Sequence record: OX457022
From: Escherichia phage vB_EcoP-CC1
Direction: 5' to 3' (one strand)
Length of the DNA stretch: 44,532 bases
In this document: in pieces, positions 1 through 44,532 of the stretch
Layout of the letters: every line of letters starts with the position of its first letter
How positions within the stretch are numbered: position 1 is the stretch's first letter
Notes under the pieces: generated by a model
What the model was told of the DNA's origin: nothing
What the model saw: only the letters and a program-made list of their open reading frames with translations
The model's database searches: none
Made by a program: the position numbers and the translations under genes

Positions 1-127
1 CATGTGCTGAAGGAGTGGCCTACATGCGACCAAACTTCGACTTCGGAGCTACAGTATCGGAAGACAATAATCTCATCCTGTGGCCGACTGAAGGTGAGAG
101 AATCGCTCTCATAGATGCTGACATGTT
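1..127. repeat. Window-end overlap: exact copy of 44406-44532 (circular-permutation or assembly overlap)
   Basis: Direct reading shows bases 1-127 (catgtgctgaaggagtggcc...gctgacatgtt) are identical to the last 127 bases. The overlap lies inside coding sequence. Confidence 0.95.
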
Positions 128-1052
128 ACCTTATATCGTAGGGTACACAATCAGTGACATGACTTATGTACGAGCCACAACTCGTGTTAAGTCAGGACAA
201 GTCCAATCAATCAAAGATACACCTGAGTGTAAGCAAGCATGTGACCGTGTGAACTCCTTGCTTAACTCTTGGGTGTATGCAGCAGAGTGTGATGCAGCTA
301 AGCTATTCATGACAAAATCAGAAGCTAACTTCCGTGTTCGCCTAGCATTCACCAAGCCTTATAAGGGTCAACGTAAGACCGAGAAGCCTCCATTCTTCTA
401 TGAATTACGAGAGCATCTCTTAGAGGTGCATGGTGCAATCTTGGCTGATGGTGAGGAAGCAGATGACCTAATGAGCATCGCACAATGGGACAGCCATCGC
501 CGCTTCCAGCAAGATACAGGTAACGAGTTCCCTATCGGTAGTCCAGAGCATAAAGCATTCTCTGATACTTGCATCGTTTCCTTAGATAAGGATTTGATGA
601 TTGTTCCCGGTTGGCATCTACTGCCGGGAGGTGAGAAGAAATGGGTAGAGCCTATGGGTTGGCTTGAGCTACGCCGCAAGGCTAATGGTCAAGTGAAAGA
701 CCTTAAAGGTGCTGGCCTCATGTTCCATTATGCACAGATGATTATCGGTGATGACATAGATAATTATGCTGGCATACCTGGGCGTGGAGCTAAATATGCC
801 TATGATCTTCTCAAAGATTGCAAGACAGAGAAAGAGTTGTACATGGCAGTGCTTGGTGCTTACAAGGCTAAGTTCGGACATGGACAAGTTAAGATTAAGA
901 ATTACCGAGGTGGTTATCGTATCGGCAAGGCTTTTGATCTCATGCTTGAATGTGGTCGCCTAGCTCACATGGCGAGATTCAAAGGTGATATCTGGAGGGC
1001 TGATAAGAATGAAATCTTATGGGGAGAAGGTGATGGATGGCTAGTAAACTAA
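24..1052 (+). CDS. 5'-3' exonuclease (T7 gp6-like, FEN family)
   Basis: AAGGAG at 10-15 sits 8 nt before the ATG at 24; the GTG at 15 overlaps the SD. Motifs IALIDADMLPY, SLDKDLMIVPGW and IGDDIDNYAGIPG parallel T7 gp6 (CDKDF..., IKGDITDGYSGIAG; recalled). Confidence 0.85.
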   Translation: MRPNFDFGATVSEDNNLILWPTEGERIALIDADMLPYIVGYTISDMTYVRATTRVKSGQVQSIKDTPECKQACDRVNSLLNSWVYAAECDAAKLFMTKSEANFRVRLAFTKPYKGQRKTEKPPFFYELREHLLEVHGAILADGEEADDLMSIAQWDSHRRFQQDTGNEFPIGSPEHKAFSDTCIVSLDKDLMIVPGWHLLPGGEKKWVEPMGWLELRRKANGQVKDLKGAGLMFHYAQMIIGDDIDNYAGIPGRGAKYAYDLLKDCKTEKELYMAVLGAYKAKFGHGQVKIKNYRGGYRIGKAFDLMLECGRLAHMARFKGDIWRADKNEILWGEGDGWLVN

Positions 1053-1447
1053 AATCTTCAGAGGTGGCAGCTTATAAGAAAGAGCTTATGGAGAAGCAAG
1101 GTTGGAAGTGTCCTCTGTGCGGAGGCAGCCTTAAGGCAGTAAGTCCTATCAACCGTGTACTTGACCATGATCATGAGACAGGTTTCTGTCGTGCTGTTGT
1201 GTGTCGTGGCTGCAACGGTGCAGAAGGAAAGATTAAGGGTGTTATATCTGGCTACGGAAAGGCAGGTAATAACCGCTACTTCCAACTACAATGGTTAGAA
1301 CGCCTGTATAACTACTGGAAGTTGCATAGTACACCTCAGACAGATAAGTTATATCATAATCATAAAACGGAGGCAGAGAAACGAGAGGCTAAAAATCGTA
1401 AGGCTCGCCTGGCTTATGCAAGAAAGAAGGAGGTTAAGAGTGGCTAA
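1037..1447 (+). CDS. Endonuclease VII-type Holliday junction resolvase
   Basis: CPLCGG...LDHDHETGFCRAVVCRGCNGAEG matches the Endonuclease_7 signature (CxxC...DHDH.tG..RG.LC..CN). It overlaps the exonuclease stop. Confidence 0.8.
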   Translation: MASKLKSSEVAAYKKELMEKQGWKCPLCGGSLKAVSPINRVLDHDHETGFCRAVVCRGCNGAEGKIKGVISGYGKAGNNRYFQLQWLERLYNYWKLHSTPQTDKLYHNHKTEAEKREAKNRKARLAYARKKEVKSG

Positions 1448-2447
1448 ACTTCGTAGCCTTTATAAAGACTCCGAGGTGCTTGATGCAATCGAGCAAGCTA
1501 CCGACGAGAAAGGTAATGTTAACTATAATGAGATGGCGAAGGTTCTATCTAGCCACCCTGTGGGTAAGAAGATCACCCGTCAACTTGCTCGCTACTGGCA
1601 TGGTCAATTCAAGAAGACCAAGAAGAATGGTGATTATTACCAGACTCTTCTGCAAGAGGATAAGCGTATCAAAGAAGAGCGTAAGCTCAGGACTCCTGAC
1701 CGCTACGAGGATTTGGCTATTGTACCATTGCCTGACTCGCCTCATCGAAGTGTACTGGTAATCCCTGATACTCATGCACCTTATGAGCACCCAGATACCT
1801 TAGAGTTCCTTGCAGCAGTGGCAGCACGTTATCGACCAGACACAGTGGTACATCTTGGAGATGAGGCAGATAAACATGCCCTGTCATTCCATGATTCGGA
1901 TCCAAATTTGGACAGTGCTGGCATGGAGTTAGAGAAGGCTCGTGTCTTCATGCACAAGTTGCACAAGATGTTCCCTGTGATGCGCCTGTGTCACTCTAAC
2001 CACGGATCTATGCATTTCCGTAAAGCGAGCGCCAAGGGTATTCCTGTGCAATACCTGCGTACCTATCGTGAAGTCTTCTTCCCGAATGGAGGTGGCGACC
2101 AGTGGGACTGGCAGCATACTCATGTGCTTGAGTTGCCGAATGGCGAACAGGTGGCATTCAAGCACCAACCTGCTGGTTCTGTCCTAGCAGATGCAGCGCA
2201 TGAGCGCATGAACCTAGTGTGTGGACATTTGCATGGTAAGATGTCGGTAGAGTATGCACGTAATACACATGAACAGTATTGGGCTGTGCAGGGTGGCTGT
2301 CTGATTGATGAGTCCTCTCGTGCATTTGCCTATGGTCGTGAGTCTAAATACAAGCCAGCATTAGGTTGTGTGGTTATTCTGGAAGGTGTGCCTCATATTG
2401 TCCCGATGCAGACCAATAGTGACAATCGCTGGATTGGTAAGATTTAG
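1440..2447 (+). CDS. Calcineurin-like metallophosphoesterase with an N-terminal extension of about 100 aa
   Basis: AAGGAGG at 1427-1433 precedes the GTG at 1440. Motifs VIPDTHAPYEHPD, HLGDEADK, SNHG and GHLHG are present. Confidence 0.7.
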   Translation: MAKLRSLYKDSEVLDAIEQATDEKGNVNYNEMAKVLSSHPVGKKITRQLARYWHGQFKKTKKNGDYYQTLLQEDKRIKEERKLRTPDRYEDLAIVPLPDSPHRSVLVIPDTHAPYEHPDTLEFLAAVAARYRPDTVVHLGDEADKHALSFHDSDPNLDSAGMELEKARVFMHKLHKMFPVMRLCHSNHGSMHFRKASAKGIPVQYLRTYREVFFPNGGGDQWDWQHTHVLELPNGEQVAFKHQPAGSVLADAAHERMNLVCGHLHGKMSVEYARNTHEQYWAVQGGCLIDESSRAFAYGRESKYKPALGCVVILEGVPHIVPMQTNSDNRWIGKI

Positions 2448-2464
2448 TTGACACTATAGAACAA
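2442..2464 (+). promoter_or_regulatory. Phage RNAP promoter, AGTTG variant (ATTTAGTTGACACTATAGAACAA)
   Basis: The SP6-like core GACACTATAG is present; the predicted +1 is G at 2459. Confidence 0.75.
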
Positions 2465-2499
2465 AGGGCAGGTAATGTCTTGCCCTTGATTGTATAGTG
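2465..2499 (+). promoter_or_regulatory. 5' leader hairpin (AGGGCA...TGCCCT) plus conserved TGATTGTATAGTG
   Basis: A stem-loop follows +1 immediately. The same layout occurs at 42513-42547, with a different stem sequence. Confidence 0.55.
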
Positions 2500-2515
2500 A
2501 ATGGAGGAATTAATT

Positions 2516-3001
2516 ATGTCAGAGACTGATATTAGAAAGATTGATATTGGAGAGTACGTCGTACGCCGTGCAGCTTACCGAGATGCCAACTGGAATAAAC
2601 TGTGTGAAAGACTAAACAAGAAACCAGATGAGGTATTCAAAGTATCCAGTGCAGAACCTAATTATAACTCTATCATGTTAGAAGGTGTTGAGAAGCGCGA
2701 ATGGTATGCGCCTTACTTCCATGTTGTTGACTCATTGCAAGGTGAAGAACCTAACACGTTGGACAACAATATGGTTACTAAGCCGAAGCACTATGAGTTC
2801 TTCGAAGGTGTAGAAGCGATTACTATCATTGCCCGCAGCATGACCGAGAAGCAATTCGCTGGCTATTGCATGGGTAATGCTTTGAAGTACCGCCTACGTG
2901 CAGGTAAGAAGTTCAACACTGAAGAAGACCTGAAGAAAGCAGACTACTATAAGGAGTTATTCCAGAAGCATCGTCACGAATGTATTGATGAGGATATTTG
3001 A
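2516..3001 (+). CDS. T7 gp1.7-like protein (DUF3310; nucleotide kinase family)
   Basis: GGAGG lies 8 nt before the ATG at 2516. KPKHYEFFEGVEAITIIARSMTEKQFAGYCMGNALKYRLRAGKK...ADYYKELFQKH parallels the T7 gp1.7 C-terminus (recalled). Confidence 0.7.
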   Translation: MSETDIRKIDIGEYVVRRAAYRDANWNKLCERLNKKPDEVFKVSSAEPNYNSIMLEGVEKREWYAPYFHVVDSLQGEEPNTLDNNMVTKPKHYEFFEGVEAITIIARSMTEKQFAGYCMGNALKYRLRAGKKFNTEEDLKKADYYKELFQKHRHECIDEDI

Positions 3002-3002
3002 T

Positions 3003-3950
3003 ATGAATATCTTTGAGTTCCTAGGTCTTCCAGAAGATCACCGCAACCACCCATTCATGTTGGTGAAACATCGTGGTGAAGTCCCTGAGAAGAAATTAAC
3101 CTTTCCATGTTATGCACAGGTGAAACGAGATGGAATATTCAGTGCTGTTGTGGTGCGTAATGATGGTGCTGTTGCCATCTTTGGTCGTACTGGTAAGAAG
3201 CTCGCAAATGTTGAAGCCTTGGAAAAGACATTTAGTGTATTTCCTGTCGGGTTGTATCTTGGTGAGTTGCAATCTATGGCTGTTGATGTTTATCTTGAAG
3301 CTCTATCAGGAGTGGTAAACCCTAATCGTACAGAGCCACTTGATTTCATAGGCCAGCAGATTAAAGACAACCTGTATATCGACTTCTTCGATATGTTAAC
3401 CATTAAGGCATTCCATGATGGATTCACTGATGTTTCTTATCTCAAACGTTACGATGCTTTACATCGTCGCATCGGCACTCATCTTAGCGGGTACAACGCT
3501 ATTCTTCCTATTACTCCTTGCCATAATGAGAGAGAGGTTGAAGCGTTTGCTCAAGAGCAAATAGATGCAGGCCGAGAGGGTGCTGTCTTTAAACTTGACT
3601 GTGATTATGAAGCAGGCCATAAAGGATATCGTCAGACTAAAGAAGTCCGTAAGGTAACTTATGACCTTACTTGTATTGGCTTTGAAGAAGGCAAAGGTAA
3701 GTACAAGGGTAAGGTAGCTAACCTCATTTTCAAATGGAAAGGAGGCAAGACAATCAAAGCTATGCTAGGTAAGGGGTGGACTCATGCAGATGCAGAACAG
3801 ATGTTCCATGATATTAAACATGGCGGACGATTGAATGTCATTGGTAAAATCTTTGAAGTCAAAGGTCTTCAGGATTCAAGCAAGGGCAACATTCGTCAGC
3901 CCAAAGCGGGAGAATTAAGACATGACAAAGATGAACCAGATTTCTTTTGA
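3003..3950 (+). CDS. ATP-dependent DNA ligase
   Basis: The adenylation motif VKRDGIF (KxDG) is present. GAGGA precedes the ATG at 3003. Size and position fit a T7-group ligase. Confidence 0.85.
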   Translation: MNIFEFLGLPEDHRNHPFMLVKHRGEVPEKKLTFPCYAQVKRDGIFSAVVVRNDGAVAIFGRTGKKLANVEALEKTFSVFPVGLYLGELQSMAVDVYLEALSGVVNPNRTEPLDFIGQQIKDNLYIDFFDMLTIKAFHDGFTDVSYLKRYDALHRRIGTHLSGYNAILPITPCHNEREVEAFAQEQIDAGREGAVFKLDCDYEAGHKGYRQTKEVRKVTYDLTCIGFEEGKGKYKGKVANLIFKWKGGKTIKAMLGKGWTHADAEQMFHDIKHGGRLNVIGKIFEVKGLQDSSKGNIRQPKAGELRHDKDEPDFF

Positions 3951-4137
3951 TAGTATGAAGGCGACTCGTGCTGTTGAGGTAGCAGAAGCTATCTTTGAAA
4001 CTTTATCTTGCGGCATGGAAGTGCCATATACTTTACTGGCTGATGCAGAAGAACTTGGTCTTTCTGTAGAAGCTATCCAAGAGAAAGTTGAGGAACTCTA
4101 TGGTACAGACGAAGAAGAAACCGACGATTTCATTTGA
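3922..4137 (+). CDS. Hypothetical acidic protein (C-terminus EEETDDFI)
   Basis: The ORF has GGGAGA 8 nt upstream and overlaps the ligase end. The start is uncertain; 3955 is an alternative. Confidence 0.4.
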   Translation: MTKMNQISFDSMKATRAVEVAEAIFETLSCGMEVPYTLLADAEELGLSVEAIQEKVEELYGTDEEETDDFI

Positions 4138-4141
4138 GGGG

Positions 4142-4270
4142 ATGGAGATGCTTGAGATGATTCTCAAGCCTTCTTCTCCGAAAGTAACTAAGACTCATGA
4201 AGAGTTAATCGTAGATGAAGTGAAGCGTTACATTATGGATTGTGTCAAGGCACAACTGGTAGTCCAATGA
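4142..4270 (+). CDS. Hypothetical 42-aa protein
   Basis: GAGGGG precedes the ATG at 4142. The stop overlaps the next start (ATGA at 4267-4270). Confidence 0.4.
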   Translation: MEMLEMILKPSSPKVTKTHEELIVDEVKRYIMDCVKAQLVVQ

Positions 4271-4728
4271 TACGTCAAGCATCTTTCTTAGATATACCTG
4301 AGATTATTAATCTAGGCGACAAGTATGTAGAAGAGGAAGTTAAGGTAGTAGCACACCACTCTCCTTCATGGAATGCAGAACAAAGCGCAGCAAACCTGTG
4401 TGCATCTCTTGTCCGAGATGATTTATTCTTATGGGTTGCTGTAGATGAGGGAATCATTGTAGGATTCCTATGGGCTGGGTATCATGACTTAGCACCTTGG
4501 ACACCAGTGCGTGTTGCATCTGATATTCTTTTCTACATCGTACCAGAGAAGCGTGGCACTCTCTTAGGAATGAGACTTATCAAAGCCTATAAGCAATGGG
4601 CTTTTGAGAAGGAATGTGCTGAAGTGAGACTGTCTATTGCCTCTGGTATCAATGAAGAGCGTGTTGGGCGTATGTATGAGCGGTTAGGCTTTGAGACGTT
4701 CGGCACTGTGTATAACCTGAAACTTTAA
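4267..4728 (+). CDS. GNAT-family N-acetyltransferase
   Basis: EKRGTLLGMRLI resembles the acetyl-CoA motif A (R/QxxGxG/A-like), and MYERLGFE is present at the C-terminus. The start is translationally coupled. Confidence 0.75.
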   Translation: MIRQASFLDIPEIINLGDKYVEEEVKVVAHHSPSWNAEQSAANLCASLVRDDLFLWVAVDEGIIVGFLWAGYHDLAPWTPVRVASDILFYIVPEKRGTLLGMRLIKAYKQWAFEKECAEVRLSIASGINEERVGRMYERLGFETFGTVYNLKL

Positions 4729-4737
4729 GGAGGCAAT

Positions 4738-4947
4738 ATGGGTGTCGTGAAGAAGGCATTTAAAGCAATTGGTCTTGCACCTGAGACGCCGAAAATTGAG
4801 GCGGCTAAGACTCCGGCACAACAGTTAGCGCGTGAACCGGAGACTACGGCAGAGGATATTACATTAGGCCAAGATGATAGCGCAACTGCTGCGGCACGTG
4901 GCAAGCGTGGCCTGATTCGTCCAGTGGCATCGAGCTTAGGGGTTTAA
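4738..4947 (+). CDS. Small protein upstream of portal, possibly T7 gp6.7-like
   Basis: It has a perfect SD (TAAGGAGG). GKRGLIRP near the C-terminus is reminiscent of T7 gp6.7 GRKGLKV (recalled, weak). Confidence 0.55.
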   Translation: MGVVKKAFKAIGLAPETPKIEAAKTPAQQLAREPETTAEDITLGQDDSATAAARGKRGLIRPVASSLGV

Positions 4948-4948
4948 T

Positions 4949-6499
4949 ATGATGCAAGACACCGACCTTGAGTATGGTGGAAAGCGGTCGAAGATACCTA
5001 AGTTGTGGGAGAAGCTATCTACTAAGCGCAGTCCTTTCATGGACAGGGCAAAGCACTATGCGAGGTTGACTTTGCCATACCTCATGAATGAGGAGGGAGA
5101 CAACAATACTTCTCAGAATGGGTGGCAAGGTGTAGGTGCACAGGCCACTAACCACTTAGCTAACAAGTTAGCACAAGTTCTCTTCCCTGCTCAACGCTCT
5201 TTCTTCCGAGTTGACTTGACAGCAAAAGGGGAGAAGATATTAAACAACAGAGGTCTTAAGAAGACCAAATTAGCTACGCTGTTTGCTCAAGTAGAGACTG
5301 CTGCTATGAAGCAACTAGAGCAGCGGCAGTTCCGCCCAGCGGTGGTAGAATGCTTCAAGCATTTGATTGTTGCAGGTAACTGTATGCTGTACAAGCCAAG
5401 CAAGGGTGCAATCAGTGCGATACCTATGCATCACTATGTAGTTAATCGAGATGCTAATGGGGAACTGCTGGATATTATCTTACTACAAGAGAAGGCGCTA
5501 AAGACATTCGACCCTGCAACTCGCATGGCTATTGAAGTAGGCATGAAAGGTAAGAAGTGCAAAGACAGTGATAATGTAAAACTCTACACACACGCCAAGT
5601 ATGAGGGTGAAGGTTTTTGGGAATTAAATCAATCAGCAGATGATATTCCTATTGGTAAATCTAGCAGAATCAAGGCTGATAAACTCCCATTCATCCCTCT
5701 TACTTGGAAGAGGTCTTATGGAGAAGATTGGGGTCGCCCTCTTGCAGAGGATTATTCTGGAGATTTATTCGTAATCCAATTCCTGTCTGAAGCGGTTGCG
5801 CGTGGCGCTGCTTTGATGGCCGACATTAAATACCTGATTCGTCCAGGTGCTCAGACAGATGTAGACCACTTTGTTAACTCAGGAACAGGCGAAGTAATCA
5901 CTGGTGTGGAAGAGGACATCCATATCGTACAACTAGGCAAGTATGCAGACCTAACACCAATAAGTGCTGTACTAGAGGTTTATACCAGACGCATCGGCGT
6001 AGTCTTTATGATGGAGACTATGACACGACGAGATGCAGAACGTGTAACTGCTGTAGAGATACAGCGAGATGCTCTTGAGATTGAGCAGAACATGGGTGGC
6101 GTATACTCACTCTTTGCTACGACTATGCAGACACCCGTGGCTATGTGGGGTTTGCTTGATGCCGGAGACTCTTTCACCAGTGACCTAGTAGATCCTGTTA
6201 TCATCACAGGTATTGAAGCATTAGGTCGCATGGCAGAGTTGGATAAGCTGGCTAACTTCGCTCAGTATATGGCATTACCTATGAGTTGGCCTGAGCCAGT
6301 ACAGGCAGCGGTGAACTGGCCTGATTATATGGATTGGGTTCGTGGTCAGATCTCCGCTGAACTTCCATTCCTAAAATCAGAAGAGCAGATGAAGAAAGAG
6401 CAAGCACAGATGGCACAAGCACAGCAAGAGCAGATGCTTAATGAAGGAGTAGCTAAAGCTGTACCTGGTGTCATTCAACAAGAACTTAAGGAGGCGTAA
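4949..6499 (+). CDS. Portal (head-tail connector) protein
   Basis: At 516 aa it sits immediately upstream of the scaffold and capsid genes, as in the T7/SP6 order. Confidence 0.85.
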   Translation: MMQDTDLEYGGKRSKIPKLWEKLSTKRSPFMDRAKHYARLTLPYLMNEEGDNNTSQNGWQGVGAQATNHLANKLAQVLFPAQRSFFRVDLTAKGEKILNNRGLKKTKLATLFAQVETAAMKQLEQRQFRPAVVECFKHLIVAGNCMLYKPSKGAISAIPMHHYVVNRDANGELLDIILLQEKALKTFDPATRMAIEVGMKGKKCKDSDNVKLYTHAKYEGEGFWELNQSADDIPIGKSSRIKADKLPFIPLTWKRSYGEDWGRPLAEDYSGDLFVIQFLSEAVARGAALMADIKYLIRPGAQTDVDHFVNSGTGEVITGVEEDIHIVQLGKYADLTPISAVLEVYTRRIGVVFMMETMTRRDAERVTAVEIQRDALEIEQNMGGVYSLFATTMQTPVAMWGLLDAGDSFTSDLVDPVIITGIEALGRMAELDKLANFAQYMALPMSWPEPVQAAVNWPDYMDWVRGQISAELPFLKSEEQMKKEQAQMAQAQQEQMLNEGVAKAVPGVIQQELKEA

Positions 6500-7407
6500 T
6501 GTCTTTTGAAATTATTAATGAACCTGTAAGTCAGTCTGACGTTACTGAACCTAAGGAGGTTGCTGATGTTACTACTACCGACACTGATTCTACTGTTGAT
6601 TCTTCTGGCAGCGATGTACAAGCTGACACAGGCAGTGCAGACGTACAAGACACCGGAGGAGCTGATATTGGAGGAGATGCAGGACAAGGAGAAGCATCTA
6701 GTGGATCGGATGATAAACCTGAGCCAGATGGTTCCTCGGACGAAGATGTACGATTCTTCTTTGGCGAACAAGAAGTAGAGATTGAAATCCCTGAAGATGT
6801 CTCCTCTGCCTTGAAAGAGAAAGGCATTGATGCAATGCAGGTAGCCAAGGAGCTTTACGGTGAAGGTGGCAAGTTTGAACTTACGGAAGAGACAAAGCAG
6901 AAGCTGTATGATGCATTTGGCAAGTTCGCAGTAGACGCTTATCTGAATGGACTGAAAGCATCTAACGAGGCATTCCTGATTAAATCTGAAGCTCAAGCTA
7001 AAGAAGCAGAAGCAGCAGATGCCCAACGCTTTACCGATATTGCATCGGAAGTTGGCGGAGAAGAAGGCTGGTCACGACTAGAAGAGTGGGCGCTAGAGAC
7101 GCTGTCTGATGAAGAATTAGCAGCCTTCAATGCAGTGATGGCCTCAGGTAATCAGTACCTGCAACAGTATGCTGTGCGTGAGCTGGAAGGTCGCCGTAAG
7201 CAAGCACAGGGCGATGACAAGCCATCATTGATTGAGCCGTCAGCACCTGCGAAGGCTAATGATGAGAACAGCCCACTTACGAGAGATCAGTATGTCCGAG
7301 CTATCGCAACTCTTAGCCAGAAATATGGTAATGACCGTAAAGCTATGGCGGAGGCTCAGGCGAAACTTGACGCTCGCCGTCGTGCTGGTATGGCTCGCGG
7401 ACTGTAA
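6499..7407 (+). CDS. Scaffolding protein
   Basis: This acidic, helix-rich 302-aa protein lies between portal and capsid. Its start overlaps the portal stop (TAATG). Confidence 0.8.
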   Translation: MSFEIINEPVSQSDVTEPKEVADVTTTDTDSTVDSSGSDVQADTGSADVQDTGGADIGGDAGQGEASSGSDDKPEPDGSSDEDVRFFFGEQEVEIEIPEDVSSALKEKGIDAMQVAKELYGEGGKFELTEETKQKLYDAFGKFAVDAYLNGLKASNEAFLIKSEAQAKEAEAADAQRFTDIASEVGGEEGWSRLEEWALETLSDEELAAFNAVMASGNQYLQQYAVRELEGRRKQAQGDDKPSLIEPSAPAKANDENSPLTRDQYVRAIATLSQKYGNDRKAMAEAQAKLDARRRAGMARGL

Positions 7408-7413
7408 TTCAGT

Positions 7414-7436
7414 ATTTACTGGACACTATAGAAGGG
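7414..7436 (+). promoter_or_regulatory. Phage RNAP promoter (ATTTACTGGACACTATAGAAGGG), capsid promoter
   Basis: It is a consensus match, with +1 G at 7431. Confidence 0.9.
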
Positions 7437-7485
7437 AGAAAACTCTCCCTAGTTATCAATTTGATTTATAAGGAGATTATAATAC

Positions 7486-8685
7486 ATGTCTACACCGAAC
7501 ACTCTGACTAACGTTGCTGTGTCCGCATCTGGTGAGGTTGACAGCCTTCTTATTGAGAAGTTTAATGGTAAGGTAAACGAGCAGTACCTGAAAGGTGAGA
7601 ACATTCTGTCCTACTTTGATGTACAGACGGTAACTGGTACTAACACGGTTAGCAATAAATATTTAGGTGAAACTGAGTTGCAGGTGTTAGCACCGGGTCA
7701 GTCACCTAATGCTACTCCAACTCAGGCCGATAAAAACCAGTTGGTAATTGATACCACTGTGATCGCCCGTAACACCGTGGCACACATCCACGACGTACAG
7801 GGTGACATCGACAGCCTTAAGCCTAAGTTGGCTATGAACCAAGCCAAGCAACTGAAGCGTCTGGAAGACCAGATGGCAATCCAGCAGATGCTGTTAGGTG
7901 GCATCGCTAACACCAAAGCAAAGCGTAACAAACCTCGTGTAAAAGGACACGGCTTCTCTATCAACGTTAACGTGACTGAAAGTGAAGCACTGGCTAACCC
8001 GCAGTATGTCATGGCTGCTGTAGAATATGCTCTGGAGCAGCAGCTTGAACAGGAAGTGGATATCTCTGATGTAGCGATCCTGATGCCGTGGAAATTCTTC
8101 AACTCGCTGCGTGACGCAGACCGCATTGTAGATAAGACTTACACTATTAGTCAGTCCGGTGCTACTATCAGTGGCTTTGTTCTGTCTTCCTACAACTGCC
8201 CTGTTATCCCGTCTAACCGATTCCCGACATTTGTACAGAGTGCTCCACATCACTTACTGTCTAACGAAGATAACGGTTATCGTTATGACCCTACCGCAGA
8301 GATGAACGGCGCTGTAGCTGTGCTGTTTACTGCTGATGCATTGCTGGTAGGTCGCACCATTGAAGTAACAGGTGACATCTTCTATGAGAAGAAAGAGAAG
8401 ACTTACTATATTGATACCTTCATGGCTGAAGGTGCAATCCCTGACCGCTGGGAGGCTGTGTCTGTAGTTACTACTAAACGTAATGCAGGTACTGGTGCGG
8501 CTGACGGTGCAGGCGACGATCACGCAACCGTACTGGCTCGTGCACAGCGTAAGGCTGTCTACGTCAAGACCGCAGGTGCTGCCGCATTATCCGCCGCTAG
8601 CCTGCAAGCAGAAGACTTAGTAGCCGCTGTACGTGCTGTAATGGCTAATGACGTCAAGCCGACTGCACTGAAACCTACTGAGTAA
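7486..8685 (+). CDS. Major capsid protein
   Basis: It has a strong SD, its own promoter and a downstream terminator, and occupies the gp10 position. Confidence 0.9.
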   Translation: MSTPNTLTNVAVSASGEVDSLLIEKFNGKVNEQYLKGENILSYFDVQTVTGTNTVSNKYLGETELQVLAPGQSPNATPTQADKNQLVIDTTVIARNTVAHIHDVQGDIDSLKPKLAMNQAKQLKRLEDQMAIQQMLLGGIANTKAKRNKPRVKGHGFSINVNVTESEALANPQYVMAAVEYALEQQLEQEVDISDVAILMPWKFFNSLRDADRIVDKTYTISQSGATISGFVLSSYNCPVIPSNRFPTFVQSAPHHLLSNEDNGYRYDPTAEMNGAVAVLFTADALLVGRTIEVTGDIFYEKKEKTYYIDTFMAEGAIPDRWEAVSVVTTKRNAGTGAADGAGDDHATVLARAQRKAVYVKTAGAAALSAASLQAEDLVAAVRAVMANDVKPTALKPTE

Positions 8686-8693
8686 TAACCTAT

Positions 8694-8730
8694 GCCCTAT
8701 CTACCTTGCGTAGGTAGGGTTCTTTTGTTT
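8694..8730 (+). terminator. Hairpin plus T-run after the capsid gene (T-phi analogue)
   Basis: CCCTA/TAGGG and CTAC/GTAG pair, followed by TTCTTTTGTTT. Confidence 0.65.
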
Positions 8731-8740
8731 AGGAGGGTTC

Positions 8741-9481
8741 ATGCCTTTAATTCAAAATACAAGTGATGTTGGACGTATCATGGCTGAGGCTTCCTTCAAT
8801 ATCATTGATAGCAAACTGGAAGCAGTTAACCTGTGTATGCGAGCTATCGGTCGTGAGGGTGTGGATTCCCTTGACTCTGGCGACTTAGATGCTGAAGATG
8901 CTAATAAGATTATTGATATTGTCTCACAACGTTTCCAGTACAATAAAGGTGGTGGTTGGTGGTTTAACAGGGAACCTAATTGGCTGCTTAAACCTGATAC
9001 CAACGGCGAAGTGAATATGCCAAACAATTGCCTTGCGGTACTCCAGTGTTACGCCCTAGGTGAACGTAAAGTACCTATGACTATACGAGCAGGCAAGTTG
9101 TATTCTGTTTGGAATCACACTTTCGACATGTCAAAGTATGTGAATCAGGATGGGCGTATTAGGTTGACTCTGGTAACATTACTACCTTTTGAGCATCTAC
9201 CTGCAAGTGTTATGCAAGCTATTGCCTATCAAGCTGCCGTAGAGTTTATTGTGTCTAAGGATGCTGATAAGACTAAGTTACAAGCACACCAGCAGATCGC
9301 AGCACAGCTTATGATTGATGTTCAGTCAGAGCAGTCTTCTCAGAAGAGACTCAATATGCTTGTACATAACCCTACTCAGCGCAACTTCGGAATCATGGCA
9401 GGTGGCTCACAGAATGTACCAGCATTCTCCTATTCCCCTTATGATACTTACCCTGTAAGGCCGTGGGAGGTTGATCGCTGA
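8741..9481 (+). CDS. Tail tubular protein A (gp11-like)
   Basis: Called from synteny after the capsid gene, the SD AGGAGGG and the size. Confidence 0.75.
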   Translation: MPLIQNTSDVGRIMAEASFNIIDSKLEAVNLCMRAIGREGVDSLDSGDLDAEDANKIIDIVSQRFQYNKGGGWWFNREPNWLLKPDTNGEVNMPNNCLAVLQCYALGERKVPMTIRAGKLYSVWNHTFDMSKYVNQDGRIRLTLVTLLPFEHLPASVMQAIAYQAAVEFIVSKDADKTKLQAHQQIAAQLMIDVQSEQSSQKRLNMLVHNPTQRNFGIMAGGSQNVPAFSYSPYDTYPVRPWEVDR

Positions 9482-11886
9482 TGGAAGTGCAAGGCTCATT
9501 AGGTCGTCAGATTCAAGGTATTAGCCAACAACCAGCAGCAGTGCGGTTAGATGGGCAATGTACCGATATGGTTAATATGGTTCCAGATGTAGTCAACGGT
9601 ACACAATCTCGCATGGGGAGTGTGCACATTGCAAAGCTACTGGACTCCGGCAGTGACAATATGGCAACACATCACTATCGAAGAGGCGATGGTGATGAGG
9701 AATACTTCTTTGTTTTAAAGAAAGGTAGTTTGCCGGAAATCTTTGACAAGCAAGGCCGTAGGTGTAATGTGACAACAAGGGATGCTCCTTTAGATTATCT
9801 AAAAGAAGTAGTAAATCCACGAGAAGATGTACAGTTTATGACTATTGCAGATGTCACATTTATGCTGAATAGGAGAAAGGTCGTAAAGACAAGGTCTGCA
9901 CGGTCGCCTAAGATCGGTAACACTGCCTTAGTTTTTAGTGCCTATGGTCAGTATGGGACTACATATCGTATAAAGATTAACAACGTTACAGCGGCAGAGT
10001 ACAGAACTGCAAATGGTGGAGAGGCTAGTGACATTAGTACAATCAGAACCGAAAGGATAGCAAGGGAGTTGTATGAGAAACTGCTCGCTTGGGAAGGTGC
10101 TGCCGATTATAAATTCAGTCGTGATGAGAATGTCATAACCATTAGTACTGTGGACGGTTCTACTGATTTTACTGTATCTACTAATGATGGTGCGAAAGGG
10201 CAAGACTTAGTTGCAATTAAATATAAGGTAACGTCTACTGACCTCCTACCTTCTAGAGCACCCGCTGGTTACAAAGTTCAAGTCTGGCCTACAGGAAGTA
10301 AACCAGAGTCCAGATATTGGCTAGAAGCAGAGAAGAAAGAAGGCAGCTTGGTTACTTGGAAAGAAACCATTGCAGCAGATGTCCTTCTAGGTTTTGATAA
10401 AGCCACAATGCCTTACCTTATAGAGCGCACAGATATTATAGATGGGATAGCGCAGTTCACTATAAGGCAGGGAGATTGGGAAGACCGCAAGGTTGGTGAT
10501 GACCTCACTAACCCCATGCCGTCCTTCATTGATAAAGAGAACCCACAAACTATAGGCGGCATGTTTATGGTACAGAATAGGCTCTGTGTAACAGCAGGAG
10601 AGGCTGTCATAGCTACTAGGACTTCTGCGTTCTTTGACTTCTTTCGCTACTCAGCAGTGGCTAGCGTTGCTACTGACCCGTTTGATGTGTTCTCAGATGC
10701 AAGTGAAGTCTATCAGCTAAAACATGCAGTTACTCTGGATGGTGCTACGGTCTTATTTGCTAACAGGTCGCAGTTTACAATCCCTGGAGATAAAGTACTG
10801 GAGAAGTCAAACATCGTATTACAACCAGCGACCACCTTCGAAGTTGACAACAGGGTTCCTCCTGTGGCAACGGGTGAGTCTGTGATGTTTGCTACTAGTG
10901 AGGGTGCTTACTCTGGTATCCGTGAGTTTTACACAGATTCATATAGCGATACGAAGAAGGCACAGGCTATTACTAGTCATGTGAATAAGTTGATACAAGG
11001 TAACATCACTCACATGGTTGCCAGTACCAATATTAACAGGCTACTCGTGATTACAGACAAAGACCCCAATATCGTCTATTGTTATGATTGGTTGTGGCAA
11101 GGGACAGACCGTGTACAATCCGCATGGCATAAGTGGGTGTGGCCTAAAAATACTCTGATACGATCTATGTTCTACTCTTCGGAGGCTTTGTATCTTCTAG
11201 TAGAAAGAGGCAATACGGGTGTCTACTTAGAGGTGATGGATATGGGGGATGCCCTCACATACGGATTGGTTGATAGGATAAGATTAGATAGGCAGGCAGA
11301 GCTTATCTTTACTTATGACTCTTACAACTCCCAGTGGGTATCAAATCCTTTACCTTGGATACCAACAGACACTACATTGCTAGATTGTGTACTGACCACA
11401 GGGTGGCCTGCTTATATTGGTGGGGCTTTTGGTTTCGAATATGATGCAGGTAGCAACACACTACGGACTACATTTGATTTAGCTGATGAGCAATCTAACG
11501 CTATCGTAGTGGTCGGACAGTTGTATCAACAGGAGTTTGAACCTACGCAAGTGGTTATCAGGGATAATCAAGATAGAGTCTCCTATATAGATGTACCTGT
11601 GGTTGGGTTAGTGCACCTTAATCTGGATAAATACCCTGACTTTGAAGTGCACATTAAGAATTTGAAAAGTGGAAAGGTGCGAAAAGCACTAGCCTCTAAT
11701 CGCAAAGGTGGTGCACTGAATAACATCGTGGGATATGTTAAACCTGAAGAGGGTTCTTTTAAGTTCCCCCTTAGGTCGCTAAGTACCGACACGGTTTATA
11801 GGATAGTTGTCAAATCACCTCACACTTTTCAACTAAGAGATATTGAGTGGGAGGGTTCGTATAACCCAACTAAGAGGAGGGTATAA
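9481..11886 (+). CDS. Tail tubular protein B (gp12-like)
   Basis: It is 801 aa, comparable to T7 gp12, and is coupled by a TGATG overlap. Confidence 0.8.
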   Translation: MEVQGSLGRQIQGISQQPAAVRLDGQCTDMVNMVPDVVNGTQSRMGSVHIAKLLDSGSDNMATHHYRRGDGDEEYFFVLKKGSLPEIFDKQGRRCNVTTRDAPLDYLKEVVNPREDVQFMTIADVTFMLNRRKVVKTRSARSPKIGNTALVFSAYGQYGTTYRIKINNVTAAEYRTANGGEASDISTIRTERIARELYEKLLAWEGAADYKFSRDENVITISTVDGSTDFTVSTNDGAKGQDLVAIKYKVTSTDLLPSRAPAGYKVQVWPTGSKPESRYWLEAEKKEGSLVTWKETIAADVLLGFDKATMPYLIERTDIIDGIAQFTIRQGDWEDRKVGDDLTNPMPSFIDKENPQTIGGMFMVQNRLCVTAGEAVIATRTSAFFDFFRYSAVASVATDPFDVFSDASEVYQLKHAVTLDGATVLFANRSQFTIPGDKVLEKSNIVLQPATTFEVDNRVPPVATGESVMFATSEGAYSGIREFYTDSYSDTKKAQAITSHVNKLIQGNITHMVASTNINRLLVITDKDPNIVYCYDWLWQGTDRVQSAWHKWVWPKNTLIRSMFYSSEALYLLVERGNTGVYLEVMDMGDALTYGLVDRIRLDRQAELIFTYDSYNSQWVSNPLPWIPTDTTLLDCVLTTGWPAYIGGAFGFEYDAGSNTLRTTFDLADEQSNAIVVVGQLYQQEFEPTQVVIRDNQDRVSYIDVPVVGLVHLNLDKYPDFEVHIKNLKSGKVRKALASNRKGGALNNIVGYVKPEEGSFKFPLRSLSTDTVYRIVVKSPHTFQLRDIEWEGSYNPTKRRV

Positions 11887-12611
11887 TGGCGATAATGGCG
11901 ACAGTAGGGTCAAGCCTAGCCAGCATGTTCTCCAGTAGTGCAGGTGCTGCGGCTGCTAGTAGTGCTGCTGGTAGTGCCGCCGCTGGAAGTGGTGGTGTAC
12001 TTGGCTCTATCGGAAGTTTCTTAGGTGGAAGCTCTGCTGGCTTTTCTAATGCAGGTTTGTTGTCTGCTGGACTACAAGGCTTAAACTTACTAGGCGGTCT
12101 ATTCGGTGGACGAGATACCGCTAAGGCTATGCAGAAAGCACAAGAAGAAGAATGGAGACAAAGGCTAGAAGCCACACGTGAAGCCTATTCTTCTGTGGCA
12201 GATGCAGAGCGGGCTGCTGCAAAGCAATATCATTCTGACTTCCTTAGTAATCAAATTTCACTGATGCAGCAACGAGCGCAAGTTGCAGTAATGGCAGGCG
12301 CTACTGGAACAGGTGGTAGCTCCATCACATCCATGCTCAATGATTTGACGGCAGAAGGCGGTCGCAATCAGTCAACCATTATAGATAATTATGAGAATCA
12401 GCAAATCAACTTTGCCAACCAGTTGAAGTCTATTCAACGCAGTGGACAGATGCAGATGCGAACGTTTGACAAACCTTCCGCTTTGGGTACTTTGGTGAAA
12501 GGAATACCAAGCATTGCATCTTCCTATGTCACCGGAAGTAAAGCAGGTATGGCACTTGGCAAGGCTATCACTGAGTCTCGTACTTATTCATCAGGAACTA
12601 GAGGAGTTTAA
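11886..12611 (+). CDS. Internal virion protein A (gp14-position)
   Basis: It has a Gly/Ala/Ser-rich hydrophobic N-terminus and sits in the gp14 position. Confidence 0.65.
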   Translation: MAIMATVGSSLASMFSSSAGAAAASSAAGSAAAGSGGVLGSIGSFLGGSSAGFSNAGLLSAGLQGLNLLGGLFGGRDTAKAMQKAQEEEWRQRLEATREAYSSVADAERAAAKQYHSDFLSNQISLMQQRAQVAVMAGATGTGGSSITSMLNDLTAEGGRNQSTIIDNYENQQINFANQLKSIQRSGQMQMRTFDKPSALGTLVKGIPSIASSYVTGSKAGMALGKAITESRTYSSGTRGV

Positions 12612-15554
12612 ATGGCAATTGAACGTCAAGCTGTACAAGGACTAGAAAGAGTACAGTCAAGGGGCGCGCCAACACCTATGTCTTTCACACCACGACAAGT
12701 GAGTATCTCAGGGGGCGCGGATGCCTCCGGTAGTAGATTTTTGGAAGACTTAGTAAACGCTGCAAGTAGTGTGGCTGATGTCACTACTGCTATCCTTAAT
12801 CAGCAAGTAGAAGACGATAAGGTTCGCCAGATGGATAGGGCTTTATCTGGCATGATGCCTTCTGAGGATGCTACGGTAGGTGGTGCTCGTGCGCATATGC
12901 TGGTTAGTTTACAAAATGATGTAATCGCACAGACAACTGCGCTACAAGTAGAAGCACAGCGATTTCAAGGTAGTGACGAGGATTGGGAAAACTATGTAGT
13001 TCAATCTCGTAATGAGGTACAAAATAGGTTATGGCAAAGTTATCCAGAGCTTCGTGGTGACAAAGATTCTATGAGACTTGTCACTAACGCGTTCATGGAG
13101 CAGCAACCTAGAATTACTGCAACTAGAGCAGAGGCTAAACTTCGTCAAGAAGAAGAAGCACGAATGCAATCTATGCAGTCTCGTATTATCATGGCTACAC
13201 GGGACGTAGCGCCAGATGCCACTGGTGCAGCACTCATCCAGTTACAAAAAGAAGCACTGGCGATGGGTCTTAGTAAACCTGAGTTTGATCAGATGGTTGC
13301 TAAGATTGCATCTGACAGAGCGGCAGTAGGAGATGATAGTCTTATTCAGGGAACCAAAGCACTGGTGGATGATAAGGGTGTCTCTTTGTATGACCGTGTT
13401 GGTGCTTTGCAAACTGGAGAGATTCAAGCTAACAGAGCTTGGGCTGCGCAGAATCAGGTTGCCCTCTTTGAGAAGAAGGATGCAGCTATAAAGGCATTCG
13501 ATGCAGGGCAACTTACTCGTGAAGAGTTACTTCAGGTGATGCAGAATCACAATGAATTGACTGGTGGTACTGCTTGGTCTGATAGCGAGATCAAGGCTAT
13601 CTTCGATAGGCAAGCTAAGGCTAATGCAGAGAAAGCAAAGCTCGAAGATCTTATTGCACGAGGTGAATCTGGGTCGCCTTTAGGTTTACAGGATATTAGT
13701 AAGGATGACAGAAAATCCTATGCTGAAGCCTTAGTTAGTACCTACACTAAGTTGGCAGAAGATGAAATTGCCCGTACTGGTGCAACGGGAGAACAGGCTG
13801 AAGCTATTCGCGGTAGGTATGAGCAGATGCGTTATCTTAAATTAGGGCAACAACTTATTGAAGACCCAATCATTAAGGAAAGATATTCGTCGCTTATGCA
13901 ATTATCCTCTGCCAACCTTAAAGATATGAATGTTGAGCCTGAAGCATTACAGACCATCATGCGAGCGCGGGACTCTATTCCAGAGGATGCACGTCGTGCT
14001 GTCATGGGAGACAAAGAGTATGCCTTTGTAGAGAACTACGACCTAGCAACTCGCATGGGGTATAACGCAGGTCAAGCTATTGAGTTTGCACAGAATGCCT
14101 CTCGTGGAGAGAAGCTACAAGGTTCTGTACTTAAAGAACTGAATGATGATGTAGATGGAGTTGTAAGTGATGTGGCAGGAGGTAGTTGGCTTACTCGTGG
14201 CGATAATATGAGTGAGATGGGTCGTGACATTATGATGGAGGAGGCAAGTACAATTGCGAGAGCAATGAAGGTTGCAGGTCATAATAATGACACGATTAAA
14301 CGTCATCTTAAATCCTATTTGACGAGCCAGTATACACAGTTATCAGAGGGCTTCTTCACCCAAGGTGTTCTGGTGAAAGGTGATGTACGAACATTAGGTG
14401 ACACTATAGGAGTAAACCAGAATGACCTTCCTATGGCGCTACGTCAATATATGGATAACAACAAGCAAGCACTTCTTGATGCATCAGGTGGCTTAGAAGA
14501 GGGTGATTTGTATTTTGATGTAGATGCGCAGCGGGGACTCTTTACCATACGTGCAGGGTCTGGTCGTGTACCTGTTACGCAGGCAATGCCTTTGTCTGAA
14601 ATCAAAGGGCAGTCCTTGCTTAAGCAAAGATATGATGCAGAGGTTAAAGCCCGTGATGAGGGGCGTAAGAATTTTGAAGCACAGCAAATGAGGATGTGGG
14701 GCGCAGGTGGCTACCAAGCACAACCACCTGCAAAGACTACAGCCAAAACTGTAGGCTCCCGTGGGATTGCTGACTTCTTAATGTCACCTGCCTTTGCATC
14801 AGGCGAGAATCTACCAGCAAACTTTGAGTTTGGATATAAGAGGAATAATATGGACTTCTACAATTATGTAGCCAAGATGGAGAATAATGCCAATGTGGGC
14901 TTTGACCGAGTAGCTGGTGTTTATACACCATACAAAGATGCACATGGTCAATCTGTCGGGTACGGTCACTTCCTTACTACTGAAGAGAAGAAGAACGGAT
15001 ACATTATGATTGGTACAGAGAAAGTGCCATTCACTCCGGGACAATCTCAATTAACACCAGAACGAGCCATGCGCCTTCTACAGCAAGACTTGAAGAGTCA
15101 TGTGCCAAACACTTCAGGGTGGGCTGTTCCATTCGAAGAGATGCACCCAGGTGTTCAGCGTGGCCTTATGGACTTGTCCTATAATTTAGGCAAAGGAGGT
15201 ATCCAGAATGCACCTAAAGCCTATGTTGCGTTTAAGGCTGGCAAGTTTACTGATGGATTTATTGAGATGTTATCTACTGCATCTACTGAAGGTAAGCGTA
15301 GTACTGGGTTGTTGGTTCGTAGAGCAGAAGCATACAACCTTGCACAGAGTGGAGGTGCTATTCCTAAGATTAGTGAAGTAGAGACACGAGCCGATGGGTC
15401 TATGTATGTTAAGTTTGCAGGACAGATGTCAGAGGCTTTCGTAAATAAATCAATCTACAATCAGATTGGTAAGGATGGATGGCTGCAAGTGTACCCTCCA
15501 AAACAAGGTGTACTTGCACCTAACACCAAGATTGGTAGAATCAAACTAAGCTAG
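12612..15554 (+). CDS. Internal virion protein B with a C-terminal lysozyme-like (GH24-type) domain
   Basis: It occupies the gp15 position. The C-terminus carries MENNANVGFDRVAGVYTPYKDAHGQSVGYGHF, which fits the T4-lysozyme-like E...D...T/GYGH pattern. Confidence 0.75.
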   Translation: MAIERQAVQGLERVQSRGAPTPMSFTPRQVSISGGADASGSRFLEDLVNAASSVADVTTAILNQQVEDDKVRQMDRALSGMMPSEDATVGGARAHMLVSLQNDVIAQTTALQVEAQRFQGSDEDWENYVVQSRNEVQNRLWQSYPELRGDKDSMRLVTNAFMEQQPRITATRAEAKLRQEEEARMQSMQSRIIMATRDVAPDATGAALIQLQKEALAMGLSKPEFDQMVAKIASDRAAVGDDSLIQGTKALVDDKGVSLYDRVGALQTGEIQANRAWAAQNQVALFEKKDAAIKAFDAGQLTREELLQVMQNHNELTGGTAWSDSEIKAIFDRQAKANAEKAKLEDLIARGESGSPLGLQDISKDDRKSYAEALVSTYTKLAEDEIARTGATGEQAEAIRGRYEQMRYLKLGQQLIEDPIIKERYSSLMQLSSANLKDMNVEPEALQTIMRARDSIPEDARRAVMGDKEYAFVENYDLATRMGYNAGQAIEFAQNASRGEKLQGSVLKELNDDVDGVVSDVAGGSWLTRGDNMSEMGRDIMMEEASTIARAMKVAGHNNDTIKRHLKSYLTSQYTQLSEGFFTQGVLVKGDVRTLGDTIGVNQNDLPMALRQYMDNNKQALLDASGGLEEGDLYFDVDAQRGLFTIRAGSGRVPVTQAMPLSEIKGQSLLKQRYDAEVKARDEGRKNFEAQQMRMWGAGGYQAQPPAKTTAKTVGSRGIADFLMSPAFASGENLPANFEFGYKRNNMDFYNYVAKMENNANVGFDRVAGVYTPYKDAHGQSVGYGHFLTTEEKKNGYIMIGTEKVPFTPGQSQLTPERAMRLLQQDLKSHVPNTSGWAVPFEEMHPGVQRGLMDLSYNLGKGGIQNAPKAYVAFKAGKFTDGFIEMLSTASTEGKRSTGLLVRRAEAYNLAQSGGAIPKISEVETRADGSMYVKFAGQMSEAFVNKSIYNQIGKDGWLQVYPPKQGVLAPNTKIGRIKLS

Positions 15555-15557
15555 TGG

Positions 15558-15601
15558 TATACTCAAGGTTTGTCTCACATGTGAGACATGCCTTTATGAA
15601 T
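15558..15601 (+). promoter_or_regulatory. RNase III-like hairpin with a palindrome apex (TATACTCAAGGT-tTGTCTCACATGTGAGACAt-GCCTTTATGAAT)
   Basis: It is intergenic. The flanks are identical to those of the hairpin at 41961-41996 and resemble the T7 R0.3 segment CTCAAGGGT...GCCCTTTATGAT (recalled). Confidence 0.55.
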
Positions 15602-15621
15602 GACACTGACTAGGAGGTAAC

Positions 15622-18600
15622 ATGGTTGATAGTATTAACCAAAACTGGGTGGCGGTGACTCAACGCAAGTTACCGCCTACCTTCTCTCAAATTGCTGAAG
15701 CTGAGCGTAAGGCTGAAGCCCAGAGAGCTAATGATAAAGTGTTTCAAACAGCATTAGAAAGTGAGTGGGCTTTATATGGCGGACAACGTGCCTATGAACG
15801 CCACACTACAGAGTTTGCTGAACAAGAAGGCTATGAAGTGCCTGAGTCAACTAAGGATGAGTTATCCAAGTTGTATGGGTATGAAATAGCGCAAGACATA
15901 GTTAAGAATGTAAAGTCTCCAGAAGAGTTGCAATTCCGTATGTCTAATGCTGCTGCTGATAAAGACAGAGCAGACATCTTAGCACGTAATGGTTTCACGG
16001 GTTTCAGCGCGCAGATTGCTGCTGGCATCCTTGACCCTGTAGGTTGGGCTGCATCCTTAGTGGCTGCGCCTGTAGCGGGTGCTGTCAAAGTAGGTAGGCT
16101 AGGTAGGATTATCAAGACGGCTGCCTTATCAGGTGCTGAAAATGCTGCATTAGAAGCTATACTTGCACAAGGTGATTACCAGCGAGGGGTTGATGATGTA
16201 CTGGCTGCTGCCGGATTTGGTATGATTATGGGCGGCACTATTGGTGCTGCAACCAGAGAGCGCATAGCCAGTGCTGGTTCTCGTACAGCGGCAGAACGAG
16301 CAGATGCTGTAGTTGATGACTTGGACACTGTAGTAAAAGGTGCTGATGAATTTGACTCGTCTGCGGCTCGTGCTGTACGTGAAGCTATGGAATATGACGC
16401 GTATATGGCAGCGCGTAATTACGAACCACTTCGTGCAAGAGAGGTAGATGCAGACATGGCGATTCTGTCTCACACAGACAATTTGAAAGCCAATGCATCG
16501 GTAAGGATGAGTGCTAGTGAGAAGGGGCAACTGAAGAAGCAGATACGTCAGCTTGAAGCAGAAGCAGCAACACTTAAAGGGAAGAAGATAGACACTGTAG
16601 CGGAAGCTGCGGCTGCTAAGGGTGCACCTAAATCTGCTGCTGACAGATTAGATTTGGATGTTCAGAAGAAAGCATTAGCACGTAGATTTGATGAACCACT
16701 GGCAGACTTACAAGCGCGTCTTGATGAGTTGAATGCTAAATTGTCTCGTGTAAACAATGTAGGCAAAGCCAAGGAAGAGCTTAAGAGATTCTCATCGCTA
16801 TCTCGTGAAGAGCAAATAAAGGAGTTAGGTCTAGACGCACCAGTGCGCAAGGTAGAGATGACCCGTGCCGTGCGAGATGCAATTGACGCAATCCGTGCCG
16901 AGCGTAAGAAGACGCCTACCGAAATACATGCTGAACAAGTCGCAGAAGATGCAATTAAGCAAAGGGCAGACGACTCTGTTGGTGCTAAACGTGTTGAAGG
17001 TTCAGAGATTGCAGGTGAACAGTTTGACCTATCTAAAAACATGGAAGAACTTATGGATGACTTGGCACGAGAAGCATACCAGTCAGAGGTGCGGCCTATT
17101 AATCTTAAGGGTTTAGGTTCAGTGTCTTCTGTGATTCTTAACTCAGAGAATCCTGTGTTCCGAGGCCTAGGTCTTCGTCTGCTTGAAAATGCTCAAGGTG
17201 GTGCATATCAAGGTAAGACAGCTTCTATCTTATCAGATGTGTATGGCAACCTTATTCGTCATGCAGAACGTAACAGATACAATGATGGCTTCTCTCAGTT
17301 CATCAAAGATAATAACCTACGTGCGGTAGACTATCTTAACCCTGCAACGACAAGGGATTTCAATAATCAGATTTATACAGCAATTGTTCGTGGCATACCA
17401 GAAGATACACCTCGTGGTGTTAAACTGGCAGCCGAAGGTATTGCAGATAAGCTCAAGAAAGCACTGGAGATTCGTAAGCAAGCAGGTGAGCGAGGCTTCG
17501 AGGATGTGCAATCTGCTAAAGATTATATTCCCGTTATCTACGATGGTATCAAGATCACAGAGGCAGTTAACAAGTTAGGTAGTAGTGAAGCTGTCATTCA
17601 CTTGCTATCTAAAGGGTATCAGACAGGCAAGTACAAACTTGGCAAGAAAGCTGCTGATGCACTAGCCAAAGTTCAGTATATTCGCGCATCTGACTCCACC
17701 CTCTCTAGTCGTGTTGCATTCGATAGGGTGGTATCCCAGCAGCAGCAGGCTCAATTGATTGAGGATCTGAAGAAAGCAGGAGTACCAGACCATATCATTG
17801 ATAATTTCATTGAAGGTACGGAATTAGCAGAAATGGCTGAATCGGTATCCAATCGAGCTAAAGCTAGTATGGGTATTAATACGCAAGCCGAATATGGCGG
17901 TTTGAAGGTGCAGGATTTGCTTAATACAAACGTAGGCGAGCTAGCTGAGAACTACGGCAAAGAGGCAGCAGGCGGTGCTGCATTAGCTGCCATGGGTTTC
18001 CCCACTCGCCAGTCTGTGCTGAATGCGATAGATGCCGCAGAACGCGCAGGTCGTAATATGGCGGGGTCAAATGCTAAGGCAATCAAACAGCTTAGGGCTG
18101 AGGCAGAAATGCTCAGAGATGCCGTTAAGCTCATTTACGGCAACACTATTGACGCCGACCCTAACTCTGGAATTGTCAGGGGCACTCGACGTGTCCGTGA
18201 GATTACAGGCTTGTTACGATTGGGTCAAATGGGCTTCGCTCAGATACCAGAACTGGCACGTGCAATCTCTAAGATGGGATTAGGTACTGTGCTGAAGTCC
18301 ATACCTGCCACGAAGTTCTTACGTTCAAGGGCGGCTCGTAAGGGAGGAACAGCTCAAGGTGAATTACTTGAACCTGAACTGCGAGAAATGGAGGAACTCT
18401 TAGGCTATATCGGGGAAGATAACTGGCTTACAGGGTGGAACGTCCGTCATGATGAGTTCGGAGAAACTGCTGATAACCTAGGTAAGCTGTCTGCTATTAT
18501 TGATAACGGATTAGCTATGGGTAGTAGAATCAACACAATACTCTCTGGATTTAAAGCAGTACAAGGTGGTTCAGAGAAAATTGTAGCTCGCTCTATCAAT

Positions 18601-19425
18601 AAGAGATTAAAGCAGCACTTGATGGGTGAGAGACAATTACCTAAAGCAGACCTTGAAGAAGTAGGCCTAAGTGAAGATGTCATGAAAAGACTTAAGCGTC
18701 ACTTTGATGACAACCCTCTGTACGCTGAGTACAATGGAGAAAAAGTTCGTATGCTGAACTTTGATGCTATGGAGCCAGACCTGAGAGAGACAGTGGGTGT
18801 TGCTGTGCGAAGAATGTCAGGCCGTCTTATTCAACGTAACTTCATTGGCGATGAAGGTATCTGGATGAATAAATGGTGGGGTAAGGCATTAACGCAGTTT
18901 AAGTCATTCTCTATTGTCTCTATTGAGAAACAGCTAATCCATGATTTACGAGGTGATAAGATTCAGGCTGCACAGATACTTGCATGGTCTACTTTACTAG
19001 GTTATGCATCTTATGCACTACAGATGCAGATGCAAGCGATTGGTAGGGAGGATAGAGACAAGTTCTTGAGGGATAAGTTTGACACACAGAACATCGCTAT
19101 GGGTGTCTTTAATAAACTTCCACAAGTTGCAGGCTTTGGTTTAGCTGGTGATGCTTTGGCAACCTTTGGCCTAATGCCAGACTCCATGATGCAAGCACCG
19201 GGACGCATGGGTTTCCGTCAGCAAGGCTTTGGGGATTTGGTAGCAGGTGCTGGTGTAATAAGTGATACAGTTAATTTGTCACAAGCACTGGTTAAGTATG
19301 CCAGTGGAGACGATGATGTCTCTACGAGGCAGTTGGTAGACAAGGTTCGTCGCCTTGTTCCTTTGGCAAATACTATTGGTGTGGGTCAGATGACTAAAGC
19401 CAGTGTAGATTTATTGGAGGATTGA
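15622..19425 (+). CDS. Internal virion protein C (gp16-position, 1267 aa)
   Basis: Called from size, synteny and the SD TAGGAGG. Confidence 0.8.
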   Translation: MVDSINQNWVAVTQRKLPPTFSQIAEAERKAEAQRANDKVFQTALESEWALYGGQRAYERHTTEFAEQEGYEVPESTKDELSKLYGYEIAQDIVKNVKSPEELQFRMSNAAADKDRADILARNGFTGFSAQIAAGILDPVGWAASLVAAPVAGAVKVGRLGRIIKTAALSGAENAALEAILAQGDYQRGVDDVLAAAGFGMIMGGTIGAATRERIASAGSRTAAERADAVVDDLDTVVKGADEFDSSAARAVREAMEYDAYMAARNYEPLRAREVDADMAILSHTDNLKANASVRMSASEKGQLKKQIRQLEAEAATLKGKKIDTVAEAAAAKGAPKSAADRLDLDVQKKALARRFDEPLADLQARLDELNAKLSRVNNVGKAKEELKRFSSLSREEQIKELGLDAPVRKVEMTRAVRDAIDAIRAERKKTPTEIHAEQVAEDAIKQRADDSVGAKRVEGSEIAGEQFDLSKNMEELMDDLAREAYQSEVRPINLKGLGSVSSVILNSENPVFRGLGLRLLENAQGGAYQGKTASILSDVYGNLIRHAERNRYNDGFSQFIKDNNLRAVDYLNPATTRDFNNQIYTAIVRGIPEDTPRGVKLAAEGIADKLKKALEIRKQAGERGFEDVQSAKDYIPVIYDGIKITEAVNKLGSSEAVIHLLSKGYQTGKYKLGKKAADALAKVQYIRASDSTLSSRVAFDRVVSQQQQAQLIEDLKKAGVPDHIIDNFIEGTELAEMAESVSNRAKASMGINTQAEYGGLKVQDLLNTNVGELAENYGKEAAGGAALAAMGFPTRQSVLNAIDAAERAGRNMAGSNAKAIKQLRAEAEMLRDAVKLIYGNTIDADPNSGIVRGTRRVREITGLLRLGQMGFAQIPELARAISKMGLGTVLKSIPATKFLRSRAARKGGTAQGELLEPELREMEELLGYIGEDNWLTGWNVRHDEFGETADNLGKLSAIIDNGLAMGSRINTILSGFKAVQGGSEKIVARSINKRLKQHLMGERQLPKADLEEVGLSEDVMKRLKRHFDDNPLYAEYNGEKVRMLNFDAMEPDLRETVGVAVRRMSGRLIQRNFIGDEGIWMNKWWGKALTQFKSFSIVSIEKQLIHDLRGDKIQAAQILAWSTLLGYASYALQMQMQAIGREDRDKFLRDKFDTQNIAMGVFNKLPQVAGFGLAGDALATFGLMPDSMMQAPGRMGFRQQGFGDLVAGAGVISDTVNLSQALVKYASGDDDVSTRQLVDKVRRLVPLANTIGVGQMTKASVDLLED

Positions 19426-22400
19426 TGAGTTATACATATACAGACCATGTAGCTAATGGCTCACAGGTTACATTCCCTTTTCGTTTTGCAGGCAGAGATA
19501 AGGCATACATTAGTGCGACAGATGTCCAAGTGGGTTTTGTAGAAGCAGGCACTTGGCTGCCAGCAACAGGTTGGACGCTAAGTGGCACCAATCAGATCAC
19601 TTTCTTAACCCCACCGACAGAAGGTAAACAAATACGAATCAGACGTATTGTAGATAAAATAAACCCATATGCTTACTTCGAGCGGGGTAATGTTTTAGAT
19701 ATTAACTCTTTAAATAACTCATTCATTAAGAACCTGCAAGTCAGTCAAGAAATCCTTGATGGCTTCTTCCCAGAAGGTTTCTACTTCAAGACAGACTTAG
19801 ACATGGGTGGTCATAAGATCATAAACCTACATGAAGGTTCGGAGTCAGGTGATGCTGTAAATTATGATCAGTTTAAAGAGTTATCAGACCGCGTTAATGA
19901 GATTGAGTCAGATTTAACAGGTTTATCTCACAGAACAGTACCTATGTATTATATTGCAACTGGCGGAGAGTCACGTTGGGAGATCGGTCACTGGACTTTC
20001 GACGCTGCAATATTATTTATTAATGGTATATTCCAGAACCAAAACCTAGGAGCTTTTACCATCAGCAACAACGGTTTTAACTTTGCAGAACCATTGCAGA
20101 AGGGGGATGAAGTATATGCCCTTGTAGGAAGCCGCATTGCAGCACCCGATGAGTATGTAACAATCTCTGACTTGAAAGACCCAGATAAAGCATGGAGGCT
20201 AATTGGACGTAAGTACCCATTTGCGACAGATGGAACTTTTATGTCAAAAGTGGTACATGATGTAGACTACTCCAATATCTTCATTGGAGCATCAGGACTT
20301 AGTCAAGGCTTCTGTATTGTAGACACTCCGCAAGGTGCTCGCATGTTCTTCCATCAACCTATCCCAAGCACTAATAAGGTTCGTTTCGTTGAAACAACCT
20401 TTAACCCTGAAGGGGATAATGAAAATCCTTCTGTTATTTCATTCAGCCAGGAACTGGATGATATTGGACACCAGACTGTGTGTGGTGTATATGAGGCGGG
20501 GGGTGTGCGTTTGTACACCTTGAGTGCAGATGAAAAATCTTATTATATCATAGATTGGTTAGGTAATAATACGTCTAATGCACATATGCGTAAGGTGCAG
20601 ATCCCTACGGAGGGTATCTACTCTAAGGACTTATTTGTCTCAGTGGGCATGTCAGAAGATACTAAAACGCTGGTATTCCATGCAACCACCAATACTCAGG
20701 CTTTTGGTAACAAGGATGATGCGAGAGCTATTTACCTCTTCGATAGAAAAACATTGGATTCAACCTCAACTAGAGGTCTTAAGCGTAGATTCGAAGTAGG
20801 AGCACCTGCTGCACCAGATATGGTCTTCCAAGGGGTTGCTTGTGATGACCGCTTCTTGTATATATATCAGGGATATAATGGTGTCCTGCTGTCTCACAAG
20901 ATCTCCGTCTTCACCCTCTCAGGGGAGCATGTACGGGATATTCCCGTTGATAGTGTGCGTGTAAAATATGGAGAAAGGATGTATGGTGACGAAACTTTAG
21001 GGTATCCTGTATTGCAGGAACCGGAAGGTTTGGCAATGTATAAAGGCAAACTTTATATGTTGTGTATGGATTTCTGGTACAAGAATGCAAGTGTAGTTAC
21101 TTTCGCTGGCAGGACTTTTGCTACAAGGAAATCTTCAGCGTTTTCTGGGTACAGTCCATTACAAGCATCATATTGGACACCTACGAACCTAATACCACCT
21201 ACGGGTGCACCAGAGTATAACAAGACTGCTACTTATTCCTGCTCTAATGCTACTAAGCTCAGTAAAGCTATTGTTAGCTTAGAAATAGATGATGGCACAG
21301 GCTTCCCTGCAAGTGTTGGGTGTTCTTTGCCAGAGAGTAGCGCCAGTGTATACCTAAACAACCGAGCGATGAATATGGCTATTGGCCCGAATGAAAACTT
21401 CCAGTTTGGGGTATTTCACCAGAACCTACAGTCATACAAAAACCTGTTACAGCTCAATAGAGAGAACCCAAATACGGATGGATCAGCGGCTGTGTGGAGG
21501 TTGTTCGGAGGTGCGTTCACAGATGACATTCAGAATGAAAGATTTGTTCAGATTAAGCATAGACTTAATCCCACACAAGATGCCATGGAGCTTCGTGCGG
21601 ATGTTGACCTTACGAGCGGTGGTGGGATTAACTTGTATTCTATGAACGACTCTGCCTCTCCTGGTCGAGTAAGGCTATATTGTACTGACGGGTATTCTTA
21701 TTGGTCAGCTCTACTGAGTCCTGTATCCCCATCTTTTCACCCTGATCAAGATAAGACTCTAAACTTAGGTACAGCAAACAACCGTTGGAACCTAGTCCAT
21801 TGTCAAGGTATCCGTATCATCTCTAACGACGAGTTACAGAAGCAAGTCTTTCTTGAAACTACCCGTAAAAAAGGTGCACTACAGATCTCCACTTCCGGCA
21901 ATCTAGGGGTGTGGGATAGTAGCGCAGGTACTTATGTTGTGGCAACCAGACCTGATGGTACAGGCTTTTCACAGGTAGAGATGAGCTTCAAAGGTGATGT
22001 TTTTCCTGAAATAAATAATACTTACAATTTAGGTCGTGAGAATAAGGCATGGGCTAATGCCTACTTTCAAAACGCACCGACTGTTGTCTGTGATGCCAGA
22101 CTTAAAACAGATGCTAGGGAGTTAACAGACGCAGAGAAATCCGCATTCTTAGAGATCTCTAAACTTCCGGCAGTTTGGCAATGGCTTGCTAAACTGGAAG
22201 TAGAAGGAGAGGATGCCCGCTTACACTCTGGATGTACTGTCCAAGCTGCTATCTCGGTTATGGAGAAACATGGCCTAGATTGGACTAAGTATAGTGCTTT
22301 CTGTTATGACAAATGGGATGCCAAGGAGGCTGTCTATGATATAGTGGATGGTAAGGCTATCCTTGTTGAAGAGGCAGTTGAGGCTGGCGACCGTTATCGT

Positions 22401-22508
22401 CTTCGTAGAGAAGAGCTGATGTGGTGGTGCATGAAGGCACAGAATGCTTGGATTGAATCTATTGAGGGGAGGCTGGCGAAATTAGAAGATAAACTCAAGG
22501 AGGTGTAA
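19425..22508 (+). CDS. Tail fibre/tailspike 1: T7 gp17-like N-terminal anchor, unassigned central domain, C-terminal S74-type intramolecular chaperone
   Basis: The N-terminus MSYTYTDHVANGSQVTFPFRF...GHKIINL...GDAVNYDQF fits the T7 tail-fibre N-terminal pattern. The C-terminus NLGRENKAWANAYFQNAPTVVCDARLKTD fits the G....W...Y.......SD.RLK junction, but with Cys in place of Ser. Confidence 0.85.
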   Translation: MSYTYTDHVANGSQVTFPFRFAGRDKAYISATDVQVGFVEAGTWLPATGWTLSGTNQITFLTPPTEGKQIRIRRIVDKINPYAYFERGNVLDINSLNNSFIKNLQVSQEILDGFFPEGFYFKTDLDMGGHKIINLHEGSESGDAVNYDQFKELSDRVNEIESDLTGLSHRTVPMYYIATGGESRWEIGHWTFDAAILFINGIFQNQNLGAFTISNNGFNFAEPLQKGDEVYALVGSRIAAPDEYVTISDLKDPDKAWRLIGRKYPFATDGTFMSKVVHDVDYSNIFIGASGLSQGFCIVDTPQGARMFFHQPIPSTNKVRFVETTFNPEGDNENPSVISFSQELDDIGHQTVCGVYEAGGVRLYTLSADEKSYYIIDWLGNNTSNAHMRKVQIPTEGIYSKDLFVSVGMSEDTKTLVFHATTNTQAFGNKDDARAIYLFDRKTLDSTSTRGLKRRFEVGAPAAPDMVFQGVACDDRFLYIYQGYNGVLLSHKISVFTLSGEHVRDIPVDSVRVKYGERMYGDETLGYPVLQEPEGLAMYKGKLYMLCMDFWYKNASVVTFAGRTFATRKSSAFSGYSPLQASYWTPTNLIPPTGAPEYNKTATYSCSNATKLSKAIVSLEIDDGTGFPASVGCSLPESSASVYLNNRAMNMAIGPNENFQFGVFHQNLQSYKNLLQLNRENPNTDGSAAVWRLFGGAFTDDIQNERFVQIKHRLNPTQDAMELRADVDLTSGGGINLYSMNDSASPGRVRLYCTDGYSYWSALLSPVSPSFHPDQDKTLNLGTANNRWNLVHCQGIRIISNDELQKQVFLETTRKKGALQISTSGNLGVWDSSAGTYVVATRPDGTGFSQVEMSFKGDVFPEINNTYNLGRENKAWANAYFQNAPTVVCDARLKTDARELTDAEKSAFLEISKLPAVWQWLAKLEVEGEDARLHSGCTVQAAISVMEKHGLDWTKYSAFCYDKWDAKEAVYDIVDGKAILVEEAVEAGDRYRLRREELMWWCMKAQNAWIESIEGRLAKLEDKLKEV

Positions 22509-22702
22509 TGATAAACTCCGAACTGGTAGATAATGGTGTGAAGCTGGCGCCACCTGCATTAGTCTCAGGTGGGTACTTCCTCGGTATCAGTTGGGACAAT
22601 TTGGTACTGATAGCAACATTCATTTATACAGTGTTGCAGATTGGCGATTGGTTCTATACTAAATATACAATATGGAGGAATAAGCATGAGCGTGCACAAT
22701 AA
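22508..22702 (+). CDS. Holin (T7 gp17.5-like)
   Basis: It is 64 aa with a hydrophobic core and basic tail. YTVLQIGDW compares with T7 gp17.5 YTVVQIG (recalled). It lies between the fibre and terminase genes. Confidence 0.6.
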   Translation: MINSELVDNGVKLAPPALVSGGYFLGISWDNLVLIATFIYTVLQIGDWFYTKYTIWRNKHERAQ

Positions 22703-22985
22703 ACATGCAGCCACAGAGGATGAAGTAGGCATCCTTCATGGCGCTATTACGAAGATGTTTAATAAGAAAGCACAGGCTATACTGGACACTATAGAAGAAG
22801 ACCCTGATTCTGCTATGCACTTAGTGTCAGGTAAGGATATTGGAGCCATGTGTAAGTGGGTTTTAGATAATGGCATTACTGCAACCCCTGCTGCACAGCA
22901 GGAAGAATCTAAGTTGTCTAAGCGTCTCAAGGCTATCCGAGAGGCGTCCAGTGGTAAGATCATTCAGTTTACTAAGGAGGATTAA
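22686..22985 (+). CDS. Terminase small subunit (gp18-position)
   Basis: GGAGGA precedes the ATG at 22686, directly upstream of the large terminase. Confidence 0.55.
   Translation: MSVHNKHAATEDEVGILHGAITKMFNKKAQAILDTIEEDPDSAMHLVSGKDIGAMCKWVLDNGITATPAAQQEESKLSKRLKAIREASSGKIIQFTKED
22777..22799 (+). promoter_or_regulatory. Intragenic near-consensus phage promoter (CTATACTGGACACTATAGAAGAA)
   Basis: Positions -13 to +5 are identical to the consensus, and it lies upstream of the large terminase. Confidence 0.5.
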
Positions 22986-24880
22986 TGGCTAAGGCAAGAG
23001 AATCACAAGCGGAGGCTCTTGCCAGATGGGAGATGCTACACGAGTTACAGCAGACCTTCCCTTATACGGCAGAAGGTTTGCTTCTCTTTGCTGATACAGT
23101 TATTCATAATTTAATTGCAGGTAGTCCTCATCTGATTCGTATGCAGGCAGACATCTTGAAGTTCCTATTCTATGGGCACAAGTATCGCCTCATCGAAGCG
23201 CCCCGTGGTATCGCTAAAACTACGCTGGCAGCAATCTATACGGTGTTCCGTATCATTCATGAGCCTCATAAGCGTATCATGGTTGTATCCCAAAACGCCA
23301 AGCGAGCAGAGGAAATTGCAGGTTGGGTGGTCAAAATCTTCCGAGGATTGGACTTCCTTGAGTTTATGCTACCGGATATATATGCTGGCGACCGTGCATC
23401 CGTCAAGGCATTTGAGATTCACTACACGTTACGCGGCAGCGATAAGTCGCCTTCTGTATCCTGTTACTCTATCGAAGCAGGAATGCAGGGTGCTCGTGCT
23501 GACATCATTCTAGCAGATGACGTTGAATCTATGCAGAATGCGCGTACAGCAGCAGGTCGTGCATTACTTGAGGAACTGACAAAGGAGTTTGAATCTATCA
23601 ACCAGTTTGGTGATATCATCTACCTTGGTACACCTCAGAACGTCAACTCAATCTATAATAACCTTCCGGCTCGTGGTTATTCCGTGCGCATCTGGACTGC
23701 TCGCTATCCTTCGGTAGAACAGGAGCAATGCTATGGTGATTTCCTTGCACCTATGATTGTGCAAGATATGAAGGATAACCCAGCATTGCGAACAGGCTAT
23801 GGTCTGGATGGCAACAGCGGCGCTCCTTGTGCGCCTGAAATGTACGATGATGATGTCCTGATTGAGAAGGAAATCTCACAGGGTGCTGCTAAATTCCAGC
23901 TTCAGTTCATGCTTAACACTCGCATGATGGATGCTGACAGATACCCATTGCGCCTAAACAATCTAATCTTCACCTCATTTGGTACAGAGGAAGTCCCTGT
24001 GATGCCTACGTGGAGTAATGATTCCATTAACATCATTGGGGATGCACCTAAGTATGGCAACAAGCCTACAGATTTCATGTATCGACCTGTGGCACGTCCA
24101 TACGAATGGGGTGCTGTTACACGCAAGATTATGTATATTGACCCCGCTGGTGGCGGTAAGAACGGAGATGAGACTGGTGTAGCCATCGTATTCCTGCACG
24201 GCACATTCATTTATGTGTATCAGTGCTTTGGTGTACCGGGCGGATACCGAGAATCTTCCCTGAATCGCATTGTGCAGGCCGCAAAGCAGGCAGGGGTTAA
24301 AGAGGTATTCATAGAGAAAAACTTTGGTCATGGCGCGTTTGAGGCGGTAATTAAGCCATACTTTGAACGAGAGTGGCCTGTGACACTTGAAGAGGATTAC
24401 GCAACTGGTCAGAAAGAACTCCGCATCATTGAGACGCTAGAGCCATTGATGACCGCGCATAGGCTCATCTTCAATGCGGAAATGGTTAAGTCAGATTTCG
24501 CTTCAGTACAGAACTACCCGCTTGAACTGCGGATGTCTTATAGTCTGTTCCATCAAATGTCGAACATCACTATTGAGAAGAACAGCCTTAGGCATGATGA
24601 CCGCTTAGACGCTCTGTATGGCGCTGTGCGTCAATTAACTTCCCAGATAGACTATGACGAGGTTACTCGAATTAATCGCCTCAGAGCGCAGGAGATGCGC
24701 GATTATATACAGGCGATGAATACACCTAAACTTCGTCGGGCTATGCTGTACGGCGATTATGGTGATGAGCGAAGAACAACCAACACCTCCTTAGCGATGC
24801 AGCAGCGGGTTTACGGTCAGAATTGGAGGAGCCGCTCTGGGTCTAGAAATACACTTTCCTCAAGGATTTCAAGGATTTAG
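22985..24880 (+). CDS. Terminase large subunit (gp19-like)
   Basis: It is 631 aa with a Walker A-like EAPRGIAKTT and ILADDVE, plus a strong SD. Confidence 0.9.
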   Translation: MAKARESQAEALARWEMLHELQQTFPYTAEGLLLFADTVIHNLIAGSPHLIRMQADILKFLFYGHKYRLIEAPRGIAKTTLAAIYTVFRIIHEPHKRIMVVSQNAKRAEEIAGWVVKIFRGLDFLEFMLPDIYAGDRASVKAFEIHYTLRGSDKSPSVSCYSIEAGMQGARADIILADDVESMQNARTAAGRALLEELTKEFESINQFGDIIYLGTPQNVNSIYNNLPARGYSVRIWTARYPSVEQEQCYGDFLAPMIVQDMKDNPALRTGYGLDGNSGAPCAPEMYDDDVLIEKEISQGAAKFQLQFMLNTRMMDADRYPLRLNNLIFTSFGTEEVPVMPTWSNDSINIIGDAPKYGNKPTDFMYRPVARPYEWGAVTRKIMYIDPAGGGKNGDETGVAIVFLHGTFIYVYQCFGVPGGYRESSLNRIVQAAKQAGVKEVFIEKNFGHGAFEAVIKPYFEREWPVTLEEDYATGQKELRIIETLEPLMTAHRLIFNAEMVKSDFASVQNYPLELRMSYSLFHQMSNITIEKNSLRHDDRLDALYGAVRQLTSQIDYDEVTRINRLRAQEMRDYIQAMNTPKLRRAMLYGDYGDERRTTNTSLAMQQRVYGQNWRSRSGSRNTLSSRISRI

Positions 24881-24881
24881 T

Positions 24882-24904
24882 ATTTACTGGACACTATAGG
24901 AGGA
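24882..24904 (+). promoter_or_regulatory. Phage RNAP promoter (ATTTACTGGACACTATAGGAGGA)
   Basis: It is a consensus match that begins 2 nt after the terminase stop. Confidence 0.85.
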
Positions 24905-25037
24905 AGACCAAGAGAGTAAAAGGAATATTATAGGATAATATAGGATTACCTAGGTTATATAGGTGTACCTTAGTATGGGTGTACTCCTGTACACCTATTC
25001 TTACTTGCTATTTACTTATACGTATAAGGAGTATTAG

Positions 25038-25319
25038 ATGGCTAATGATTATAGTAATCAGCCCTTAACTGGTCGCTATGACCGTAAACAGATTACACCA
25101 ACTAGTGAAGCATTAATGCTCCCTGTTGTTACAGAGGAGTCTATTAAGAAGAAAGCCAATGTTATCAATGATGCAACCAAATCTGGTAAACAGAAAGCAG
25201 CAATGGTGTGTCGTCCTGTAGGTGGCACTCTTGAGATTGCCATTGCTACTGGTAGCAAAGAGGATGCAGATTGGTTGTCTGTTAAAATGGATGGCGTTGG
25301 TTTTATTACACCGGCTTAA
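25038..25319 (+). CDS. SGKQ-module protein A (93 aa), unknown function
   Basis: It has a strong SD and is paralogous to the next two ORFs (see findings). Confidence 0.7.
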   Translation: MANDYSNQPLTGRYDRKQITPTSEALMLPVVTEESIKKKANVINDATKSGKQKAAMVCRPVGGTLEIAIATGSKEDADWLSVKMDGVGFITPA

Positions 25320-25336
25320 TAAAAGGAGAAGATAAT

Positions 25337-25624
25337 ATGTCTAAGTATGGCGATGCAGGTACGACTACTGGTCAGGCTTTTCGTGTAAAAGCAGTACAAA
25401 CTATTGCAACTGCAATCCCTATGCCTATCGTGGCAGAAGCTGACCTTAAAAAGAAAGATCATCCAATTAATATTGAACACCTATCTGGTAAGCAGAAAGG
25501 TGCTATGGTGGTTGTAGATAAAGGAGATAATAGCCTTTATATTGCTATTGCACGTGGTTCTGCACCAACTGACCAGTGGGATGTAACTACTATGGAAGCT
25601 GTACCTGTAACACCAGGAGCTTAA
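25337..25624 (+). CDS. SGKQ-module protein B (95 aa), unknown function
   Basis: It has a strong SD and is paralogous to proteins A and C. Confidence 0.7.
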   Translation: MSKYGDAGTTTGQAFRVKAVQTIATAIPMPIVAEADLKKKDHPINIEHLSGKQKGAMVVVDKGDNSLYIAIARGSAPTDQWDVTTMEAVPVTPGA

Positions 25625-25625
25625 T

Positions 25626-26315
25626 ATGCTGGGAGTAACAGGACAACGCAATAAGAATGTAGCCACCAAAGTAGTGGCTGATTTAGCTACTGCTGCTACT
25701 GTCGAGGAATTACGAGACACACATAACTCTATTAACCGTGCTGACCTTTCTGGTAAACAAGAAGGTTCTGTTGTTCTTGTTAAGAAAGAGGATGGCAACT
25801 ATTCTATCTTTGTAGCAACAGGTAGCAAGCCTACTGATGTTTGGAAAGAGTTGTCTCCAACAATACCAGAGCAAGAGATGCCTGCTGAATATATTGATAT
25901 GGTTGATATTCAAATTCATCAAGACTCTGCAAGTAACTTACGTATGGATTCTTCTCGCACGAGCTTAATACAAACACCAATGTGGGATACTGAAGGTGAA
26001 TTGCTATTCCGTAATACCCTGAGCGCAACATGTTCTTGTACCATTCTTGCTGACGGTGCATCTGGTGTTCGTCAGGATTTTAATTTTAAGATTAATGGAA
26101 TCTTAGAGCAAGAAGAGCAGTATTATGACATTGACACTCTTATGTGCTCTATTCATTCTGCAACAACAACTAATGGTCTTACACTGTGTATGCCAGATGT
26201 TAAGAGCGCAAAGACCAATAAGATGGTAGTAAAGGTCGACACTATGCAGTCATTAACAATGAGTTTTGATCTTAACTTCCTTGTTGAATGGACGTCACCT
26301 ACGAGGTTACTATAA
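25626..26315 (+). CDS. SGKQ-module protein C (229 aa: module plus a C-terminal domain of about 140 aa), unknown function
   Basis: The SD is AGGAG. The N-terminal 75 aa are paralogous to proteins A and B. Confidence 0.7.
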   Translation: MLGVTGQRNKNVATKVVADLATAATVEELRDTHNSINRADLSGKQEGSVVLVKKEDGNYSIFVATGSKPTDVWKELSPTIPEQEMPAEYIDMVDIQIHQDSASNLRMDSSRTSLIQTPMWDTEGELLFRNTLSATCSCTILADGASGVRQDFNFKINGILEQEEQYYDIDTLMCSIHSATTTNGLTLCMPDVKSAKTNKMVVKVDTMQSLTMSFDLNFLVEWTSPTRLL

Positions 26316-26659
26316 TGCTAAACGAATACTTCAAGCGTAAAGAATTTGCTTGCCGTTGTGGGTGCGGTACATCCACTGTTGATGCTGAGTTACTACAGGT
26401 AGTAACAGATGTGCGTGAGCACTTTGGTGCTCCTGTGGTTATTACTTCTGGTCATCGTTGCGCCAAGCACAATGCTAATGTAGGTAGAGCTAAGAACTCC
26501 ATGCATCTTACTGGTAAGGCTGCTGACATTAAGGTCACTGGTGTTAGCCCAATGGAGGTACGTGCGTACCTATGCAATAAGTACACTGATAAGTATGGCA
26601 TTGGTGCTTATCCTACTTTTACACATATCGACGTTAGAGGTAACAAAGCACGATGGTAG
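26315..26659 (+). CDS. Endolysin, zinc peptidase M15 family
   Basis: The start is a TAATG overlap. FACRCGCG...SGHRCAKHN...MHLTGKAADI...FTHIDV gives the H/D/H zinc ligand pattern of Peptidase_M15. Confidence 0.85.
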   Translation: MLNEYFKRKEFACRCGCGTSTVDAELLQVVTDVREHFGAPVVITSGHRCAKHNANVGRAKNSMHLTGKAADIKVTGVSPMEVRAYLCNKYTDKYGIGAYPTFTHIDVRGNKARW

Positions 26660-26767
26660 GTTGTGTTGCATGGTGTGAACGCATGGTTGCTAAGGCTTCA
26701 GAGGAAGGCAACTATGCAGATTGGCAGAACTATTCGACTTTATTAGCTCAATGGAAAGGGAGGTGCA

Positions 26768-26917
26768 ATGAAAAAGCTGTTTAAGTCTAAGAAGGTTGTA
26801 GGTGCACTAGTTGCACTAGCAATTGCCCTTGTTTCTGTAGGACTTGGTGTAGACCTTGGTTCTGGCACTGAGGGGTCTGTGACAGATGTAGTTTGCCAAG
26901 TAATTACTTGTGAATAA
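26768..26917 (+). CDS. 49-aa single-pass membrane protein (holin/antiholin-like or lysis accessory)
   Basis: GGGAGG precedes the ATG. The sequence is MKKLFKSKKVVGALVALAIALVSVGLGV.... It is not in the ORF track because it is under 60 aa. Confidence 0.5.
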   Translation: MKKLFKSKKVVGALVALAIALVSVGLGVDLGSGTEGSVTDVVCQVITCE

Positions 26918-27131
26918 ATTTCTTGAAGCACTTGCAGGTCTTATTGGCCTGCTTGTTGCAGCTAAGAAGAAACAGGAAGAGAAGGAGGCACAAAGTGAAG
27001 CGAATCATGTTGGTGATGACCCTGCTGATTGGTTCGCTAATCACTTCCGGGTGTCAGCAGGCGTTACCAGAGAAGAAGGGTGTGAAGCCGCTGAAGCCGA
27101 CGCTGACGGCAGTTTACGAAGTGGACGATAA
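26910..27131 (+). CDS. Putative i-spanin (Rz-like)
   Basis: It starts at a GTG. An N-terminal TM segment (FLEALAGLIGLLVAA) is followed by a charged region, and it overlaps the lipoprotein ORF. Confidence 0.45.
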   Translation: MNKFLEALAGLIGLLVAAKKKQEEKEAQSEANHVGDDPADWFANHFRVSAGVTREEGCEAAEADADGSLRSGR

Positions 27132-27204
27132 GGTCTGCTTCAGTAAGACTGACGCTACACAATTAGGTTTGTATATTCTTTCGCTAGAACGCGGGTATAA
27201 TTAA
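26995..27204 (+). CDS. Putative o-spanin (Rz1-like lipoprotein), overlapped architecture
   Basis: GAAGGAGG precedes the GTG at 26995 (ATG alternative at 27007). The signal peptide plus lipobox is MLVMTLLIGSLITSGC, and the mature part is proline-rich. Confidence 0.6.
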   Translation: MKRIMLVMTLLIGSLITSGCQQALPEKKGVKPLKPTLTAVYEVDDKVCFSKTDATQLGLYILSLERGYN

Positions 27205-27233
27205 TACATATCTTTATGTATCAATGTCCTACG

Positions 27234-27256
27234 ATTTACTGGACACTATAGAAGGA
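27234..27256 (+). promoter_or_regulatory. Phage RNAP promoter (ATTTACTGGACACTATAGAAGGA)
   Basis: It is a consensus match upstream of the second fibre gene. Confidence 0.85.
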
Positions 27257-27333
27257 GAGATAGTGCCGTTCATTTGAGCGGCCTATTACTAGCCAATCTT
27301 CATGGTGAGGGTTGGGAAGTAATAGGAGATAAC

Positions 27334-28857
27334 ATGGCTAAACTAACGAGAGTCACTGACTGGCTTGTTAAGGTAAAGTCCAGACTCACTGGTGCAGTAG
27401 AGCGACTGCTTGAAGATAAGTTAAATGACACGGTTAGTGTTAAGGACTTCGGTGCTAAGGGTGACGGTGTGACAGACGACACACAAGCATTTGCTGCCGC
27501 CTCAGCCGCATCGCCTCAAGGTGTTTATGTGCCTGACGGAACATATTTATTACCAGAAGATATTAATGGCAGGTTCTATGGTTCTGGTAAACGCATCAAG
27601 GCTGTAGGTGATGGTGGTATTCCTTTTACCAATGTAGCTCAGTCACATAGTAACCTAATATTAGGATATGATGCTGCAAAGGATTACACGGACGAAGGGA
27701 AAGGCAACCAATTAGTATTACTTGGCCCAAGCTCCGGTCGTAACCTTACCACTGGTACTAACTCCATTGTGGTAGGTGTTGGTGGCCTATCGGGTGATAC
27801 ATTAGAAGATGCACTAACAGATAAATCACCTTTCACTGGTACAGAGATTATTAGCATTGGTATCAATGCTCTTAAGAAAACTACCACTGGTAACAACATG
27901 ATTGGTATTGGTCGTGATGCCCTGAACGAGTGTAAGGATGGAAGATTCAACGTAGCTATAGGTATGTCTGCTTTGCAGCAGCTACACTCTGGTGAGGCTA
28001 ACGTAGCAATAGGGCGTTCAGCCGGTATGCGTACTGGCATCTTCACTAACGAAGATGGTGTACGATTAGGCTATACAAAATGTAGCGGTAATACCTTAAT
28101 AGGTAACGCGGCTGGTCGTGAATTGAAGTCAGGTAATCATAACACCGCCGTAGGCAATGGTGCTATGCGAGGTGTCAGTTCTGATATTAATCCATATACT
28201 GGCACTCTAGAGGGTAATTTTAATACAGCTATTGGTGTTGATACCTTAAACTCCTTAGCATCTGGTGAGTTGAACACCATGATTGGCGCAAGGGCTGGGC
28301 GTAAATTACCTAGTGGCTCTGGTAACATCTTCATCGGTGCGGATGCAGGTGCAGGTATTAACATTGAAAAGTCTAACACTCTCATTATTAACAACCACAC
28401 TGGCTTACCTTTCGTAGAAGGTATTATGGATGGTGCTCAGAGTGAGAATAACTACTTACGTGTTGATGGAAGTGTAGCACCTCAGATTGATAACACAAGA
28501 ACTTGTGGTCAGTCTAGCCGTAGATGGCAGACTGTCTTTTCTACCAATGGTGTTATCCAGACATCGGATGGACGATGCAAGGATGTCTACGATATTGCCA
28601 AGACGGAGTACATGGCTGGTCTAGAGTTATCTTCTAGTATGATTAAGTTCAAATGGACAGATACTAAAGAAGATAAGTATCACTTCGGTTGTCTGGCACA
28701 AGAGGTCATGCTGATTATGGAGAAACATGGGTTAAACCCTCTGGATTATTCCCTCGTTACCTATGATGCTGAAGCAGATATGTATGGTGTTAACTATGCA
28801 GAATTGTCTTGCTTCTGTATCGCAGCAATGTCCAATCATGTACTAGGCAGTGCGTAA
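27334..28857 (+). CDS. Tail fibre/tailspike 2 with a C-terminal S74-type chaperone
   Basis: AGGAG precedes the ATG at 27334. VKDFGAKGDGVTDDT is a pectate-lyase-3-type motif. About 9 repeats fit the N.(A/I/V)IG..A(L/G) pattern. The C-terminus reads RRWQTVFSTNGVIQTSDGRCKDV...YHFGCLAQEV. Confidence 0.8.
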   Translation: MAKLTRVTDWLVKVKSRLTGAVERLLEDKLNDTVSVKDFGAKGDGVTDDTQAFAAASAASPQGVYVPDGTYLLPEDINGRFYGSGKRIKAVGDGGIPFTNVAQSHSNLILGYDAAKDYTDEGKGNQLVLLGPSSGRNLTTGTNSIVVGVGGLSGDTLEDALTDKSPFTGTEIISIGINALKKTTTGNNMIGIGRDALNECKDGRFNVAIGMSALQQLHSGEANVAIGRSAGMRTGIFTNEDGVRLGYTKCSGNTLIGNAAGRELKSGNHNTAVGNGAMRGVSSDINPYTGTLEGNFNTAIGVDTLNSLASGELNTMIGARAGRKLPSGSGNIFIGADAGAGINIEKSNTLIINNHTGLPFVEGIMDGAQSENNYLRVDGSVAPQIDNTRTCGQSSRRWQTVFSTNGVIQTSDGRCKDVYDIAKTEYMAGLELSSSMIKFKWTDTKEDKYHFGCLAQEVMLIMEKHGLNPLDYSLVTYDAEADMYGVNYAELSCFCIAAMSNHVLGSA

Positions 28858-28870
28858 GCACTGCTTTTCT
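28846..28870 (+). terminator. Rho-independent-type terminator overlapping the fibre 2 stop
   Basis: GCAGTGC-GTAA-GCACTGC is followed by TTTTCT. Confidence 0.7.
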
Positions 28871-28937
28871 CGCAACTTCCCTTGAAGCAATCTAGCGATA
28901 CCTTCAAGGGAATAGCTCAAGAAAGCAAGGAGGTTTG

Positions 28938-29087
28938 ATGCCGTTGATCAAATCAGTTAAGCAAAGTGCTGTACACCAGAACACAGAAGAACTTATTCAA
29001 TCAGGACGTGACCCTAAGCAGGCCTATGCCATTGCCAAGGATGTACAGCGTCGTGCCATGAAGAAACCTTCTGCATCTTCTGCGTAA
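28938..29087 (+). CDS. Hypothetical 49-aa basic protein
   Basis: AAGGAGG precedes the ATG. The sequence is MPLIKSVKQSAVHQNTEELIQSGRDPKQAYAIAKDVQRRAMKKPSASSA. Confidence 0.5.
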   Translation: MPLIKSVKQSAVHQNTEELIQSGRDPKQAYAIAKDVQRRAMKKPSASSA

Positions 29088-29221
29088 TCAGGTTAATATC
29101 TTAGTGTACACAAGGGCAAACCTATGATAGCTCACAGCACACCTCTGAGTGCCGCTCTGGATTCTATGAATTGTTCCCTGACTATCTAGGTTTGCTCTTA
29201 GTATATTACAAAGGAGGTCAC

Positions 29222-29377
29222 ATGATTTGGATCCACACGTATGGTGTAGGGTCATTCAAGAAGAATGTACTCAGGAAGATCCATGAGTCCGAGGAATCAG
29301 CCTTAGCCAGCCAGAAGGTACTTGGTGGTACTATCCAGTGCTACATGAAGAAGCCACAAGGTTTTGACTTAGTGTAA
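29222..29377 (+). CDS. Hypothetical 51-aa protein (last gene before the genome end)
   Basis: AAAGGAGG precedes the ATG at 29222. The longer track ORF beginning at 29171 lacks an SD. Confidence 0.45.
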   Translation: MIWIHTYGVGSFKKNVLRKIHESEESALASQKVLGGTIQCYMKKPQGFDLV

Positions 29378-29435
29378 CCAAAGGTGGTCACAAAGTAACC
29401 AAAGTCAAAATTTTGATGTAGGCGTGTGTCAGCCC

Positions 29436-29724
29436 TCTCGCCCTCGCCCTCGCCGGGTTGTCCCCATAGGGTGGCCTGAGGGAATCCGTCTTCGACGGGC
29501 AGGGCTGATGTACTCCTTGTACTAGCTTAGTAGTACACAAGGGCTGGCCTTTTGTTTTGCCATGTACTAGCAAGGTGGAACGCTGGAGAGCGCCTAGGAC
29601 GGCCTAGGGATGGGCTTAGTGGTGGACAAGGTGATTGCCTTAGTGAAGCCTCTTAGTGCATTCCTGAGGCCATTCAGGGCGTTTATGAGATATTGACAGG
29701 GTGTGCGTGGGTGGGCTATCTGTT
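29436..29724 (+). other. Presumptive terminal-repeat / concatemer-junction region
   Basis: TCTCGCCCTCGCCCTCGCC begins at 29436, CCCCATAGGG lies at 29462-29471 and CTATCTGTT ends at 29724. These parallel T7 left-end features (TCTC..., CCCCCATAGGGGG, CCCTATCTGTT; recalled). The boundaries are not determinable from a collapsed assembly. Confidence 0.45.
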
Positions 29725-29794
29725 CGTTTCGTTCACTCCGCTTGCGCTACGTTCACTCGCTCACGTGTACCTTAGGTTGTTCCTTGATGGATAG

Positions 29795-29897
29795 CTTAGG
29801 TTAGCCTTAGTGGACTACCTTAGTTATAACCTTAGTGCTTATCTTAGTAATAGCTTAGTAATGTACCTTAGTAAGTCTTAGTGTCTTCTCTTAGTGA
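29795..29897 (+). repeat. Dense array of 9 CTTAG(T/G) short repeats spaced 10-13 bp
   Basis: Read directly. About 10 more copies are scattered across 29526-30216 and one lies at 30835. It is analogous to the T7 SRL/SRR arrays next to the terminal repeat. Confidence 0.8.
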
Positions 29898-30042
29898 TTG
29901 CACATGCAAGCATGTAAGATGCCATTAGGTCGCGGTCGGTAGACCGCTAAAGAAAGAGAATAGTAATAAGATGCAGTAGGAGGAACACCAGAAACCTAGC
30001 CAACCTAACCTATCCTAGCTCTGTATCTATTGCTTTTCCTTA

Positions 30043-30058
30043 GTCTAACATGTGAGAC
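30043..30058. repeat. Palindrome family copy, 1 mismatch (GTCTAACATGTGAGAC)
   Basis: Read directly. It is intergenic, 35 bp upstream of the -35 element of the first early promoter. Confidence 0.7.
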
Positions 30059-30092
30059 AACCTAGATTTATCTTAGTGATGATAGCTTAGTG

Positions 30093-30121
30093 TTGACAAG
30101 GCCATCTCAATGTAATACTAT
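30093..30121 (+). promoter_or_regulatory. Host sigma70 early promoter (TTGACA-17 bp-TACTAT)
   Basis: It has a consensus -35 element, 17-bp spacing and a good -10 element, upstream of the first early ORFs. Confidence 0.65.
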
Positions 30122-30192
30122 TCATCACGTAGGCAGCACTGAGGTGCTTAGTAGCCAGCTAGTAAGGCATACGAAGAGACTAGTGCCTGCAT

Positions 30193-30209
30193 TGCTCTTT
30201 AACAATTTG
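30193..30209 (+). promoter_or_regulatory. rrn-type boxA (TGCTCTTTAACAATTTG)
   Basis: It matches the E. coli rrn leader boxA TGCTCTTTAACAA. A hairpin at 30132-30190 precedes it. Confidence 0.65.
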
Positions 30210-30263
30210 CTTAGTGTAACCTATGTATGCCGTGGTTAATTACTTATTGAATGAGGGTTAACT

Positions 30264-30359
30264 ATGAATTACGAAGAAATGTATGAAGACTACTTCAATT
30301 CACTTGATGAAGGAGAAGAAGCATTGTCCTTTGCTGAGTTTATGGAGGCTTTATCATGA
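30264..30359 (+). CDS. Early 31-aa highly acidic peptide
   Basis: GAGGG precedes the ATG. The sequence is MNYEEMYEDYFNSLDEGEEALSFAEFMEALS. It is coupled to the next ORF by an ATGA overlap. Confidence 0.45.
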   Translation: MNYEEMYEDYFNSLDEGEEALSFAEFMEALS

Positions 30360-30532
30360 TTCTGAATAACCGTGAACTATCCATTCTCTTCACCTTGTTG
30401 TGCTATATGATTCGTAACAACGAATTACTTACAGACGATGAACTGGCACTATATCACCGTTTCCTTAACGAAGGTTGGGTCGATACAGTTAACCAGAAAC
30501 GTGACTTGATGAAGGAGTTAAGCAATGTTTAA
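30356..30532 (+). CDS. Early 58-aa hypothetical protein
   Basis: GGAGG precedes the ATG, and the ORF overlaps both of its neighbours. Confidence 0.5.
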   Translation: MILNNRELSILFTLLCYMIRNNELLTDDELALYHRFLNEGWVDTVNQKRDLMKELSNV

Positions 30533-30734
30533 ACATGAGATTTACACTGATTGCAGTAAATCGGCTAAAGCTATCTGCGATTTGTACAAGGCAGAATGCC
30601 AGACGTACAACCTCAACGATGGTACTGAGATGTTTTATCTTCAGTTTGAAAGCAAGTTATCTCACAAACGAGTGATTAACAGCCTGAATCAACACTCCTT
30701 GGAGTGGGAAGAAGTAAATAGCAATAAAGTTTAA
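30525..30734 (+). CDS. Early 69-aa hypothetical protein
   Basis: AAGGAG precedes the ATG, and the ORF is listed in the track. Confidence 0.55.
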   Translation: MFKHEIYTDCSKSAKAICDLYKAECQTYNLNDGTEMFYLQFESKLSHKRVINSLNQHSLEWEEVNSNKV

Positions 30735-30742
30735 ATTAACTA

Positions 30743-30771
30743 TTGACAGCCACGGCATACAAGGTTACATT
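30743..30771 (+). promoter_or_regulatory. Host sigma70 early promoter (TTGACA-17 bp-TACATT)
   Basis: It has a consensus -35 element and 17-bp spacing, upstream of ocr. Confidence 0.65.
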
Positions 30772-30803
30772 AAGCATCAAGACGGCGACGTCTTTAAACA
30801 TCC

Positions 30804-30820
30804 CGCTCTTTAACAATTTG
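30804..30820 (+). promoter_or_regulatory. boxA (CGCTCTTTAACAATTTG)
   Basis: It has the same 16-nt core as 30194-30209. T7 carries CGCTCTTTAACAATCTGG ahead of gene 0.3 (recalled). A GACG-GCGA-CGTC hairpin precedes it at 30781-30792. Confidence 0.65.
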
Positions 30821-30913
30821 GATGGTAGCTTCTTAGTCTGGATAGGTTAAACCTAGGGGATTCTCTTGAGTCTCCTATAATGTAACCTAACTAACTAAAT
30901 GAGGATTAATAAC

Positions 30914-31273
30914 ATGACTATGTCTAATATGACTTACTCTCAGGTTTACAACACCGCTCATGCTGCATTAGTTGAACGTATCTGGAATGATGCTATTGAT
31001 TGTATCGATAACGCACATGATGCAATCCATGAGGTAGCGGACAGTGCTGTACCAATCTATTATGCTGACATCTTCTCAGTGATGGCGAGTGAAGGTATTG
31101 ATCACTTCTTCGAAGACTCCGGCCTGATGCCAGATACTAAGGATGTAACGGTCGTACTACAAGCCCGTATTTATGAACAACTCACCATTGATTTATGGGA
31201 ACGTGTTCAAGATATGATTGTTGCGTACACCAATTACGCTGAGGATTCAGAAGAAGAAGAAGAGGAAGAATAA
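30914..31273 (+). CDS. ocr: Ocr (T7 gp0.3) homologue: DNA mimic, type I R-M/BREX inhibitor
   Basis: MTMSNMTY...[61 protein letters not shown] is near-identical to recalled T7 Ocr, and it has an acidic tail. Confidence 0.9.
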
Positions 31274-31275
31274 GG

Positions 31276-31389
31276 ATGGAAAAGCAATATAACTTTATCT
31301 TTTCAGACGGTGTGACCCTGAAGTGTTCCCTGCGTTTCGCACAGATTCGCGAGGAAGTGCTAGGAACTACATACAAACTATTTAGCTGA
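31276..31389 (+). CDS. Early 37-aa hypothetical protein
   Basis: The ORF starts 2 nt after the ocr stop. The sequence is MEKQYNFIFSDGVTLKCSLRFAQIREEVLGTTYKLFS. Confidence 0.4.
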   Translation: MEKQYNFIFSDGVTLKCSLRFAQIREEVLGTTYKLFS

Positions 31390-31402
31390 CACTATAAGAG
31401 AG
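31380..31402 (+). promoter_or_regulatory. Phage RNAP promoter variant (ATTTAGCTGACACTATAAGAGAG)
   Basis: It has the SP6-like TGACACTATA core, but A rather than G at the predicted +1 (31397). Confidence 0.55.
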
Positions 31403-31462
31403 GGTTTAACAGGGCGCTCTTGCGAGAGTGCCCGATTAAATCAACTTAACGAGATATTAAAT

Positions 31463-31639
31463 ATGAAATACATACTGATTGCTATGTTTTCTGGCTTCAT
31501 TGGCTATGCTGGTGCTTCTTATGACAACTACAGAAGTAAGCAATTGGCTGCTGAAAAGTGGGATAAAACCTATTTTGCTTGTATGAAACAAGGTAATTTG
31601 ATGCAAGATTGCATACTTAAAGCGCACAGCGAAGAGTGA
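31463..31639 (+). CDS. 58-aa protein with an N-terminal hydrophobic segment
   Basis: The ORF is under 60 aa and has a weak SD. The sequence begins MKYILIAMFSGFIGYAGA.... Confidence 0.35.
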   Translation: MKYILIAMFSGFIGYAGASYDNYRSKQLAAEKWDKTYFACMKQGNLMQDCILKAHSEE

Positions 31640-31703
31640 TGAGCCTATAGCCTACTTAAGTGGGCTATGTGAACACCATTCATTAACTCAAAAGGTGACT
31701 ATT

Positions 31704-32627
31704 ATGACTACTGAAAACACCCTCCTGTCTGTTCGTGAAGCTGCAACCGCTGAGATCAAGCAACACTTAGACAATATCGGCACTTCTTACATCAAAGTTG
31801 GCGCTTGTCTTAATGAGTTACGCGGTGACTTTGAAGGTCAAAAAGACTTTTTGGCTTATGTAGAATCAGAATTTGGAATCAAGAAAGCACAATGTTACAA
31901 GCTGATGAGTGTAGCCCGTGTCTTTGAAGGCGATGATCGCTTTAAAGGCGTGGCGATGCGTGTAATGCTGGCACTTGTTCCTTTCGCTGATGAAAATATC
32001 ATCATGGAGAAAGCCGCAGAACTTGCCGCAGCGGGCAAGCTGGACACTAATGCCGTAAATGCCCTGATTGATCCTAAGAAAGAGACAAAGGCCGAGACGG
32101 TACAATCTAAGGCTGAGGCGGTAAAACCGCAGGAGAATGCGACTGAGGCCGCAGAAACTATGCAAGGACATGCGACCTTTGAGGATTTCATCTTAGAGAA
32201 GGCGAAAGAGGAATTACAAAGTGTGCCGCCAGTAAGTGAGTCGGGTAACGACGAATCCGCACCGTGGGAAGATGAAAGCAAGCCGGAAGCGCCAAAGGCC
32301 GCGCCACTGGATAACACGGCTAACACGGAGAACGCCGCTATGTCTGGCCTACTGGCACAAATTAAGGCACTGACTGAGCAATTACAGGCAGCTAACGACC
32401 GCATCGCCGCCCTAACCAGTGCACGGGAAGGTAAGAAAGCGGCTGCGCCTATGCTTCCGCAGTTTAAATCCTCTTGCTTCTACGCTCGCTTAGGCTTGAG
32501 CGCCGAGGAAGCAACGAAGAAAACAGCAGTGAATAAGGCACGCCGTGAACTGGTTAAACTAGGGTATGGTGAAGGTCATGAGGCATGGCCTTTGATCTCT
32601 GAGGCAGTAGAAGAATTAACTAAGTAA
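31704..32627 (+). CDS. Early protein with a DUF3102-like N-terminal domain
   Basis: AAGGTG precedes the ATG at 31704. IKQHLDNIGTSYIKVGACLNELRGDFEGQKDFLAYVESEFGIKKAQCYKLMSVARVF fits the remembered DUF3102 pattern. The middle is acidic and Ala-rich, and a coiled coil follows. Confidence 0.6.
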   Translation: MTTENTLLSVREAATAEIKQHLDNIGTSYIKVGACLNELRGDFEGQKDFLAYVESEFGIKKAQCYKLMSVARVFEGDDRFKGVAMRVMLALVPFADENIIMEKAAELAAAGKLDTNAVNALIDPKKETKAETVQSKAEAVKPQENATEAAETMQGHATFEDFILEKAKEELQSVPPVSESGNDESAPWEDESKPEAPKAAPLDNTANTENAAMSGLLAQIKALTEQLQAANDRIAALTSAREGKKAAAPMLPQFKSSCFYARLGLSAEEATKKTAVNKARRELVKLGYGEGHEAWPLISEAVEELTK

Positions 32628-32690
32628 CCTTATCGGTGGCATCTTCTTAGGTGTCACCTATTAAGGTTTCTTTCACTAGGAGTAAACAAG

Positions 32691-35318
32691 ATGCAAGATC
32701 TACACGCTATTCAGCTTCAGCTTGAGGAAGAAATGTTTAACGGCGGTATTCGTCGCTTTGAAGCAGACCAACAACGCCAGATTGCATCAGGTAATGAATC
32801 CGATACGGCATGGAATCGTCGCCTGTTGTCGGAGCTTATCGCACCTATGGCGGAAGGTATTCAGGCTTATAAGGAAGCCTACGAAGGAAAGAAAGGACGC
32901 GCACCGCGTGCACTGGCCTTCATTAACTGCGTAGAGAACGAAGTGGCAGCATATATCACGATGAAGATCGTAATGGATATGCTTAACACAGATGTAACCT
33001 TGCAAGCCATAGCAATGAATGTAGCTGATCGCATCGAAGATCAAGTACGCTTCAGCAAGCTGGAAGGCCACGCCGCCAAATACTTTGAAAAAGTTAAGAA
33101 GTCACTCAAGGCAAGTAAGACTAAATCATATCGCCATGCGCACAACGTAGCGGTAGTGGCTGAGAAGTCAGTAGCTGACCGTGACACTGATTTCTCCCGC
33201 TGGGAGGCGTGGCCTAAAGATACCTTACTGCAAATCGGTATGACCTTGCTAGAAATACTGGAGAATAGCGTATTCTTCAATGGTCAACCTGTCTTCCTCC
33301 GCACCTTGCGCACTAATGGTGGCAAGCATGGTGTTTACTACTTACAGACCAGTGAGCACGTAGGGGAGTGGGTTACAGCATTTAAAGAACATGTAGCGCA
33401 ACTTAGTCCGGCCTATGCACCTTGCGTCATTCCTCCGCGCCCTTGGGTGTCCCCTTTTAATGGTGGGTTTCATACTGAGAAGGTGGCAAGTCGCATCCGT
33501 TTGGTAAAAGGCAACCGTGAGCACGTCCGTAAGCTGACCAAAAAGCAAATGCCAGCAGTTTATAAGGCTGTTAATGCTTTACAGGCCACTAAGTGGCAAG
33601 TTAACAAAGAAGTTTTGCAGGTAGTAGAAGACGTTATCCGTCTCGACCTTGGTTATGGTGTACCTTCCTTTAAACCACTCATCGACCGCGAGAACAAGCC
33701 GGCTAACCCAGTGCCGTTAGAATTTCAACACTTGCGAGGCCGCGAACTGAAGGAAATGTTAACGCCGGAACAATGGCAAGCCTTCATCAACTGGAAAGGT
33801 GAATGCACCAAGCTGTATACCGCTGAGACTAAGCGCGGAAGTAAGTCGGCGGCAACCGTTCGCATGGTAGGACAAGCGCGCAAATACAGCCAGTTTGATG
33901 CGATTTATTTCGTGTATGCACTGGATAGCCGCTCACGCGTTTATGCGCAATCTAGCACACTCTCACCGCAATCAAACGACCTAGGCAAGGCGTTACTGCG
34001 TTTTACCGAAGGGCAGCCGCTAAATAGCTCTGAGGCGCTTAAATGGTTTTTGGTGAACGGGGCGAATAACTGGGGTTGGGATAAGAAGACTTTCGACGTG
34101 CGCACCGCTAACGTACTGGACGGCGAGTTTCAAGATATGTGCCGCGACATTGCAGCGGATCCTCTGACCTTTACTCAATGGGTAAATGCCGATTCACCTT
34201 ATGGATTCCTTGCATGGTGCTTTGAGTATGCTCGTTATTTGGATGCACTGGATGAAGGAACACAAGATCAGTTTGTGACGCATTTACCTGTTCATCAAGA
34301 TGGTAGCTGTTCTGGCATCCAGCACTACAGTGCTATGCTACGCGACGAAGTGGGTGCGAAGGCGGTAAACCTTAAACCATCCGACTCGCCTCAAGATATT
34401 TATGGAGCGGTTGCGCAGGTTGTTATCCAGAAGAACTACGCCTACATGAATGCAGATGATACAGAAACTTTCACATCTGGAAGCGTAACACTTACAGGTG
34501 CAGAACTGCGCAGCATGGCTAACGCGTGGGATATGATTGGGATCACTCGCGGCTTAACCAAAAAGCCAGTAATGACCTTGCCATACGGCTCCACCCGCTT
34601 AACCTGCCGTGAATCGGTGATTGATTATATCGTTGATTTGGAAGAAAAAGAGGCGCAGAGAGCTGTTGCCGAAGGGCGGACGGCTAATCCTGTGCACCCT
34701 TTTGATAATGACCGTAAAGACTATCTGACACCTGGTGCAGCTTACAACTATATGACCGCTTTAATTTGGCCTTCTATCTCTGAGGTTGTTAAAGCGCCTA
34801 TAGTGGCGATGAAAATGATTCGCCAGCTTGCACGATTCGCAGCTAAAAGAAACGAAGGGTTAGAGTACACCTTACCCACTGGTTTCATCTTGCAGCAAAA
34901 GATAATGGCTACCGACATGCTACGCGTATCCACTTGCTTGATGGGTGAAATCAAGATGAGTCTACAGATTGAGACTGATGTAGTGGATGAAACGGCAATG
35001 ATGGGCGCTGCCGCTCCTAACTTTGTTCACGGTCATGATGCGAGTCACCTTATTCTGACTGTATGTGACCTAGTTGACAAAGGTATTACATCAATTGCAG
35101 TTATTCATGACTCTTTCGGAACTCATGCAGGCCGTACATCAGATCTTCGTGATAGCTTAAGGGCAGAAATGGTTAAGATGTATCAAGGGCGTAACGCCTT
35201 GCAGCAATTGCTGGATGAGCATGAAGAACGTTGGTTGGTGGACACTGGCATTCAAGTGCCGGAACAAGGGGAGTTTAACCTTGAAGAGATATTAGTTTCT
35301 GACTATTGTTTTGCATAA
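32691..35318 (+). CDS. Single-subunit DNA-directed RNA polymerase (SP6-type)
   Basis: [32 protein letters not shown]... and most of the length closely follow the recalled SP6 RNAP. The C-terminus ends ...YCFA. Confidence 0.98.
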
Positions 35319-35325
35319 TATTGAT

Positions 35326-35357
35326 AGGCCATTCCTTAGGGAGTGGCCTTTTCTTTT
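35326..35357 (+). terminator. Terminator after the RNAP gene (early terminator analogue)
   Basis: The AGGCCA...TGGCCT hairpin is followed by TTTTCTTTT. Confidence 0.6.
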
Positions 35358-35392
35358 ACCTATTACCTGTAACATTTAATTAACATAACCGT

Positions 35393-35408
35393 GTCTCACG
35401 CGTGAGAC
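35393..35408. repeat. Palindrome family copy (GTCTCACGCGTGAGAC)
   Basis: It is a perfect dyad located 2 bp upstream of the promoter at 35411. Confidence 0.9.
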
Positions 35409-35410
35409 TT

Positions 35411-35433
35411 ATTTACCGGACACTATAGGATAA
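35411..35433 (+). promoter_or_regulatory. Phage RNAP promoter, ACCGG class (ATTTACCGGACACTATAGGATAA)
   Basis: It matches the core consensus and is the first of a tandem pair after the RNAP gene. Confidence 0.8.
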
Positions 35434-35573
35434 CCGTCGGAGACGGAAAGAGAAGGGAAGATAAGGATATAAAGGAAGTAATAGGTATTAAAGGTTGTAT
35501 AGGTTTACCTAGGAATACTTATTACCTTCTTCCTTCCTCTTCTTACTACCTAGAGGAAGGGCAGACCTAGGTT

Positions 35574-35589
35574 GTCTCACATGTGAGAC
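35574..35589. repeat. Palindrome family copy (GTCTCACATGTGAGAC)
   Basis: It is a perfect dyad located 4 bp upstream of the promoter at 35594. Confidence 0.9.
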
Positions 35590-35593
35590 TTCG

Positions 35594-35616
35594 TATTTAC
35601 CGGACAGTATAGATAA
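35594..35616 (+). promoter_or_regulatory. Phage RNAP promoter variant (ATTTACCGGACAGTATAGATAAG)
   Basis: It matches the consensus except for a C-to-G change at -5. It is the second of the tandem pair. Confidence 0.6.
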
Positions 35617-35642
35617 GACTAACTTACTTTGGAGATTTAACC

Positions 35643-35771
35643 ATGCGTAACTTTGAGAAGATGACCCGTAAAGCTAACCGTTTTGACATGGAAGAAGGGC
35701 AGACGAGAGGCAAGAAGCTGAATAAACCTGTCCGTGACCGTGCATCTAAACGAGCAGCGTGGGAGTCCTAA
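35643..35771 (+). CDS. T7 gp1.1-like 42-aa basic protein
   Basis: GGAG precedes the ATG. MRNFEKMTRKANRF...GKKLNKPVRDRASKRAAWES compares with recalled T7 gp1.1 MRNFEKMTKRSNRN...GRKLNKTKRDRSHKRSWEGQ. It is not in the track because it is under 60 aa. Confidence 0.6.
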   Translation: MRNFEKMTRKANRFDMEEGQTRGKKLNKPVRDRASKRAAWES

Positions 35772-35774
35772 GTT

Positions 35775-37763
35775 ATGGCTATTATTCAGAACGTACCGTG
35801 CCCTGCCTGCCAAAAGAATGGACACGATAAATCCGGCAACCATCTTATGATATTTGAGGATGGCGCTGGTTACTGTAACCGTGGTCATTTCCATGATAAT
35901 GGCAAACCTTATTACCATAAGCCAGAGGGCGGCATCGAGATAACCGAATTGCCCATTACTGGCAATATCAAATACACACCTTCTCAATTCAAAGAAATGG
36001 AGAAGGAAGGGAAGATAAGCGACCCTAAGCTACGCGCCATCGCACTTGGTGGTATGCGTATGAAAGACCGTTGGGAGGTCATGAATGAGCAAGAAAGGGC
36101 AGACCAAGAAGCAGAGTGGAAACTTGATGTTGAATGGTTCCTCACGCTTAAGCGTAAGAACCTTGTTTCCCGACACATTCGCGGCGACATTTGCGCATTG
36201 TATGATGTACGTGTCGGACACGATGAAGAGGGTAGAGTCTCGCGGCATTACTATCCACGCTTCGAGAAAGGTGAGCTAGTAGGAGCTAAGTGTCGCACAT
36301 TACCTAAAGACTTTAAGTTTGGTCATTTAGGTAAACTCTTTGGTATGCAAGATCTTTTCGGGATGAATACTTTGTCTCACGTGTTAGACAAGGGAAGACG
36401 AAAGGATTGCTTGCTTATTGTTGGTGGGGAACTGGATGCGCTAGCAGCGCAGCAGATGCTCCTTGATTCTGCCAAGGGTACTAAGTGGGAAGGTCAACCT
36501 TACCATGTATGGTCTGTTAACAAAGGGGAGTCTTGCCTTGAAGAGATTGTGCAGAACCGTGAACACATCGCCCAATTCAAGAAGATTATTTGGGGCTTCG
36601 ATGGGGATGAGGTAGGGCAGAAGCAGAACCAGCAAGCGGCTCGCCTGTTCCCTGGCAAATCTTATATCCTTGAATACCCCTCTGGTTGCAAAGATGCCAA
36701 CAAGGCATTGATGGCTGGTAAAGCCAAAGAATTTGTGGATGCTTGGTTTAATGCAAAGTCATCTGATGAAGTCTTTGGTAGCCAGATTAAATCTATCGCA
36801 TCTCAAAGGGATAAGCTCAAGGCTGCACGTCCAGAACAAGGGCTGTCATGGCCTTGGCCTAAGCTAAACAAGGTAACACTGGGTATCCGTAAGAACCAGC
36901 TTATCATTATAGGTGCAGGCTCTGGTGTTGGTAAGACAGAGTTCCTCCGTGAAGTGGTAAAGCATCTCATCGAAGAACACGGTGAATCTGTAGGTATCAT
37001 TTCTACAGAAGACCCGATGGTCAAAGTGTCCCGTGCTTTTATCGGTAAGTGGATTGATAAGCGTATTGAACTACCGCCAACCAATGACCCGAAAGAAGAT
37101 GGCTACCGTGAGGTGTTCGACTATACAGAGGAAGAGGCTAATGCTGCCATTGATTATGTAGCTGATACAGGGAAGCTGTTTGTAGCTGACCTAGAGGGTG
37201 ACTATTCGATGGAGAAGGTAGAGCAAACTTGCCTAGAGTTTGAGGCTATGGGTATTTCTAATATCATCATTGATAACTTAACGGGGATTAAATTAGATGA
37301 GCGTGCTTTTGGTGGGAAGGTTGGTGCACTTGATGAATGCGTCAAACGAATTGGTACTATCAAAGACCGACATGCGGTTACGATTTTCCTTGTCTCTCAC
37401 CTTACACGCCCTCCGGCAAACCGTACCCAACACGAAGAAGGTGGCGAAGTTATCCTTTCTGACTTCCGAGGCTCAGGCGCTATCGGATTCTGGGCATCTT
37501 ACGCCTTGGGGATTGAGCGTAATACAAGAGCTGAAACGCTTGATGAACGGACTACCACGTACATCTCATGTGTCAAAGACCGCGACCAAGGTATCTACAC
37601 TGGAACCAAGGTCATGCTTAAGGGTGACATTCAAACCGGACGTTTAATGGAACCACAAGCCCGTACTAAGTCATTTGATACAGGTGAAGCAAGGCAACAA
37701 GAAGTACCTGATTTACCGGACACTATAGAAGAGACAACCTTTGACGATGAACAGGAGTTTTGA
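35775..37763 (+). CDS. Primase-helicase (T7 gp4-like)
   Basis: A zinc ribbon (CPACQKNGH...CNRGH) and a TOPRIM region are present. The Walker A motif is GAGSGVGKT and the acidic C-terminus reads ...FDDEQEF. Confidence 0.92.
   Translation: MAIIQNVPCPACQKNGHDKSGNHLMIFEDGAGYCNRGHFHDNGKPYYHKPEGGIEITELPITGNIKYTPSQFKEMEKEGKISDPKLRAIALGGMRMKDRWEVMNEQERADQEAEWKLDVEWFLTLKRKNLVSRHIRGDICALYDVRVGHDEEGRVSRHYYPRFEKGELVGAKCRTLPKDFKFGHLGKLFGMQDLFGMNTLSHVLDKGRRKDCLLIVGGELDALAAQQMLLDSAKGTKWEGQPYHVWSVNKGESCLEEIVQNREHIAQFKKIIWGFDGDEVGQKQNQQAARLFPGKSYILEYPSGCKDANKALMAGKAKEFVDAWFNAKSSDEVFGSQIKSIASQRDKLKAARPEQGLSWPWPKLNKVTLGIRKNQLIIIGAGSGVGKTEFLREVVKHLIEEHGESVGIISTEDPMVKVSRAFIGKWIDKRIELPPTNDPKEDGYREVFDYTEEEANAAIDYVADTGKLFVADLEGDYSMEKVEQTCLEFEAMGISNIIIDNLTGIKLDERAFGGKVGALDECVKRIGTIKDRHAVTIFLVSHLTRPPANRTQHEEGGEVILSDFRGSGAIGFWASYALGIERNTRAETLDERTTTYISCVKDRDQGIYTGTKVMLKGDIQTGRLMEPQARTKSFDTGEARQQEVPDLPDTIEETTFDDEQEF
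36374..36389. repeat. Palindrome family copy, 1 mismatch, intragenic (GTCTCACGTGTTAGAC)
   Basis: Read directly inside the primase-helicase CDS, where it codes LSHVLD. Confidence 0.6.
37711..37733 (+). promoter_or_regulatory. Phage RNAP promoter, ACCGG class, inside the 3' end of primase-helicase (ATTTACCGGACACTATAGAAGAG)
   Basis: It is a full consensus match. Confidence 0.75.
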
Positions 37764-37924
37764 TGGAAATTATTAAACCATTATTAAATATCGGCGTTGA
37801 CATCCTATTCATGCTTATGCTAGCAAACTATGCTGCACGATATGGATTCAAGCCAGCTGTGAAACTTATCGTTGCATCTGGTTTTCTTATGTCAATGTTC
37901 TTTATTGTAACACACCTTATCTAG
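37763..37924 (+). CDS. 53-aa two-TM membrane protein
   Basis: It is coupled by a TGATG overlap, with AGGAG upstream. The sequence is MEIIKPLLNIGVDILFMLMLANYAARYGFKPAVKLIVASGFLMSMFFIVTHLI. Confidence 0.5.
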   Translation: MEIIKPLLNIGVDILFMLMLANYAARYGFKPAVKLIVASGFLMSMFFIVTHLI

Positions 37925-37935
37925 TGTATTTATCA

Positions 37936-37963
37936 GGGCTTGTCTCACATGTGAGACAGGCTC
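37936..37963 (+). promoter_or_regulatory. Extended hairpin with a palindrome apex (GGGCTT-GTCTCACATGTGAGAC-AGGCTC)
   Basis: The core is at 37942-37957. The flanks pair with two G-U wobbles on the + strand RNA only. Confidence 0.6.
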
Positions 37964-37996
37964 TTATTAAGTACATTAAATAACTGGAGATTGATT

Positions 37997-38719
37997 ATGT
38001 ATAAATTAGTATTGAATGCAGGTGATTATGTTCGTAACATCAATGAAGCCTCACGTCGTTATCGTTGCCGTGGTGTGGTTAGCTATGTAAGTGAGAACAT
38101 GTACCATGTGGAGTACAGCAACGGCATTAAACAATCTTATCATAAGAAGTTAGCACATAACTACCTTGAGAAGATTGGCGAGACAAGCAATCAATGCAAG
38201 TGTGTACATGATGAGGTTTGCGATAAGTGCAAACGTCAGGCAATTAAAGCCTTTACCTTTGCGCAACGTTATGGTTCTATGTATGGTGCTGGTCACAAGA
38301 CCGTTGCAGAAGCAGCTTGGAAGACATTACAGTTTGAGCATTCAAATGGACGACGCACCACAATTAAGAAAGAGCGCCGCAATGTCATCACTGGTAAGAC
38401 TCAAAGTGAGATGATTAAGCAATGTGGCACTGCATTAGGTGTTACACAGTTCAATACACGTGCTCTAGGTAAATCTACAGGACAAGCTATGTTTAAGATT
38501 GGTGAAGCCATGATGCACCCAAATGTACCTGTGCGAATCATGGATGTTGACCATGCAATCACAGAACATGGTACAACACGGCGTGTAGTTAATAATCATT
38601 TTGCCGACACTATAGAAGATATTATCCGTAAGCAAGGATTGAAAGGTCTTCACATCTTAAATGGTGAAGAGTTGCTGTACCTTCCTATTGTTACCGAAGA
38701 AACCTACGTGAATATCTAA
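37997..38719 (+). CDS. Hypothetical 240-aa protein with a Cys cluster (CKCVHDEVCDKCKRQ)
   Basis: GGAG precedes the ATG at 37997. I do not recognise any family. Confidence 0.65.
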   Translation: MYKLVLNAGDYVRNINEASRRYRCRGVVSYVSENMYHVEYSNGIKQSYHKKLAHNYLEKIGETSNQCKCVHDEVCDKCKRQAIKAFTFAQRYGSMYGAGHKTVAEAAWKTLQFEHSNGRRTTIKKERRNVITGKTQSEMIKQCGTALGVTQFNTRALGKSTGQAMFKIGEAMMHPNVPVRIMDVDHAITEHGTTRRVVNNHFADTIEDIIRKQGLKGLHILNGEELLYLPIVTEETYVNI

Positions 38720-38729
38720 GGAGTTAATC

Positions 38730-38918
38730 ATGACTAAAGTATTGATTTATATGAGAGGTGCTAATAAATGCTATGCAGTTGTAGCACCTGATGGGGTCAA
38801 GCCTTACGGTACTTCAAAAGGATTAGCATTAATAGGTGCTAGTCGCAGTGCAAGTTTCCAAATGGAACTTTTTGGTCATTGGACTGAAAAAAAGAATTCC
38901 GTGAAGAGTTTAATGTAA
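38730..38918 (+). CDS. Hypothetical 62-aa protein
   Basis: AAGGAG precedes the ATG. Confidence 0.5.
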   Translation: MTKVLIYMRGANKCYAVVAPDGVKPYGTSKGLALIGASRSASFQMELFGHWTEKKNSVKSLM

Positions 38919-38939
38919 TTGGCAGCTTTATGGTGAAAC

Positions 38940-39137
38940 ATGCAAAATAAACATAGCCTTAAGATGTTTGATGGTCACGAAGACCTGCAAGCACAAATTA
39001 CCAACCAAGCCTTCCTGTTTGCACAGTTAACTATGGCTGAAGCAAAGAAGAACAGCCTTACTCGTGAGCAGATTATCAAGGAAGGTAGCCGTGGTGCTAC
39101 TCGTCGTACCAAGAACCACAGAAGTGGTGCTCGCTAG
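38940..39137 (+). CDS. Hypothetical 65-aa protein with a basic C-terminus
   Basis: It is a track ORF with a weak SD. Confidence 0.4.
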   Translation: MQNKHSLKMFDGHEDLQAQITNQAFLFAQLTMAEAKKNSLTREQIIKEGSRGATRRTKNHRSGAR

Positions 39138-39147
39138 TCGATAAGTC

Positions 39148-39177
39148 AAGGGTTGTCTCACGTGTGAGACAGCCTTT
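39148..39177 (+). promoter_or_regulatory. Extended hairpin with a palindrome apex (AAGGGTT-GTCTCACGTGTGAGAC-AGCCTTT)
   Basis: The core is at 39155-39170. The flanks pair with two G-U wobbles and are followed by CATCAT. Confidence 0.6.
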
Positions 39178-39201
39178 CATCATATTGATTGGAGGTGCAT
39201 T

Positions 39202-39309
39202 ATGCCACGTGATTATGATTCTGATTGGGACTACTATGACTCAATGAATCCAAAACCCGAACGTTCAGATGATTACTACGAAACAGAGGCAATGTATGAA
39301 AACTATTGA
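39202..39309 (+). CDS. 35-aa Asp/Tyr-rich peptide overlapping the DNA polymerase start
   Basis: GGAGGTG precedes the ATG. The sequence is MPRDYDSDWDYYDSMNPKPERSDDYYETEAMYENY. Confidence 0.35.
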   Translation: MPRDYDSDWDYYDSMNPKPERSDDYYETEAMYENY

Positions 39310-41842
39310 TTGGAAGAAGGAAGCAGAAGGCCGCATCCTCGTCATGGACGCAGAAGCTAAAGGTCTGCTTGATGCTATCCGCTACGGTCATCGTGAAGAT
39401 GTACACATCATTTGCTGCATGGACTTGCTCACCACTGAGGAGTTCCTCTTCTTCGACCCATATGAGATGCGTGACCCTGAAGCAAGAGAACGCCTGAAGG
39501 AGTGGGAAGGCCATCAAGATGGTGACTTGGTTGACGGTGTTAACTTCCTGAAACACTGTGAAGCTATCGTGTCACAGAACTTCCTAGGGTATGACGGCCT
39601 CCTTTTTGAGAAAGCCTTCCCTGATATCTGGAAAGGTTTTAACTATACCGAAAGGCGCGGCAAGGGCAGACTCCGTGCCGACCTGTGTCCTGTGCGAGTC
39701 ATGGACACGCTGGTGATGAGCCGCCTGTTAAACCCCGATAGACGCCTTCCTCCGCAAGCATATGCCAAAGGTATGGGTAACGTCGCCCCTCATTCAATTG
39801 AGGCGCACGGCATCCGTATAGGACGCTATAAGCCGGAGAATGAGGACTGGTCTAAACTAACTGACCACATGGTTCACCGTGTCCGCGAGGACGTGGCAAT
39901 CGGTCGTGACCTTTTCCTGTGGCTGTACAATGGAGAGTGGACGGAGCATAAACGCCGTGGCGTGAATAAACGCACTGGCCTAGGCATTGAGACAGCCTTC
40001 CACATGGAGTCTATTGTGGCGCTGGAGATGAGCCGTCAGGCAGAGCGTGGATTCCGTCTGGATATTGACAAAGCACTAGCGCGATGCGAAGAACTGGACG
40101 CTAAGATTGATGAGACAGTCGCAGCGTTCCGCCCTCACATGCCTATGCGTATCAAGTCTAAACCTTTTAAACCGGAAGAAAAGAATGAAGTATGCCAACG
40201 CGCAAATGAGTATGGAGCTAGCAACAATATACCTACTGTCCTTGACCCCTCACACTTTCTTCATGCCGAGAGACGAGGAGATCGCAAGACAGTATGGAGT
40301 GTCACTACTAAGTCTGGTGATTGGTCGGCTAGCGTCAAGAAAGACTTTCCTCACCTTAGAGGAAACCGTAATGACACGCCAAGCATCAAGTGGATTGGCG
40401 CTTACTCGCCTGTTACTTTCGAAGAGATTCCCTTGGGTAACAGGGATACAGTTAAGCAAGTGCTCTATGATTATGGATGGAAAGGTGTTGAATTTAACGA
40501 TACCGAGCAAGCGCATCTCGATGAGCATGGCGTATTACCCAAACCTTGGAGTGGAAAGATAAATGAGAAATCCCTTACTTTATGGCAAGAAAGAGCCGCA
40601 CGTGAAGGTAAAACAGTACCAGATTGGTGCTTGGGTATCGCTGCATGGTACATACTCGTATCCCGTCGTGGTCAGATCCTCAACCGTGGTGACGTTGAAG
40701 CCTTCGATCAGAAGGGGGCGTGGCCTTCGCAAGCTGGTGTACGAAAGTGTCGCGGCCTTATACCTGTAGCCTTTAACAAGGAATTAGGAATCAATGCGCA
40801 ACAATACTACGAGAGGTATGGGTATTGGCCTACGTCTGACAAGGATGACGGAGAGTGGCGTGTGCCAGCTATTGCTATTAGTATTGGCACTTCTACGTTC
40901 CGTATGCGTCATCGCAATGTGGTTAATATTCCTGCCCGTGGCTTGTATCCTTTACGTGATTTATTCATAGCAGGTAAAGGTAAGCTAATCCTTGGTTGTG
41001 ATGGTGCAGGTCTTGAACTACGTGTACTTTCTCACTTCATGAATGACCCTGAGTACCAAGATATTGTACTGCATGGCGATATACATACTCATAACCAGAT
41101 GAAGGCGGGTCTTCCTAAGCGTGATATGGCGAAGACATTTATATATGCCTTCCTTTACGGCTCTGGTATAGCTAACCTTGCAGCAGTGTGCGGTGTTACT
41201 GAGGAAGAAATGAAGGAAGTTGTGGCAAGATTCGAGATTGAATTACCATCCCTTGCACGTCTTCGTGAGAATGTTATCGCACAAGGCAACAAGTTTGGAT
41301 ACTTACAAGCACCTGACGGGCATTGGGGTCGCATCCGTATGTCTGGTGGAGAACTTAAAGAGCACACTATGCTTAATGTATTACTCCAAATGACTGGCTC
41401 TTTGTGTATGAAATACGCATTGGTCAAAGCGTTTGCAGTGATGCGCAAGGAAGGTGTGGCCTTAGATAGTATGGGACACCCTTGTGGTGTAGCTAACGTG
41501 CACGATGAAATCCAGATGGAAGTACCTGAAGAAGAGGTATTGTATCTTAACTACGACCTACCTTTCACCTTAGAGGGGTTTGAAACAGAGAAGGCTGCTG
41601 TGAAAGCAGTATTCGATGCAGAGGAGAAACGTGTTCATGTGGATTCTGAAGGACGTATGTGGTCTGCTGCAAATCTCATTAGTGTTGATGCTGCTGCTGG
41701 TGTACTTCATTGCCAGCGTCGTTATCACCGCGCAGGGCATATCATTGCCGACGCCATGACTTGGGCTGGTCAGTATCTGAAGATGCGTTGCCCGATGGCA
41801 GGCGAGTATAAGATTGGCGCAAGCTGGAAGGAAACGCACTAG
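39296..41842 (+). CDS. DNA polymerase (family A, T7 gp5-like) with a 3'-5' exonuclease domain
   Basis: The start MKTIDWKK has GAGG upstream. The exonuclease motif is LVMDAEAKGL. Polymerase motifs are LGCDGAGLELRV, RDMAKTFIYAFLYGSG and NVHDEIQMEV. Confidence 0.95.
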   Translation: MKTIDWKKEAEGRILVMDAEAKGLLDAIRYGHREDVHIICCMDLLTTEEFLFFDPYEMRDPEARERLKEWEGHQDGDLVDGVNFLKHCEAIVSQNFLGYDGLLFEKAFPDIWKGFNYTERRGKGRLRADLCPVRVMDTLVMSRLLNPDRRLPPQAYAKGMGNVAPHSIEAHGIRIGRYKPENEDWSKLTDHMVHRVREDVAIGRDLFLWLYNGEWTEHKRRGVNKRTGLGIETAFHMESIVALEMSRQAERGFRLDIDKALARCEELDAKIDETVAAFRPHMPMRIKSKPFKPEEKNEVCQRANEYGASNNIPTVLDPSHFLHAERRGDRKTVWSVTTKSGDWSASVKKDFPHLRGNRNDTPSIKWIGAYSPVTFEEIPLGNRDTVKQVLYDYGWKGVEFNDTEQAHLDEHGVLPKPWSGKINEKSLTLWQERAAREGKTVPDWCLGIAAWYILVSRRGQILNRGDVEAFDQKGAWPSQAGVRKCRGLIPVAFNKELGINAQQYYERYGYWPTSDKDDGEWRVPAIAISIGTSTFRMRHRNVVNIPARGLYPLRDLFIAGKGKLILGCDGAGLELRVLSHFMNDPEYQDIVLHGDIHTHNQMKAGLPKRDMAKTFIYAFLYGSGIANLAAVCGVTEEEMKEVVARFEIELPSLARLRENVIAQGNKFGYLQAPDGHWGRIRMSGGELKEHTMLNVLLQMTGSLCMKYALVKAFAVMRKEGVALDSMGHPCGVANVHDEIQMEVPEEEVLYLNYDLPFTLEGFETEKAAVKAVFDAEEKRVHVDSEGRMWSAANLISVDAAAGVLHCQRRYHRAGHIIADAMTWAGQYLKMRCPMAGEYKIGASWKETH

Positions 41843-41960
41843 TGGATAGATTAGATATTGTTTGCTTGTTCTTTACCTTCTTTCTTGTCTTTCTTATGCT
41901 TGCTTGTTATGGAAGTATTCAGGTAAATATACCTGATGAAGAGGAAGGATACGACTGAGT

Positions 41961-41996
41961 TATACTCAAGGTCACTTACGAGTGGCCTTTATGAAT
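41961..41996 (+). promoter_or_regulatory. RNase III-like hairpin (TATACTCAAGGT-CACTTACGAGTG-GCCTTTATGAAT)
   Basis: The upper stem AAGGTCAC...GTGGCCTT resembles the recalled T7 R1.1/R0.3 stems. The flanks are identical to those at 15558-15601. Confidence 0.55.
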
Positions 41997-42026
41997 AACT
42001 TACTCCTACTTATTTTGTCTAACATG

Positions 42027-42049
42027 ATTTACTGGACACTATAGAAGGA
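42027..42049 (+). promoter_or_regulatory. Phage RNAP promoter (ATTTACTGGACACTATAGAAGGA)
   Basis: It is a consensus match, directly preceded by the half palindrome GTCTAACATG (42017-42026). Confidence 0.85.
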
Positions 42050-42113
42050 AAGCCTAGGTAATCTAGGTTTATAAGGTAGTATAGGTAATTAAGTAAATAT
42101 AGGAGATATAAAT

Positions 42114-42491
42114 ATGTCTATGGTAACTACTCTGGTATTCGTAGCTCAATACTTTCGTGGCCTGGCTAATAAGTTTAAACAGAAAGCAATCTTTGCAATT
42201 CAAGAACGTATTAATAAAATTGAAGAAGAACAAGTAGATGTAGAGGAACATCGTAGTTCTCAGATGATTGACCTGCATAATCGTCTGTACAAAGATCGTG
42301 ATGAGATGCGTCACCGTCATGCGAAGGAAGTTGAAGACATGCTTAACCGCCATGCGGAAGAACAAGCTAAGTTGGAAACCACTTTCCATGAGGATAAACG
42401 TAGCATCGCTCTAGCACATCAAGCTGCATCGGATAGCCTGAAGAAAGAGATTGTTATGCTGGAGATTGAGTTAGACAATCTTACCAAATAA
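42114..42491 (+). CDS. Hypothetical 125-aa coiled-coil protein
   Basis: TAGGAG precedes the ATG. A hydrophobic N-terminus is followed by charged heptad-like sequence. Confidence 0.6.
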   Translation: MSMVTTLVFVAQYFRGLANKFKQKAIFAIQERINKIEEEQVDVEEHRSSQMIDLHNRLYKDRDEMRHRHAKEVEDMLNRHAEEQAKLETTFHEDKRSIALAHQAASDSLKKEIVMLEIELDNLTK

Positions 42492-42512
42492 TTACTGGAC
42501 ACTATAGAACAA
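42490..42512 (+). promoter_or_regulatory. Phage RNAP promoter (AATTACTGGACACTATAGAACAA)
   Basis: It matches the core consensus and overlaps the stop of the preceding gene. Confidence 0.75.
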
Positions 42513-42547
42513 TAGGTCGGCTTAGTTCGGCCTATGATTGTAAAGTG
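42513..42547 (+). promoter_or_regulatory. 5' leader hairpin (TAGGTCGG...CGGCCTA) plus conserved TGATTGTAAAGTG
   Basis: It has the same layout as 2465-2499. Confidence 0.55.
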
Positions 42548-42557
42548 TTGAACCTTA

Positions 42558-42597
42558 TTGTGCATCTTGCACAACCCGATACCGTATCGGGCTTTCT
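42558..42597 (+). terminator. Two adjacent hairpins, the second terminator-like (TTGTGCA-TCT-TGCACAA; CCCGATAC-C-GTATCGGG then CTTTCT)
   Basis: Both stems are perfect on direct reading. They lie in the leader of the SSB-like gene. Confidence 0.45.
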
Positions 42598-42653
42598 AGT
42601 GAGTACATGCTTGTGCTCAGTACAAAGCTAACTGACAATAGGAGACTAAATAA

Positions 42654-43460
42654 ATGGCACGTGGTGATTTTGATTTTGGTGCTCAAGTTACTAAAGCTGA
42701 AGGTAAAGTATTTAAGAACCCAGAAGTAGGTGATCATGAAGCAGTTATCTCTGGCATCATTCATGTTGGTTCCTTCCAAGACATCTTTAAGAAAGGTAAT
42801 ACCACTGAAGTTAAGAAGCCAGCAAACTTTGTTCTGGTTAAGATTATCCTGATGGGTGACGATGACAAGAACGAAGATGATTCTCGCATGGAACAATGGA
42901 TGGCTGTGCCTCTGAAGTCTGGTGATAAGGCAACACTGACTAAGTTCCTGAATGCAGTTGACCCTAAAGAATTGCTTGGTGGCTTCGATGACTTCATTGG
43001 TGAATGCCTGACTGCAACCATGGTTGGCTCTGGTGATAAGAATGACGATGGCTCATTCAAGTATGTTAACTGGAAGGGCTTTGGTGGTATGCCGGAAAAG
43101 CTGAAGAAACTTGTAATTGCTCAGGTTGAAGAAGAAGGTCTGTCTATGACAGGTCACATTACCTTTGACAAGCTGACCAAAGAAATCCTTGATGATATTC
43201 CTGCTAACTTGGTACGCCAATACTTCCTGAATGAAACACCTCGTGGTAAGAACCTGTCTGTTGCTGGTTCTCACGTAGAAGAAATCATTAAAGCTGCTCG
43301 TGAAGAAGACCCAGAATGGAAGAAGGCTAAGAAGAAAGATGATGAGGATGCTACTCCAGCTAATCGTAAGTCTCTGGATACTGGCGAGTCTGTTCCGCAG
43401 GAAGTGCCTGAAGCAGAAGACGCACCTGCACCGGAAATGGATGAAGACGCGGAATACTAA
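42654..43460 (+). CDS. Putative ssDNA-binding protein (gp2.5-like architecture)
   Basis: The SD is strong. The 268-aa protein has a long acidic C-terminal tail ending ...EMDEDAEY. The call rests on architecture and position, not on sequence identity. Confidence 0.45.
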   Translation: MARGDFDFGAQVTKAEGKVFKNPEVGDHEAVISGIIHVGSFQDIFKKGNTTEVKKPANFVLVKIILMGDDDKNEDDSRMEQWMAVPLKSGDKATLTKFLNAVDPKELLGGFDDFIGECLTATMVGSGDKNDDGSFKYVNWKGFGGMPEKLKKLVIAQVEEEGLSMTGHITFDKLTKEILDDIPANLVRQYFLNETPRGKNLSVAGSHVEEIIKAAREEDPEWKKAKKKDDEDATPANRKSLDTGESVPQEVPEAEDAPAPEMDEDAEY

Positions 43461-43469
43461 GGAGGGATG

Positions 43470-43688
43470 ATGAAGGTACAAATCGTAACCCTGCACTGCA
43501 AGAAGGGCATTACAACCCTTGGCGGAAACACTTTTCACTCCTTCTCTGAAGGGGAGACATATTCTGACCTGCACTACATCTGGCGCGATGGGCAGCACGT
43601 GGTGAACTACAGCGACCCCGCTACAGGGAAACGCCACGGCGTATCTCTTCCGGCGCACGACATTGCTCAGGTGAACACAGTTTTATAA
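43470..43688 (+). CDS. Hypothetical 72-aa protein
   Basis: AAGGAGGG lies upstream. The ATG at 43467 or at 43470 could be the start. Confidence 0.5.
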   Translation: MKVQIVTLHCKKGITTLGGNTFHSFSEGETYSDLHYIWRDGQHVVNYSDPATGKRHGVSLPAHDIAQVNTVL

Positions 43689-43689
43689 A

Positions 43690-43705
43690 GTCTCACATGT
43701 GAGAC
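43690..43705. repeat. Palindrome family copy (GTCTCACATGTGAGAC)
   Basis: It is a perfect dyad located 2 nt after the stop codon and 15 bp upstream of the promoter at 43721. Confidence 0.9.
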
Positions 43706-43720
43706 AAATCGGTGTCCAGT

Positions 43721-43743
43721 ATTTACTGGACACTATAGAAGAG
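43721..43743 (+). promoter_or_regulatory. Phage RNAP promoter (ATTTACTGGACACTATAGAAGAG)
   Basis: It is a consensus match. Positions -14 to -5 are mirrored upstream (GTGTCCAGTA at 43712-43721). Confidence 0.85.
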
Positions 43744-43792
43744 AAGAATTTTAATCGGCGATAATGCCATAACTAACAAAGGAGAATTTAAT

Positions 43793-44161
43793 ATGTTCAA
43801 GATTGAAACTATCGTAAACCGTGTTGTTAAAGGTGCTGCTCTGGTGTCCGTTGAATCTTTCATTATCGTCGATGAAGCTGATCAACTGGTAGCTGGCACT
43901 AAGGCTTACGATACCCGTGAAGAAGCTCAGGCTAAGATTGACAGCATGGGTAACTTTGCTGCTGGTCTGGAGTTCGCTCGTGCTTGCTTCCCTGAGCAGG
44001 CTGACAAAGCACAGATTGGTAAGGCTAATATCGTAGCTGAATATCTGGATTGGGTTGCTGCTGGTAAACCAGTGAAAGAAGCTAAGGCTGAAGAAGCTGA
44101 AGCTCCTGCAGTAGAAGAAACCAAAGCAGAAGAAGCTCTGTCTGCTGAAGAAGAATTTTAA
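43793..44161 (+). CDS. Hypothetical 122-aa protein with an acidic Ala/Glu-rich tail ending EEEF
   Basis: It has a strong SD, a dedicated consensus promoter and a downstream terminator. Confidence 0.7.
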   Translation: MFKIETIVNRVVKGAALVSVESFIIVDEADQLVAGTKAYDTREEAQAKIDSMGNFAAGLEFARACFPEQADKAQIGKANIVAEYLDWVAAGKPVKEAKAEEAEAPAVEETKAEEALSAEEEF

Positions 44162-44166
44162 TTGAT

Positions 44167-44200
44167 GCCCTGTCTGCCTTAGTGTAGGCAGGGTCTTTTG
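44167..44200 (+). terminator. Hairpin plus T-run terminator
   Basis: CTGCCT-TAGTGT-AGGCAG, with CCCT/AGGG extension, is followed by TCTTTTGTG. Confidence 0.6.
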
Positions 44201-44225
44201 TGTAATAGTTATTGGAGAATGAATT

Positions 44226-44519
44226 ATGCCGACTATTGAAGAACGTTTCCTGATTCACGTAGACTTCTCACCCATACATCTTGGTTATCTTATCACTATT
44301 CTCTTAGGAGAGGAGGTTTATCTACATAATTACCTTATACCTGAATATGTATGTTTTAGGGATAAGATACACCCGCTTACTTGGGCACAAGAGTGGCTGC
44401 GTGAACATGTGCTGAAGGAGTGGCCTACATGCGACCAAACTTCGACTTCGGAGCTACAGTATCGGAAGACAATAATCTCATCCTGTGGCCGACTGAAGGT
44501 GAGAGAATCGCTCTCATAG
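44226..44519 (+). CDS. Hypothetical 97-aa protein overlapping the exonuclease start
   Basis: GGAG lies 8 nt upstream. The 3' 91 nt overlap the exonuclease CDS, whose start is at 44429 (equivalent to 24). Confidence 0.4.
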   Translation: MPTIEERFLIHVDFSPIHLGYLITILLGEEVYLHNYLIPEYVCFRDKIHPLTWAQEWLREHVLKEWPTCDQTSTSELQYRKTIISSCGRLKVRESLS

Positions 44520-44532
44520 ATGCTGACATGTT

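Follow-up and report, generated by a model that had tools for sequence, protein, structure and literature searches.

Promoters of related phages

Promoter sets have reportedly been described for phages K1-5, K1E and SP6, and the promoters of T7 comprise class II, class III, phiOL and the origin pair phi1.1A/phi1.1B. The specificity loop of the T7 and T3 RNA polymerases (RNAPs) reportedly reads positions -10/-11 through N748, and the switch from class II to class III promoters is driven by the T7 lysozyme gp3.5, which binds RNAP. We compared the T7 promoters from the annotated record NC_001604, in which the five class III promoters and phiOR showed 0 mismatches, and the class II promoters and phiOL showed 2-7. 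For the SP6-like phages, a computational survey of promoters gave 'K1E' and 'SP6' as two distinct clusters, and the K1E and SP6 RNAPs were reported not to follow the T7-derived recognition rules (PMC11880802).

The window analysed here is the whole 44,532-nucleotide stretch of Escherichia phage vB_EcoP-CC1 (OX457022). The phage is a K1-5/SP6-like coliphage, a Vectrevirus. Its promoter set is real, explained and essentially already known; the arrangement is one long known from T7 and its relatives, not a new regulatory system, and it shares the 23-bp architecture as well as the number and positions of its promoters with K1-5, K1E and SP6 (Molineuxvirinae). We consider it probable, with good confidence, that 13 sites are the cognate promoters of a single T7-family RNAP, inherited as a set from a K1-5-like/SP6-like ancestor and made up of a consensus and weaker variants.

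Promoter sites in the genome

Many copies of a motif of about 23 bp (-17 to +6) with the core CACTATAG were found in the direction of transcription, as in the SP6/K1-5 subgroup. With a weight matrix built from the same 13 sites, these sites gave strong matches of 28-39 bits on the + strand only; one outlier at 14392 scored 14.8 bits, and no other match on either strand exceeded 8 bits. All features below are on the + strand unless stated otherwise. A first-pass annotation had proposed that all promoters share the core GACACTATAG. Twelve exact copies exist, on the + strand only, against 0.17 expected in the window, but the claim fails for two promoters, since the base at -5 is G in 35595 and that at +1 is A in 31380. 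Both were recovered when one mismatch in the core was allowed and ATTTA was present upstream, with cores at 31388 (ending TATAA, A at +1) and 35603 (GACAGTATAG). One-mismatch matches at 16324 and 16591 (+ strand) and at 34798 and 39564 (- strand) lacked ATTTA and were regarded as chance.

Positions -4 to -1 are invariant in the 13 promoters, and the main variable positions are -12 to -10, with CTG in seven sites, CCG in three, and GTT, GCT and GCC in one each. At -11 all 13 sites carry a pyrimidine and never a purine. The CTG sites are the promoters at 42027..42049 (ATTTACTGGACACTATAGAAGGA, 3' of the DNA polymerase gene), 42490..42512 (AATTACTGGACACTATAGAACAA), 43721..43743 (ATTTACTGGACACTATAGAAGAG), 7414..7436 (ATTTACTGGACACTATAGAAGGG, upstream of the major capsid gene), 22777..22799 (CTATACTGGACACTATAGAAGAA), 24882..24904 (ATTTACTGGACACTATAGGAGGA) and 27234..27256 (ATTTACTGGACACTATAGAAGGA again, upstream of the tailspike gene at 27334-28857). 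In four of them (42027, 43721, 7414 and 27234) the agreement with the consensus extends from -17 to +4, and 24882 departs from it at +2 only; if the preceding T is included, the promoter at 24882 has exactly the sequence of '2049-6', the best promoter in published work (PMC13029058). The full ATTTA is missing at 22777 (CTATA) and 42490 (AATTA).

The CCG promoters are located at 35411..35433 (ATTTACCGGACACTATAGGATAA), 35595..35617 (ATTTACCGGACAGTATAGATAAG) and 37711..37733 (ATTTACCGGACACTATAGAAGAG), and the remaining ones at 31380..31402 (ATTTAGCTGACACTATAAGAGAG, GCT), 38598..38620 (ATTTTGCCGACACTATAGAAGAT, GCC with T at -13) and 2442..2464 (ATTTAGTTGACACTATAGAACAA, GTT, upstream of nucleotide kinase and ligase genes). 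The first-pass annotation had placed these sites well: coordinates and variants of the seven ACTGG sites were right, as were the AGTTG, AGCTG and AGGTG variants at 2442, 31380 and 14393, the A at +1 of promoter 31380, and the odd site ATTTTGCCG at 38598 in the 240-aa gene (37997-38719). Among its ACCGG sites 35411 and 37711 were correct, and the second one starts at 35595, not 35594.

Several promoters lie inside genes, a feature common to T7 and this phage. That at 22777 is in the small-terminase gene (22686-22985), where it encodes ILDTIEE, and the large-terminase start follows 191 nt downstream; that at 38598 encodes FADTIED in the 240-aa gene. The intragenic copies listed earlier do lie inside genes, but the list was incomplete, since 37711 (peptide LPDTIEE) falls in the final 53 nt of the primase/helicase gene (35775-37763).

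Overlap with stop codons was found at three sites, where a deviation from the consensus builds the stop of the upstream gene: A-16 at 42490, G-12 at 2442 and T-10 at 31380. At 42490, A-17/A-16 belong to a TAA stop (42489-42491), and SP6 shows the same overlap; at 2442, the phosphoesterase gene (1416-2447) ends in a TAG stop made of T-14/A-13/G-12; and at 31380, T-10/G-9/A-8 form the TGA stop of an ORF at 31276-31389. The overlapping stop codons impose part of the deviation.

Gene order and comparison with T7

The RNAP gene (32691..35318) is followed by a strong hairpin with a T-run, a terminator at 35326..35349, and then by the tandem promoters 35411 and 35595, 184 nt apart between the RNAP stop (35318) and a T7 gene 1.1 homolog (35643..35771, Pfam Phage_1_1). 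This order of RNAP gene, terminator, two tandem promoters and gene 1.1 homolog is as in T7; given the gene 1.1 homolog at 35643-35771, the tandem promoters are therefore the positional counterparts of phi1.1A/phi1.1B. Like that pair they may act as a primary origin of DNA replication; tracts rich in purines and then in pyrimidines, along with palindromes, occur between and before the two promoters. The second tandem promoter carries the same C-5-to-G substitution as T7 phi1.3. Promoter 31380, which belongs to the early region and precedes both the gene 5/6 homologs and the RNAP gene, starts with A like T7 phiOL, likewise in the leftmost region. A terminator-like hairpin after the capsid gene (8694..8720) holds the position of T7 Tphi.

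Counted from the left end of the genome, promoters one to five are all non-consensus (post-hoc hypergeometric 8/1716, about 0.005): the first precedes the RNAP gene, the tandem pair precedes the gene 1.1 homolog, the fourth closes the primase/helicase gene and the fifth is in the next gene. The variants are thus gathered where the genome enters early and carries its replication genes; the earlier remark had placed the ACCGG sites in the replication region. T7 likewise has consensus-identical late promoters and non-consensus ones near the RNAP and replication genes, and the same late-consensus, replication-non-consensus pattern was found here with an imperfect split: DNA-metabolism genes follow consensus sites 42027, 42490 and 43721, and the site to the right of these, 2442, is again non-consensus. 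The deviations differ in place, since those of T7 are mostly at -2, +2 to +6 and -17 to -13, with CGA at -12 to -10 in 15 of 17 promoters, whereas here they are concentrated at -12 to -10.

From this layout we infer relative strengths and timing. The seven sites with the group consensus ATTTACTGGACACTATAGAAG serve the DNA-metabolism genes on the right and the late/structural genes; these are probably the strong promoters. The other six are off consensus at -12 to -10 (two of them also at -5 or +1), and five of the six come first when counted from the left end; they are probably weaker, comparable to the class II and phiOL promoters of T7. The graded strength or temporal classes suggested in the first-pass annotation would then amount to the class II/class III logic of T7.

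A different reading is that the promoters form discrete classes, each with its own mode of recognition, and that an accessory factor or a modified RNAP, for example, switches between them during infection. Only the clustering of the CCG sites and the palindromes beside three promoters speak for this reading; but the palindromes are not confined to promoters and have the behaviour of RNA hairpins, class membership is unstable among close relatives, and the phage has one RNAP gene. A search for gp3.5 (tblastn against the window) gave spurious matches only (best E=0.011 over 26 aa, - strand), and no homologs of T7 gp2 or gp0.7 were found in the window. The gp3.5-dependent switch of T7 thus has no gp3.5 homolog here, where the endolysin is an M15 peptidase by the annotation of relatives. 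We consider recognition by separate classes extremely improbable, and continue with a consensus and its weaker variants under a single RNAP.

RNA polymerase and specificity loop

The 875-aa single-subunit RNAP matched Pfam RNA_pol (2e-89) and RPOL_N, and T7 RNAP structures with E about 1e-112, which bears out the earlier claim that one T7-family RNAP is encoded. It shows 97.5% identity to that of K1-5 and 85.6% to that of SP6. The specificity loop (residues 734-771, codons at 34890..35003) was assigned by alignment with T7 RNAP, in which R745, S747 (34929-34931), K755 and S757 align with T7 R746, N748, R756 and Q758. The variable bases sit where the T7 loop reads the promoter, as had been pointed out, and by homology with T7 the loop would read the -12 to -10 triplet. 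The comparison with SP6 and K1-5 proposed at that time was carried out: among the four base-contacting positions, only the N748 equivalent differs between SP6-type (R) and K1-5-type (S) RNAPs, and this holds in 17 of the 17 SP6-family RNAPs examined.

At -12 to -10 SP6 uses GGT where the K1-5 group uses CTG, and -11 is G in 12 of 12 SP6 promoters against a pyrimidine in all 13 here. Ser instead of Arg at the N748 equivalent would match the pyrimidine instead of G at -11. The likeness to the T7/T3 loop readout is that the R/S difference coincides with the change at -11. A PDB search revealed no solved complex of an SP6-family RNAP with its promoter.

Published in-vitro work on a related enzyme bears on the role of the triplet, and these tests cover only the SP6 promoter and +2 to +5 variants (PMC13029058). 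The K1-5-type RNAP 'No. 2049' was about as active on the SP6 promoter as on its own consensus, if not more so, and changes at +2/+5 shifted its output about five-fold (PMC13029058). Because of these two results, the triplet may matter less for strength than the first-pass annotation assumed. A literature search found no 5'-end data for this phage or its relatives, only the in-vitro use of the consensus by the related RNAP (PMC13029058).

Conservation among relatives

Wherever the region could be aligned in vectrevirus genomes and contigs, each of the 13 sites had a positional ortholog, and the variant was usually unchanged. K1-5 contains orthologs of all 13, and 11 have an identical -12 to -10 triplet; the exceptions are the ortholog of 42490, with CTA instead of CTG, and that of 37711, with the core GATACT. 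In SP6, 11 of the 13 sites were aligned base for base, and the equivalent of 38598 lies about four codons away in the protein alignment. The promoter at 22777 is a vectrevirus-specific gain: SP6 has ILAAVEE there and no promoter in its small-terminase gene. Orthologs of 31380 with TATAA occur in all vectreviruses and SP6-type genomes. The set would have been passed on by the common ancestor of the K1-5-like and SP6-like phages.

The conservation profile was 91% in the flanks, 96% at -12 to -10 and 99.9% at -9 to +1, and across vectreviruses each site has tended to hand down its own variant. Changes at -12 to -10 are most frequent at non-consensus sites, and consensus sites 43721, 7414 and 22777 are invariant there in every vectrevirus examined. 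The SP6-type orthologs of the non-consensus sites are mostly off the SP6 consensus (AAGGG, ACGTG with TATTG, AAGTG, ATGTG with A at +1), and that of 37711 is the consensus AGGTG.

The three discrete classes proposed earlier did not hold. Their third member consists of three different triplets, GTT, GCT and GGT, one of them a coding-sequence look-alike, and class identity is not fixed, since the same site switches between CTG and CCG, from CCG to CCT, CCA or CTG, and from GCT to TCT or GTT among relatives. Because of this mixture and interconversion, and because some deviations are stop codons, the three classes are no natural partition; one consensus group with drifting variants fits the data.

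It could be argued that the variation at -12 to -10 is neutral, in that loose reading allows drift, only stop codons or coding keep certain bases, and strength comes from the initially transcribed sequence. The interconversion among relatives, the use of G-12, T-10 and A-16 in stop codons, the weak effect of the triplet in vitro (PMC13029058) and AGGTG promoters found alongside an S747 RNAP are all in line with such drift. However, divergence in the triplet is about half that in the flanks (4% vs 9%), the three invariant consensus sites never change, no purine is found at -11 in 13 sites, and GGT changed to CTG in concert at five orthologous sites between genera, with R to S in the loop. We therefore regard neutral drift as rather unlikely, and inherited promoters of graded strength as the better explanation.

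SP6-type copies and module exchange

The outlier at 14392..14414 (CATTAGGTGACACTATAGGAGTA) is an SP6-type look-alike inside the 980-aa internal-virion/lysozyme-domain gene, a gp36-like SP6-type virion gene, where the codons TTA GGT GAC ACT ATA GGA encode LGDTIG. SP6 contains TAGGTGACACTATAGG at the same codons, whereas K1-5, K1E and ACG-C91 lack the copy and have an unrelated peptide. The copy would have come in as part of a virion-gene module of SP6 type. It may be a relic, and any activity as an internal promoter would be weak at best.

Such exchange raises the further possibility that each promoter flavour was acquired through recombination with a lineage in which the RNAP favoured it, and was not tuned in place. 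It is true of the 14392 copy, and of the SP6-type AGGTG promoter before the tailspike gene in two genomes with an S747 RNAP (the NIC06P3 assembly and contig L013), whose tailspike modules resemble those of Klebsiella SP6-like phages. For the set as a whole we hold it to be very unlikely, since the roughly 35 related loci included no lineage that has CCG, GTT, GCT or GCC as its consensus, and the non-consensus sites, usually with the same variant, occur across vectreviruses whatever their mosaic structure.

Promoters of the phage RNA polymerase

The motif GACACTATAG was found 12 times in the window, always on the + strand, against 0.17 copies expected. With one mismatch allowed, 31388 (TATAA) and 35603 (GACAGTATAG) were added, each preceded by ATTTA; the other one-mismatch matches (+ strand, 16324 and 16591; − strand, 34798 and 39564) all lacked the ATTTA element and were set aside as chance. 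A weight matrix was made from the 13 promoter sites and scored on both strands: these sites reached 28–39 bits, an SP6-type look-alike at 14392 reached 14.8 bits, and everything else on either strand stayed at or below 8 bits. The motif spans −17 to +6 (SP6 numbering) and carries the least information at −12, −11 and −10, where the triplet is CTG at seven sites, CCG at three, and GTT, GCT and GCC at one each.

The first-pass annotation had located all of these promoters properly except one, which it put at 35594 and which starts at 35595; the exact core that it described as common to all holds for 11 of the 13 sites, the remaining two being without it. It had overlooked the position of 37711 within the primase/helicase gene and the incomplete ATTTA of 22777 and 42490.

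The promoter family, its flavours and the occurrence of several variants per genome were reportedly described by Scholl and by Dobbins in 2004. These elements are previously published, and nothing here is categorically new: a recently deposited vectrevirus retains the K1-5/SP6 promoter layout and obeys T7 logic, and the new biology is slight. The family and its K1E/K1-5 and SP6 flavours are also described in PMC11880802, and a polymerase with 14 candidate promoters, the best of which is exactly window 24881–24904, is given in PMC13029058. Regulatory annotation is absent from the GenBank record OX638290, to which the 13 sites could be added with modest practical value.

Conservation of the promoter variants

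The near relatives include Raoultella phage P3a, R4596, LL11, K1-5, K1E and ACG-C91, with SP6 as a more distant reference. Among the vectrevirus genomes and metagenomic contigs with an alignable region, all 13 sites had a positional ortholog and the variant was nearly always kept. In 132 site-haplotypes, the share of bases identical to the window was 91% in the flanks, 98% at −17..−13, 96% at −12..−10, 99.9% at −9..+1 and 92% at +2..+6. Triplet changes were most frequent at the non-consensus sites (GCT to TCT or GTT; CCG to CTG, CCT or CCA; GCC to GCA or GTC), and the CTG sites 42490 and 24882 were also variable. The consensus triplet at 43721, 7414 and 22777 was unchanged in all vectreviruses compared; one genome had TTG at the ortholog of 42027, and in the metagenomic contig L013 GGT replaced the 27234 site.

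In SP6-type genomes, base-aligned orthologs were found for 11 of the 13 positions, and protein alignment placed the SP6 equivalent of 38598 about 4 codons away. SP6 orthologs of window CTG sites carry that phage's consensus, GGT, at five places and GGG at two more. SP6 is mostly off-consensus where the window is (AAGGG, ACGTG with TATTG, AAGTG, and ATGTG with A at +1), the exception being the ortholog of 37711, which is the SP6 consensus AGGTG. Site details outside the triplet are kept across the genus split as well, for example AATTA with GAACAA at 42490 and GAAGGG at 7414.

The first-pass annotation had sorted the promoters into ACTGG, ACCGG and AG(T/C/G)TG classes. This division does not survive the comparison: there is one consensus group together with heterogeneous, slowly drifting variants, and the third class is no natural group. 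Descent of the CCG group from a lineage with a CCG consensus was also considered and rejected, since no such lineage occurred among the loci compared.

A third promoter flavour, ATTTATGTTGCACTATAGAAGGA, with T at −9 and G at −8, was seen at 10857, 13236 and 2471 of the related contig IMGVR_UViG_3300045988_000861. The gp36 site of this contig is TTAGGTAGCACTATAGG (Asp to Ser) and thereby acquires that lineage's G at −8.

Specificity loop of the polymerase

We aligned the specificity loop of the window RNA polymerase with that of T7 and compared the four base-contacting residues. T7 R746 corresponds to R in SP6-type enzymes and to R745 in this phage and all K1-5-type polymerases, R756 to K and K755, and Q758 to S and S757, whereas N748 corresponds to R in SP6-type enzymes and to S747 in this phage and all K1-5-type polymerases. 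In the loop alignment with SP6 and K1-5, which the first-pass annotation had proposed, the sole base-contact difference falls at the T7-N748 position (R vs S). In T7 and T3 this residue is reported to read −10/−11 (Cheetham, 1999; Raskin, 1992). All 12 SP6 promoters have G at −11 and all 13 window promoters a pyrimidine, which coincides with the R/S difference. A PDB search gave no SP6-family polymerase–promoter complex among the solved structures. In a 2025 study, K1E and SP6 form separate residue–base clusters outside the T7 rules (PMC11880802). The natural series CTG, CCG, GTT, GCT, GCC and GGT, combined with the Ser/Arg difference in the loop, makes a ready-made panel for expression engineering with K1E/K1-5-type polymerases.

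Promoter order and comparison with T7

From the left end of the genome, the early genes including ocr (30914–31273) are followed by the RNA polymerase gene (32691–35318), the primase/helicase gene (35775–37763) and the DNA polymerase gene (about 39295–41841); past the latter, and across the window boundary, lie genes for exonuclease, endonuclease VII, kinase, ligase, portal, capsid, tail and internal virion proteins, terminase, lysis and tailspike. Along this order the first five promoters, 31380, 35411, 35595, 37711 and 38598, are all non-consensus; then come 42027, 42490 and 43721 (CTG), 2442 (GTT), and 7414, 22777, 24882 and 27234 (CTG). With six non-consensus sites among 13, the chance that the first five are all of this kind is 8/1716, or ~0.005, in a post hoc test.

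A strong terminator (35326–35349) follows the RNA polymerase gene, and after it stand two CCG promoters 184 nt apart and a 42-aa homolog of T7 gene 1.1 (Pfam Phage_1_1, 9.5e-16; tblastn, 1.7e-9). The same layout is found around phi1.1A/phi1.1B of T7, which are class II promoters at the primary replication origin. Window 35326–35642, from the RNA polymerase gene to the gene 1.1 homolog, contains the terminator and the two tandem promoters, with a copy of the 16-nt palindrome described below before each; between the promoters run a purine-rich and then a pyrimidine-rich tract (imperfect inverted repeat, 35462–35478 / 35529–35545). This region looks origin-like.

We extracted 17 annotated T7 promoters and counted mismatches to the T7 consensus: there were none in the five class III promoters and phiOR, and 2–7 in the class II promoters and phiOL. 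Some substitutions recur in both phages: A at +1 in phiOL (T7 405) and window 31380, C-5-to-G in phi1.3 (T7 6409) and 35595, and TG at −13/−12 in phi3.8 (T7 11180) and 38598. These may be convergent weakening changes, or coincidence. The two phages differ in where variation falls: 15 of the 17 T7 promoters keep CGA at −12..−10 and the variation lies at −2 and +2..+6, whereas in the window phage −12..−10 is variable and −4..−1 fixed.

Graded strength or temporal promoter use is the textbook T7 model. The same idea, put forward in the first-pass annotation, fits the anatomy and the conservation pattern seen here. A switch of promoters by accessory factors was rejected, as tblastn detected no homolog of T7 gp3.5 (lysozyme), gp2 or gp0.7 in the window, and the T7 class-switch mechanism is therefore unavailable. 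With a related polymerase in vitro, changes at +2/+5 had ~five-fold effects and GGT a small penalty (PMC13029058), which weakens the triplet as the main strength dial. A literature search for TSS or RNA-seq work on SP6-like phages found none.

Overlapping genes and intragenic promoters

Several promoters overlap the stop codon of an upstream gene. A at −16 of 42490 lies within a TAA stop (42489–42491), and SP6 is arranged likewise; the TAG stop of the phosphoesterase gene supplies T-14/A-13/G-12 of 2442, and the TGA stop of ORF 31276–31389 supplies T-10/G-9/A-8 of 31380. Such overlaps explain some of the promoter variants.

The cores of 37711, 38598, 22777 and 14392 are read in a common frame, GAC ACT ATA GAA/GGA (Asp-Thr-Ile-Glu/Gly), and one of the two alternative frames holds a TAG stop. 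Sites 37711 and 38598 are kept in all vectreviruses, and 37711 is base-aligned with an SP6 promoter. Site 22777, in the small-terminase gene (Pfam DNA_Packaging_2) and 191 nt upstream of the large-terminase start, was found in all vectreviruses examined, with the peptide ILDTIEE. SP6-type genomes read ILAAVEE there and lack the site, so it is an internal promoter gained specifically in the vectrevirus lineage.

SP6-type copy at 14392 and transfer of promoters with modules

The copy at 14392 has G at −11, alone among the window sites, and codes for LGDTIG within an SP6-type 980-aa internal-virion gene. At the same codons SP6, BP12B and UAB_Phi78 have TAGGTGACACTATAGG; the position is occupied by an unrelated peptide in K1-5 and ACG-C91, and K1E was not alignable at nucleotide level. 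The 16-nt identity between window and SP6 at this place ranks only 11th within the gene, ten longer runs existing. GGT GAC ACT ATA is tied for the longest invariant-codon run in six lineages, with a background chance of 0.24 for an invariant codon, and in LL11 the codon run is interrupted by two synonymous changes. In our reading, 14392 may be an internal promoter, or promoter look-alike, of SP6-type phages brought in with the virion module.

A K1-5-type polymerase transcribes the SP6 promoter in vitro, at 3.5% of the T7 signal vs 2% on its own consensus (PMC13029058), and an S747 polymerase occurs together with a ATTTAGGTGACACTATAG promoter upstream of the tailspike in both the NIC06P3 genome assembly and contig L013. 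On these two grounds, use of 14392 by the window polymerase is possible. The SP6-type promoter ATTTAGGTGACACTATAGAAGAG stands at 4575 in Vectrevirus NIC06P3 (OZ035778) and at 2709 in L013 (IMGVR_UViG_3300029310_000051), both with the K1-5-type loop (S747). The tailspike modules behind ATTTAGGTGACACTATAGAAGAG in these two resemble those of Klebsiella SP6-like phages, and the pair suggests that a promoter moves along with its module and that polymerases of a different specificity type tolerate it. If confirmed, such tolerance of SP6-type promoters would bear on claims of orthogonality between the SP6 and K1E polymerases.

With more doubt than confidence, we might speculate that promoters in the SP6/K1-5 lineage are tuned chiefly via the specificity-loop contact (−12..−10), unlike T7, where the melting/initiation region is used; that the Ser-747 polymerase is loose enough for GGT, so that virion and tailspike modules with their own promoters cross genera (NIC06P3, L013, 14392); and that the site variants are conserved strength settings.

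Dispersed palindrome

The 16-nt palindrome GTCTCACNNGTGAGAC occurs in 8 copies in the window, vs 0.15 expected: 15572–15587, 30043–30058, 35393–35408, 35574–35589, 36374–36389, 37942–37957, 39155–39170 and 43690–43705. The copies lie at orthologous places among relatives. SP6 has GTC(C/T)AACNNGTTGGAC in place of GTCTCACNNGTGAGAC, with compensatory changes in both arms, and single copies of the SP6 type were found in a few vectreviruses.

The copies at 15572, 37942 and 39155 cap ~23-bp hairpins with internal loops (z = −2.9 to −7.1), in which an alignment of 13 copies gave compensatory changes in 9 of 23 pairs. These hairpins are similar to the RNase III processing sites of T7 and are likely to be RNase III-type processing or stabilising hairpins. 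An Rfam scan of the window gave zero matches, hairpins included, and a literature search for the palindrome 16-mers returned no paper containing them. Three further copies lie 2–15 nt upstream of promoters 35411, 35595 and 43721.

Genome record and early region

Across 25 kb the window matches Escherichia phage vB_EcoP-CC2 (OX638290; Vectrevirus, Molineuxvirinae) at 100% identity, and it is circularly permuted relative to that record. Window 1–127 is identical to window 44406–44532. A 127-nt overlap of this sort is also present in OX638290, which is rotated differently; it looks like an assembler k-mer overlap rather than a terminal repeat, and the unique length is ~44,405 bp. OX638290 starts at window 32398, inside a gene 6/7-like ORF (31695–32627, 310 aa), which is unannotated there because the record was linearised inside it; the minus-strand CDS called instead (record 43902–44411) is probably spurious.

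The best two sigma-70-like matches, at 30093–30121 and 30743–30771, have TTGACA, a 17-nt spacer and TACTAT or TACATT (10/12). Both precede ocr in the early region and are probable early promoters for the host RNA polymerase. A palindrome copy is located 35 nt upstream of the first.

Follow-up and report, generated by a model that had tools for sequence, protein, structure and literature searches.

A dispersed palindrome of SP6-like phages as a candidate operator of an early protein with a putative ParB/KorB-like fold

Palindrome copies and their surroundings

The analysed window, a stretch of 44,532 nucleotides from Escherichia phage vB_EcoP-CC1 (record OX457022), comes from a Vectrevirus, kin of K1E, K1-5 and SP6. 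An exact search recovers six perfect copies of the palindrome GTCTCAC-NN-GTGAGAC, starting at 15572, 35393, 35574, 37942, 39155 and 43690, whereas no perfect copy arises across 100 dinucleotide-preserving shuffles. Two one-mismatch copies, at 30043 (GTCTAACATGTGAGAC) and 36374 (GTCTCACGTGTTAGAC), appear in a search allowing up to two mismatches, for which 0.15 are expected; the shuffles and this search place the chance expectation at 0 to 0.15 copies. The copy numbers given in the preliminary description, as well as its central bases AT, GC or GT, are the same in our searches. GTCTCAC half-sites on their own occur at chance level (4 observed versus ~4.8 expected), and the enriched unit is therefore the palindrome. 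A lone half-site GTCTAACATG at 42017-42026, taken earlier for a half copy, does abut the promoter at 42027 and is kept in five Vectrevirus genomes, but GTCTAAC half-sites as a class show no enrichment; it may be a remnant of a full site or have arisen by chance.

The left-end copy (30043-30058, GTCTAAC-AT-GTGAGAC, with one variant half-site) stands ahead of the first early sigma70-type promoter match (30093-30121, plus strand, TTGACA-17-TACTAT), with 34 nt between its end and the -35 hexamer. This slot is present in every lineage from Nerthus through the window phage, 11-67 nt upstream of TTGACA. Further downstream, the gene of an early 310-aa protein (31695-32627, plus strand) lies just upstream of the RNA polymerase gene. 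The polymerase gene is trailed by a terminator-like hairpin, downstream of which a bare copy with centre GC (35393-35408), with syntenic copies in relatives, stands 2 bp upstream of the phage-polymerase promoter P1 (35411-35429, plus strand, ATTTACCGGACACTATAGG). Another bare copy, with centre AT (35574-35589), is placed 5 bp upstream of promoter P2 (35595-35613, plus strand, ATTTACCGGACAGTATAGA), in a position equivalent to T7 R1.1, between phi1.1A and phi1.1B. A third bare copy (43690-43705) directly follows the stop codon of the upstream gene, 15 bp ahead of the phage-polymerase promoter at 43721-43739 (plus strand) that precedes a 122-aa gene (43793-44161); after this copy comes a hairpin in which the promoter core is paired with its own inverted copy. 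The promoter distances had previously been put at 2, 4 and 15 bp; the first and last are confirmed, and the second becomes 5 bp, as P2 (ATTTAC...) starts at 35595 and not at 35594.

One copy lies within the primase-helicase coding sequence (36374-36389, GTCTCAC-GT-GTTAGAC) and encodes L-S-H-V-L-D, where an N-to-H replacement tracks the genus-wide arm change and a perfect second arm would give a TGA stop codon. The remaining copies form the apices of hairpins located 3' of the primase gene (37942-37957), 5' of the DNA polymerase gene (39155-39170), and between two internal-virion-protein genes (15572-15587), the last hairpin being T7 R1.1-like. None of the palindrome copies shows the GC-rich hairpin and direct U run of an intrinsic terminator. 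A lax terminator scan is passed only by 35393 and 35574, because the AT-rich start of a promoter comes next; no U run follows the other copies, nor do the equivalent SP6 slots have one.

Conservation among relatives and the RNA hairpins

The palindrome occupies eight syntenic slots in at least five genera. Vectrevirus, Zindervirus, Klebsiella VR702, Tuodvirus and Acadevirus carry 8-10 copies per genome in the same slots, and related palindrome families occur in RCIP0053 and in Pseudomonas phage Nerthus, whose arms are those of Vectrevirus despite an RNA polymerase only ~42% identical. The preliminary description had made its proposal depend on conserved positions among relatives, and the motif proves syntenic in SP6-like phages. 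The arms read GTCTCAC in Vectrevirus and in Erwinia, Vibrio, Aeromonas and Pseudomonas relatives, GTCCAAC or GTCTAAC in SP6, Klebsiella, Lelliottia, Proteus and Pectobacterium lineages, and GTCTAG or GTCTAC in the RCIP0053-like clade. They are invariant over all slots inside a lineage and switch in concert from lineage to lineage, which upholds the earlier suggestion that they are read sequence-specifically. The spacing between slot and promoter ranges from 0 to 18 bp, and the centre measures 2 or 3 nt depending on the lineage, with both lengths present within Pm5460 and within Vibrio phage D529.

The site consensus, W-GTCYMAC-R, is two-fold symmetric and displays constraints independent of pairing. 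In a set of ~160 distinct copies, 139 of 142 centres of 2 nt are R-Y, and the flanking base is W at -1 in 157/163 and at +1 in 153/163, while the two flanking bases are frequently non-complementary (A..A 45 times, T..T 22 times). Mismatched arms (C:A, C:T, A:G) are found in 24 of the 147 classified copies, both bare and in-CDS. At clearly flanked slots the arms are Watson-Crick or G-U(+) paired in 34 of 38 copies, and three of the four exceptions are the primase in-CDS copy. Copies within coding sequences are kept at synonymous positions, and they force N/H amino-acid changes in RNA polymerase and primase: in both proteins the residue shifts from N to H in step with site type.

Three of the slots are extended into two-tier hairpins on the plus strand with the architecture of T7 RNase III sites. 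The hairpin at 37922-37978 consists of a lower stem, an internal loop and a 13-bp upper stem (folding z = -6.0; 24 pairs, 5 with compensatory changes); those at 39135-39191 (z = -5.0; 23 pairs, 9 with compensatory changes) and 15552-15608 (z = -2.0; 6 pairs with compensatory changes) are built alike, the last within the frame CTCAAGG...palindrome...GCCTTTATGAATGAC of T7 R1.1. Single-sequence folding and the folding of an eight-genome alignment, from which the compensatory changes are counted, both reproduce the longer hairpins reported before, including their flank pairing with G-U pairs. A hairpin of ~20 bp with an asymmetric internal loop, like that of T7-type RNase III sites, is found at 15572, 37942 and 39155 only.

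These hairpins, with compensatory changes in flanks and lower stems, are what an element acting solely as RNA would predict: a module for host RNase III processing and 3'-end stabilisation, of which the bare copies would be degenerate or minimal versions. The CTCAAGG...GCCTTTATGA frame common to the 15572 hairpin and T7 R1.1 agrees with this, and so does the SP6 arm variant, a U-G wobble in plus-strand RNA at six copies. We nevertheless consider such an element unlikely. The bare copies at 35393, 35574, 43690 and 30043 fold only the 6-bp core hairpin, and a bare stem of 6-7 bp falls short of the minimum of ~11 bp that RNase III substrates have next to the cleavage site; the distal box of these substrates has no conserved sequence (PMC3867540). 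Structure alone would let the copies drift separately by compensation, yet they all share the same arms. In one lineage several slots have the arms in the C:A-mismatched orientation, only 1 copy in the GTCCAAC group shows the compensated U-A state, and the W and R-Y constraints need no pairing. Moreover, the left-end copy is located upstream of all promoters on the incoming genome, and host RNase III does not vary among hosts as the arms do. Arm invariance is therefore not explicable by RNase III alone. The two contexts represent one element, whose bare form is the ground state in the wider phage group and around which the RNase III-type hairpins at three slots are built.

A candidate reader protein

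The early 310-aa protein is a previously uncharacterised homologue of K1-5 gp6 and SP6 gp7. Its structural model (whole-chain pTM 0.39) contains a putative ParB/KorB-like helical DNA-binding domain at residues 8-125, with a predicted recognition helix at 64-77 that includes K69, followed by an acidic disordered linker, a long helix at 208-246 and a J-domain-like C-terminal domain. An N-terminal ParB/Srx CTPase domain is not evident in the model, which is all-helical at residues 5 to 125. A Pfam search returns no family at E 0.01, and its matches up to E = 10 are only unrelated coiled-coil families (E >= 0.35). The 'DUF3102-like' label given to the protein earlier consequently finds no HMM match even at E = 10; it retains a weak structural match to two viral proteins annotated DUF3102 (E 0.019 and 0.42). 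In some lineages a palindrome copy lies within the gene itself.

Residue 69 of this protein is K in all lineages with GTCTC sites (Vectrevirus, Erwinia, Vibrio phi-A318/Vp670/D529, Aeromonas HJG, Nerthus, L293, L294 and KL01), N or H in all GTCCAAC lineages, and R in the GTCTAG/GTCTAC lineages. For HJG, L293 and L294 the site type was predicted ahead of reading their DNA. SP6 (H) and Kenya-K11 (N), although they differ at residue 69, both have mainly GTCTAAC/GTTGGAC sites. Over 1,697 ungapped columns of the early protein, RNA polymerase and primase, residue 69 is the only column invariant in the 11 K-type lineages and disjoint from the 12 N-type lineages. This all-lineage test covers proteins of the left 13 kb only, and a similar pattern is seen in 46 of 7,150 columns genome-wide when only one outgroup is used. 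Vectrevirus is nested within the N-type clade (200/200 bootstraps); its K/GTCTCAC state is therefore a reversal, coincident with changes at ~7 sites. The covariation as a whole comprises about three or four evolutionary switches. In two Studiervirinae controls neither the protein nor a repeated palindrome was found.

Because the predicted-helix residue changes whenever the palindrome sequence changes, we propose that the palindrome is read by the early protein, which the preliminary description had already put forward as a candidate binder (there as 31704-32627). With a probability of roughly 60%, the palindromes would be double-stranded DNA sites, operator- or parS-like, for a dimer of this putative ParB/KorB-fold protein. 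The link between protein and palindrome, as judged from sequence, is correlational, through covariation and co-occurrence, and from these we infer physical binding. Each monomer would place the recognition helix of a ParB/KorB-type helix-turn-helix on one half-site, W-GTC-Y-M-AC-R, with half-site centres 10-11 bp apart in the dimer site. Residue 69 would read half-site positions 4-6, Lys corresponding to GTCTC, Asn/His to GTC(C/T)AA and Arg to GTCTA(G/C). The specificity contacts of KorB lie partly outside its helix-turn-helix, so that residue 69 is a putative base contact. Where the DNA palindrome is transcribed it would form a hairpin, and at three intergenic slots such hairpins may have been extended into T7-type RNase III-like processing hairpins, which would account for the combination of invariant arms and covarying flanks.

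The range of promoter spacings argues against a simple activator or an occluding repressor. The most likely output is KorB-like, the protein serving as a global DNA-anchored regulator or recruiter; its targets would include the first early host-type promoter, and the first middle promoters with the origin-like region after the RNA polymerase gene. It could work through its long flexible linker and C-terminal domain. A centre of 2 nt in some sites and 3 nt in others would not be tolerated by a rigid dimer, which counts against the operator reading.

A different reader, or a single-stranded DNA hairpin or cruciform (a priming or helicase-loading signal near the origin, or a site for an endonuclease VII-type resolvase), is improbable. 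Most sites are grouped in the replication-gene region, and two of them flank origin-like repeats that follow the RNA polymerase gene, where T7 has its primary origin. The sites are also just upstream of strong promoters, where transcription yields negative supercoiling, and a 2-nt or 3-nt centre readily fits a hairpin. The mismatched arms at bare slots, however, would disrupt a 7-bp hairpin, no column of RNA polymerase or primase tracks site type, and palindrome type is independent of promoter type. Tseng et al. 2000 reportedly found that SP6 primase recognises GCA, and this trinucleotide is missing from the motif.

Very unlikely is a selfish palindrome of the REP or MITE kind, or homogenisation by gene conversion, with no trans-acting reader: the copies within a genome are near-identical, five of six Pm5460 copies have a 1-nt centre insertion, a GTCTCAC-type copy moved with an HNH gene cassette into Zindervirus Kenya-K11 (at 6620), and K1-5 retains one GTCCAAC copy within Vectrevirus-type flanks, but the variable positions, insertion indels and transposase of REP or MITE elements are lacking, as slots are syntenic across subfamilies, in-CDS copies align gap-free and are hence not insertions, no transposase is annotated, and flanks differ by slot, leaving a common homology of only 16 bp, little for converting inner positions. 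The primase in-CDS copy matches the consensus only within reading-frame limits, which resembles selection on single point changes. The small spreading element entertained earlier is thus not supported, and among the options then listed (a sequence-specific operator, a nuclease or RNase III determinant, a spreading element) the dimeric protein operator is supported as the best fit.

Comparison with known dispersed elements

T4-type PeSL cassettes are dispersed units of stem-loop and promoter at gene-module boundaries that provide homology patches for module exchange. The phage units likewise combine stem-loop and promoter at module boundaries, with possible exchange homology, and the K1-5 pre-polymerase slot and the Kenya-K11 HNH cassette hint at a similar module exchange. 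The phage repeat differs in being only 16-18 bp long, in occurring within genes and away from promoters, and in covarying with a protein. T7 R sites share with the three extended slots a lower stem, an asymmetric internal loop and an upper stem, and they often adjoin phage promoters, as some copies here do. In T7 R sites conservation falls on the stem near the cleavage site, with a variable apex; the hairpins described here show the reverse, an invariant apex between variable flanks, and five of the eight copies are without long stems.

The parS site of chromosomal ParB (Spo0J) is a 16-bp palindrome, TGTTTCAC-GTGAAACA, and its half-site is one base off TGTCTCAC, with 7/8 positions matching (PMC7383237). 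The half-sites of parS abut, whereas those of the phage have 2-3 bp of extra spacer. The CC2, K1-5, SP6, K1E and Pm5460 records contain no annotated ParA partner, the early protein has no detectable sequence homology to ParB, and a segregation role is not expected in a lytic phage. Some features are shared: parS occurs as few copies grouped near the origin, and the specificity of ParB and Noc is switched by a few residues. Sites of parS can lie within genes, including spo0J itself, just as some phage lineages have a palindrome copy within the candidate reader gene.

The closest functional parallel may be KorB with its operator OB on the IncP plasmid RK2, although OB (TTTAGCGGCTAAA; PMC11790492) differs in sequence and spacing from the phage site. 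The phage replicon is strictly lytic, of the T7 supergroup, and no KorA-like partner was identified in it. The candidate reader, unlike KorB, is without an evident CTPase domain or Pfam hit, so that a sliding-clamp mechanism is not expected; its dimerisation would use the long helix after the acidic linker, and its C-terminal domain is J-domain-like. In both systems, nonetheless, each replicon carries about ten short palindromes whose distance to a promoter varies, some being adjacent and others distant or within genes; in the window phage the eight sites lie from 2 bp to >1 kb from the nearest promoter, as dispersed operators of the KorB type do. KorB autoregulates, and the phage arrangement is comparable: the candidate reader is made early, from an early promoter that has one of the sites a short distance upstream.

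Palindrome copies, conserved slots and half-sites

The six perfect GTCTCAC-NN-GTGAGAC copies of the preliminary description (15572, 35393, 35574, 37942, 39155 and 43690) are all recovered by an exact search, which finds none in 100 shuffles, and its two mismatched copies (30043 and 36374) reappear when mismatches are allowed, with 0.15 expected. The phage belongs to Vectrevirus, in the K1E/K1-5/SP6 group. The window matches Escherichia phage vB_EcoP-CC2 (OX638290.1; CC2 in the comparisons) at 100% identity with a permuted start point, carries all its genes on the + strand, and contains the physical left end of the genome near 29,500. The Vectrevirus half-site is TGTCTCAC, and a full site with an AT centre reads TGTCTCAC-AT-GTGAGACA. 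Rfam gave 0 matches on the window, and scans of IMG/VR for exact 16-mers returned mainly single chance matches in unrelated contigs. Full-text literature searches with the 16-mers, and with SP6 or K1-5 combined with RNase III or palindrome, yielded no relevant paper, though the genome papers (Dobbins 2004; Scholl 2004) may contain a mention.

Positional conservation among relatives, which the preliminary description had left to comparative genomics, is evident: the same eight slots are occupied in six other Vectrevirus genomes. One slot lies at the left end, 5' of the first early promoter; two lie ahead of the two promoters 3' of the RNA polymerase gene; the others are found within the primase-helicase gene, 3' of that gene, 5' of the DNA polymerase gene, ahead of the promoter of a 122-aa gene, and between two internal-virion-protein genes. 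In different strains, the two central bases of the same slot vary while the arms are constant. SP6 has 0 exact window-type sequences and carries GTCTAAC-NN-GTTGGAC or GTCCAAC-NN-GTTGGAC at the same slots. GTCCAAC/GTTGGAC is likewise found at these slots in Klebsiella VR702 (8 perfect copies), Lelliottia phD2B (6 perfect copies) and Proteus Pm5460 (6 perfect copies, of which five have a 3-nt centre). The distant relative RCIP0053 has 6 copies of GTCTAG-N4-CTAGAC, and Pseudomonas phage Nerthus, a member of Colwellvirinae with an RNA polymerase ~42% identical, has 8 copies of GTCTCAC-N3-GTGAGAC, the arms of which are those of Vectrevirus. Since the copies in RCIP0053 and Nerthus are mostly bare, that is, cores without flank pairing, we regard the bare form as the ground state.

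The copies of 12 genomes and 69 oriented IMG/VR loci were pooled into a set of ~160 distinct copies. GTCTCAC/GTGAGAC is the most frequent arm combination (61 copies), followed by GTCCAAC/GTTGGAC (41), GTCTAAC/GTTGGAC (27), GTCCAAC/GTTAGAC (14), GTCTCAC/GTTAGAC (13), GTCTAAC/GTGAGAC (4) and GTCTAAC/GTTAGAC (1); combinations mismatched as a hairpin are common. At clearly flanked slots, where the palindrome is the apex of a longer hairpin, the arms are Watson-Crick or G-U paired in 34 of 38 copies, and of the four exceptions, three represent the copy within the primase CDS. Centres of 2 nt are R-Y in 139 of 142 copies, and those of 3 nt are R-N-T (A-N-T in 13 of 14). A or T precedes GTC in 157 of 163 copies and follows GAC in 153 of 163, the two bases often being non-complementary. 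From these constraints on arms, centre and flanking bases, the unit is therefore W-GTCYMAC-R, read twice with two-fold symmetry. Half-site centres lie 10-11 bp apart, centre length is variable even inside one genome, and isolated half-sites show no enrichment. Judged by sequence, the constraints look like those of two half-sites on duplex DNA.

K1-5 keeps GTCCAAC-GT-GTTGGAC (9570-9585) ahead of its DNA polymerase gene between Vectrevirus-type flanks, and the gene 3' of this copy is of SP6 type, which points to recombination near the conserved hairpin. Kenya-K11 (Zindervirus) has a Vectrevirus-type GTCTCAC-AT-GTGAGAC (6620-6635) directly 5' of an inserted HNH-like gene, an indication that mobile gene cassettes carry the site with them. 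RCIP0053 possesses a second dispersed palindrome family, GTACTAG-N4-CTAGTAC (8180, 15056, 23543 and also 14893). A flanked GTCTCAC-AC-GTGAGAC stands directly 5' of the promoter gatttactggacactat in the IMG/VR loci L038 (3414) and L070 (2100), 30-35 kb contigs of isolate genomes; this arrangement is absent from the complete genomes examined.

RNA hairpins around the palindrome

An RNase III determinant, one of the roles proposed in the preliminary description, would account for the flanks of the hairpin copies but not for the invariant arms. By folding, the hairpins at 37942 (z = -6.0) and 39155 (z = -5.0) each have a 13-bp upper stem separated from a lower stem by an internal loop; folding is weaker at 15572 (z = -2.0). 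The two-tier structure is retained in alignment folding of eight genomes, with compensatory double changes at 5, 9 and 6 pairs for 37942, 39155 and 15572, respectively. The frame of the 15572 hairpin, CTCAAGG...GCCTTTATGAATGAC, may be compared with T7 R1.1, which reads ACTCAAGGTCATTCGCAAGAGTGGCCTTTATGATTGACC. RNase III substrates require a helix of ~11 bp and have a distal box without conserved sequence (PMC3867540). The bare copies (30043, 35393, 35574 and 43690) fold into a 6-bp core only and are therefore too short for the enzyme; a fold of the P1-to-P2 transcript, made to look for more extensive structure around 35574, had z = -1.1. A G-U orientation bias of 15 versus 3 in the first 12 genomes weakened to 27 versus 14 on inclusion of the IMG/VR loci, and the opposite (C:A) arm orientation is found at several slots in one lineage; the bias was therefore dropped as support for reading in RNA. 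At the three intergenic slots, the hairpin inherent to a transcribed palindrome would have been built into RNase III-type processing sites.

The window also contains a palindrome-free hairpin at 41968-42000, CTCAAGGTCACTTACGAGTGGCCTTTATGAATAAC, which is nearly the T7 RNase III site R1.1; CC2, K1-5, K1E and SP6 share it without change, and Klebsiella VR702 has a near-identical version. At 2442-2500 and 42490-42550, the transcripts of two promoters begin with hairpins ending ...GCCCTTGATTGTATAG and ...GGCCTATGATTGTAAAG, resembling T7 RNase III sites located just 3' of promoters.

An early protein as the candidate reader

The simplest account of the palindromes is that they are duplex-DNA sites for a dimer of an early protein. 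Few non-structural proteins of unknown function are common to all lineages including RCIP0053 and Nerthus; among them is an early 310-aa protein (phrog_4571; 31695-32627, +), encoded just upstream of the RNA polymerase gene and homologous to K1-5 gp6 and SP6 gp7, hereafter the reader. It is present in 213 phage records, all of SP6-like groups, and reader-positive genomes carry up to 6-8 copies of one perfect arm (CC2 6, VR702 8, Nerthus 8). Two Studiervirinae genomes have no reader homologue (best tblastn E 0.27) and no repeated palindrome, with 2 and 4 palindromes in total and each arm occurring once.

AlphaFold2 modelling on 26 sequences (whole-chain pTM 0.39) predicts a confident, all-helical N-domain (residues 8-125, pLDDT ~90) that includes helix 49-60, a turn at G61 and helix 64-77, followed on the C-terminal side by a disordered acidic linker, a long helix (208-246) and a confident, J-domain-like C-terminal domain. 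The N-terminal motif is F-x-I-K-K-A-Q-x-Y-X1-L-M-X2-V, where X1 is residue 69, in the predicted recognition helix. The match of the modelled N-domain to a ParB/KorB-like fold is moderate. Sequence searches of the reader against Pfam, NCBIfam and PDB were negative, Foldseek against PDB found nothing significant, and no ParB-type CTPase domain is evident. A Pfam screen of ten window proteins whose function is unknown gave nothing significant; the sole match, below the family cut-off (E 0.0019, 18.8 bits versus 22.6), is not in the reader. The earlier label 'DUF3102-like' finds an echo in weak BFVD matches to two viral proteins annotated DUF3102, but receives nothing from sequence profiles.

At residue 69, Vectrevirus and Nerthus have K, the GTCCAAC group has N or H, and RCIP0053 has R. 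Searching IMG/VR with the reader alignment gave 36 loci, each with the gene and up to 10 kb of flank on either side, where K pairs with GTCTCAC in four lineages, N/H with GTCCAAC in at least seven, and R with GTCTAG or GTCTAC. For three further K-type proteins, one from Aeromonas phage HJG and two from metagenomic contigs, of which one shares only 30% identity, the site type was predicted before the DNA was read, and GTCTCAC was found in all three. Of three more lineages, Vibrio phage D529 (K) carries GTCTCAC 8 times; in Klebsiella phage KL01 (K) there are 6 copies of TGTCTCCTATAAGAGACA, in which GTCTC is retained; and Marinomonas phage CPP1m has a diverged helix together with a different palindrome, GTTCGAGATCTCGAAC. 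SP6 (H) and Kenya-K11 (N) share the same mixed site despite their different residue 69.

An RNA polymerase tree places Vectrevirus together with the groups of Klebsiella VR702 and SP6; Proteus, Lelliottia, Pectobacterium PP1 and Klebsiella Koku-like phages fall outside this group in 200 of 200 bootstraps. The VR702, SP6, Proteus, Lelliottia, PP1 and Koku-like lineages are all N-type, and the K-type Erwinia phages branch outside all of them. Because Vectrevirus is nested among N-type lineages with the K-type Erwinia phages outside, its K/GTCTCAC pairing is most simply read as a reversal inside the N/GTCCAAC clade, with changes at ~7 sites. We scanned all 1,697 ungapped columns of the reader, RNA polymerase and primase-helicase across 11 K-, 12 N- and 3 R-type lineages, and only at reader residue 69 do all K-type lineages agree while sharing no residue with the N-type lineages. 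Run genome-wide with one outgroup, such a scan discriminates poorly, 46 of 7,150 columns passing. On these alignments, the residue-site association is more than shared ancestry, and the covariation rests on a few switches. On at least three occasions, one of them a reversal, a change of the residue appears to have gone along with a change of about eight 16-bp sites.

Each switch would have been followed genome-wide, including at the sites inside the RNA polymerase and primase genes, forcing amino-acid replacements. The primase copy (36374 in the window) encodes (L/M)-S-N-V-L-D-K-G in GTCCAAC lineages versus L-S-H-V-L-D-K-G in Vectrevirus: the A-to-C change in one arm costs an N-to-H replacement, and the matching change in the other arm, which would create a stop codon, is absent. 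The RNA polymerase site encodes R-V-S-H in the GTCTCAC lineages L281, L284, L293 and D529, and R-V-S-N in Kenya-K11 and phD2B; the Nerthus codon differs from that of Kenya-K11 and phD2B, and a third lineage set shares the Kenya position. The alignment contains no indel at the in-CDS copies, and their origin as insertions was therefore rejected.

Among other possible readers, a host factor is unlikely because site type does not track host. The phage RNA polymerase was rejected, as three promoter types share the GTCCAAC palindrome and no polymerase column tracks site type. SP6 primase recognises GCA, and primase was rejected with no column tracking site type and no GCA in the motif.

Some lineages have a copy inside the reader gene itself (RCIP0053 11232, the relative L288 10489, Vibrio phage D529 4540); in Bacillus subtilis, a parS site lies within spo0J. 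In the one-outgroup scan, the large terminase (22985-24880) has 13 columns separating Vectrevirus and Nerthus from all five SP6-type genomes, far above any other protein, which may reflect exchange of the terminase gene.

Possible function and comparison with known systems

In every lineage, one site lies 11-67 nt 5' of the first early host-type promoter. In phages ranging from Colwellvirinae to Molineuxvirinae, the first middle promoters that follow the polymerase gene also have sites 0-18 bp 5' of them. Two sites flank a repeat-rich, origin-like region. We infer that the reader affects transcription or replication, and the variable spacing and long flexible linker favour a DNA-anchored regulator or recruiter over a rigid activator or repressor.

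The stretch between the two post-polymerase promoters (35428-35573) is rich in (T)AGG repeats at ~10-11 bp spacing and has one purine-rich and one pyrimidine-rich end; it may be a replication origin, positioned as the T7 primary origin. The equivalent region holds a tandem 10-bp unit, CTATAGTAAG, in RCIP0053 (15194-15370; 18 adjacent-unit matches in the palindrome scan) and tandem GGGACGTCAT in the relative L287 (6737-6790). An inverted promoter-core copy 5' of promoter 43721 forms the hairpin GGTGTCCAGT/ACTGGACACT (43706-43739). The same arrangement occurs in SP6 (~14275-14305, GTGTCTC/GGGACAC) and Pm5460 (~15043-15070, GTGGTCT/AGACCAC), the inverted copy being altered in each phage to fit its own promoter sequence. 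The middle proteins encoded at 42654-43460 and 43793-44161 have acidic tails with a terminal aromatic (...DEDAEY and ...AEEEF); acidic tails of this kind contact DNA polymerase in T7 gp2.5 and gp4, and the 268-aa protein may be a single-stranded-DNA-binding protein.

We give about even odds to the whole reading: that in SP6-like phages (Molineuxvirinae, Colwellvirinae and relatives) a CTPase-less early protein of ParB/KorB fold binds 8-10 dispersed palindromes, and that one helix residue (K, N/H or R) has repeatedly reset its specificity, with all sites following. Such a protein-DNA system would be previously unrecognised in these phages. It would constitute a natural, replicated coevolution of a transcription-factor-like protein with its whole site set, a natural experiment in specificity switching where binding-site selection is visible as residue changes in two essential enzymes, and it would give the conserved early gene phrog_4571 a testable function. 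The sites and the protein would also offer engineering handles, to be preserved when these phages are recoded.

Accounts of gene control in the T7 supergroup invoke a pair of polymerases with the promoters and terminators that serve them, sites for RNase III and a small number of polymerase inhibitors; the supergroup is not known to depend on anything beyond polymerase-promoter recognition. The reader would add a further layer of control, over the early-to-middle switch or origin organisation. For the SP6, K1-5 and K1E branch, to which therapeutic K1 phages belong and from which SP6 RNA polymerase comes, a dedicated sequence-specific DNA-binding protein with sites throughout the genome would be a missing layer. 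The site may be compared with parS, the consensus of which is TGTTTCAC-GTGAAACA (PMC7383237): a single base distinguishes the Vectrevirus half-site TGTCTCAC from its parS counterpart, and, unlike in parS, the two half-sites are separated by a spacer of 2-3 bp.

Follow-up and report, generated by a model that had tools for sequence, protein, structure and literature searches.

Two predicted T7-type RNase III processing signals with identical flanks and different apices, and a conserved palindrome, in an Escherichia phage of the SP6/K1-5 group

E. coli RNase III recognises elements situated within about 11 bp of where it cuts, and the cleavage site is independent of the position or sequence of the loop (PMC1540722). 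Adding 4 bp between the loop and the distal box left the cleavage site unmoved, and internal loops limit cleavage to one phosphodiester and leave protective 3' hairpins (PMC1540722). The RefSeq record of phage T3 contains ten stem-loops annotated 'RNase III recognition site'. Five of the ten (R0.3, R0.5, R4.7, R6.5 and R18.5) read (A/T)AACTCAAGG[apex]CCTTTATGAT, a pattern that is also seen in R0.3, R0.5 and R1.1 of T7. The apex of T3 R6.5 is a whole T3 promoter. R6.5 and R13 of T3 are a precedent for a T7-type RNase III cassette that carries another functional element in its apex with the flanks unchanged.

The DNA analysed here (the window) is the whole 44,532-nt sequence of Escherichia phage vB_EcoP-CC1 (OX457022). 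It is a circular permutation, with 100% identity, of Escherichia phage vB_EcoP-CC2, a Vectrevirus of the SP6/K1-5 group in the subfamily Molineuxvirinae. All the long ORFs and all 13 phage-promoter-like sites of the window are on the + strand. An earlier note had described two hairpins, at 15558 and 41961, with identical flanks and different apices. When both sequences were read again, this description proved exact. The left flank, apex and right flank are TATACTCAAGGT, TTGTCTCACATGTGAGACAT and GCCTTTATGAAT at 15558-15601 (site I), and TATACTCAAGGT, CACTTACGAGTG and GCCTTTATGAAT at 41961-41996 (site R). The 12-mers TATACTCAAGGT and GCCTTTATGAAT each occurred twice in the window, only at these two sites. 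The combined pattern CTCAAGG-N8-30-CCTTTATGA gave two matches, versus 0.00 expected from shuffled sequences. With their lower stems, the two sites are as follows.

41955-42003, + strand: site R, predicted T7-type RNase III processing signal (covariance model, fold and conserved core)
15552-15608, + strand: site I, predicted T7-type RNase III signal with an upper stem extended by a palindrome (covariance model, fold and covariation)

Both sites matched exactly the T7-group core, ACUCAAGG...CCUUUAUGA around a variable apex. The flanks read UAUACUCAAGGU...GCCUUUAUGAAU here versus AAACUCAAGGUC...GGCCUUUAUGAUU in T7 and T3. The core, the fold and the intergenic position on the sense strand are like those of T7 R0.3, R0.5 and R1.1 and of T3 R0.3, R0.5, R4.7 and R18.5. 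The T7 R0.3 segment, which the earlier note had quoted as similar, was quoted correctly; T7 reads ACTCAAGGGTATCGCAAGGTGCCCTTTATGAT. The present phage belongs to the Molineuxvirinae, whereas T7 and T3 belong to the Studiervirinae, and its sites are known from sequence and predicted fold.

The RNA of sites I and R was predicted to fold into a lower stem of 7-9 bp, an asymmetric internal loop with ACUC on the 5' side and UUAUGA on the 3' side, and an upper stem opening with AAGGU/GCCUU. This architecture was equal to that of the T7 and T3 sites in minimum-energy and centroid folds alike. Sites I and R, and two further sites (E and F, described below), folded like T7 R1.1 and R0.5 and T3 R4.7 and R6.5, with two helices and an internal loop.

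A covariance model was made from ten T3 and T7 sites only, and both strands of the whole 44.5-kb window were searched with the filters off. Site R (41955-42003) ranked first in the window with 51.1 bits (E = 5.9e-10), and site I (15552-15608) ranked second with 35.0 bits (E = 5e-6), these E-values being rough because the calibration of the model was shortened. A scan of the whole window against Rfam at the gathering threshold gave no matches, and no family for site I or R.

In site R, the lower stem is GAGUUAU/AUAACUU, and the upper stem consists of 9 bp (AAGGUCACU/AGUGGCCUU) closed by a UACG loop. The folding energy was -19.2 kcal/mol (z = -2.9). The nine pairs are Watson-Crick or G.U, with possible non-canonical pairs closing the loop, similar to T7 R1.1 as folded here. 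Site R matches the T3 stem-loop annotated 'RNase III recognition site R0.5', and its GGUCAC...GUGGCC upper stem is shared with T3 R1.3, which reads AAGGTCACTTTAACGAGTGGCCTT. This is the classical apex type of T7 and T3.

In site I (z = -2.0), the upper stem is made of 5 and then 7-8 pairs, with a U.U mismatch between them. It spans 13-14 bp, compared with 9-10 bp in the T7 sites. In the consensus structure of eight orthologues from eight lineages, compensatory double changes affected five of the 22 pairs, of which three belong to the lower stem and two to the palindrome.

The gene context given earlier, with site I between internal virion genes and site R after the DNA polymerase, held apart from a small correction of position. 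Site I is flanked by the genes of a 980-aa lysozyme-domain internal virion protein (12612-15554) and a 1267-aa internal virion protein (15622-19425). Site R lies 119 nt 3' of the DNA polymerase ORF (39269-41842) and 31 nt 5' of the phage promoter at 42027; a small ORF probably ends directly before it. Both sites are intergenic and on the transcribed strand of a polycistronic unit, as RNase III signals of the T7 group are. No GenBank feature was found at these sites in SP6, K1-5, LL11, CrRp3 or PP1.

The earlier identification of the two hairpins as RNase III-type sites was supported by the sequence, by the fold and by membership in the covariance model of the T3 and T7 sites. We consider it likely, from sequence and model, that sites I and R are two T7-type RNase III processing signals in rightward polycistronic transcripts. 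They are unannotated members of a well-known kind.

Processing by host RNase III is the best-supported mechanism at sites I and R, and probably at E and F too, judging from the models and from analogy. In each RNA, the lower stem, the asymmetric internal loop and the upper stem would form a quasi-continuous helix to be bound by the host enzyme. The internal loop would restrict the cut to a single bond on the 3' side. The upstream mRNA would then end in a protective hairpin, and the downstream mRNA would begin at a defined position. Cleavage is predicted in the UUAUGA strand, presumably at the bond equivalent to that cut in T7 R1.1. The identical 12-nt flanks are the conserved functional core of the family, comprising the upper end of the lower stem, the internal loop and the first base pairs above it. 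The apex would lie beyond the recognition boxes of RNase III and be free to vary. Diversity of the apex is expected, because the recognition elements are near the cut and the position of the loop is irrelevant to the cleavage site (PMC1540722).

Such diversity was found. A scan of IMG/VR with the pattern ACTCAAGG-N8-30-CCTTTATGA hit at least 120 loci, mostly on contigs of 38-45 kb. These gave at least 141 matches with at least 77 distinct apices; among the matches listed, 48 of 77 apices closed as hairpins. A BLAST search with the 41961 site gave hits in 876 phage records from across the T7 supergroup. The same flanks with differing apices are the norm for the T7-type RNase III family. The 'modular apex' of the earlier note was a true description, but of the normal design of the family, and does not point to a mobile element.

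Both apices were found at the same positions in SP6, K1-5, LL11 and CrRp3, and the palindromic site I also in Pectobacterium phage PP1. At the level of genera, Vectrevirus and Zindervirus have both apices fixed in orthologous places, and Axomammavirus (PP1) shares site I. The 30-nt core CTCAAGGTCACTTACGAGTGGCCTTTATGA of site R was identical in SP6, K1-5, LL11 and CrRp3. Sequence like that of site I turned up in 89 phage records, and none of the 60 matches listed from these records overlapped an annotated feature. A recent insertion is not supported, because the two apices share their positions in the four phages. The palindromic apex, as compared across these genomes, predates the split of the three genera. 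Since the upper stem of site R is of the classical T7/T3 type, the palindromic apex would be the derived one, and the classical apex is probably ancestral.

The alignment of relatives, which had been proposed for finding the ancestral apex, took most of the interest from the apex swap, as the same apices stood at the same sites. The palindrome itself did vary by lineage, with the variants CTCAC/GTGAG, CTAAC/GTTGG and CCAAC/GTTGG.

The apex of site I is an 18-nt palindrome, TGTCTCACATGTGAGACA, that also occurs outside RNase III sites, whereas the apical element of T3 R6.5 and R13 is a promoter. With up to 3 mismatches, eight copies were found in the window, versus 0.04 expected. The earlier view of the palindrome as a repeated unit in the apex of an RNase III-type site was thus correct, with one of the eight copies capping site I. 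The skeleton GTCnnACnnGTnnGAC likewise had eight copies (0.04 expected), and numbered 7-9 per genome at orthologous places in three genera. Counts of the skeleton written as nGTCnnACnnGTnnGACn were 8 in the window, 9 in SP6, 8 in K1-5, 7 in LL11, 8 in CrRp3 and 9 in PP1, versus 0.04 in shuffles of the window. It was absent from T3, from the part of T7 searched and from 16 kb of K1F, the last serving as a negative control. All the copies (A-G and I) were orthologous among the relatives examined. They are listed below with the two structures that E and F cap; copies were identified by motif search and orthology, copy G by fold as well, and the structures at E and F by fold.

15571-15588, + strand: copy I, TGTCTCACATGTGAGACA, apex of site I
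30042-30059, + strand: copy A, AGTCTAACATGTGAGACA, near the presumed left genome end
35392-35409, + strand: copy B, TGTCTCACGCGTGAGACT; the phage promoter at 35411 follows after 1 nt
35573-35590, + strand: copy C, TGTCTCACATGTGAGACT; the phage promoter at 35595 follows after 4 nt
36373-36390, + strand: copy D, TGTCTCACGTGTTAGACA, inside the primase/helicase ORF (35775-37763)
37922-37978, + strand: site E, RNase III-like two-helix structure (CAGGGCU...GGCUCUUAUUA) with the palindrome at 37941-37958 as its apex
39135-39191, + strand: site F, RNase III-like two-helix structure with flanks UCAAGGGU...GCCUUUCAUCA and the palindrome at 39154-39171 as its apex
43689-43706, + strand: copy G, AGTCTCACATGTGAGACA; the phage promoter at 43721 follows after 14 nt

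Sites E and F are downstream of the primase/helicase gene and upstream of the DNA polymerase region, respectively, and were orthologous in all the relatives examined. They folded strongly (-31.5 kcal/mol, z = -6.0 for E; -32.9 kcal/mol, z = -5.0 for F). Their flanks are a degenerate T7 core, and their scores with the T3/T7 covariance model were weak (10.2 bits, E = 5.7 for E; 17.1 bits, E = 0.12 for F). The window contains two strong sites (I and R) and two weak ones (E and F), while T3 has ten.

Two early structures, at 31634-31681 and 32622-32672, also consist of a lower stem, an internal loop and an upper stem (z = -3.1 and -4.2). They too scored weakly with the T3/T7 model (17.0 and 13.3 bits). 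The second is directly before the RNA polymerase (RNAP) gene, which is the position of R1 in T7 and T3.

Copy D encodes S-H-V-L-D in the window and S-H/N-V-L-D across the relatives. It is kept in Vectrevirus, SP6, an SP6-like contig (L137) and PP1. Its synonymous third positions change from TCT/TTA through TCT/TTG to TCC/TTG, and the pair 5:14 is preserved. This pattern of sequence change suggests selection on the nucleotide sequence within the coding region.

Copies B, C and G stand just before phage promoters; the promoter at 35411 is the first after the RNAP gene and its terminator-like hairpin. The promoter-early stem-loop (PeSL) of T4-type phages is a repeated intergenic stem-loop just upstream of phage promoters, for which modular shuffling has been proposed. 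Copies B, C and G resemble PeSLs in placement; the phages, the polymerase and the sequence differ.

At site G (43710-43737), the promoter core ACTGGACAC (43725-43733) pairs with the upstream sequence GTGTCCAGT (43712-43720). The resulting hairpin of 10 bp contains the promoter (-24.5 kcal/mol, z = -3.7). In SP6, whose promoter sequence differs, the pairing arm has changed with it (GTGTCTCT/AGGGGACAC). The structure is like T3 R13 and R6.5, whose stem-loops contain the promoter.

Another promoter, that at 42027 (ATTTACTGGACACTATAGAAGG), is abutted by a half palindrome, TTGTCTAACATG, at 42014-42026, at a distance of 18 nt from site R. This half may be what is left of a copy that decayed or was truncated. 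Phage LL11 (L125) has two HNH endonuclease genes (6325-6762 and 10030-10509) that the window lacks. They are inserted some 100-200 nt downstream of palindrome copies C (at 6123) and F (at 9912), respectively. This proximity may be coincidence, intergenic space being scarce.

The palindrome was also found outside the phages. A scan of IMG/VR for TGTCCAACNNGTTGGACA returned SP6-like phages and 60 prophage-like loci. The latter represented 27 distinct cassette sequences with one palindrome each, for example the following.

L152 (IMG/VR 2681813232_000003), 3905-4160: prophage cassette; others are in L266, L267 and L268, and about 60 further loci are among L149-L265

The order in the cassette is a T7-group-like promoter, the palindrome TGTCCAACNNGTTGGACA, an SP6-group promoter, a strong Shine-Dalgarno sequence and a hydrophobic ORF of 37-40 aa. 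The first promoter, e.g. CAATACAACTCACTAATGGAGAGG, had exact 21-nt matches in phages 285P, P694, PYPS50 and PcCB251. The second, of the SP6/K1-5 type (ATTTACTGGACACTATAGAAGG), is the same as the window promoters at 7414, 27234 and 42027. In E. coli, the cassette is in lambdoid prophages, between HNH/terminase and lysis genes, upstream of iss/bor. It was found in 632 of 5,426 complete E. coli genomes (about 12%), and among the matches listed, it carried no annotated feature in 23 of 25. In the variants of the cassette, the specificity bases of the promoter change and the palindrome is kept; in L268, the K1-5-type ACTGGACAC is replaced by the SP6-type AGGTGACAC.

The peptides of 37-40 aa matched no NCBIfam, PHROG or PADLOC family, and their homologues were all 'hypothetical'. 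A literature search on prophage cassettes driven by phage-RNAP promoters found nothing. A plausible reading of the arrangement is that the cassette is a prophage moron that would be switched on by RNA polymerase from a T7-like or SP6-like phage entering the cell.

As for the function of the palindrome, it would serve in the RNA as a stable helix module, forming the upper stem of three processing signals (I, E and F), and a stand-alone hairpin just before three promoters (B, C and G). The variable middle pairs are C-G or A-U at 6:13, and U-A, U.G or C-G at 5:14. Among 78 context-distinct copies, the half-site combinations were TC/TC in 32, CA/CA in 22, TC/TA in 11 and TA/CA in 9, and the mixed TC/CA was never seen. 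The sense strand had nine G.U pairs versus one A.C pair, from few independent events. At E, F and I, pairing extends into the flanks by G.U pairs that are possible only on the + strand. The covariation of the halves and the G.U bias in these sequences favour an RNA hairpin.

The same observations speak against the rival that survives best, namely that the palindrome is a double-stranded DNA operator, bound by a dimeric host or phage protein at promoters or a replication origin, and that its role in the apex is secondary. On this reading, the skeleton GTC..AC..GT..GAC is kept in all copies in three genera with differing promoters (the search pattern fixed these positions), and copies B, C and G are within 1-14 nt upstream of promoters. 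B and C are at the first two promoters after the RNAP gene, which is the place of the primary origin in T7 and T3 (seen here for T3). The prophage cassettes, too, keep the palindrome beside an SP6-type promoter while the specificity bases change. Further support comes from copy A, the most degenerate one, whose halves vary independently. It is upstream of a sigma-70-like, early host-type promoter at 30093, tolerates mismatches, and is probably untranscribed, which a simple stem does not explain.

Other facts that weigh against the RNA reading concern the stem itself. Copies B and C alone gave a 6-bp hairpin with no significant folding energy, and the hairpin of copy G by itself likewise has 6 bp. 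In the 16-nt core, 12 positions were constant across the three genera, although the search pattern fixed those positions. The conservation, as far as it can be read from the sequences, exceeds the need of a mere stem. The halves of a palindrome can also covary by templated 'quasi-palindrome correction' in replication, without selection on RNA, and the G.U bias could be strand-biased mutation. On the other hand, an operator would not explain the variable distance to the promoters (1, 4 and 14 nt) or the lack of the palindrome at most promoters of the window. A Pfam search of the 20 uncharacterised ORFs of the window found no DNA- or RNA-binding domain. We regard the operator as unlikely, and prefer the RNA helix module.

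Several candidates for a known DNA site were tried and rejected. Compared with the sites of CRP, the LacI family, DeoR, FabR and SlmA and with matS, the palindrome did not appear to fit any of them, its half-sites being differently oriented or spaced. Recognition by T7 primase (GTC) and restriction sites were considered as well, and dropped as unspecific.

The earlier note had also proposed that the palindrome is a mobile or recombining mini-element, inserted into or exchanged with the apex of a pre-existing RNase III site. The palindrome is indeed a discrete repeated unit of eight copies, and the classical apex is the probable ancestor. Moreover, site F of K1-5 (L124, 9569) and site E of CrRp3 (L126/L146, 3221) carry CCAAC/GTTGG between unchanged flanks, where other Vectrevirus have CTCAC/GTGAG. 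This switch consists of four coordinated differences confined to 18 nt. However, the CCAAC variant also stands between almost identical flanks in the SP6-like contigs L136, L137 and L138, so ordinary homologous recombination between phages explains the two cases. As judged from these sequences, the K1-5 and CrRp3 variants are probably products of recombination with SP6-like phages.

Every copy of the palindrome is orthologous in Vectrevirus, Zindervirus and Axomammavirus. There were no target-site duplications, no empty sites or presence/absence polymorphism in the relatives examined, and no coding capacity. The Correia repeat enclosed elements (CREE) of Neisseria are mobile elements of roughly 100-150 bp with target duplications, and are variably present. 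They too are short repeated elements with inverted repeats, are associated with promoters, and are bound or cut by RNase III in transcripts (PMC2649163). The palindrome here differs in being 18 nt long and fixed at orthologous sites, with no sign of mobility. A recent or mobile insertion was not supported by these facts, and we hold the mobile element to be very improbable.

Least probable of all, and hardly credible, is a role of the hairpins in intrinsic termination or pausing of host or phage RNA polymerase in place of processing. A simple terminator scan flagged B (35393-35408 + TTATTTACCG) and C (35574-35589 + TTCGTATTTA) as weakly terminator-like, and the sequences that follow E, F and I are moderately rich in U. 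But B and C have short stems of 6-8 bp with 50% GC, a far stronger terminator-like hairpin is at 35326-35349, site R was not flagged in the scanned region (29000-44532; site I is outside it), and the 'tail' CCUUUAUGA at I and R, read directly, is the conserved internal-loop strand of T7 and T3 and not a U-run.

The hairpin at 35326-35349 (AGGCCATTCCTTAGGGAGTGGCCT followed by TTTCTTTT) is 8 nt past the stop of the RNAP gene. It may terminate early transcription by the host RNA polymerase. Copies B and C and the first two phage promoters are within 250 nt of it, at the position of the T7/T3 primary origin.

Returning to the palindrome as a whole, a literature search for it, its variants and the RNase III sites of SP6 and K1-5, with Dobbins 2004 and Scholl 2004 outside its range, found nothing relevant. 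A broader proposal, which we make tentatively and think rather doubtful, is that the palindrome is an ancient conserved cis-element of the Molineuxvirinae, read by a trans factor, and that lambdoid prophages have also captured it, along with phage-RNAP promoters, in polymerase-triggered cassettes. If so, the candidates for the trans factor would be a host protein, a phage protein, or RNase III in a special mode.

For the biology of these phages, the gain from sites I and R is in annotation. Two strong sites, two or more weak ones and two early candidates can be added to the transcription maps of Vectrevirus and Zindervirus. This is relevant to engineering and therapy with K1-5-, K1E- and SP6-like phages, as RNase III sites set mRNA boundaries and stability. 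The apex swap is of low interest, and the palindrome family and the prophage cassettes are worth following up. The same skeleton recurs in three genera, where it is part of RNase III sites, precedes the first phage promoters and also lies within a gene. If the cassettes are what they appear to be, they would fire only when a phage supplies the RNA polymerase, as a natural polymerase-triggered defence or moron-induction switch. This would represent a simple natural 'promoter-bait' logic of immunity, and would give an experimental handle on the role of the palindrome.

Follow-up and report, generated by a model that had tools for sequence, protein, structure and literature searches.

The DNA examined here, a window of 44,532 nucleotides that matches Escherichia phage vB_EcoP-CC2 (Vectrevirus) at 100% identity, raises the question of how a podovirus of the SP6/K1-5 kind may carry two large fibres on its tail. 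The gp37 proteins of K1-5, SP6 and ACG-C91 are 320 aa each, whereas the adaptor encoded at this position in the window is fused to a large receptor-binding protein (fibre 1); a second fibre (fibre 2) is encoded at the right end behind its own SP6-type promoter. Fusion, promoter and the limits of both open reading frames were found as described in an original prediction made from the sequence alone (Table 1). We estimate a probability of roughly 0.7 that the phage uses an anchor-branched adsorption system with two receptor-binding proteins on an SP6/K1-5-like podovirus, in which one long fibre is fused to the tail-attachment adaptor and the second probably docks onto it. CC2 has been reported as an E. 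coli ST131-specific phage with a narrow host range (PMC10433417). A literature search for descriptions of the fibres of the CC2 group returned none beyond the isolation paper and the R4596 genome survey, neither of which analyses the apparatus. Three small paralogous open reading frames at 25038-26315 gave no match in PDB or Pfam searches.

Table 1 Features of the two fibre genes and of the promoter serving fibre 2 (nucleotide positions refer to the window)
Feature	Nucleotides	Strand	Residues (aa)	Remarks
Fibre 1 CDS, gp37-position gene	19425..22508	+	1027 in total	Anchor, docking domain, propeller, stalk, tip, S74 chaperone
T7 gp17-like tail anchor	19431..19877	+	3-151	Pfam PF03906 (Phage_T7_tail), E 2e-8
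Single T4gp10-like docking domain ("domain A")	19926..20159	+	~168-245	Proposed seat of fibre 2
Five-bladed beta-propeller, predicted receptor-binding domain	20244..21074	+	~274-550	Contains EPEGLAMYKGKLYM at aa 531-544
Beta-rich stalk ("tower")	21075..21731	+	~551-769	Colinear with GA-1 gp12 aa ~430-587
Putative relic pre-chaperone junction	21732..21845	+	770-807	SFHPDQDKTLNLGTANNRWNLVHCQGIRIISNDELQK; junction HMM 11.8 bits
T5 pb1-like distal tip	21870..22088	+	~816-888	Includes real pre-chaperone junction, aa 857-894
Fibre 1 S74 intramolecular chaperone	22089..22505	+	889-1027	Pfam PF13884, E 1.1e-8; PDB 4UW8, 3GUD, 3GW6
Promoter of fibre 2, SP6/K1-5 type (phage RNA polymerase)	27234..27255	+		ATTTACTGGACACTATAGAAGG; the window has 13 copies in all
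Fibre 2 CDS	27334..28857	+	507 in total	S74 chaperone aa 411-507
Fibre 2 MAKLTRV putative docking peptide and helical neck			1-~35	
Fibre 2 pectate-lyase-like start			34-149	Pfam
Fibre 2 ~17-aa solenoid repeats			~143-335	
Fibre 2 pre-chaperone junction			~380-416	

The adaptor portion of fibre 1 and its counterparts in other phages

The ATG start of fibre 1 agrees with the GenBank CDS, and the protein is identical to CAI9889080.1 of OX638290.1 and 99% identical to the "tail fiber protein" of R4596. Its anchor shares 44% identity with K1-5 gp37, and matched the Kp7 tail adaptor (PDB 7Y22_e, E 1.4e-57) and the N-terminus of T7 gp17; a short coiled stretch (aa ~131-165), with a sub-threshold Pfam match to YadA_stalk, forms the neck at its end. 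Judged by homology, the region that follows is one T4gp10-like domain, whose homologues occupy the middle of the adaptors of K1-5 and Kp7; no counterpart of the second domain of K1-5 gp37 (domain B, aa ~255-320) was found in fibre 1. Among 24 long-form homologues conservation stops at about aa 241-248, which marks a module boundary, and the ~780 further residues after the docking domain comprise the propeller, the stalk, a T5-like tip and the S74 chaperone. The large central domain that had been placed at aa 250-560 does exist, but the unit common to other phages runs to about aa 750-806 and not to 560.

Anchor and middle docking domain are 44-48% identical to those of K1-5, K1E and SP6, and these phages also share with ours the genome position of the gene, the right-end promoter with its 5′ leader and the MAKLT start of gp46. 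K1-5 differs in that its gp37 carries a second docking domain and serves two separate spikes; the present phage has neither that domain nor a gp47 gene, and bears a 780-aa module on the same polypeptide. The marks of the free-adaptor type of K1-5 and SP6, a short adaptor and two docking domains, were both missing, fibre 1 being 1027 aa long and devoid of domain B.

What was found is a T7 gp17-homologous anchor followed by a T4gp10-like domain and a module of its own, together with an anchorless second protein starting with a shared N-terminal peptide, as in anchor-branched systems. The closest layout is that of KP34 group B (KpV41, phiKpS2, SU552A), with the same gene order and domain positions. 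More specifically, the first receptor-binding protein of that group, 530-948 aa long, combines a T7 anchor with a single T4gp10-like fragment at ~aa 187-243 (Latka et al. 2019, PMC6872550) and is placed after the internal virion protein gene, while the second lies 5-8 genes downstream, past the terminase and lysis genes, and starts with a conserved heptapeptide (PMC6872550). The differences concern the heptapeptide (MAKLTRV here, MALxxLV in the KP34 phages), the body of the first protein (propeller and T5-like tip here, a beta-helix depolymerase in KP34 group B) and the genus and host (here Vectrevirus and E. coli ST131). G7C gp66/gp63.1 and Pollock gp76/gp75 follow the same logic, with the docking domain on one receptor-binding protein to which the other attaches. 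Pollock gp75 is also the closest cultured homologue of the propeller-stalk-tip-chaperone module (50% identity over 99% of it), although the module is carried by the docked partner in Pollock, behind a Tail_spike_N/gp63.1-type N-terminus, and by the anchored one here.

The contrast with the SP6/K1-5 adaptor model that the original prediction had drawn thus holds against those phages but not as a departure from known models, since G7C, KP32 group A and KP34 group B are already anchor-branched. Nor is the fused form exceptional among relatives: of the cluster representatives that carry both anchor and docking domain, 44 of 67 reach a length of 450 aa or more, as do 18 among the 20 closest, and the same pairing of a fused fibre with a second fibre occurs in Klebsiella phage KL01 and in a metagenomic locus (L022). 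An adaptor-length count in IMG/VR, for which a single-protein query gave 4 loci and a profile query 21, 11 of them usable, yielded short adaptors in 9 of the 11, a small sample; the fused form is therefore the norm in sequence-cluster diversity and not necessarily in genome counts. Since the layout has been described in Klebsiella and N4-like phages, we regard this phage as an ordinary example that has been well dissected. It does tie together, within one genus, the "free adaptor" model of K1-5 and the "anchor-branched" model of the Klebsiella phages and G7C, and current understanding is not overturned by any of these findings.

Propeller, stalk, tip and chaperone of fibre 1

The central domain, for which a beta-propeller or a beta-helix had been suggested, is, judged by fold homology, a propeller of five blades with its nearest fold in phi11 Gp45. 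Fibre 1 scored 16.7-18.4 bits against the phi11 Gp45-like propeller family PF21311, below the gathering cut-off of 23.7, and similar sub-threshold matches were obtained for 5 of 16 relatives. Identity to phi11 Gp45 and to the NF5 receptor-binding protein is ~14-15%, and phi11 Gp45, unlike fibre 1, has no S74 chaperone. Phi11 Gp45 is a siphovirus baseplate protein that binds teichoic-acid GlcNAc and, by analogy, the propellers of fibre 1 would bind a surface glycan, probably as lectins. That the propeller is instead a glycoside hydrolase or depolymerase, which would make fibre 1 an enzymatic tailspike and not a lectin-like platform, appears somewhat unlikely to us.

The stalk is homologous not only to GA-1 gp12 but also to the PGN829.1 and Gally spikes. 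In the monomer model it has a pLDDT below 50, and aa 551-800 are modelled at low confidence, with beta strands still predicted; the stalk is probably an intertwined trimer. Beyond it, the T5 L-shaped tail fibre (PDB 4UW8) aligns with aa 816-1017 (E 5.8e-24), with 34% identity to T5 pb1 aa 1190-1394 by BLASTP, and many other phage fibres match fibre 1 from about aa 811-856 onward at 41-49%. T5 pb1 itself differs from fibre 1 in having no propeller.

Both fibres end in a Peptidase_S74 domain preceded by the conserved junction, as recognised by a junction HMM built from nine unrelated S74 junctions. The Pfam matches cover aa 889-951 of fibre 1 and aa 411-467 of fibre 2 (E 1.2e-4 for the latter), both above the gathering score, and the two chaperones would help their fibres to trimerise and then cut themselves off. 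The cleavage motif of fibre 2, SDGRCK, is canonical (S-D-x-R-x-K). At the predicted autocleavage position of fibre 1 (CDARLK), Cys889 stands where Ser is usual, and self-cleavage in this strain is consequently a prediction, as the canonical Ser nucleophile is replaced. Cys is found at this position in R4596 and one further homologue (P0002) as well, whereas three others (P0001, P0003 and P0004) have Ser.

The internal junction copy and the history of the module

The original prediction had noticed a degenerate internal copy of the pre-chaperone junction in fibre 1, and this copy is statistically real. The junction HMM matched fibre 1 in two places only, at the internal copy and, with 20.4 bits, at the true junction 88 aa downstream, while the best of 3000 shuffles reached 7.2 bits. 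The location given for the copy was right, although the start of its nucleotide range was about 15 nt off.

Its origin is best understood by comparison with GA-1 gp12, a Bacillus neck appendage of the order propeller-stalk-junction-S74. Over aa 285-806 of fibre 1 and over the chaperone the two proteins are colinear homologues (BLASTP E 9e-22 and 2e-16; Foldseek E 4.9e-23). GA-1 gp12 differs in having a single junction, a phi29-type appendage N-terminus and a Gram-positive host, and its stalk and chaperone are not separated by a T5-like tip. The functional GA-1 junction (...INTSDERHK) aligns with the internal copy of fibre 1, its cleavage site TSDERHK lying opposite SNDELQK, and the Pfam S74 match begins at GA-1 aa 620; this stretch of GA-1 gp12 can likewise be aligned with the true junction of fibre 1. 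Because GA-1 gp12 is colinear up to a working chaperone site at this very point, the internal copy is best read as the relic of an older C-terminus.

An alternative is that the motif is a recurrent structural element of such trimeric fibres, a joint with a fold like that of the pre-chaperone segment, which arose by internal duplication or convergence and was kept for structural reasons. The 88-aa spacing is fixed across relatives with 45-50% identity, which implies purifying selection, and only the first half of the motif scores against the junction HMM. We nevertheless consider this origin unlikely: it leaves aside the S74 site that GA-1 gp12, colinear over aa 285-806, places opposite the motif, and the homology to T5 pb1 and other fibres begins only past it, at about aa 811-816. 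A second junction copy, which would be expected in T5 pb1 if it were a general feature, was looked for there and not found.

On the relic reading, the module family would have arisen when a fibre resembling GA-1 gp12 gained a T5-like tip with chaperone at the junction to its own, older chaperone, and the vestigial junction in fibre 1 would date from that event. The stacking of modules at this joint that had been proposed is therefore supported by the GA-1 gp12 comparison, but as an ancient event of the whole module family, including Pollock gp75 and prophage fibres, and not as one in this phage. Recent recombination in this phage was rejected as the source of the copy, for the same 88-aa spacing is kept throughout the family, in Pollock gp75 and in seven further homologues (P0001-5, P0026 and P0035). 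The finished module appears since to have moved among at least five attachment scaffolds. In Pollock gp75 and P0005 it follows a gp63.1-type N-terminus and elsewhere it is borne by PF12571 prophage fibres, with 45-51% identity in both settings; on the P22 head-binding domain of Gally the identity is ~24%. Read against GA-1 gp12, the relic junction provides a new, if small, point, as it illustrates well how the chaperone joint can serve to lengthen a fibre.

A fuller version, which we put forward tentatively and hold to be rather doubtful as a whole, is that stacking a tip-plus-chaperone unit on an older chaperone junction gave fibre 1 two separate receptor-binding elements in the form of a T5 pb1-like distal tip and of three five-bladed propellers at the sides; with fibre 2 docked there would be three binding surfaces per tail vertex, and the S74 domain may use a natural Cys nucleophile. 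If the two-element stacked reading of fibre 1 were true, recombination at the conserved pre-chaperone junction would be a general means of extending fibres distally and not only of swapping them.

Docking of fibre 2

Fibre 2 has no anchor. It begins MAKLTRV, where K1-5 gp46 begins MAKLTKP, and related short starts occur in KL01, L022 and a further locus (L017). Translation is annotated to start at the ATG at 27334, with a ribosome-binding site before it and the promoter 79 nt upstream. An in-frame TTG at 27274 was rejected as the start, as the intervening stretch is a conserved promoter-proximal leader common to K1-5. The Kp7 tail fibre (PDB 7Y5S) matches both ends of fibre 2, and aa 4-55 are 54% identical to the N-terminus of K1-5 gp47.

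Based on these homologies we propose that six fibre 1 trimers would each plug into the tail via the anchor, and that the single T4gp10-like domain of each would hold one fibre 2 trimer by its MAKLTRV N-terminus; the presence of fibre 2 in the virion and its attachment to fibre 1 are putative. In the account of Leiman 2007 given in PMC6872550, the gp46-type heptapeptide of K1-5 is assigned to the middle of gp37. With one docking domain kept and a gp46-type MAKLT start in fibre 2, the adaptor logic of K1-5 is, at the level of homology, retained and not replaced. The second docking domain of K1-5 gp37, which presumably binds gp47, would together with that partner have given way to the covalent module of fibre 1.

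The distribution of domain B is consistent with this scheme, in a comparison of about 10 genomes. Adaptors with the domain occur only where the genome encodes a pair of receptor-binding proteins at its right end and one of the pair is of the MIQRLGS type (K1-5, SP6, L015 and L016); the adaptors of CC2, KL01, L017, L018, L020 and L022 lack it. A single right-end receptor-binding protein is encoded in CC2, KL01, L017, L020 and L022; the L018 contig ends too early for the count, and the nearly identical L019 is taken in its place. The phage analysed here has one right-end receptor-binding gene and none of the MIQRLGS type. Docking-domain number thus tracks the count of separately encoded fibres, which supports the domain gain-and-loss scheme of Latka et al.

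Fibre 2 might also dock elsewhere, for instance directly on the tail, at the tube or nozzle, or at a more distal point of fibre 1, with MAKLT kept as part of a recombination arm. The upstream region is conserved with that of K1-5 gp46, nucleotide homology reaching unbroken from the lysis genes across the promoter into fibre 2, where it breaks off at codon 5, so that conservation of MAKLT, inside this arm, could be genetic and not functional. Moreover, the heptapeptide argument rests on five to six residues, because beyond residue 10 the neck resembles K1-5 gp47 and the Kp7 fibre, unlike gp46, and gp47 is thought to bind the very domain that fibre 1 lacks. Set against this, KL01, L017 and L022 keep a similar xLT(K/R)(V/L) start despite their distance in nucleotide sequence, each with a domain-A-only adaptor part, and R4596 holds the 52 N-terminal residues of fibre 2 on a second receptor-binding protein whose body has been swapped for an unrelated one. 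Docking to T4gp10-like domains is also established for G7C, CBA120 and K1-5 (PMC6872550), and we judge docking at another site to be distinctly improbable.

The boundaries described here offer natural cut-and-paste points for host-range engineering: fibre 1 after about aa 245, fibre 2 after codon 5 or ~codon 52, and the two chaperone junctions. That fibre 2 is a dispensable or vestigial remnant of a K1-5-type cassette, fibre 1 alone setting the host range, is very improbable: second receptor-binding proteins do decay to stubs in KP34 group C and K1E, and the host range of CC2 is narrow (PMC10433417), but fibre 2 is an intact 507-aa reading frame that has its promoter, a ribosome-binding site and a full S74 domain, is 94.5-98% identical in protein sequence in four other phages, and has in R4596 a counterpart that is equally intact despite its different body.

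Adaptor-fibre architecture of fibre 1

The sequence observations made earlier on the two S74-bearing fibres were confirmed, and their interpretation was partly supported; the most useful new points are the evidence for a relic junction from GA-1 gp12, a match in number between docking domains and fibres, and a cysteine at the chaperone nucleophile position. Both fibre genes (see table) showed 100% nucleotide identity with those of Escherichia phage vB_EcoP-CC2 (OX638290.1; Autographiviridae, Molineuxvirinae, Vectrevirus), which originates from pig faeces and is referred to here as CC2.

Table. Features of the two fibres in window or protein (aa) coordinates
Feature	Position	Description
Fibre 1 gene	19425-22508 (+)	1027 aa; gp37 position, between large internal virion protein gene and holin gene
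Phage_T7_tail (Pfam)	fibre 1 aa 3-151	
Peptidase_S74 (Pfam)	fibre 1 aa 889-951	
Fibre 2 gene	27334-28857 (+)	507 aa
Pectate-lyase-like start (Pfam)	fibre 2 aa 34-149	
S74 (Pfam)	fibre 2 aa 411-467	

The N-terminal part of fibre 1, up to aa ~245, aligned with K1-5 gp37 at 44% identity, and the Kp7 "tail adaptor protein" (7Y22) aligned to aa 1-242 (E 1.4e-57). Conservation among 24 fibre 1 homologues with differing C-terminal bodies ended at aa ~241-248, and an AlphaFold2 model of aa 1-265 was confident for two beta domains, one spanning aa 1-79 and one aa 160-240. The original prediction had contrasted this fusion with the short adaptor of K1-5 and SP6. Such an adaptor was indeed found in both and in ACG-C91 (gp37 of 320 aa in each); the contrast with K1-5 and SP6 is thus real, but the architecture is of a known kind and retains the adaptor logic. 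In the "anchor-branched" systems defined by Latka et al. 2019 (PMC6872550), the first receptor-binding protein of KP34 group B (530-948 aa) combines a T7 anchor with a T4gp10-like fragment (aa ~187-243), and the second is encoded 5-8 genes downstream and bears a conserved heptapeptide; G7C and KP32 group A are organised on the same principle. In sequence, CC2 agrees with this description on every point.

When fibre 1 aa 1-245 was used in an exhaustive search, 67 cluster representatives had matches extending through the docking domain. Of these, 44 were at least 450 aa long (median 828), among them 18 of the 20 closest; this count of diverse long forms is inflated by clustering. Short adaptors made up 9 of 11 in a small IMG/VR sample, and the five Vectrevirus adaptors checked directly (K1-5, SP6, ACG-C91 and the IMG/VR loci L015 and L016) were 319-326 aa long. 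The remaining cultured Vectrevirus showed only ~47-48% identity to the CC2 N-terminal part, and most cultured isolates of this genus appear to have short adaptors. Given the cluster counts and the published description, fused forms are common and not new, and only inside Vectrevirus are they unusual. Fusion as the norm among relatives, which was to undo the proposed contrast, accordingly holds for the diversity of clusters but need not hold for counts of genomes.

Fibre 2 and its proposed docking on fibre 1

Fibre 2 had been placed at the right end behind its own promoter, and both points held. The window is circularly permuted, and synteny with K1-5 places the natural right end near 29718, which puts the fibre 2 gene at that end. 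The 22-nt SP6-type promoter family has 13 copies within the window, and the one at 27234-27255 precedes the ATG of fibre 2 by 79 nt. Nucleotide homology to K1-5 (~85%) begins at the end of fibre 1, takes in the terminase and lysis genes as well as the promoter and leader, ends at fibre 2 codon 5 (27347) and restarts past the gene at 28928; one CC2 gene therefore stands in place of the K1-5 gp46-gp47 pair.

K1-5 and SP6 gp37 contain, at aa ~255-320, a second domain similar to the T4gp10-like docking domain of fibre 1 (aa ~168-245), whereas CC2 lacks it. Across the genomes open to inspection, adaptors with this second domain were accompanied by two right-end receptor-binding proteins, one of MIQRLGS type (K1-5, SP6, L015, L016), and adaptors without it by a single one (CC2, Klebsiella phage KL01, loci L017, L020 and L022, and L019, which stands for the near-identical L018, as that contig ends ahead of the right-end gene). 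The single protein begins xLT(K/R)(V/L) in CC2, KL01, L017 and L022. Because this match and these shared starts support it, we infer that fibre 2 docks on fibre 1 aa ~168-245.

Fibre 2 starts with MAKLTRV, K1-5 gp46 with MAKLTKP and gp47 with MIQRLGSSLVK; PMC6872550 assigns the gp46 heptapeptide to the middle of K1-5 gp37 and the gp47 undecapeptide to its C-terminal part. From residue 11 on, its similarity is to gp47 and to the Kp7 fibre, which makes the fibre 2 N-terminus a hybrid. Phage R4596 has 99% of fibre 1 in common with CC2; in its second receptor-binding protein, the first 52 residues of fibre 2 are retained on an unrelated body without S74. The fibre 2 body itself has close relatives only within the five CC2-group phages. 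At aa ~143-335 (27760-28340) a "Nx(x)hIG" repeat of ~17 residues occurs about eight times, which suggests a shaft of beta-solenoid type and not an obvious catalytic beta-helix.

Central module, junction and chaperone of fibre 1

A model of aa 245-801 made from 16 aligned sequences was confident (pLDDT mostly 80-95) over aa ~273-549 and poor past there. Lower-ranked fold matches of the central domain were all five-bladed propellers (YjiK, olfactomedins, glutaminyl cyclases and GH43/32/68 enzymes), and the Pfam phage propeller platform family PF21311 gave sub-threshold matches in five family members; the beta-propeller guess is therefore supported. The extent originally proposed was too short, since the unit common to other phages reaches aa ~675 to 806. 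The module from aa ~257 to the end is mobile, being found on several different attachment scaffolds. It recurs behind Tail_spike_N/gp63.1-type N-termini in N4-like phage Pollock gp75 (50% identity to the CC2 module) and a metagenomic protein (P0005, 45%), behind a PF12571 tail-collar in E. coli prophage tail proteins (~50%) and behind a phi29-type appendage in Bacillus phage GA-1 gp12 (~21%). As a propeller of ~24% identity it occurs in the P22-like phage Gally spike, behind a P22 head-binding domain, and in the Gamaleyavirus PGN829.1 spike. The R4596 GenBank record (2019) already mentions the Pollock similarity and the T7 tail domain.

The tip and chaperone of the T5 L-shaped fibre pb1 (PDB 4UW8) aligned to fibre 1 aa 816-1017 (E 5.8e-24). 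An HMM of nine pre-chaperone junctions, all taken from outside the fibre 1 family, matched fibre 1 at exactly two sites: it scored 20.4 bits at the real junction (aa 860-894) and 11.8 bits at the internal copy (aa 770-789), whereas no score above 7.2 bits arose in 3000 shuffles of aa 1-855. All relatives examined have the copy at the same distance, 88 residues upstream of the real junction; it is an old conserved feature and does not stem from a recent event in CC2. Fibre 1 aa 285-806 and GA-1 gp12 are colinear, and at the end of this alignment the functional junction of gp12 (...GAINTSDERHK) falls on ...IRIISNDELQK of fibre 1; that gp12 segment has a second alignment, to the real junction and chaperone of fibre 1 (aa 857-1013). 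The gp12 S74 domain starts at aa 620 (Pfam), inside the TSDERHK-containing motif, and homology of T5 pb1 and many other fibres to fibre 1 begins only past the internal motif. Read most simply, these alignments mean that a GA-1-like fibre formerly terminated at the internal junction, where a T5-like tip and chaperone would then have been joined on. The earlier hint of module stacking is thus supported, with its timing corrected to an old event.

Codon 889 (22089-22091), at the position of the S74 autocleavage nucleophile, encodes Cys (CDARLK) where Ser is canonical. Cys889 is common to CC2, R4596 and cluster P0002, and Ser is found there in P0001, P0003 and P0004; the residue could be a natural Ser-to-Cys nucleophile swap or else mark a cleavage-deficient variant.

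Genome mosaicism and minor observations

The structural block at 12570-22500 (internal virion proteins and fibre 1) showed patchy 65-80% identity to K1-5 and the terminase-to-lysis block (22500-27350) ~85%, which makes the CC2 group a mosaic. At 1267 aa the gp36-like protein has the size seen in SP6, against 1061 aa for K1-5. Fibre 1 belongs to a different lineage over its entire gene, the anchor too; the closest N-termini (51-57%) occur in proteins of the long form, among them those from Klebsiella phages KL01 and 6939.

A 229-aa ORF (25626-26315) is an insertion relative to K1-5 and SP6 (nucleotide homology gap 25598-26311). The two small upstream ORFs, 25038-25319 and 25337-25624, match the PHROG family to which its N-terminal part also has a match, suggesting that the three are paralogues; the family label, "acetyl-CoA acetyltransferase", looks like a propagated misannotation. 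Pfam and PDB searches of the ORFs at 25038-26315 gave no matches, and the KL01 gene in the corresponding place, directly after the large terminase gene, is named "head fiber protein". The window begins and ends with an identical stretch of 127 bases (1-127 and 44406-44532), which looks like assembler overlap of a circularised contig, not a phage terminal repeat. An 18-nt sequence containing the perfect palindrome GTCTCACATGTGAGAC has eight copies (15570-15587, 30041, 35391, 35572, 36372, 37940, 39153, 43688), at least four of them (35391, 35572, 39153, 43688) shortly upstream of a phage promoter or gene start; these are candidate RNA-processing or terminator hairpins. Raoultella phage vB_Ro_P3a (PQ197423.1), isolated on Raoultella ornithinolytica, showed 97.7% nucleotide identity to CC2 in fibre 1 and 92% in fibre 2, and its likeness to this ST131-specific coliphage hints at a surface glycan common to both genera.

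Follow-up and report, generated by a model that had tools for sequence, protein, structure and literature searches.

Can a phage tail fibre still cut itself free of its C-terminal intramolecular chaperone when a cysteine stands in place of the catalytic serine? This question is raised by tail fibre 1 of Escherichia phage vB_EcoP-CC1 (sequence record OX457022), in a stretch of 44,532 nucleotides, called the window below. In the chaperones of the Peptidase S74 family, a lysine takes the proton from the hydroxyl of the serine, and the hydroxyl then attacks the adjacent scissile bond, as put in a passage of PMC3828593 on Schulz et al. 2010. [quoted passage not shown] In endoNF and T5 the active site is completed by an arginine from the neighbouring chain of the folded triple beta-helix (PMC8326128, PMC4690869), so that cleavage there reports correct folding of the trimer; MyRF, however, cleaves without any contribution of a neighbouring-chain arginine (PMC8326128).

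Exchanges of the nucleophile have been described both within this family and outside it. The S587C mutant of MYRF still cleaves, whereas S587A and K592H/R/M abolish cleavage (Bujalka et al. 2013, PMC3742440); a companion paper on MYRF (PMC3742443) was searched for nucleophile-mutant terms and none were found. Serine, threonine and cysteine can replace one another in related self-cleaving proteins, in which the nucleophile likewise attacks the peptide bond just before it: in CwpV, T413S and T413C retain cleavage at a lower rate, whereas T413A and T413V lose it (PMC3256870), and the same paper describes exchanges of the threonine nucleophile of glycosylasparaginase as behaving in the same way, with slower cleavage. 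The S1264A mutant of the T5 fibre stays uncleaved, and it could be made, purified and crystallised in that form (PMC4690869).

For the phage analysed here, an earlier note made from the DNA alone had proposed that fibre 1 has cysteine where the S74 nucleophile should be, and had left two outcomes side by side: the junction might still cleave, with thiol chemistry and redox sensitivity, or the chaperone might be retained in the mature fibre. In this study we examine the position of the junction, the frequency of cysteine among related junctions and the alleles of this fibre, and weigh the readings that follow from them.

Results

The fibre 1 gene and its cysteine junction

The gene of tail fibre 1 occupies 19425..22508 on the plus strand and encodes 1027 amino acids plus a stop in the list of open reading frames, and these limits match the GenBank coding sequences in phages CC2, R4596, Ro_P3a and 101117UKE2. 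Its protein is identical to CAI8690804.1 of vB_EcoP-CC1. The start overlaps the stop of a gene for a gp16-like internal virion protein, and the order is gp16-like internal virion protein, fibre 1, then holin and terminase, with spike 2 further downstream. By megablast the 3081-nt fibre gene is 100.0% identical to that of vB_EcoP-CC2 (OX638290.1, 44,531 bp), which is classified in Autographiviridae, Molineuxvirinae, Vectrevirus; base-by-base comparison of the two finds one differing nucleotide, and the proteins differ at one residue. Five further phages, from E. coli or Raoultella, have a fibre gene 97-99% identical. At its N-terminus the protein carries a T7-type tail-attachment domain (19431..19877, plus strand, residues 3-151), matched by Pfam PF03906 Phage_T7_tail with E 2e-08 and 34.5 bits against a cutoff of 25.2.

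The junction itself lies at 22089-22106, where the codons TGT GAT GCC AGA CTT AAA read C-D-A-R-L-K. With numbering that begins at the ATG at 19425, as annotated in GenBank and as used in the earlier note, the TGT codon (22089..22091) is residue 889 and the AAA codon (22104..22106) is residue 894, so the number Cys889 is correct. The profile PF13884 Peptidase_S74 matches residues 889-951 with its positions 1-58 (E 1.1e-08, 35.7 bits, above the cutoff of 22). An internal control is offered by the second tail fibre or spike of the same phage (27334..28857, plus strand, 507 residues, recognised by Pfam PF12708 and PF13884 and by PDB matches), in which the canonical junction SDGRCK was found at 28564-28581, just where it had been placed before, and in which the same profile positions 1-58 cover residues 411-467. 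Since Ser411 of fibre 2 begins at the same profile position as Cys889, the latter stands in the nucleophile column.

Solved structures lead to the same residue. A phmmer search against all PDB chains ranked T5 pb1 (4uw8, the S1264A mutant) best with E 1.2e-24, followed by five other tail-fibre, tail-spike or chaperone entries, the relatives of the chaperone domain by sequence being 4uw8, 7y5s, 9vvr, 6eu4, 3gud and 3gw6. In the alignment with 4uw8, residue 1264 is opposite Cys889 and Lys1269 is opposite Lys894, which is thus the predicted general base at five residues after the nucleophile. Codons, Pfam profile and PDB alignments therefore agree on a cysteine in place of the nucleophilic serine, and the profile alignment that had been called for as a check on the place of the junction returns residue 889. 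Beside it Asp890 (+1) and Lys894 (+5) are intact, the +5 column having lysine in 142 of 144 representative homologues, and the rest is a typical intramolecular chaperone.

Immediately before the junction, the stalk segment at 21984..22088 (plus strand, residues 854-888, ending ...EINNTYNLGRENKAWANAYFQNAPTVV) aligns without gaps to residues 1236-1263 of T5 pb1 and also to 6eu4 and 9vvr. Its last residue, Val888 (22086-22088, plus strand), is the predicted new C-terminus, judging by the cleavage positions of T5 and MyRF. The chaperone domain is assigned by PF13884, PDB and Foldseek matches to 22089..22505 on the plus strand (residues 889-1027, 16.0 kDa), and so forms the C-terminal 139 residues, directly after the stalk, of a fibre whose N-terminus is a T7-type adaptor. 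An AlphaFold2 monomer model of residues 854-1027 has pLDDT 62-93 across model residues 45-174, and a Foldseek search of the PDB with it gave probability 1.00 for 4uw8, 3gw6 and 3gud only. With the fold defined as a helical hairpin, beta 'tentacle' hairpins and a C-terminal coiled-coil helix, the domain is predicted to have the fold of the solved intramolecular chaperones; as to the geometry of the active site the monomer model is uninformative, because the junction (model residues 1-44) falls below pLDDT 50. The domain of fibre 1 has the sequence, fold, position and lysine of Peptidase S74 and lacks the defining serine only, with Cys889 at profile position 1.

Residues around the junction

Some other residues near the junction also depart from the canonical pattern. 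The residue before the cut (P1) is valine rather than threonine, the column of the T5 'sensor' Arg1250 holds Ala875 with Lys874 adjoining it (in 9vvr the arginine is one position earlier), and the column of T5 Asp1239 holds Asn864. However, the valine, Ala875 with Lys874 and Asn864 are all common to the serine allele of the same fibre described below, and the TVV|S and xAW features are common to the solved spikes 6eu4 and 9vvr, so they should be regarded as traits of the subfamily and not as decay accompanying the cysteine.

The comparison with known systems can be made on the same basis. T5 pb1 (4UW8, Ser1264/Lys1269), the best solved relative, shares with fibre 1 the x-D-A-R-L-K junction, the C-terminal position in the fibre and the fold, but has serine, threonine at P1, Arg1250 and Asp1239 where fibre 1 has cysteine, valine, Ala875 and Asn864. 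EndoNF (3GW6), the founder of MEROPS S74 / PF13884, whose dyad was numbered Ser911/Lys916 in the earlier note in agreement with PMC8326128, shares family, fold and dyad spacing and is related in sequence at E 1e-09; it depends on Ser911 and on the neighbouring-chain Arg897, whereas fibre 1 has Cys889 and no arginine in that column. [quoted passage not shown]

Frequency of cysteine in S74 junctions

The frequency of cysteine at this column was estimated from several samples. A HMMER search of 1.84 billion cluster representatives gave 6400 relatives at E<=1e-3, the best 150 of which were pooled with the 17 matches of a first search made with the fibre-1 domain in a word-indexed protein database. 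This pool contains 161 sequences that span the junction, and 157 of them have serine at the aligned position. The genuine exceptions are the clade of the window itself and one metagenomic protein, P0064 (ATCDADHKTDP); two more calls of a residue other than serine were rejected as misalignments in repeat-rich giants. Loci were also scanned with peptide patterns that exclude the junction itself, which yielded 78 serines and one cysteine in IMG/VR, 41 serines in genome and metagenome contigs, and 77 serines in a second IMG/VR scan directed to the T5-like subfamily. The single cysteine of these scans belongs to the tail protein YP_009841904 of Serratia phage vB_SmaA_3M (ISTCDAERKTEPR).

Altogether, three independent cysteine lineages stand against serine in about 353 other sampled junctions, a frequency of roughly 1% that can only be taken as rough because the samples overlap and are redundant. 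By this figure cysteine is not a common variant in the family. Threonine was never met at the nucleophile column among the approximately 350 sampled junctions; every residue other than serine that was found there is cysteine, each time with lysine at +5. The three lineages keep both Asp+1 and Lys+5, reading CDARLK in fibre 1, CDADHK in P0064 and CDAERK in Serratia phage 3M. Both the 3M protein (STCDAERK) and the depolymerase-like P0064 (ATCDADHK) resemble fibre 1 further in being receptor-binding proteins of enterobacterial phages, but they are singletons and their fibre bodies are unrelated to that of fibre 1.

The surroundings of these two cases were inspected as well. P0064 is found within an array of tailspike-like genes on a contig of about 94 kb, and a search with its domain gave 12 matches, all with serine or truncated; the nearest relatives of P0064 and of the 3M module have serine. 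Among GenBank phages there is no relative of the 3M module above 60% identity, and a 56-sequence profile of the post-junction region matched 21 short fragments, none of which includes the junction. In literature searches, whose coverage is incomplete, no description of a natural cysteine junction in a phage fibre was found, and the parts of the literature reached by searching the names of the cysteine-carrying phages gave no sign of virion proteomics for them. As far as sequence comparison can tell, the Cys889 junction is a rare, recurring natural variant with a putative cysteine nucleophile, descended from the S74 junction.

Cysteine and serine alleles of the same fibre

The cysteine is not confined to a single genome. 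Phages CC2, R4596, Ro_P3a and 101117UKE2 all have TGT here, the cysteine is common to every isolate sequenced from this Vectrevirus group, and Logan and ENA contigs have the identical codon. Because it recurs in independent isolates, obtained by different laboratories and on different hosts, Cys889 is not a sequencing error. The cluster of fibre 1 at 90% identity has 24 members, and among the 15 listed, 11 carry T[VI]VCDARLKTDAREL with cysteine and 4 carry TIVSDARLKTPAREL with serine. Cysteine is hence the majority allele among these 15 distinct sequences, being represented by seven named isolates (E. coli, Raoultella) and many contigs.

The serine allele (TIVSDARLK) is carried by P0018, P0184, P0189 and P0191 and by the Logan contig L005. 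It belongs to a 1027-residue fibre in a syntenic Vectrevirus genome with the same junction context, NLGRENKAWANAYFQNAPT-[IV]V-x-DARLK, and differs in having serine (TCC) for cysteine (TGT), two changes apart, with synonymous sites that are saturated (dS 1.6). P0018 comes from a contig of 44.7 kb that shares the gene order of the window, and against this contig residues 1-800 of the fibre are 97-100% identical while the last approximately 180 residues are 82-93% identical. Over the C-terminal 174 residues, the serine allele has 23-25 differences from the cysteine allele.

The boundary is also visible in the DNA. The segment 21972..22508 (plus strand), delimited as a putative recombinant cassette by the drop of DNA identity to a serine-allele phage and by the dS values, is 75-87% identical to the serine-allele phage, as against 95-100% for the rest of the gene. 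In a 150-nt profile against L005, identity drops sharply at about nucleotide 2550 of the gene, stays low as far as the stop codon and recovers within the holin gene. Against the same contig dS rises from 0.063 in residues 1-800 to 1.62 in residues 889-1027, where dN is 0.099 and dN/dS is 0.06. The contrast in dS together with the low dN/dS implies that the modules are anciently diverged cassettes which were recombined onto one body and kept under strong purifying selection; to judge from this divergence, the cysteine and serine chaperone modules are old recombinant cassettes co-circulating on a near-identical fibre body. Purifying selection does not prove cleavage, however, because the folding function alone would maintain the module, and the conservation of Lys894 inside the cysteine allele tells nothing, since the copies of this young allele differ at only 0-3 residues.

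Discussion

A proposed Cys/Lys dyad as the best explanation

Natural cysteine appears at this junction three times independently, always with the lysine at +5 kept, and it is the majority allele of the present fibre, so that a functional Cys/Lys dyad is the reading to be preferred. We put at about 0.68 the probability that fibre 1 ends in a genuine S74 domain whose Cys/Lys dyad cleaves Val888|Cys889 through a thioester. The three chains would fold into the trimeric stalk first; Lys894 would then deprotonate the thiol of Cys889, the thiol would attack the carbonyl of Val888 in an N-to-S acyl shift, and the thioester formed at Val888 would be hydrolysed. After folding of the trimer, the chaperone of 139 residues and 16.0 kDa, now with an N-terminal cysteine, would dissociate, and of the 114.8-kDa chain a mature fibre of 98.8 kDa would be left behind, ending in ...NAPTVV at Val888. 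We infer that the junction would work as other S74 junctions do, with thiol chemistry replacing that of the hydroxyl.

The two outcomes left side by side by the earlier note can thus be ranked: that the junction still cleaves appears better supported than retention of the domain, and what favours it for fibre 1 is the cleavage of MYRF S587C together with the catalytic lysine kept in all natural cysteine lineages. Its suggestion of redox sensitivity would have to be narrowed to the maturation step and not extended to the virion. Fibres assemble in the cytoplasm, a reducing environment that leaves the thiol free. Moreover, as the cut is N-terminal to the nucleophile, the discarded 16-kDa fragment would begin with Cys889, and since this residue would leave with the chaperone, the mature virion should have no extra thiol and no redox sensitivity.

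Other readings of the junction

The strongest alternative is a junction dead for cleavage, in which the 16-kDa chaperone would stay as a permanent distal cap that the phage tolerates or exploits. We consider it unlikely, though it deserves to be taken seriously: the nucleophile is unlike that of about 99% of the homologues, P1 is valine and the canonical arginine column holds alanine, and selection on the module would persist for the folding function alone; the fact that the uncleaved T5 S1264A protein could be obtained (PMC4690869) moreover means that loss of cleavage need not be lethal. However, the valine and the Ala875 column occur in the serine allele too, and the same exchange in MYRF leaves a protein that cleaves (PMC3742440). 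A loss of function would in addition predict alanine, glycine or other residues in the nucleophile column together with drift of the lysine at +5, whereas cysteine with Lys+5 is all that was found. A conditional or slow cleavage is a neighbouring reading, according to which maturation would be redox-dependent or slower and virions would mix capped and uncapped fibres, with possible regulation. The lowered rates upon exchange of threonine to serine or cysteine in CwpV and in glycosylasparaginase (PMC3256870) would agree with it, and the coexistence of serine and cysteine alleles on the same body is compatible with a functional difference. Yet exchange of the cassette alone explains this coexistence, given the 23-25 residues at which the modules differ, and the reducing cytoplasm keeps the thiol free during assembly; we regard the reading as improbable.

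Even less is to be expected of a variant in which the thioester at Val888 may live long enough to be trapped, instead of by water, by a lysine side chain or by a small thiol or amine, so that the C-terminus of the fibre would be cross-linked or modified, or in which the state of the thiol gates a removable cap; we would call it a speculation with slender chances, and if true it would represent a regulated or ligating S74 junction, a kind not described for phage fibres. That the cysteine is an artefact, arising from an error of sequencing or assembly or from a junction misplaced with the true site elsewhere, has practically no probability left. It is contradicted by the identical TGT in independent isolates and in Logan and ENA contigs, and by profile, pairwise and fold comparisons which all put the junction at residue 889, and we rejected it on the recurrent codon and on the profile and PDB alignments.

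Implications

Because a change of serine to cysteine is already tolerated in MYRF, the understanding of the S74 mechanism is unchanged, and the chemistry is less novel than the earlier note implied; to a specialist the variant should be mildly surprising and its likely behaviour predictable. If cleavage by the proposed Cys/Lys dyad is confirmed, the nucleophiles of S74 would be mixed between serine and cysteine in nature, like those of N-terminal nucleophile hydrolases and inteins, and annotation pipelines that equate a missing catalytic serine with inactivity would mis-annotate such receptor-binding proteins. For those who express fibres or depolymerases, the practical prediction is that the mature protein ends at Val888 and that the fragment set free starts with a cysteine. 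The serine and cysteine modules on a near-identical body make a natural pair for the effect of the nucleophile on the rate of maturation and on phage fitness, and a junction that is gated by trimerisation and acts by way of a thioester could interest chemists working on protein ligation.

Variation along the fibre gene

A last observation concerns the distribution of variation along the gene. Between phages with fibre bodies 1-3.5% apart, the cysteine module shows a difference of 0-1 nt. A selective sweep confined to this module was considered on that account and rejected, for low diversity already sets in about 450 nt upstream of it, and the variation between phages in the fibre gene is concentrated in nucleotides 300-2100.

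Chaperone module and variation along fibre 1

The chaperone module at the C-terminus of fibre 1, the 1027-aa tail fibre that bears a Cys in the nucleophile column of its Peptidase S74 domain, is, as judged from comparison of sequences, a recombination cassette. When this module (window 21972-22508) was compared with its counterpart in a phage carrying the Ser allele (contig L005, 8548-9084), synonymous divergence reached 1.62, whereas it was just 0.063 over the first 800 codons of the same gene; the boundary between the two regimes is sharp and lies near codon 850, and in the holin gene identity between the window and L005 goes back up to 95-99%. The difference in synonymous divergence, the sharp boundary and the regained identity in the holin gene together suggest that C-terminal chaperone modules are swapped independently of the receptor-binding body.

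The fibre-1 protein (window 19425-22505) is identical to CAI8690804.1 of vB_EcoP-CC1, and that of vB_EcoP-CC2, the top DNA match in the phage collection, is one residue (one nucleotide) apart from it. Among phages with the Cys allele, which differ by 30-89 nucleotides per pair, nearly all differences fall within positions 19725-21525 of the window, which correspond to nt ~300-2100 of the fibre-1 gene, and almost no variation is found in the N-terminal adaptor or the final ~1000 nt. This central part is presumably receptor-binding; residues 343-540 gave a weak, below-cutoff Pfam match (E 0.0057) to a 5-bladed beta-propeller receptor-binding platform.

Unusual residues in S74 domains

Natural Cys junctions were found in two further proteins, namely STCDAERK in Serratia phage vB_SmaA_3M (L086 1624-3483, equal to NC_048736.1 34148-36007) and ATCDADHK in the metagenomic depolymerase-like protein P0064 (L210 5001-7424), whose gene belongs to an array in which five or more genes are tailspike-like or depolymerase-like. 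The receptor-binding proteins bearing these two junctions are unrelated, and each junction is a singleton among sequenced relatives. Another kind of departure was observed in L144 (IMGVR_UViG_3300047533_000002), where the S74 junction T-S-C-A-T-K-K, upstream of position 601, retains the nucleophile Ser and has Cys in place of Asp at +1, a position almost invariant as Asp in the S74 representatives (140 of 144).

The chaperone domain also has a highly conserved motif, R-x-H-x-G-P-T-V-Q, within which falls Cys937 of fibre 1 (window 22230-22232). The motif Cys occurs as HSGC and HAGC in the two fibre-1 alleles and as HFGC in fibre 2, the 507-aa tail fibre or spike; in the majority of relatives this position is occupied by Pro, Met or Leu.

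Tandem paralogous ORFs

Flanked by the terminase gene and an endolysin-like gene, three ORFs of 93 aa (window 25038-25319), 95 aa (25337-25624) and 229 aa (25626-26315), all on the + strand and annotated as hypothetical in GenBank, are tandem paralogues. Common to them is an N-terminal module of ~70 residues with the motif SGKQ(K/E)G/A..V, at 39-41% identity (E 4e-12 and 6e-12).

Follow-up and report, generated by a model that had tools for sequence, protein, structure and literature searches.

Three consecutive genes of Escherichia phage vB_EcoP-CC1, here called A, B and C, encode paralogous proteins for which we give a somewhat better than even chance to the following reading: they form a trimeric anchor on the virion, most likely as a capsid decoration, with A and B as bare anchors and C carrying a knob directed outward. 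The proteins are neither new nor without a family, and homologues are listed in a preprint as minor capsid proteins. Several features appear to be unreported in the literature searched. These are the occurrence of the underlying module once or three times per chain, together with the use of one base in single-chain pseudo-trimers and in collagen-like or coiled-coil fibres alike, the lack of a solved structural relative, and the nature of the third gene as an exchangeable, dispensable slot.

The cassette and its expression signals

The window referred to below is the whole stretch of DNA that was analysed (44,532 nucleotides, sequence record OX457022), and the features of the cassette are listed here by their coordinates in it.

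24882 to 24902, + strand: SP6-type phage RNA-polymerase promoter of the cassette, ATTTACTGGACACTATAGGAG, an exact match to the query 21-mer
24975 to 24998, + strand: G+C-rich hairpin of 10 bp in the leader, with a T-rich tract after it (terminator scan and centroid fold)
25038 to 25319, + strand: gene A, 93 aa, a bare 'SGKQ' module; orthologue of K1E gp41, SP6 gp41 and Kp7 gp45
25337 to 25624, + strand: gene B, 95 aa, a bare 'SGKQ' module; orthologue of K1E gp42, SP6 gp42 and Kp7 gp46
25626 to 26315, + strand: gene C, whole, 229 aa
25626 to 25877, + strand: gene C, N-terminal part (aa 1-84), a third 'SGKQ' module and a short low-confidence linker
25878 to 26315 including the stop codon, + strand: gene C, C-terminal domain (aa 85-229), a predicted all-beta sandwich, possibly of the fibre-knob type; the part that varies ('display' part)

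The same cassette was found with 100% identity in vB_EcoP-CC2 (OX638290.1; Autographiviridae, Molineuxvirinae, Vectrevirus), whose record is circularly permuted relative to the window. A preliminary description of this DNA had reported three ORFs of 93, 95 and 229 aa with tight spacing and a promoter of their own, and all of this was confirmed. The ORFs lie on the + strand as described, genes A and B are separated by 17 nt and genes B and C by 1 nt, and the stop codon of C overlaps the start codon of the M15 endolysin gene in a TAATG at 26315. The 21-mer, to which the promoter at 24882 is identical, had 9 matches at ≤3 mismatches in the window, versus 0 in 100 shuffles; other copies of this SP6-type promoter include those at 7414, 5' of the major capsid gene (7486-8685), and at 27234, 5' of fibre 2. 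All three genes are preceded by strong ribosome-binding sites of the AGGAG type (AAGGAG at 25026-25031 for A, AAGGAG at 25323-25328 for B and AGGAG at 25615-25619 for C). Late structural expression fits these observations, as the cassette has the promoter type of the capsid and fibre genes together with strong ribosome-binding sites.

The leader had also been described as structured, which is true of one element but not of the whole: its folding showed no more structure than that of shuffled sequence (z = -0.07), whereas the single 10-bp hairpin at 24975-24998 is terminator-like. A terminator is annotated at the position of this hairpin in the near-identical R4596 record and at the equivalent place in Vibrio phage phi-A318. 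The hairpin is listed here as a putative element, either terminator-like or an RNA-stabilising stem.

Paralogy, family membership and annotation

Pairwise BLASTP comparison gave 41% identity between A and B (E 4e-12), 39% between B and C (E 6e-12) and 39% between A and C (E 1e-6), so that A, B and C are paralogues far beyond chance, as the preliminary description had proposed from a shared stretch of about 55 aa. The shared module comprises about 85 aa and consists of an N-terminal 'TGxxxK/R' arm, a small alpha/beta core with an N....SGK motif, a conserved Trp and a C-terminal 'TPA'. A module HMM matched gene A with E 8e-30 and aa 2-87 of gene C with E 9e-28, and when it was applied to A, B and C together with gp45-47 of Klebsiella phage Kp7, all six proteins were matched with E 1e-25 to 1e-37. 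Genes of the A type and of the B type fall into separate orthologous groups, each conserved across genera; the cross-phage best match of gene A was always the first gene of a cassette, and 103 close relatives of gene B were found, many of them on contigs of about 44 kb.

The opinion that these proteins belong to no recognisable family had to be given up, because A and B match PHROG 2725 (E 2e-37 and 7e-45, respectively) and C matches PHROG 32357 (E 7e-123). Gene A shares 62% identity with K1E gp41 and gene B shares 83% with K1E gp42, and by profile match and by position between the large terminase (TerL) and endolysin genes, A and B are assigned as orthologues of K1E gp41 and gp42. The synteny of the cassette is common to K1E (gp41/gp42), SP6 (gp41/42/42.3), Pectobacterium phage PP1 (gp43-45) and Kp7, and the K1E, SP6 and PP1 genes are likewise orthologous to A and B. 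These phages differ in the third gene, which is absent from K1E, disrupted in SP6 and a bare module in PP1, in contrast to the extended C of the present phage. The module was detected by tblastn in 178 of 50,697 phage records, SP6 and K1E included, with 1-3 detectable copies per genome and with hosts that include Escherichia, Klebsiella, Salmonella, Proteus, Vibrio, Pseudomonas and Pectobacterium. At every locus inspected the module gene was located 3' of the large terminase gene.

Homologues in K1E, PP1 and phi-A318 carry the label 'acetyl-CoA acetyltransferase' in RefSeq and PHROG. A thiolase was defined here by the Pfam domains PF00108 and PF02803, a length of about 390 aa and catalytic Cys and His residues, and A, B and C do not conform to this definition. 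The Pfam scan of A, B and C returned no family, thiolase included, even at E up to 1, and the NCBIfam and PADLOC scans returned no meaningful match and nothing related to defence. Thiolases have about 390 aa, so that A and B, with 93-95 aa, are about a quarter of that length. The thiolase identity was rejected because these scans were empty and because A and B are far too short. One further candidate, phi-A318 gp41 (558 aa), was considered as a module-bearing enzyme and rejected, since it lacks the module and is a normal tailspike of the pectate-lyase type.

The T7-type tail-fibre N-terminal anchor (Phage_T7_tail, PF03906) was also searched for with Pfam, and no match was found in A, B or C; on related contigs this domain is part of a different gene, for an adaptor or fibre, that lies upstream of the terminase gene. 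When A, B and C, each alone, and two profiles, one of which included Kp7 gp45-47, were searched against the sequences of the PDB, no solved member of the family was recovered, and the module had no detectable sequence or fold similarity to solved proteins. In particular, no fold match was found to the solved decoration folds of lambda gpD/SHP, T4 Soc, phage L Dec (OB-fold), the N-domain of T5 pb10 or the base of phi29 gp8.5.

Architecture of the family

A profile of the C family was searched against 1.84 billion representative proteins and gave 110 matches. The set used with the module HMM comprised 109 cluster representatives, namely the profile matches minus the closest relatives of C plus two further relatives. 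Among these 109, chains carry either one module, which is always N-terminal, or three modules; three were found in 31 chains, two in 2, and more than three in none. The three-module chains can be aligned repeat by repeat, each repeat with a 'GDxxxK' arm followed by the pattern PVV..DL...IN....SGKxxG...A.GS.P..W....ITP. For one of them, P0133, the AlphaFold2 model has a pLDDT of 85.7 and a pTM of 0.83. Three independently tumbling domains could not give such a pTM, and therefore the modules of P0133 are predicted to pack as one defined body; this pTM is also what suggests that the packing may be three-fold.

One of the three-module genes lies directly 3' of a T7-type TerL, which is the position of A, B and C, and another protein, P0223, consists of three modules and one C-terminal domain of 133 aa and is thus a single-chain analogue of A+B+C. 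When HMMs specific to each fused repeat were compared with A, B and C, B corresponded to repeat 2 in 6 of 6 cases and C to repeat 3 in 4 of 5, and A did not correspond to repeat 1.

Other members of the family carry a variety of distal parts. P0169, P0198 and a gene on contig L012 have the module followed by long collagen-like G-X-Y runs, P0194 has the module and a predicted coiled coil, and several other members have a poly-glycine linker followed by domains of about 215-270 aa without a Pfam match. The collagen triple helix consists of three chains, a pattern with which a coiled coil would also agree if it were trimeric. Taken together, the fused, collagen-like and coiled-coil members suggest that the base functions in threes and that the distal domains which it holds are variable. 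The number of module genes per genome ranges from 1 to 4, with four found in one metagenomic genome.

Gene C and the variable third slot

The AlphaFold2 model of C has moderate confidence overall (pLDDT 70), with values of 80-88 for aa 21-70 and of less than 50 for the hinge at aa 79-84, which is predicted to be disordered. In this model the C-terminal domain (aa 85-229) is all-beta, with a possible resemblance to the receptor-binding tips of fibres. It was found in 19 phage records only, all of them Escherichia, Klebsiella, Salmonella or Citrobacter phages of 42.9-44.9 kb. The preliminary description had singled out this domain as Cys-containing, but the cysteines of C vary in homologues at 57-60% identity, and being unconserved they do not constitute a functional feature.

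The third slot itself is changeable. Some phages lack C even though their A and B are about 93% identical at the DNA level to those described here, and frameshifted or truncated variants of C are present in contigs of 8.5-45 kb. The third gene of SP6 (42.3) is a disrupted copy, the intact counterpart of which is found in Salmonella phage Kenya-K31, and in Kp7 the third slot is occupied by an Ig-domain protein. Judged by these sequence comparisons, the third gene is variable and dispensable.

Klebsiella phage Kp7 and the virion evidence

The cassette of Klebsiella phage Kp7 (Molineuxvirinae; GenBank ON148527) consists of TerL, three genes of 88, 88 and 178 aa, and the M15 endolysin gene. It agrees with that of vB_EcoP-CC1 in position, in the module and in the order of two bare members followed by one extended member; it differs in that gp47 carries an Ig domain and C an unrelated beta-sandwich of about 145 aa, and the module identity between the two phages is merely 28-48%. 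In the alignment of Kp7 gp45-47 with A, B and C, the residues TG, N, SGKQ, A, W and P are invariant. The Kp7 genes are named in GenBank as 'minor capsid protein' (two genes) and 'minor capsid protein with Ig-domain' (gp47).

All three Kp7 proteins, gp45, gp46 and gp47, were detected when bands from purified virions were analysed by mass spectrometry, and the authors list them as minor capsid proteins, separately from the tail proteins (bioRxiv 10.1101/2024.05.19.594906). The word 'capsid' in that list may reflect how the authors annotated these proteins and not where they were seen. By homology with the proteins of Kp7, the one phage in which presence in the virion was measured, A, B and C are probable virion components, which lends support to that part of the preliminary description. 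A literature search for proteomics or cryo-EM of SP6-like capsids returned nothing beyond the Kp7 preprint, and no cryo-EM study of a Molineuxvirinae capsid was found.

The Ig domain of gp47, which accounted for the only real matches in the PDB sequence searches, matched Pfam Ig_3 (E 3e-7) and Ig_2 and is related in sequence to the C-terminal domain of pb10, the decoration protein of T5 (PDB 8zvi, E 9e-9; 5lxk, E 3e-8). An Ig-type display domain was searched for in C with Pfam and no match was found, and C is therefore considered to share the architecture of gp47 but not its domain. The position of pb10 is given as the hexamer centres in PMC5292684.

Proposed model and alternatives

For A, B and C we infer trimer formation, a location on the capsid rather than on the tail, a binding site there and an adhesin role of the knob. 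In the model that we favour, A, B and C would be late-expressed structural proteins, all built on the one module of about 85 aa, and modules would join in threes to form a compact base, either as an A-B-C heterotrimer or as a homotrimer of each paralogue. The base would attach to the outer face of the virion in the role of a decoration or cement protein; its most probable location is the T=7 capsid shell, where it would dock at a three-fold-type or hexamer-centre site. A and B would be bases without a display part, and the beta-sandwich knob of C, on its short linker, would be directed away from the shell. In this model C may be a short head fibre or adhesin that binds weakly to host or environmental surface glycans, a role akin to that of T4 Hoc, T5 pb10 and the phi29 head fibres, and the third gene would serve as an exchangeable and dispensable slot of the cassette.

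Known capsid proteins offer parallels to both halves of this model. T5 pb10 and T4 Hoc follow the same two-part logic of a small capsid-binding domain and a dispensable display domain, and the Ig domain of Kp7 gp47 is related in sequence to that of pb10, whereas the display domain of C is not Ig. Both pb10 and Hoc bind the capsid as monomers, while the anchor module described here appears to work in threes. In the latter respect, lambda gpD, phage L Dec, T4 Soc and phi29 gp8.5, which are trimeric or occupy three-fold-type sites, are comparable to the proposed three-part base, and phi29 gp8.5 and Dec would also resemble some members of the family in having a base with a trimeric shaft and a distal domain.

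How the three paralogues would combine is a separate question. The preliminary description had suggested a hetero-oligomer, and this is plausible in the light of natural chains with three modules, one of which was modelled as a compact body; an obligatory 1:1:1 stoichiometry is not required and homotrimers are equally possible, given that genomes carry from 1 to 4 copies and that C is not always among them. A possible variant of our model, with which it overlaps and which we hold only tentatively, has three kinds of homotrimer that occupy different quasi-equivalent sites of the T=7 shell or compete for the same sites. The variable copy number per genome and the presence or absence of C beside near-identical A and B are in keeping with this variant, as are the collagen-like members, which have to be homotrimeric, given that the repeat is missing from the paralogues beside them. 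Knob folds such as the adenovirus fibre heads and reovirus sigma1 are homotrimers, which is a further point in its favour. Against it, the natural fusions of three diverged modules, including P0223 with its single distal domain, indicate that a unit of three different modules works, and the conserved gene order and tight spacing fit equal stoichiometry.

To our knowledge, phages of the SP6/K1E type in the T7 supergroup are usually regarded as having undecorated heads. A more far-reaching form of our model, which is correspondingly more speculative, is that the heads of these phages carry a trimeric capsid anchor, hitherto unrecognised and novel in structure, onto which head fibres with knob, Ig, collagen-like or coiled-coil parts can be plugged. 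In vB_EcoP-CC1 this anchor would be an asymmetric A-B-C heterotrimer with a single knob and would provide a second, capsid-borne adhesion system by which binding to the host or the environment is tuned independently of the tailspikes.

The main rival to capsid decoration places these proteins on the tail or neck, where the module, as a trimeric anchor, would be attached to the tail, adaptor or collar, and C would be a short side fibre aiding adsorption. We consider it rather unlikely, but it is the main rival because the plan of base, shaft and knob is also that of tail fibres and because a homologue with a coiled coil lies in the tailspike slot. Homologues do show a tail-fibre-like plan of module, collagen-like or coiled-coil shaft and distal domain; P0194 and its neighbour are found 3' of the spanin genes, which is the slot of the tailspike in K1E; and the modelled C-terminal domain of C would be akin to receptor-binding fibre tips. 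In addition, a 'putative neck whiskers protein' (9occ, E 4e-4) is among the matches to the Ig region of Kp7 gp47, and one BFVD relative is annotated as 'tail fiber protein', by annotation only. Several observations argue in the other direction. As bare anchors A and B hold nothing, which is normal in decoration and cement proteins but odd in fibre anchors; the cassette occurs irrespective of how the tail fibres are organised; A, B and C match neither the T7-tail-fibre N-terminal family nor any other Pfam family; and the Kp7 authors grouped gp45-47 with the capsid and the tail proteins apart. Tail reconstructions of K1E, K1-5 and SP6 have reportedly been interpreted without such proteins, which also counts against a tail or neck location.

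This rival is the closest surviving version of an idea in the preliminary description, that the proteins are a docking platform for the second fibre. In that specific form the idea is not supported, as the cassette is present whatever the organisation of the tail fibres, with two copies in K1E (adaptor gp37 and one tailspike), three in SP6 and one in Vibrio phage phi-A318, and as C may be missing beside A and B that are about 93% identical and the Kp7 homologues are assigned to the capsid by the authors of that work.

That the proteins are non-structural, whether as an enzyme, as host-directed effectors (the other suggestion of the preliminary description) or as helpers of the adjacent lysis genes, has little beyond the 'acetyl-CoA acetyltransferase' label and the TAATG overlap with the endolysin gene to recommend it and is very improbable, given the late structural operon, the empty enzyme and defence scans, the short length of A and B relative to thiolases, the finding of the Kp7 homologues in virions, the collagen-like, Ig and knob domains of the family, which are typical of surface structures, and the fact that no hydrophobic segment of membrane-spanning length was noticed on reading the sequences.

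Implications for SP6-like phages

The 178 module-bearing phage records include those of the model phages SP6 and K1E and of several therapy candidates, and many of the 178 label the module as a metabolic enzyme; once this label is corrected, a spurious 'auxiliary metabolic gene' no longer enters into the safety assessment of therapeutic phages. The third gene would represent a small, dispensable and naturally modular display slot on T7-like capsids, which could be of use in phage display and engineering. If the trimer-anchor model is true, the family would be a new family of decoration proteins and head fibres without a solved structure, and it would provide a natural test of whether one fold can serve as a homotrimer, a heterotrimer and a single-chain pseudo-trimer. 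It also raises the question of what part capsid-borne knobs may play in the adsorption or the environmental retention of capsule-targeting phages.

Leader and downstream boundary of the cassette

The leader between the phage promoter (window 24882) and gene A was found to contain a terminator-like hairpin at 24975-24998, only about 75 nt downstream of the promoter yet 5' of gene A. Three or four 'ATATAGG'-like repeats resembling the promoter core lie between promoter and hairpin, at about 24925-24965. A terminator is likewise annotated between the large terminase gene (TerL) and the module gene of Vibrio phage phi-A318. The promoter-hairpin arrangement upstream of gene A may serve in attenuation, RNA stabilisation or processing.

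At the other end of the cassette, the longest ORF of the M15 endolysin (window 26288-26659) begins at 26288, within gene C, and the Peptidase_M15_3 match starts at residue 14 of this long form. The ATG at 26315, which overlaps the gene C stop (TAATG), was taken as the endolysin start in the annotations of CC2, R4596 and K1E.

Acetyltransferase and fibre genes

The following other genes of the window were considered.

4240-4728, GNAT-type acetyltransferase (PHROG 1249), just 5' of the portal gene
19422-22508, fibre 1 (1028 aa), tailspike body preceded by a tail-fibre anchor region at the N-terminus (aa 1-250, PHROG 2710)
27274-28857, fibre 2, with a C-terminal module similar to that of fibre 1

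In Klebsiella phage Kp7 the gene at the same place upstream of the portal, Kp7_31, is annotated as 'putative N-acetyltransferase'; the GNAT gene is unrelated to the genes mislabelled 'acetyl-CoA acetyltransferase'. Fibre 1 in CC2 occupies the position of the short adaptor gp37 in K1E, and PHROGs 1171, 7121 and 14895 each matched both fibres, in the C-terminal module.

Variation of the module genes

In SP6 (AY370673.1; 3298-3730), gene 42.3 (81 aa) represents an N-terminal remnant of a C-type gene. A full-length relative, P0130 (247 aa), matched SP6 as two separate segments that together account for 61% of P0130, and Salmonella phage Kenya-K31 has an intact counterpart of gene 42.3; the third gene is therefore disrupted in the SP6 reference sequence.

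Four adjacent module genes (5388-7820), with the endolysin gene 3' of them, were present in an SP6-like metagenomic genome (ENA ERZ14207102 NODE_12, a 44,971-bp contig), and two successive ones (518-2403) in Logan SRR24146884_454.

Module genes of the two sequences

NODE_12, within 5388-7820, genes 1 and 2: 95 aa and 95 aa
NODE_12, within 5388-7820, gene 3: 342 aa, poly-Gly linker and a domain of no known type
NODE_12, within 5388-7820, gene 4: 260 aa, collagen-like G-X-Y repeats and a beta-rich domain
SRR24146884_454, within 518-2403: 475 aa, then >153 aa, each module plus coiled coil

The module-plus-coiled-coil pair lies immediately 3' of holin/spanin-like genes, a slot in which K1E keeps its tailspike genes. 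Of the observations, this coiled-coil pair and its position speak most for a tail-fibre-like role in part of the family.
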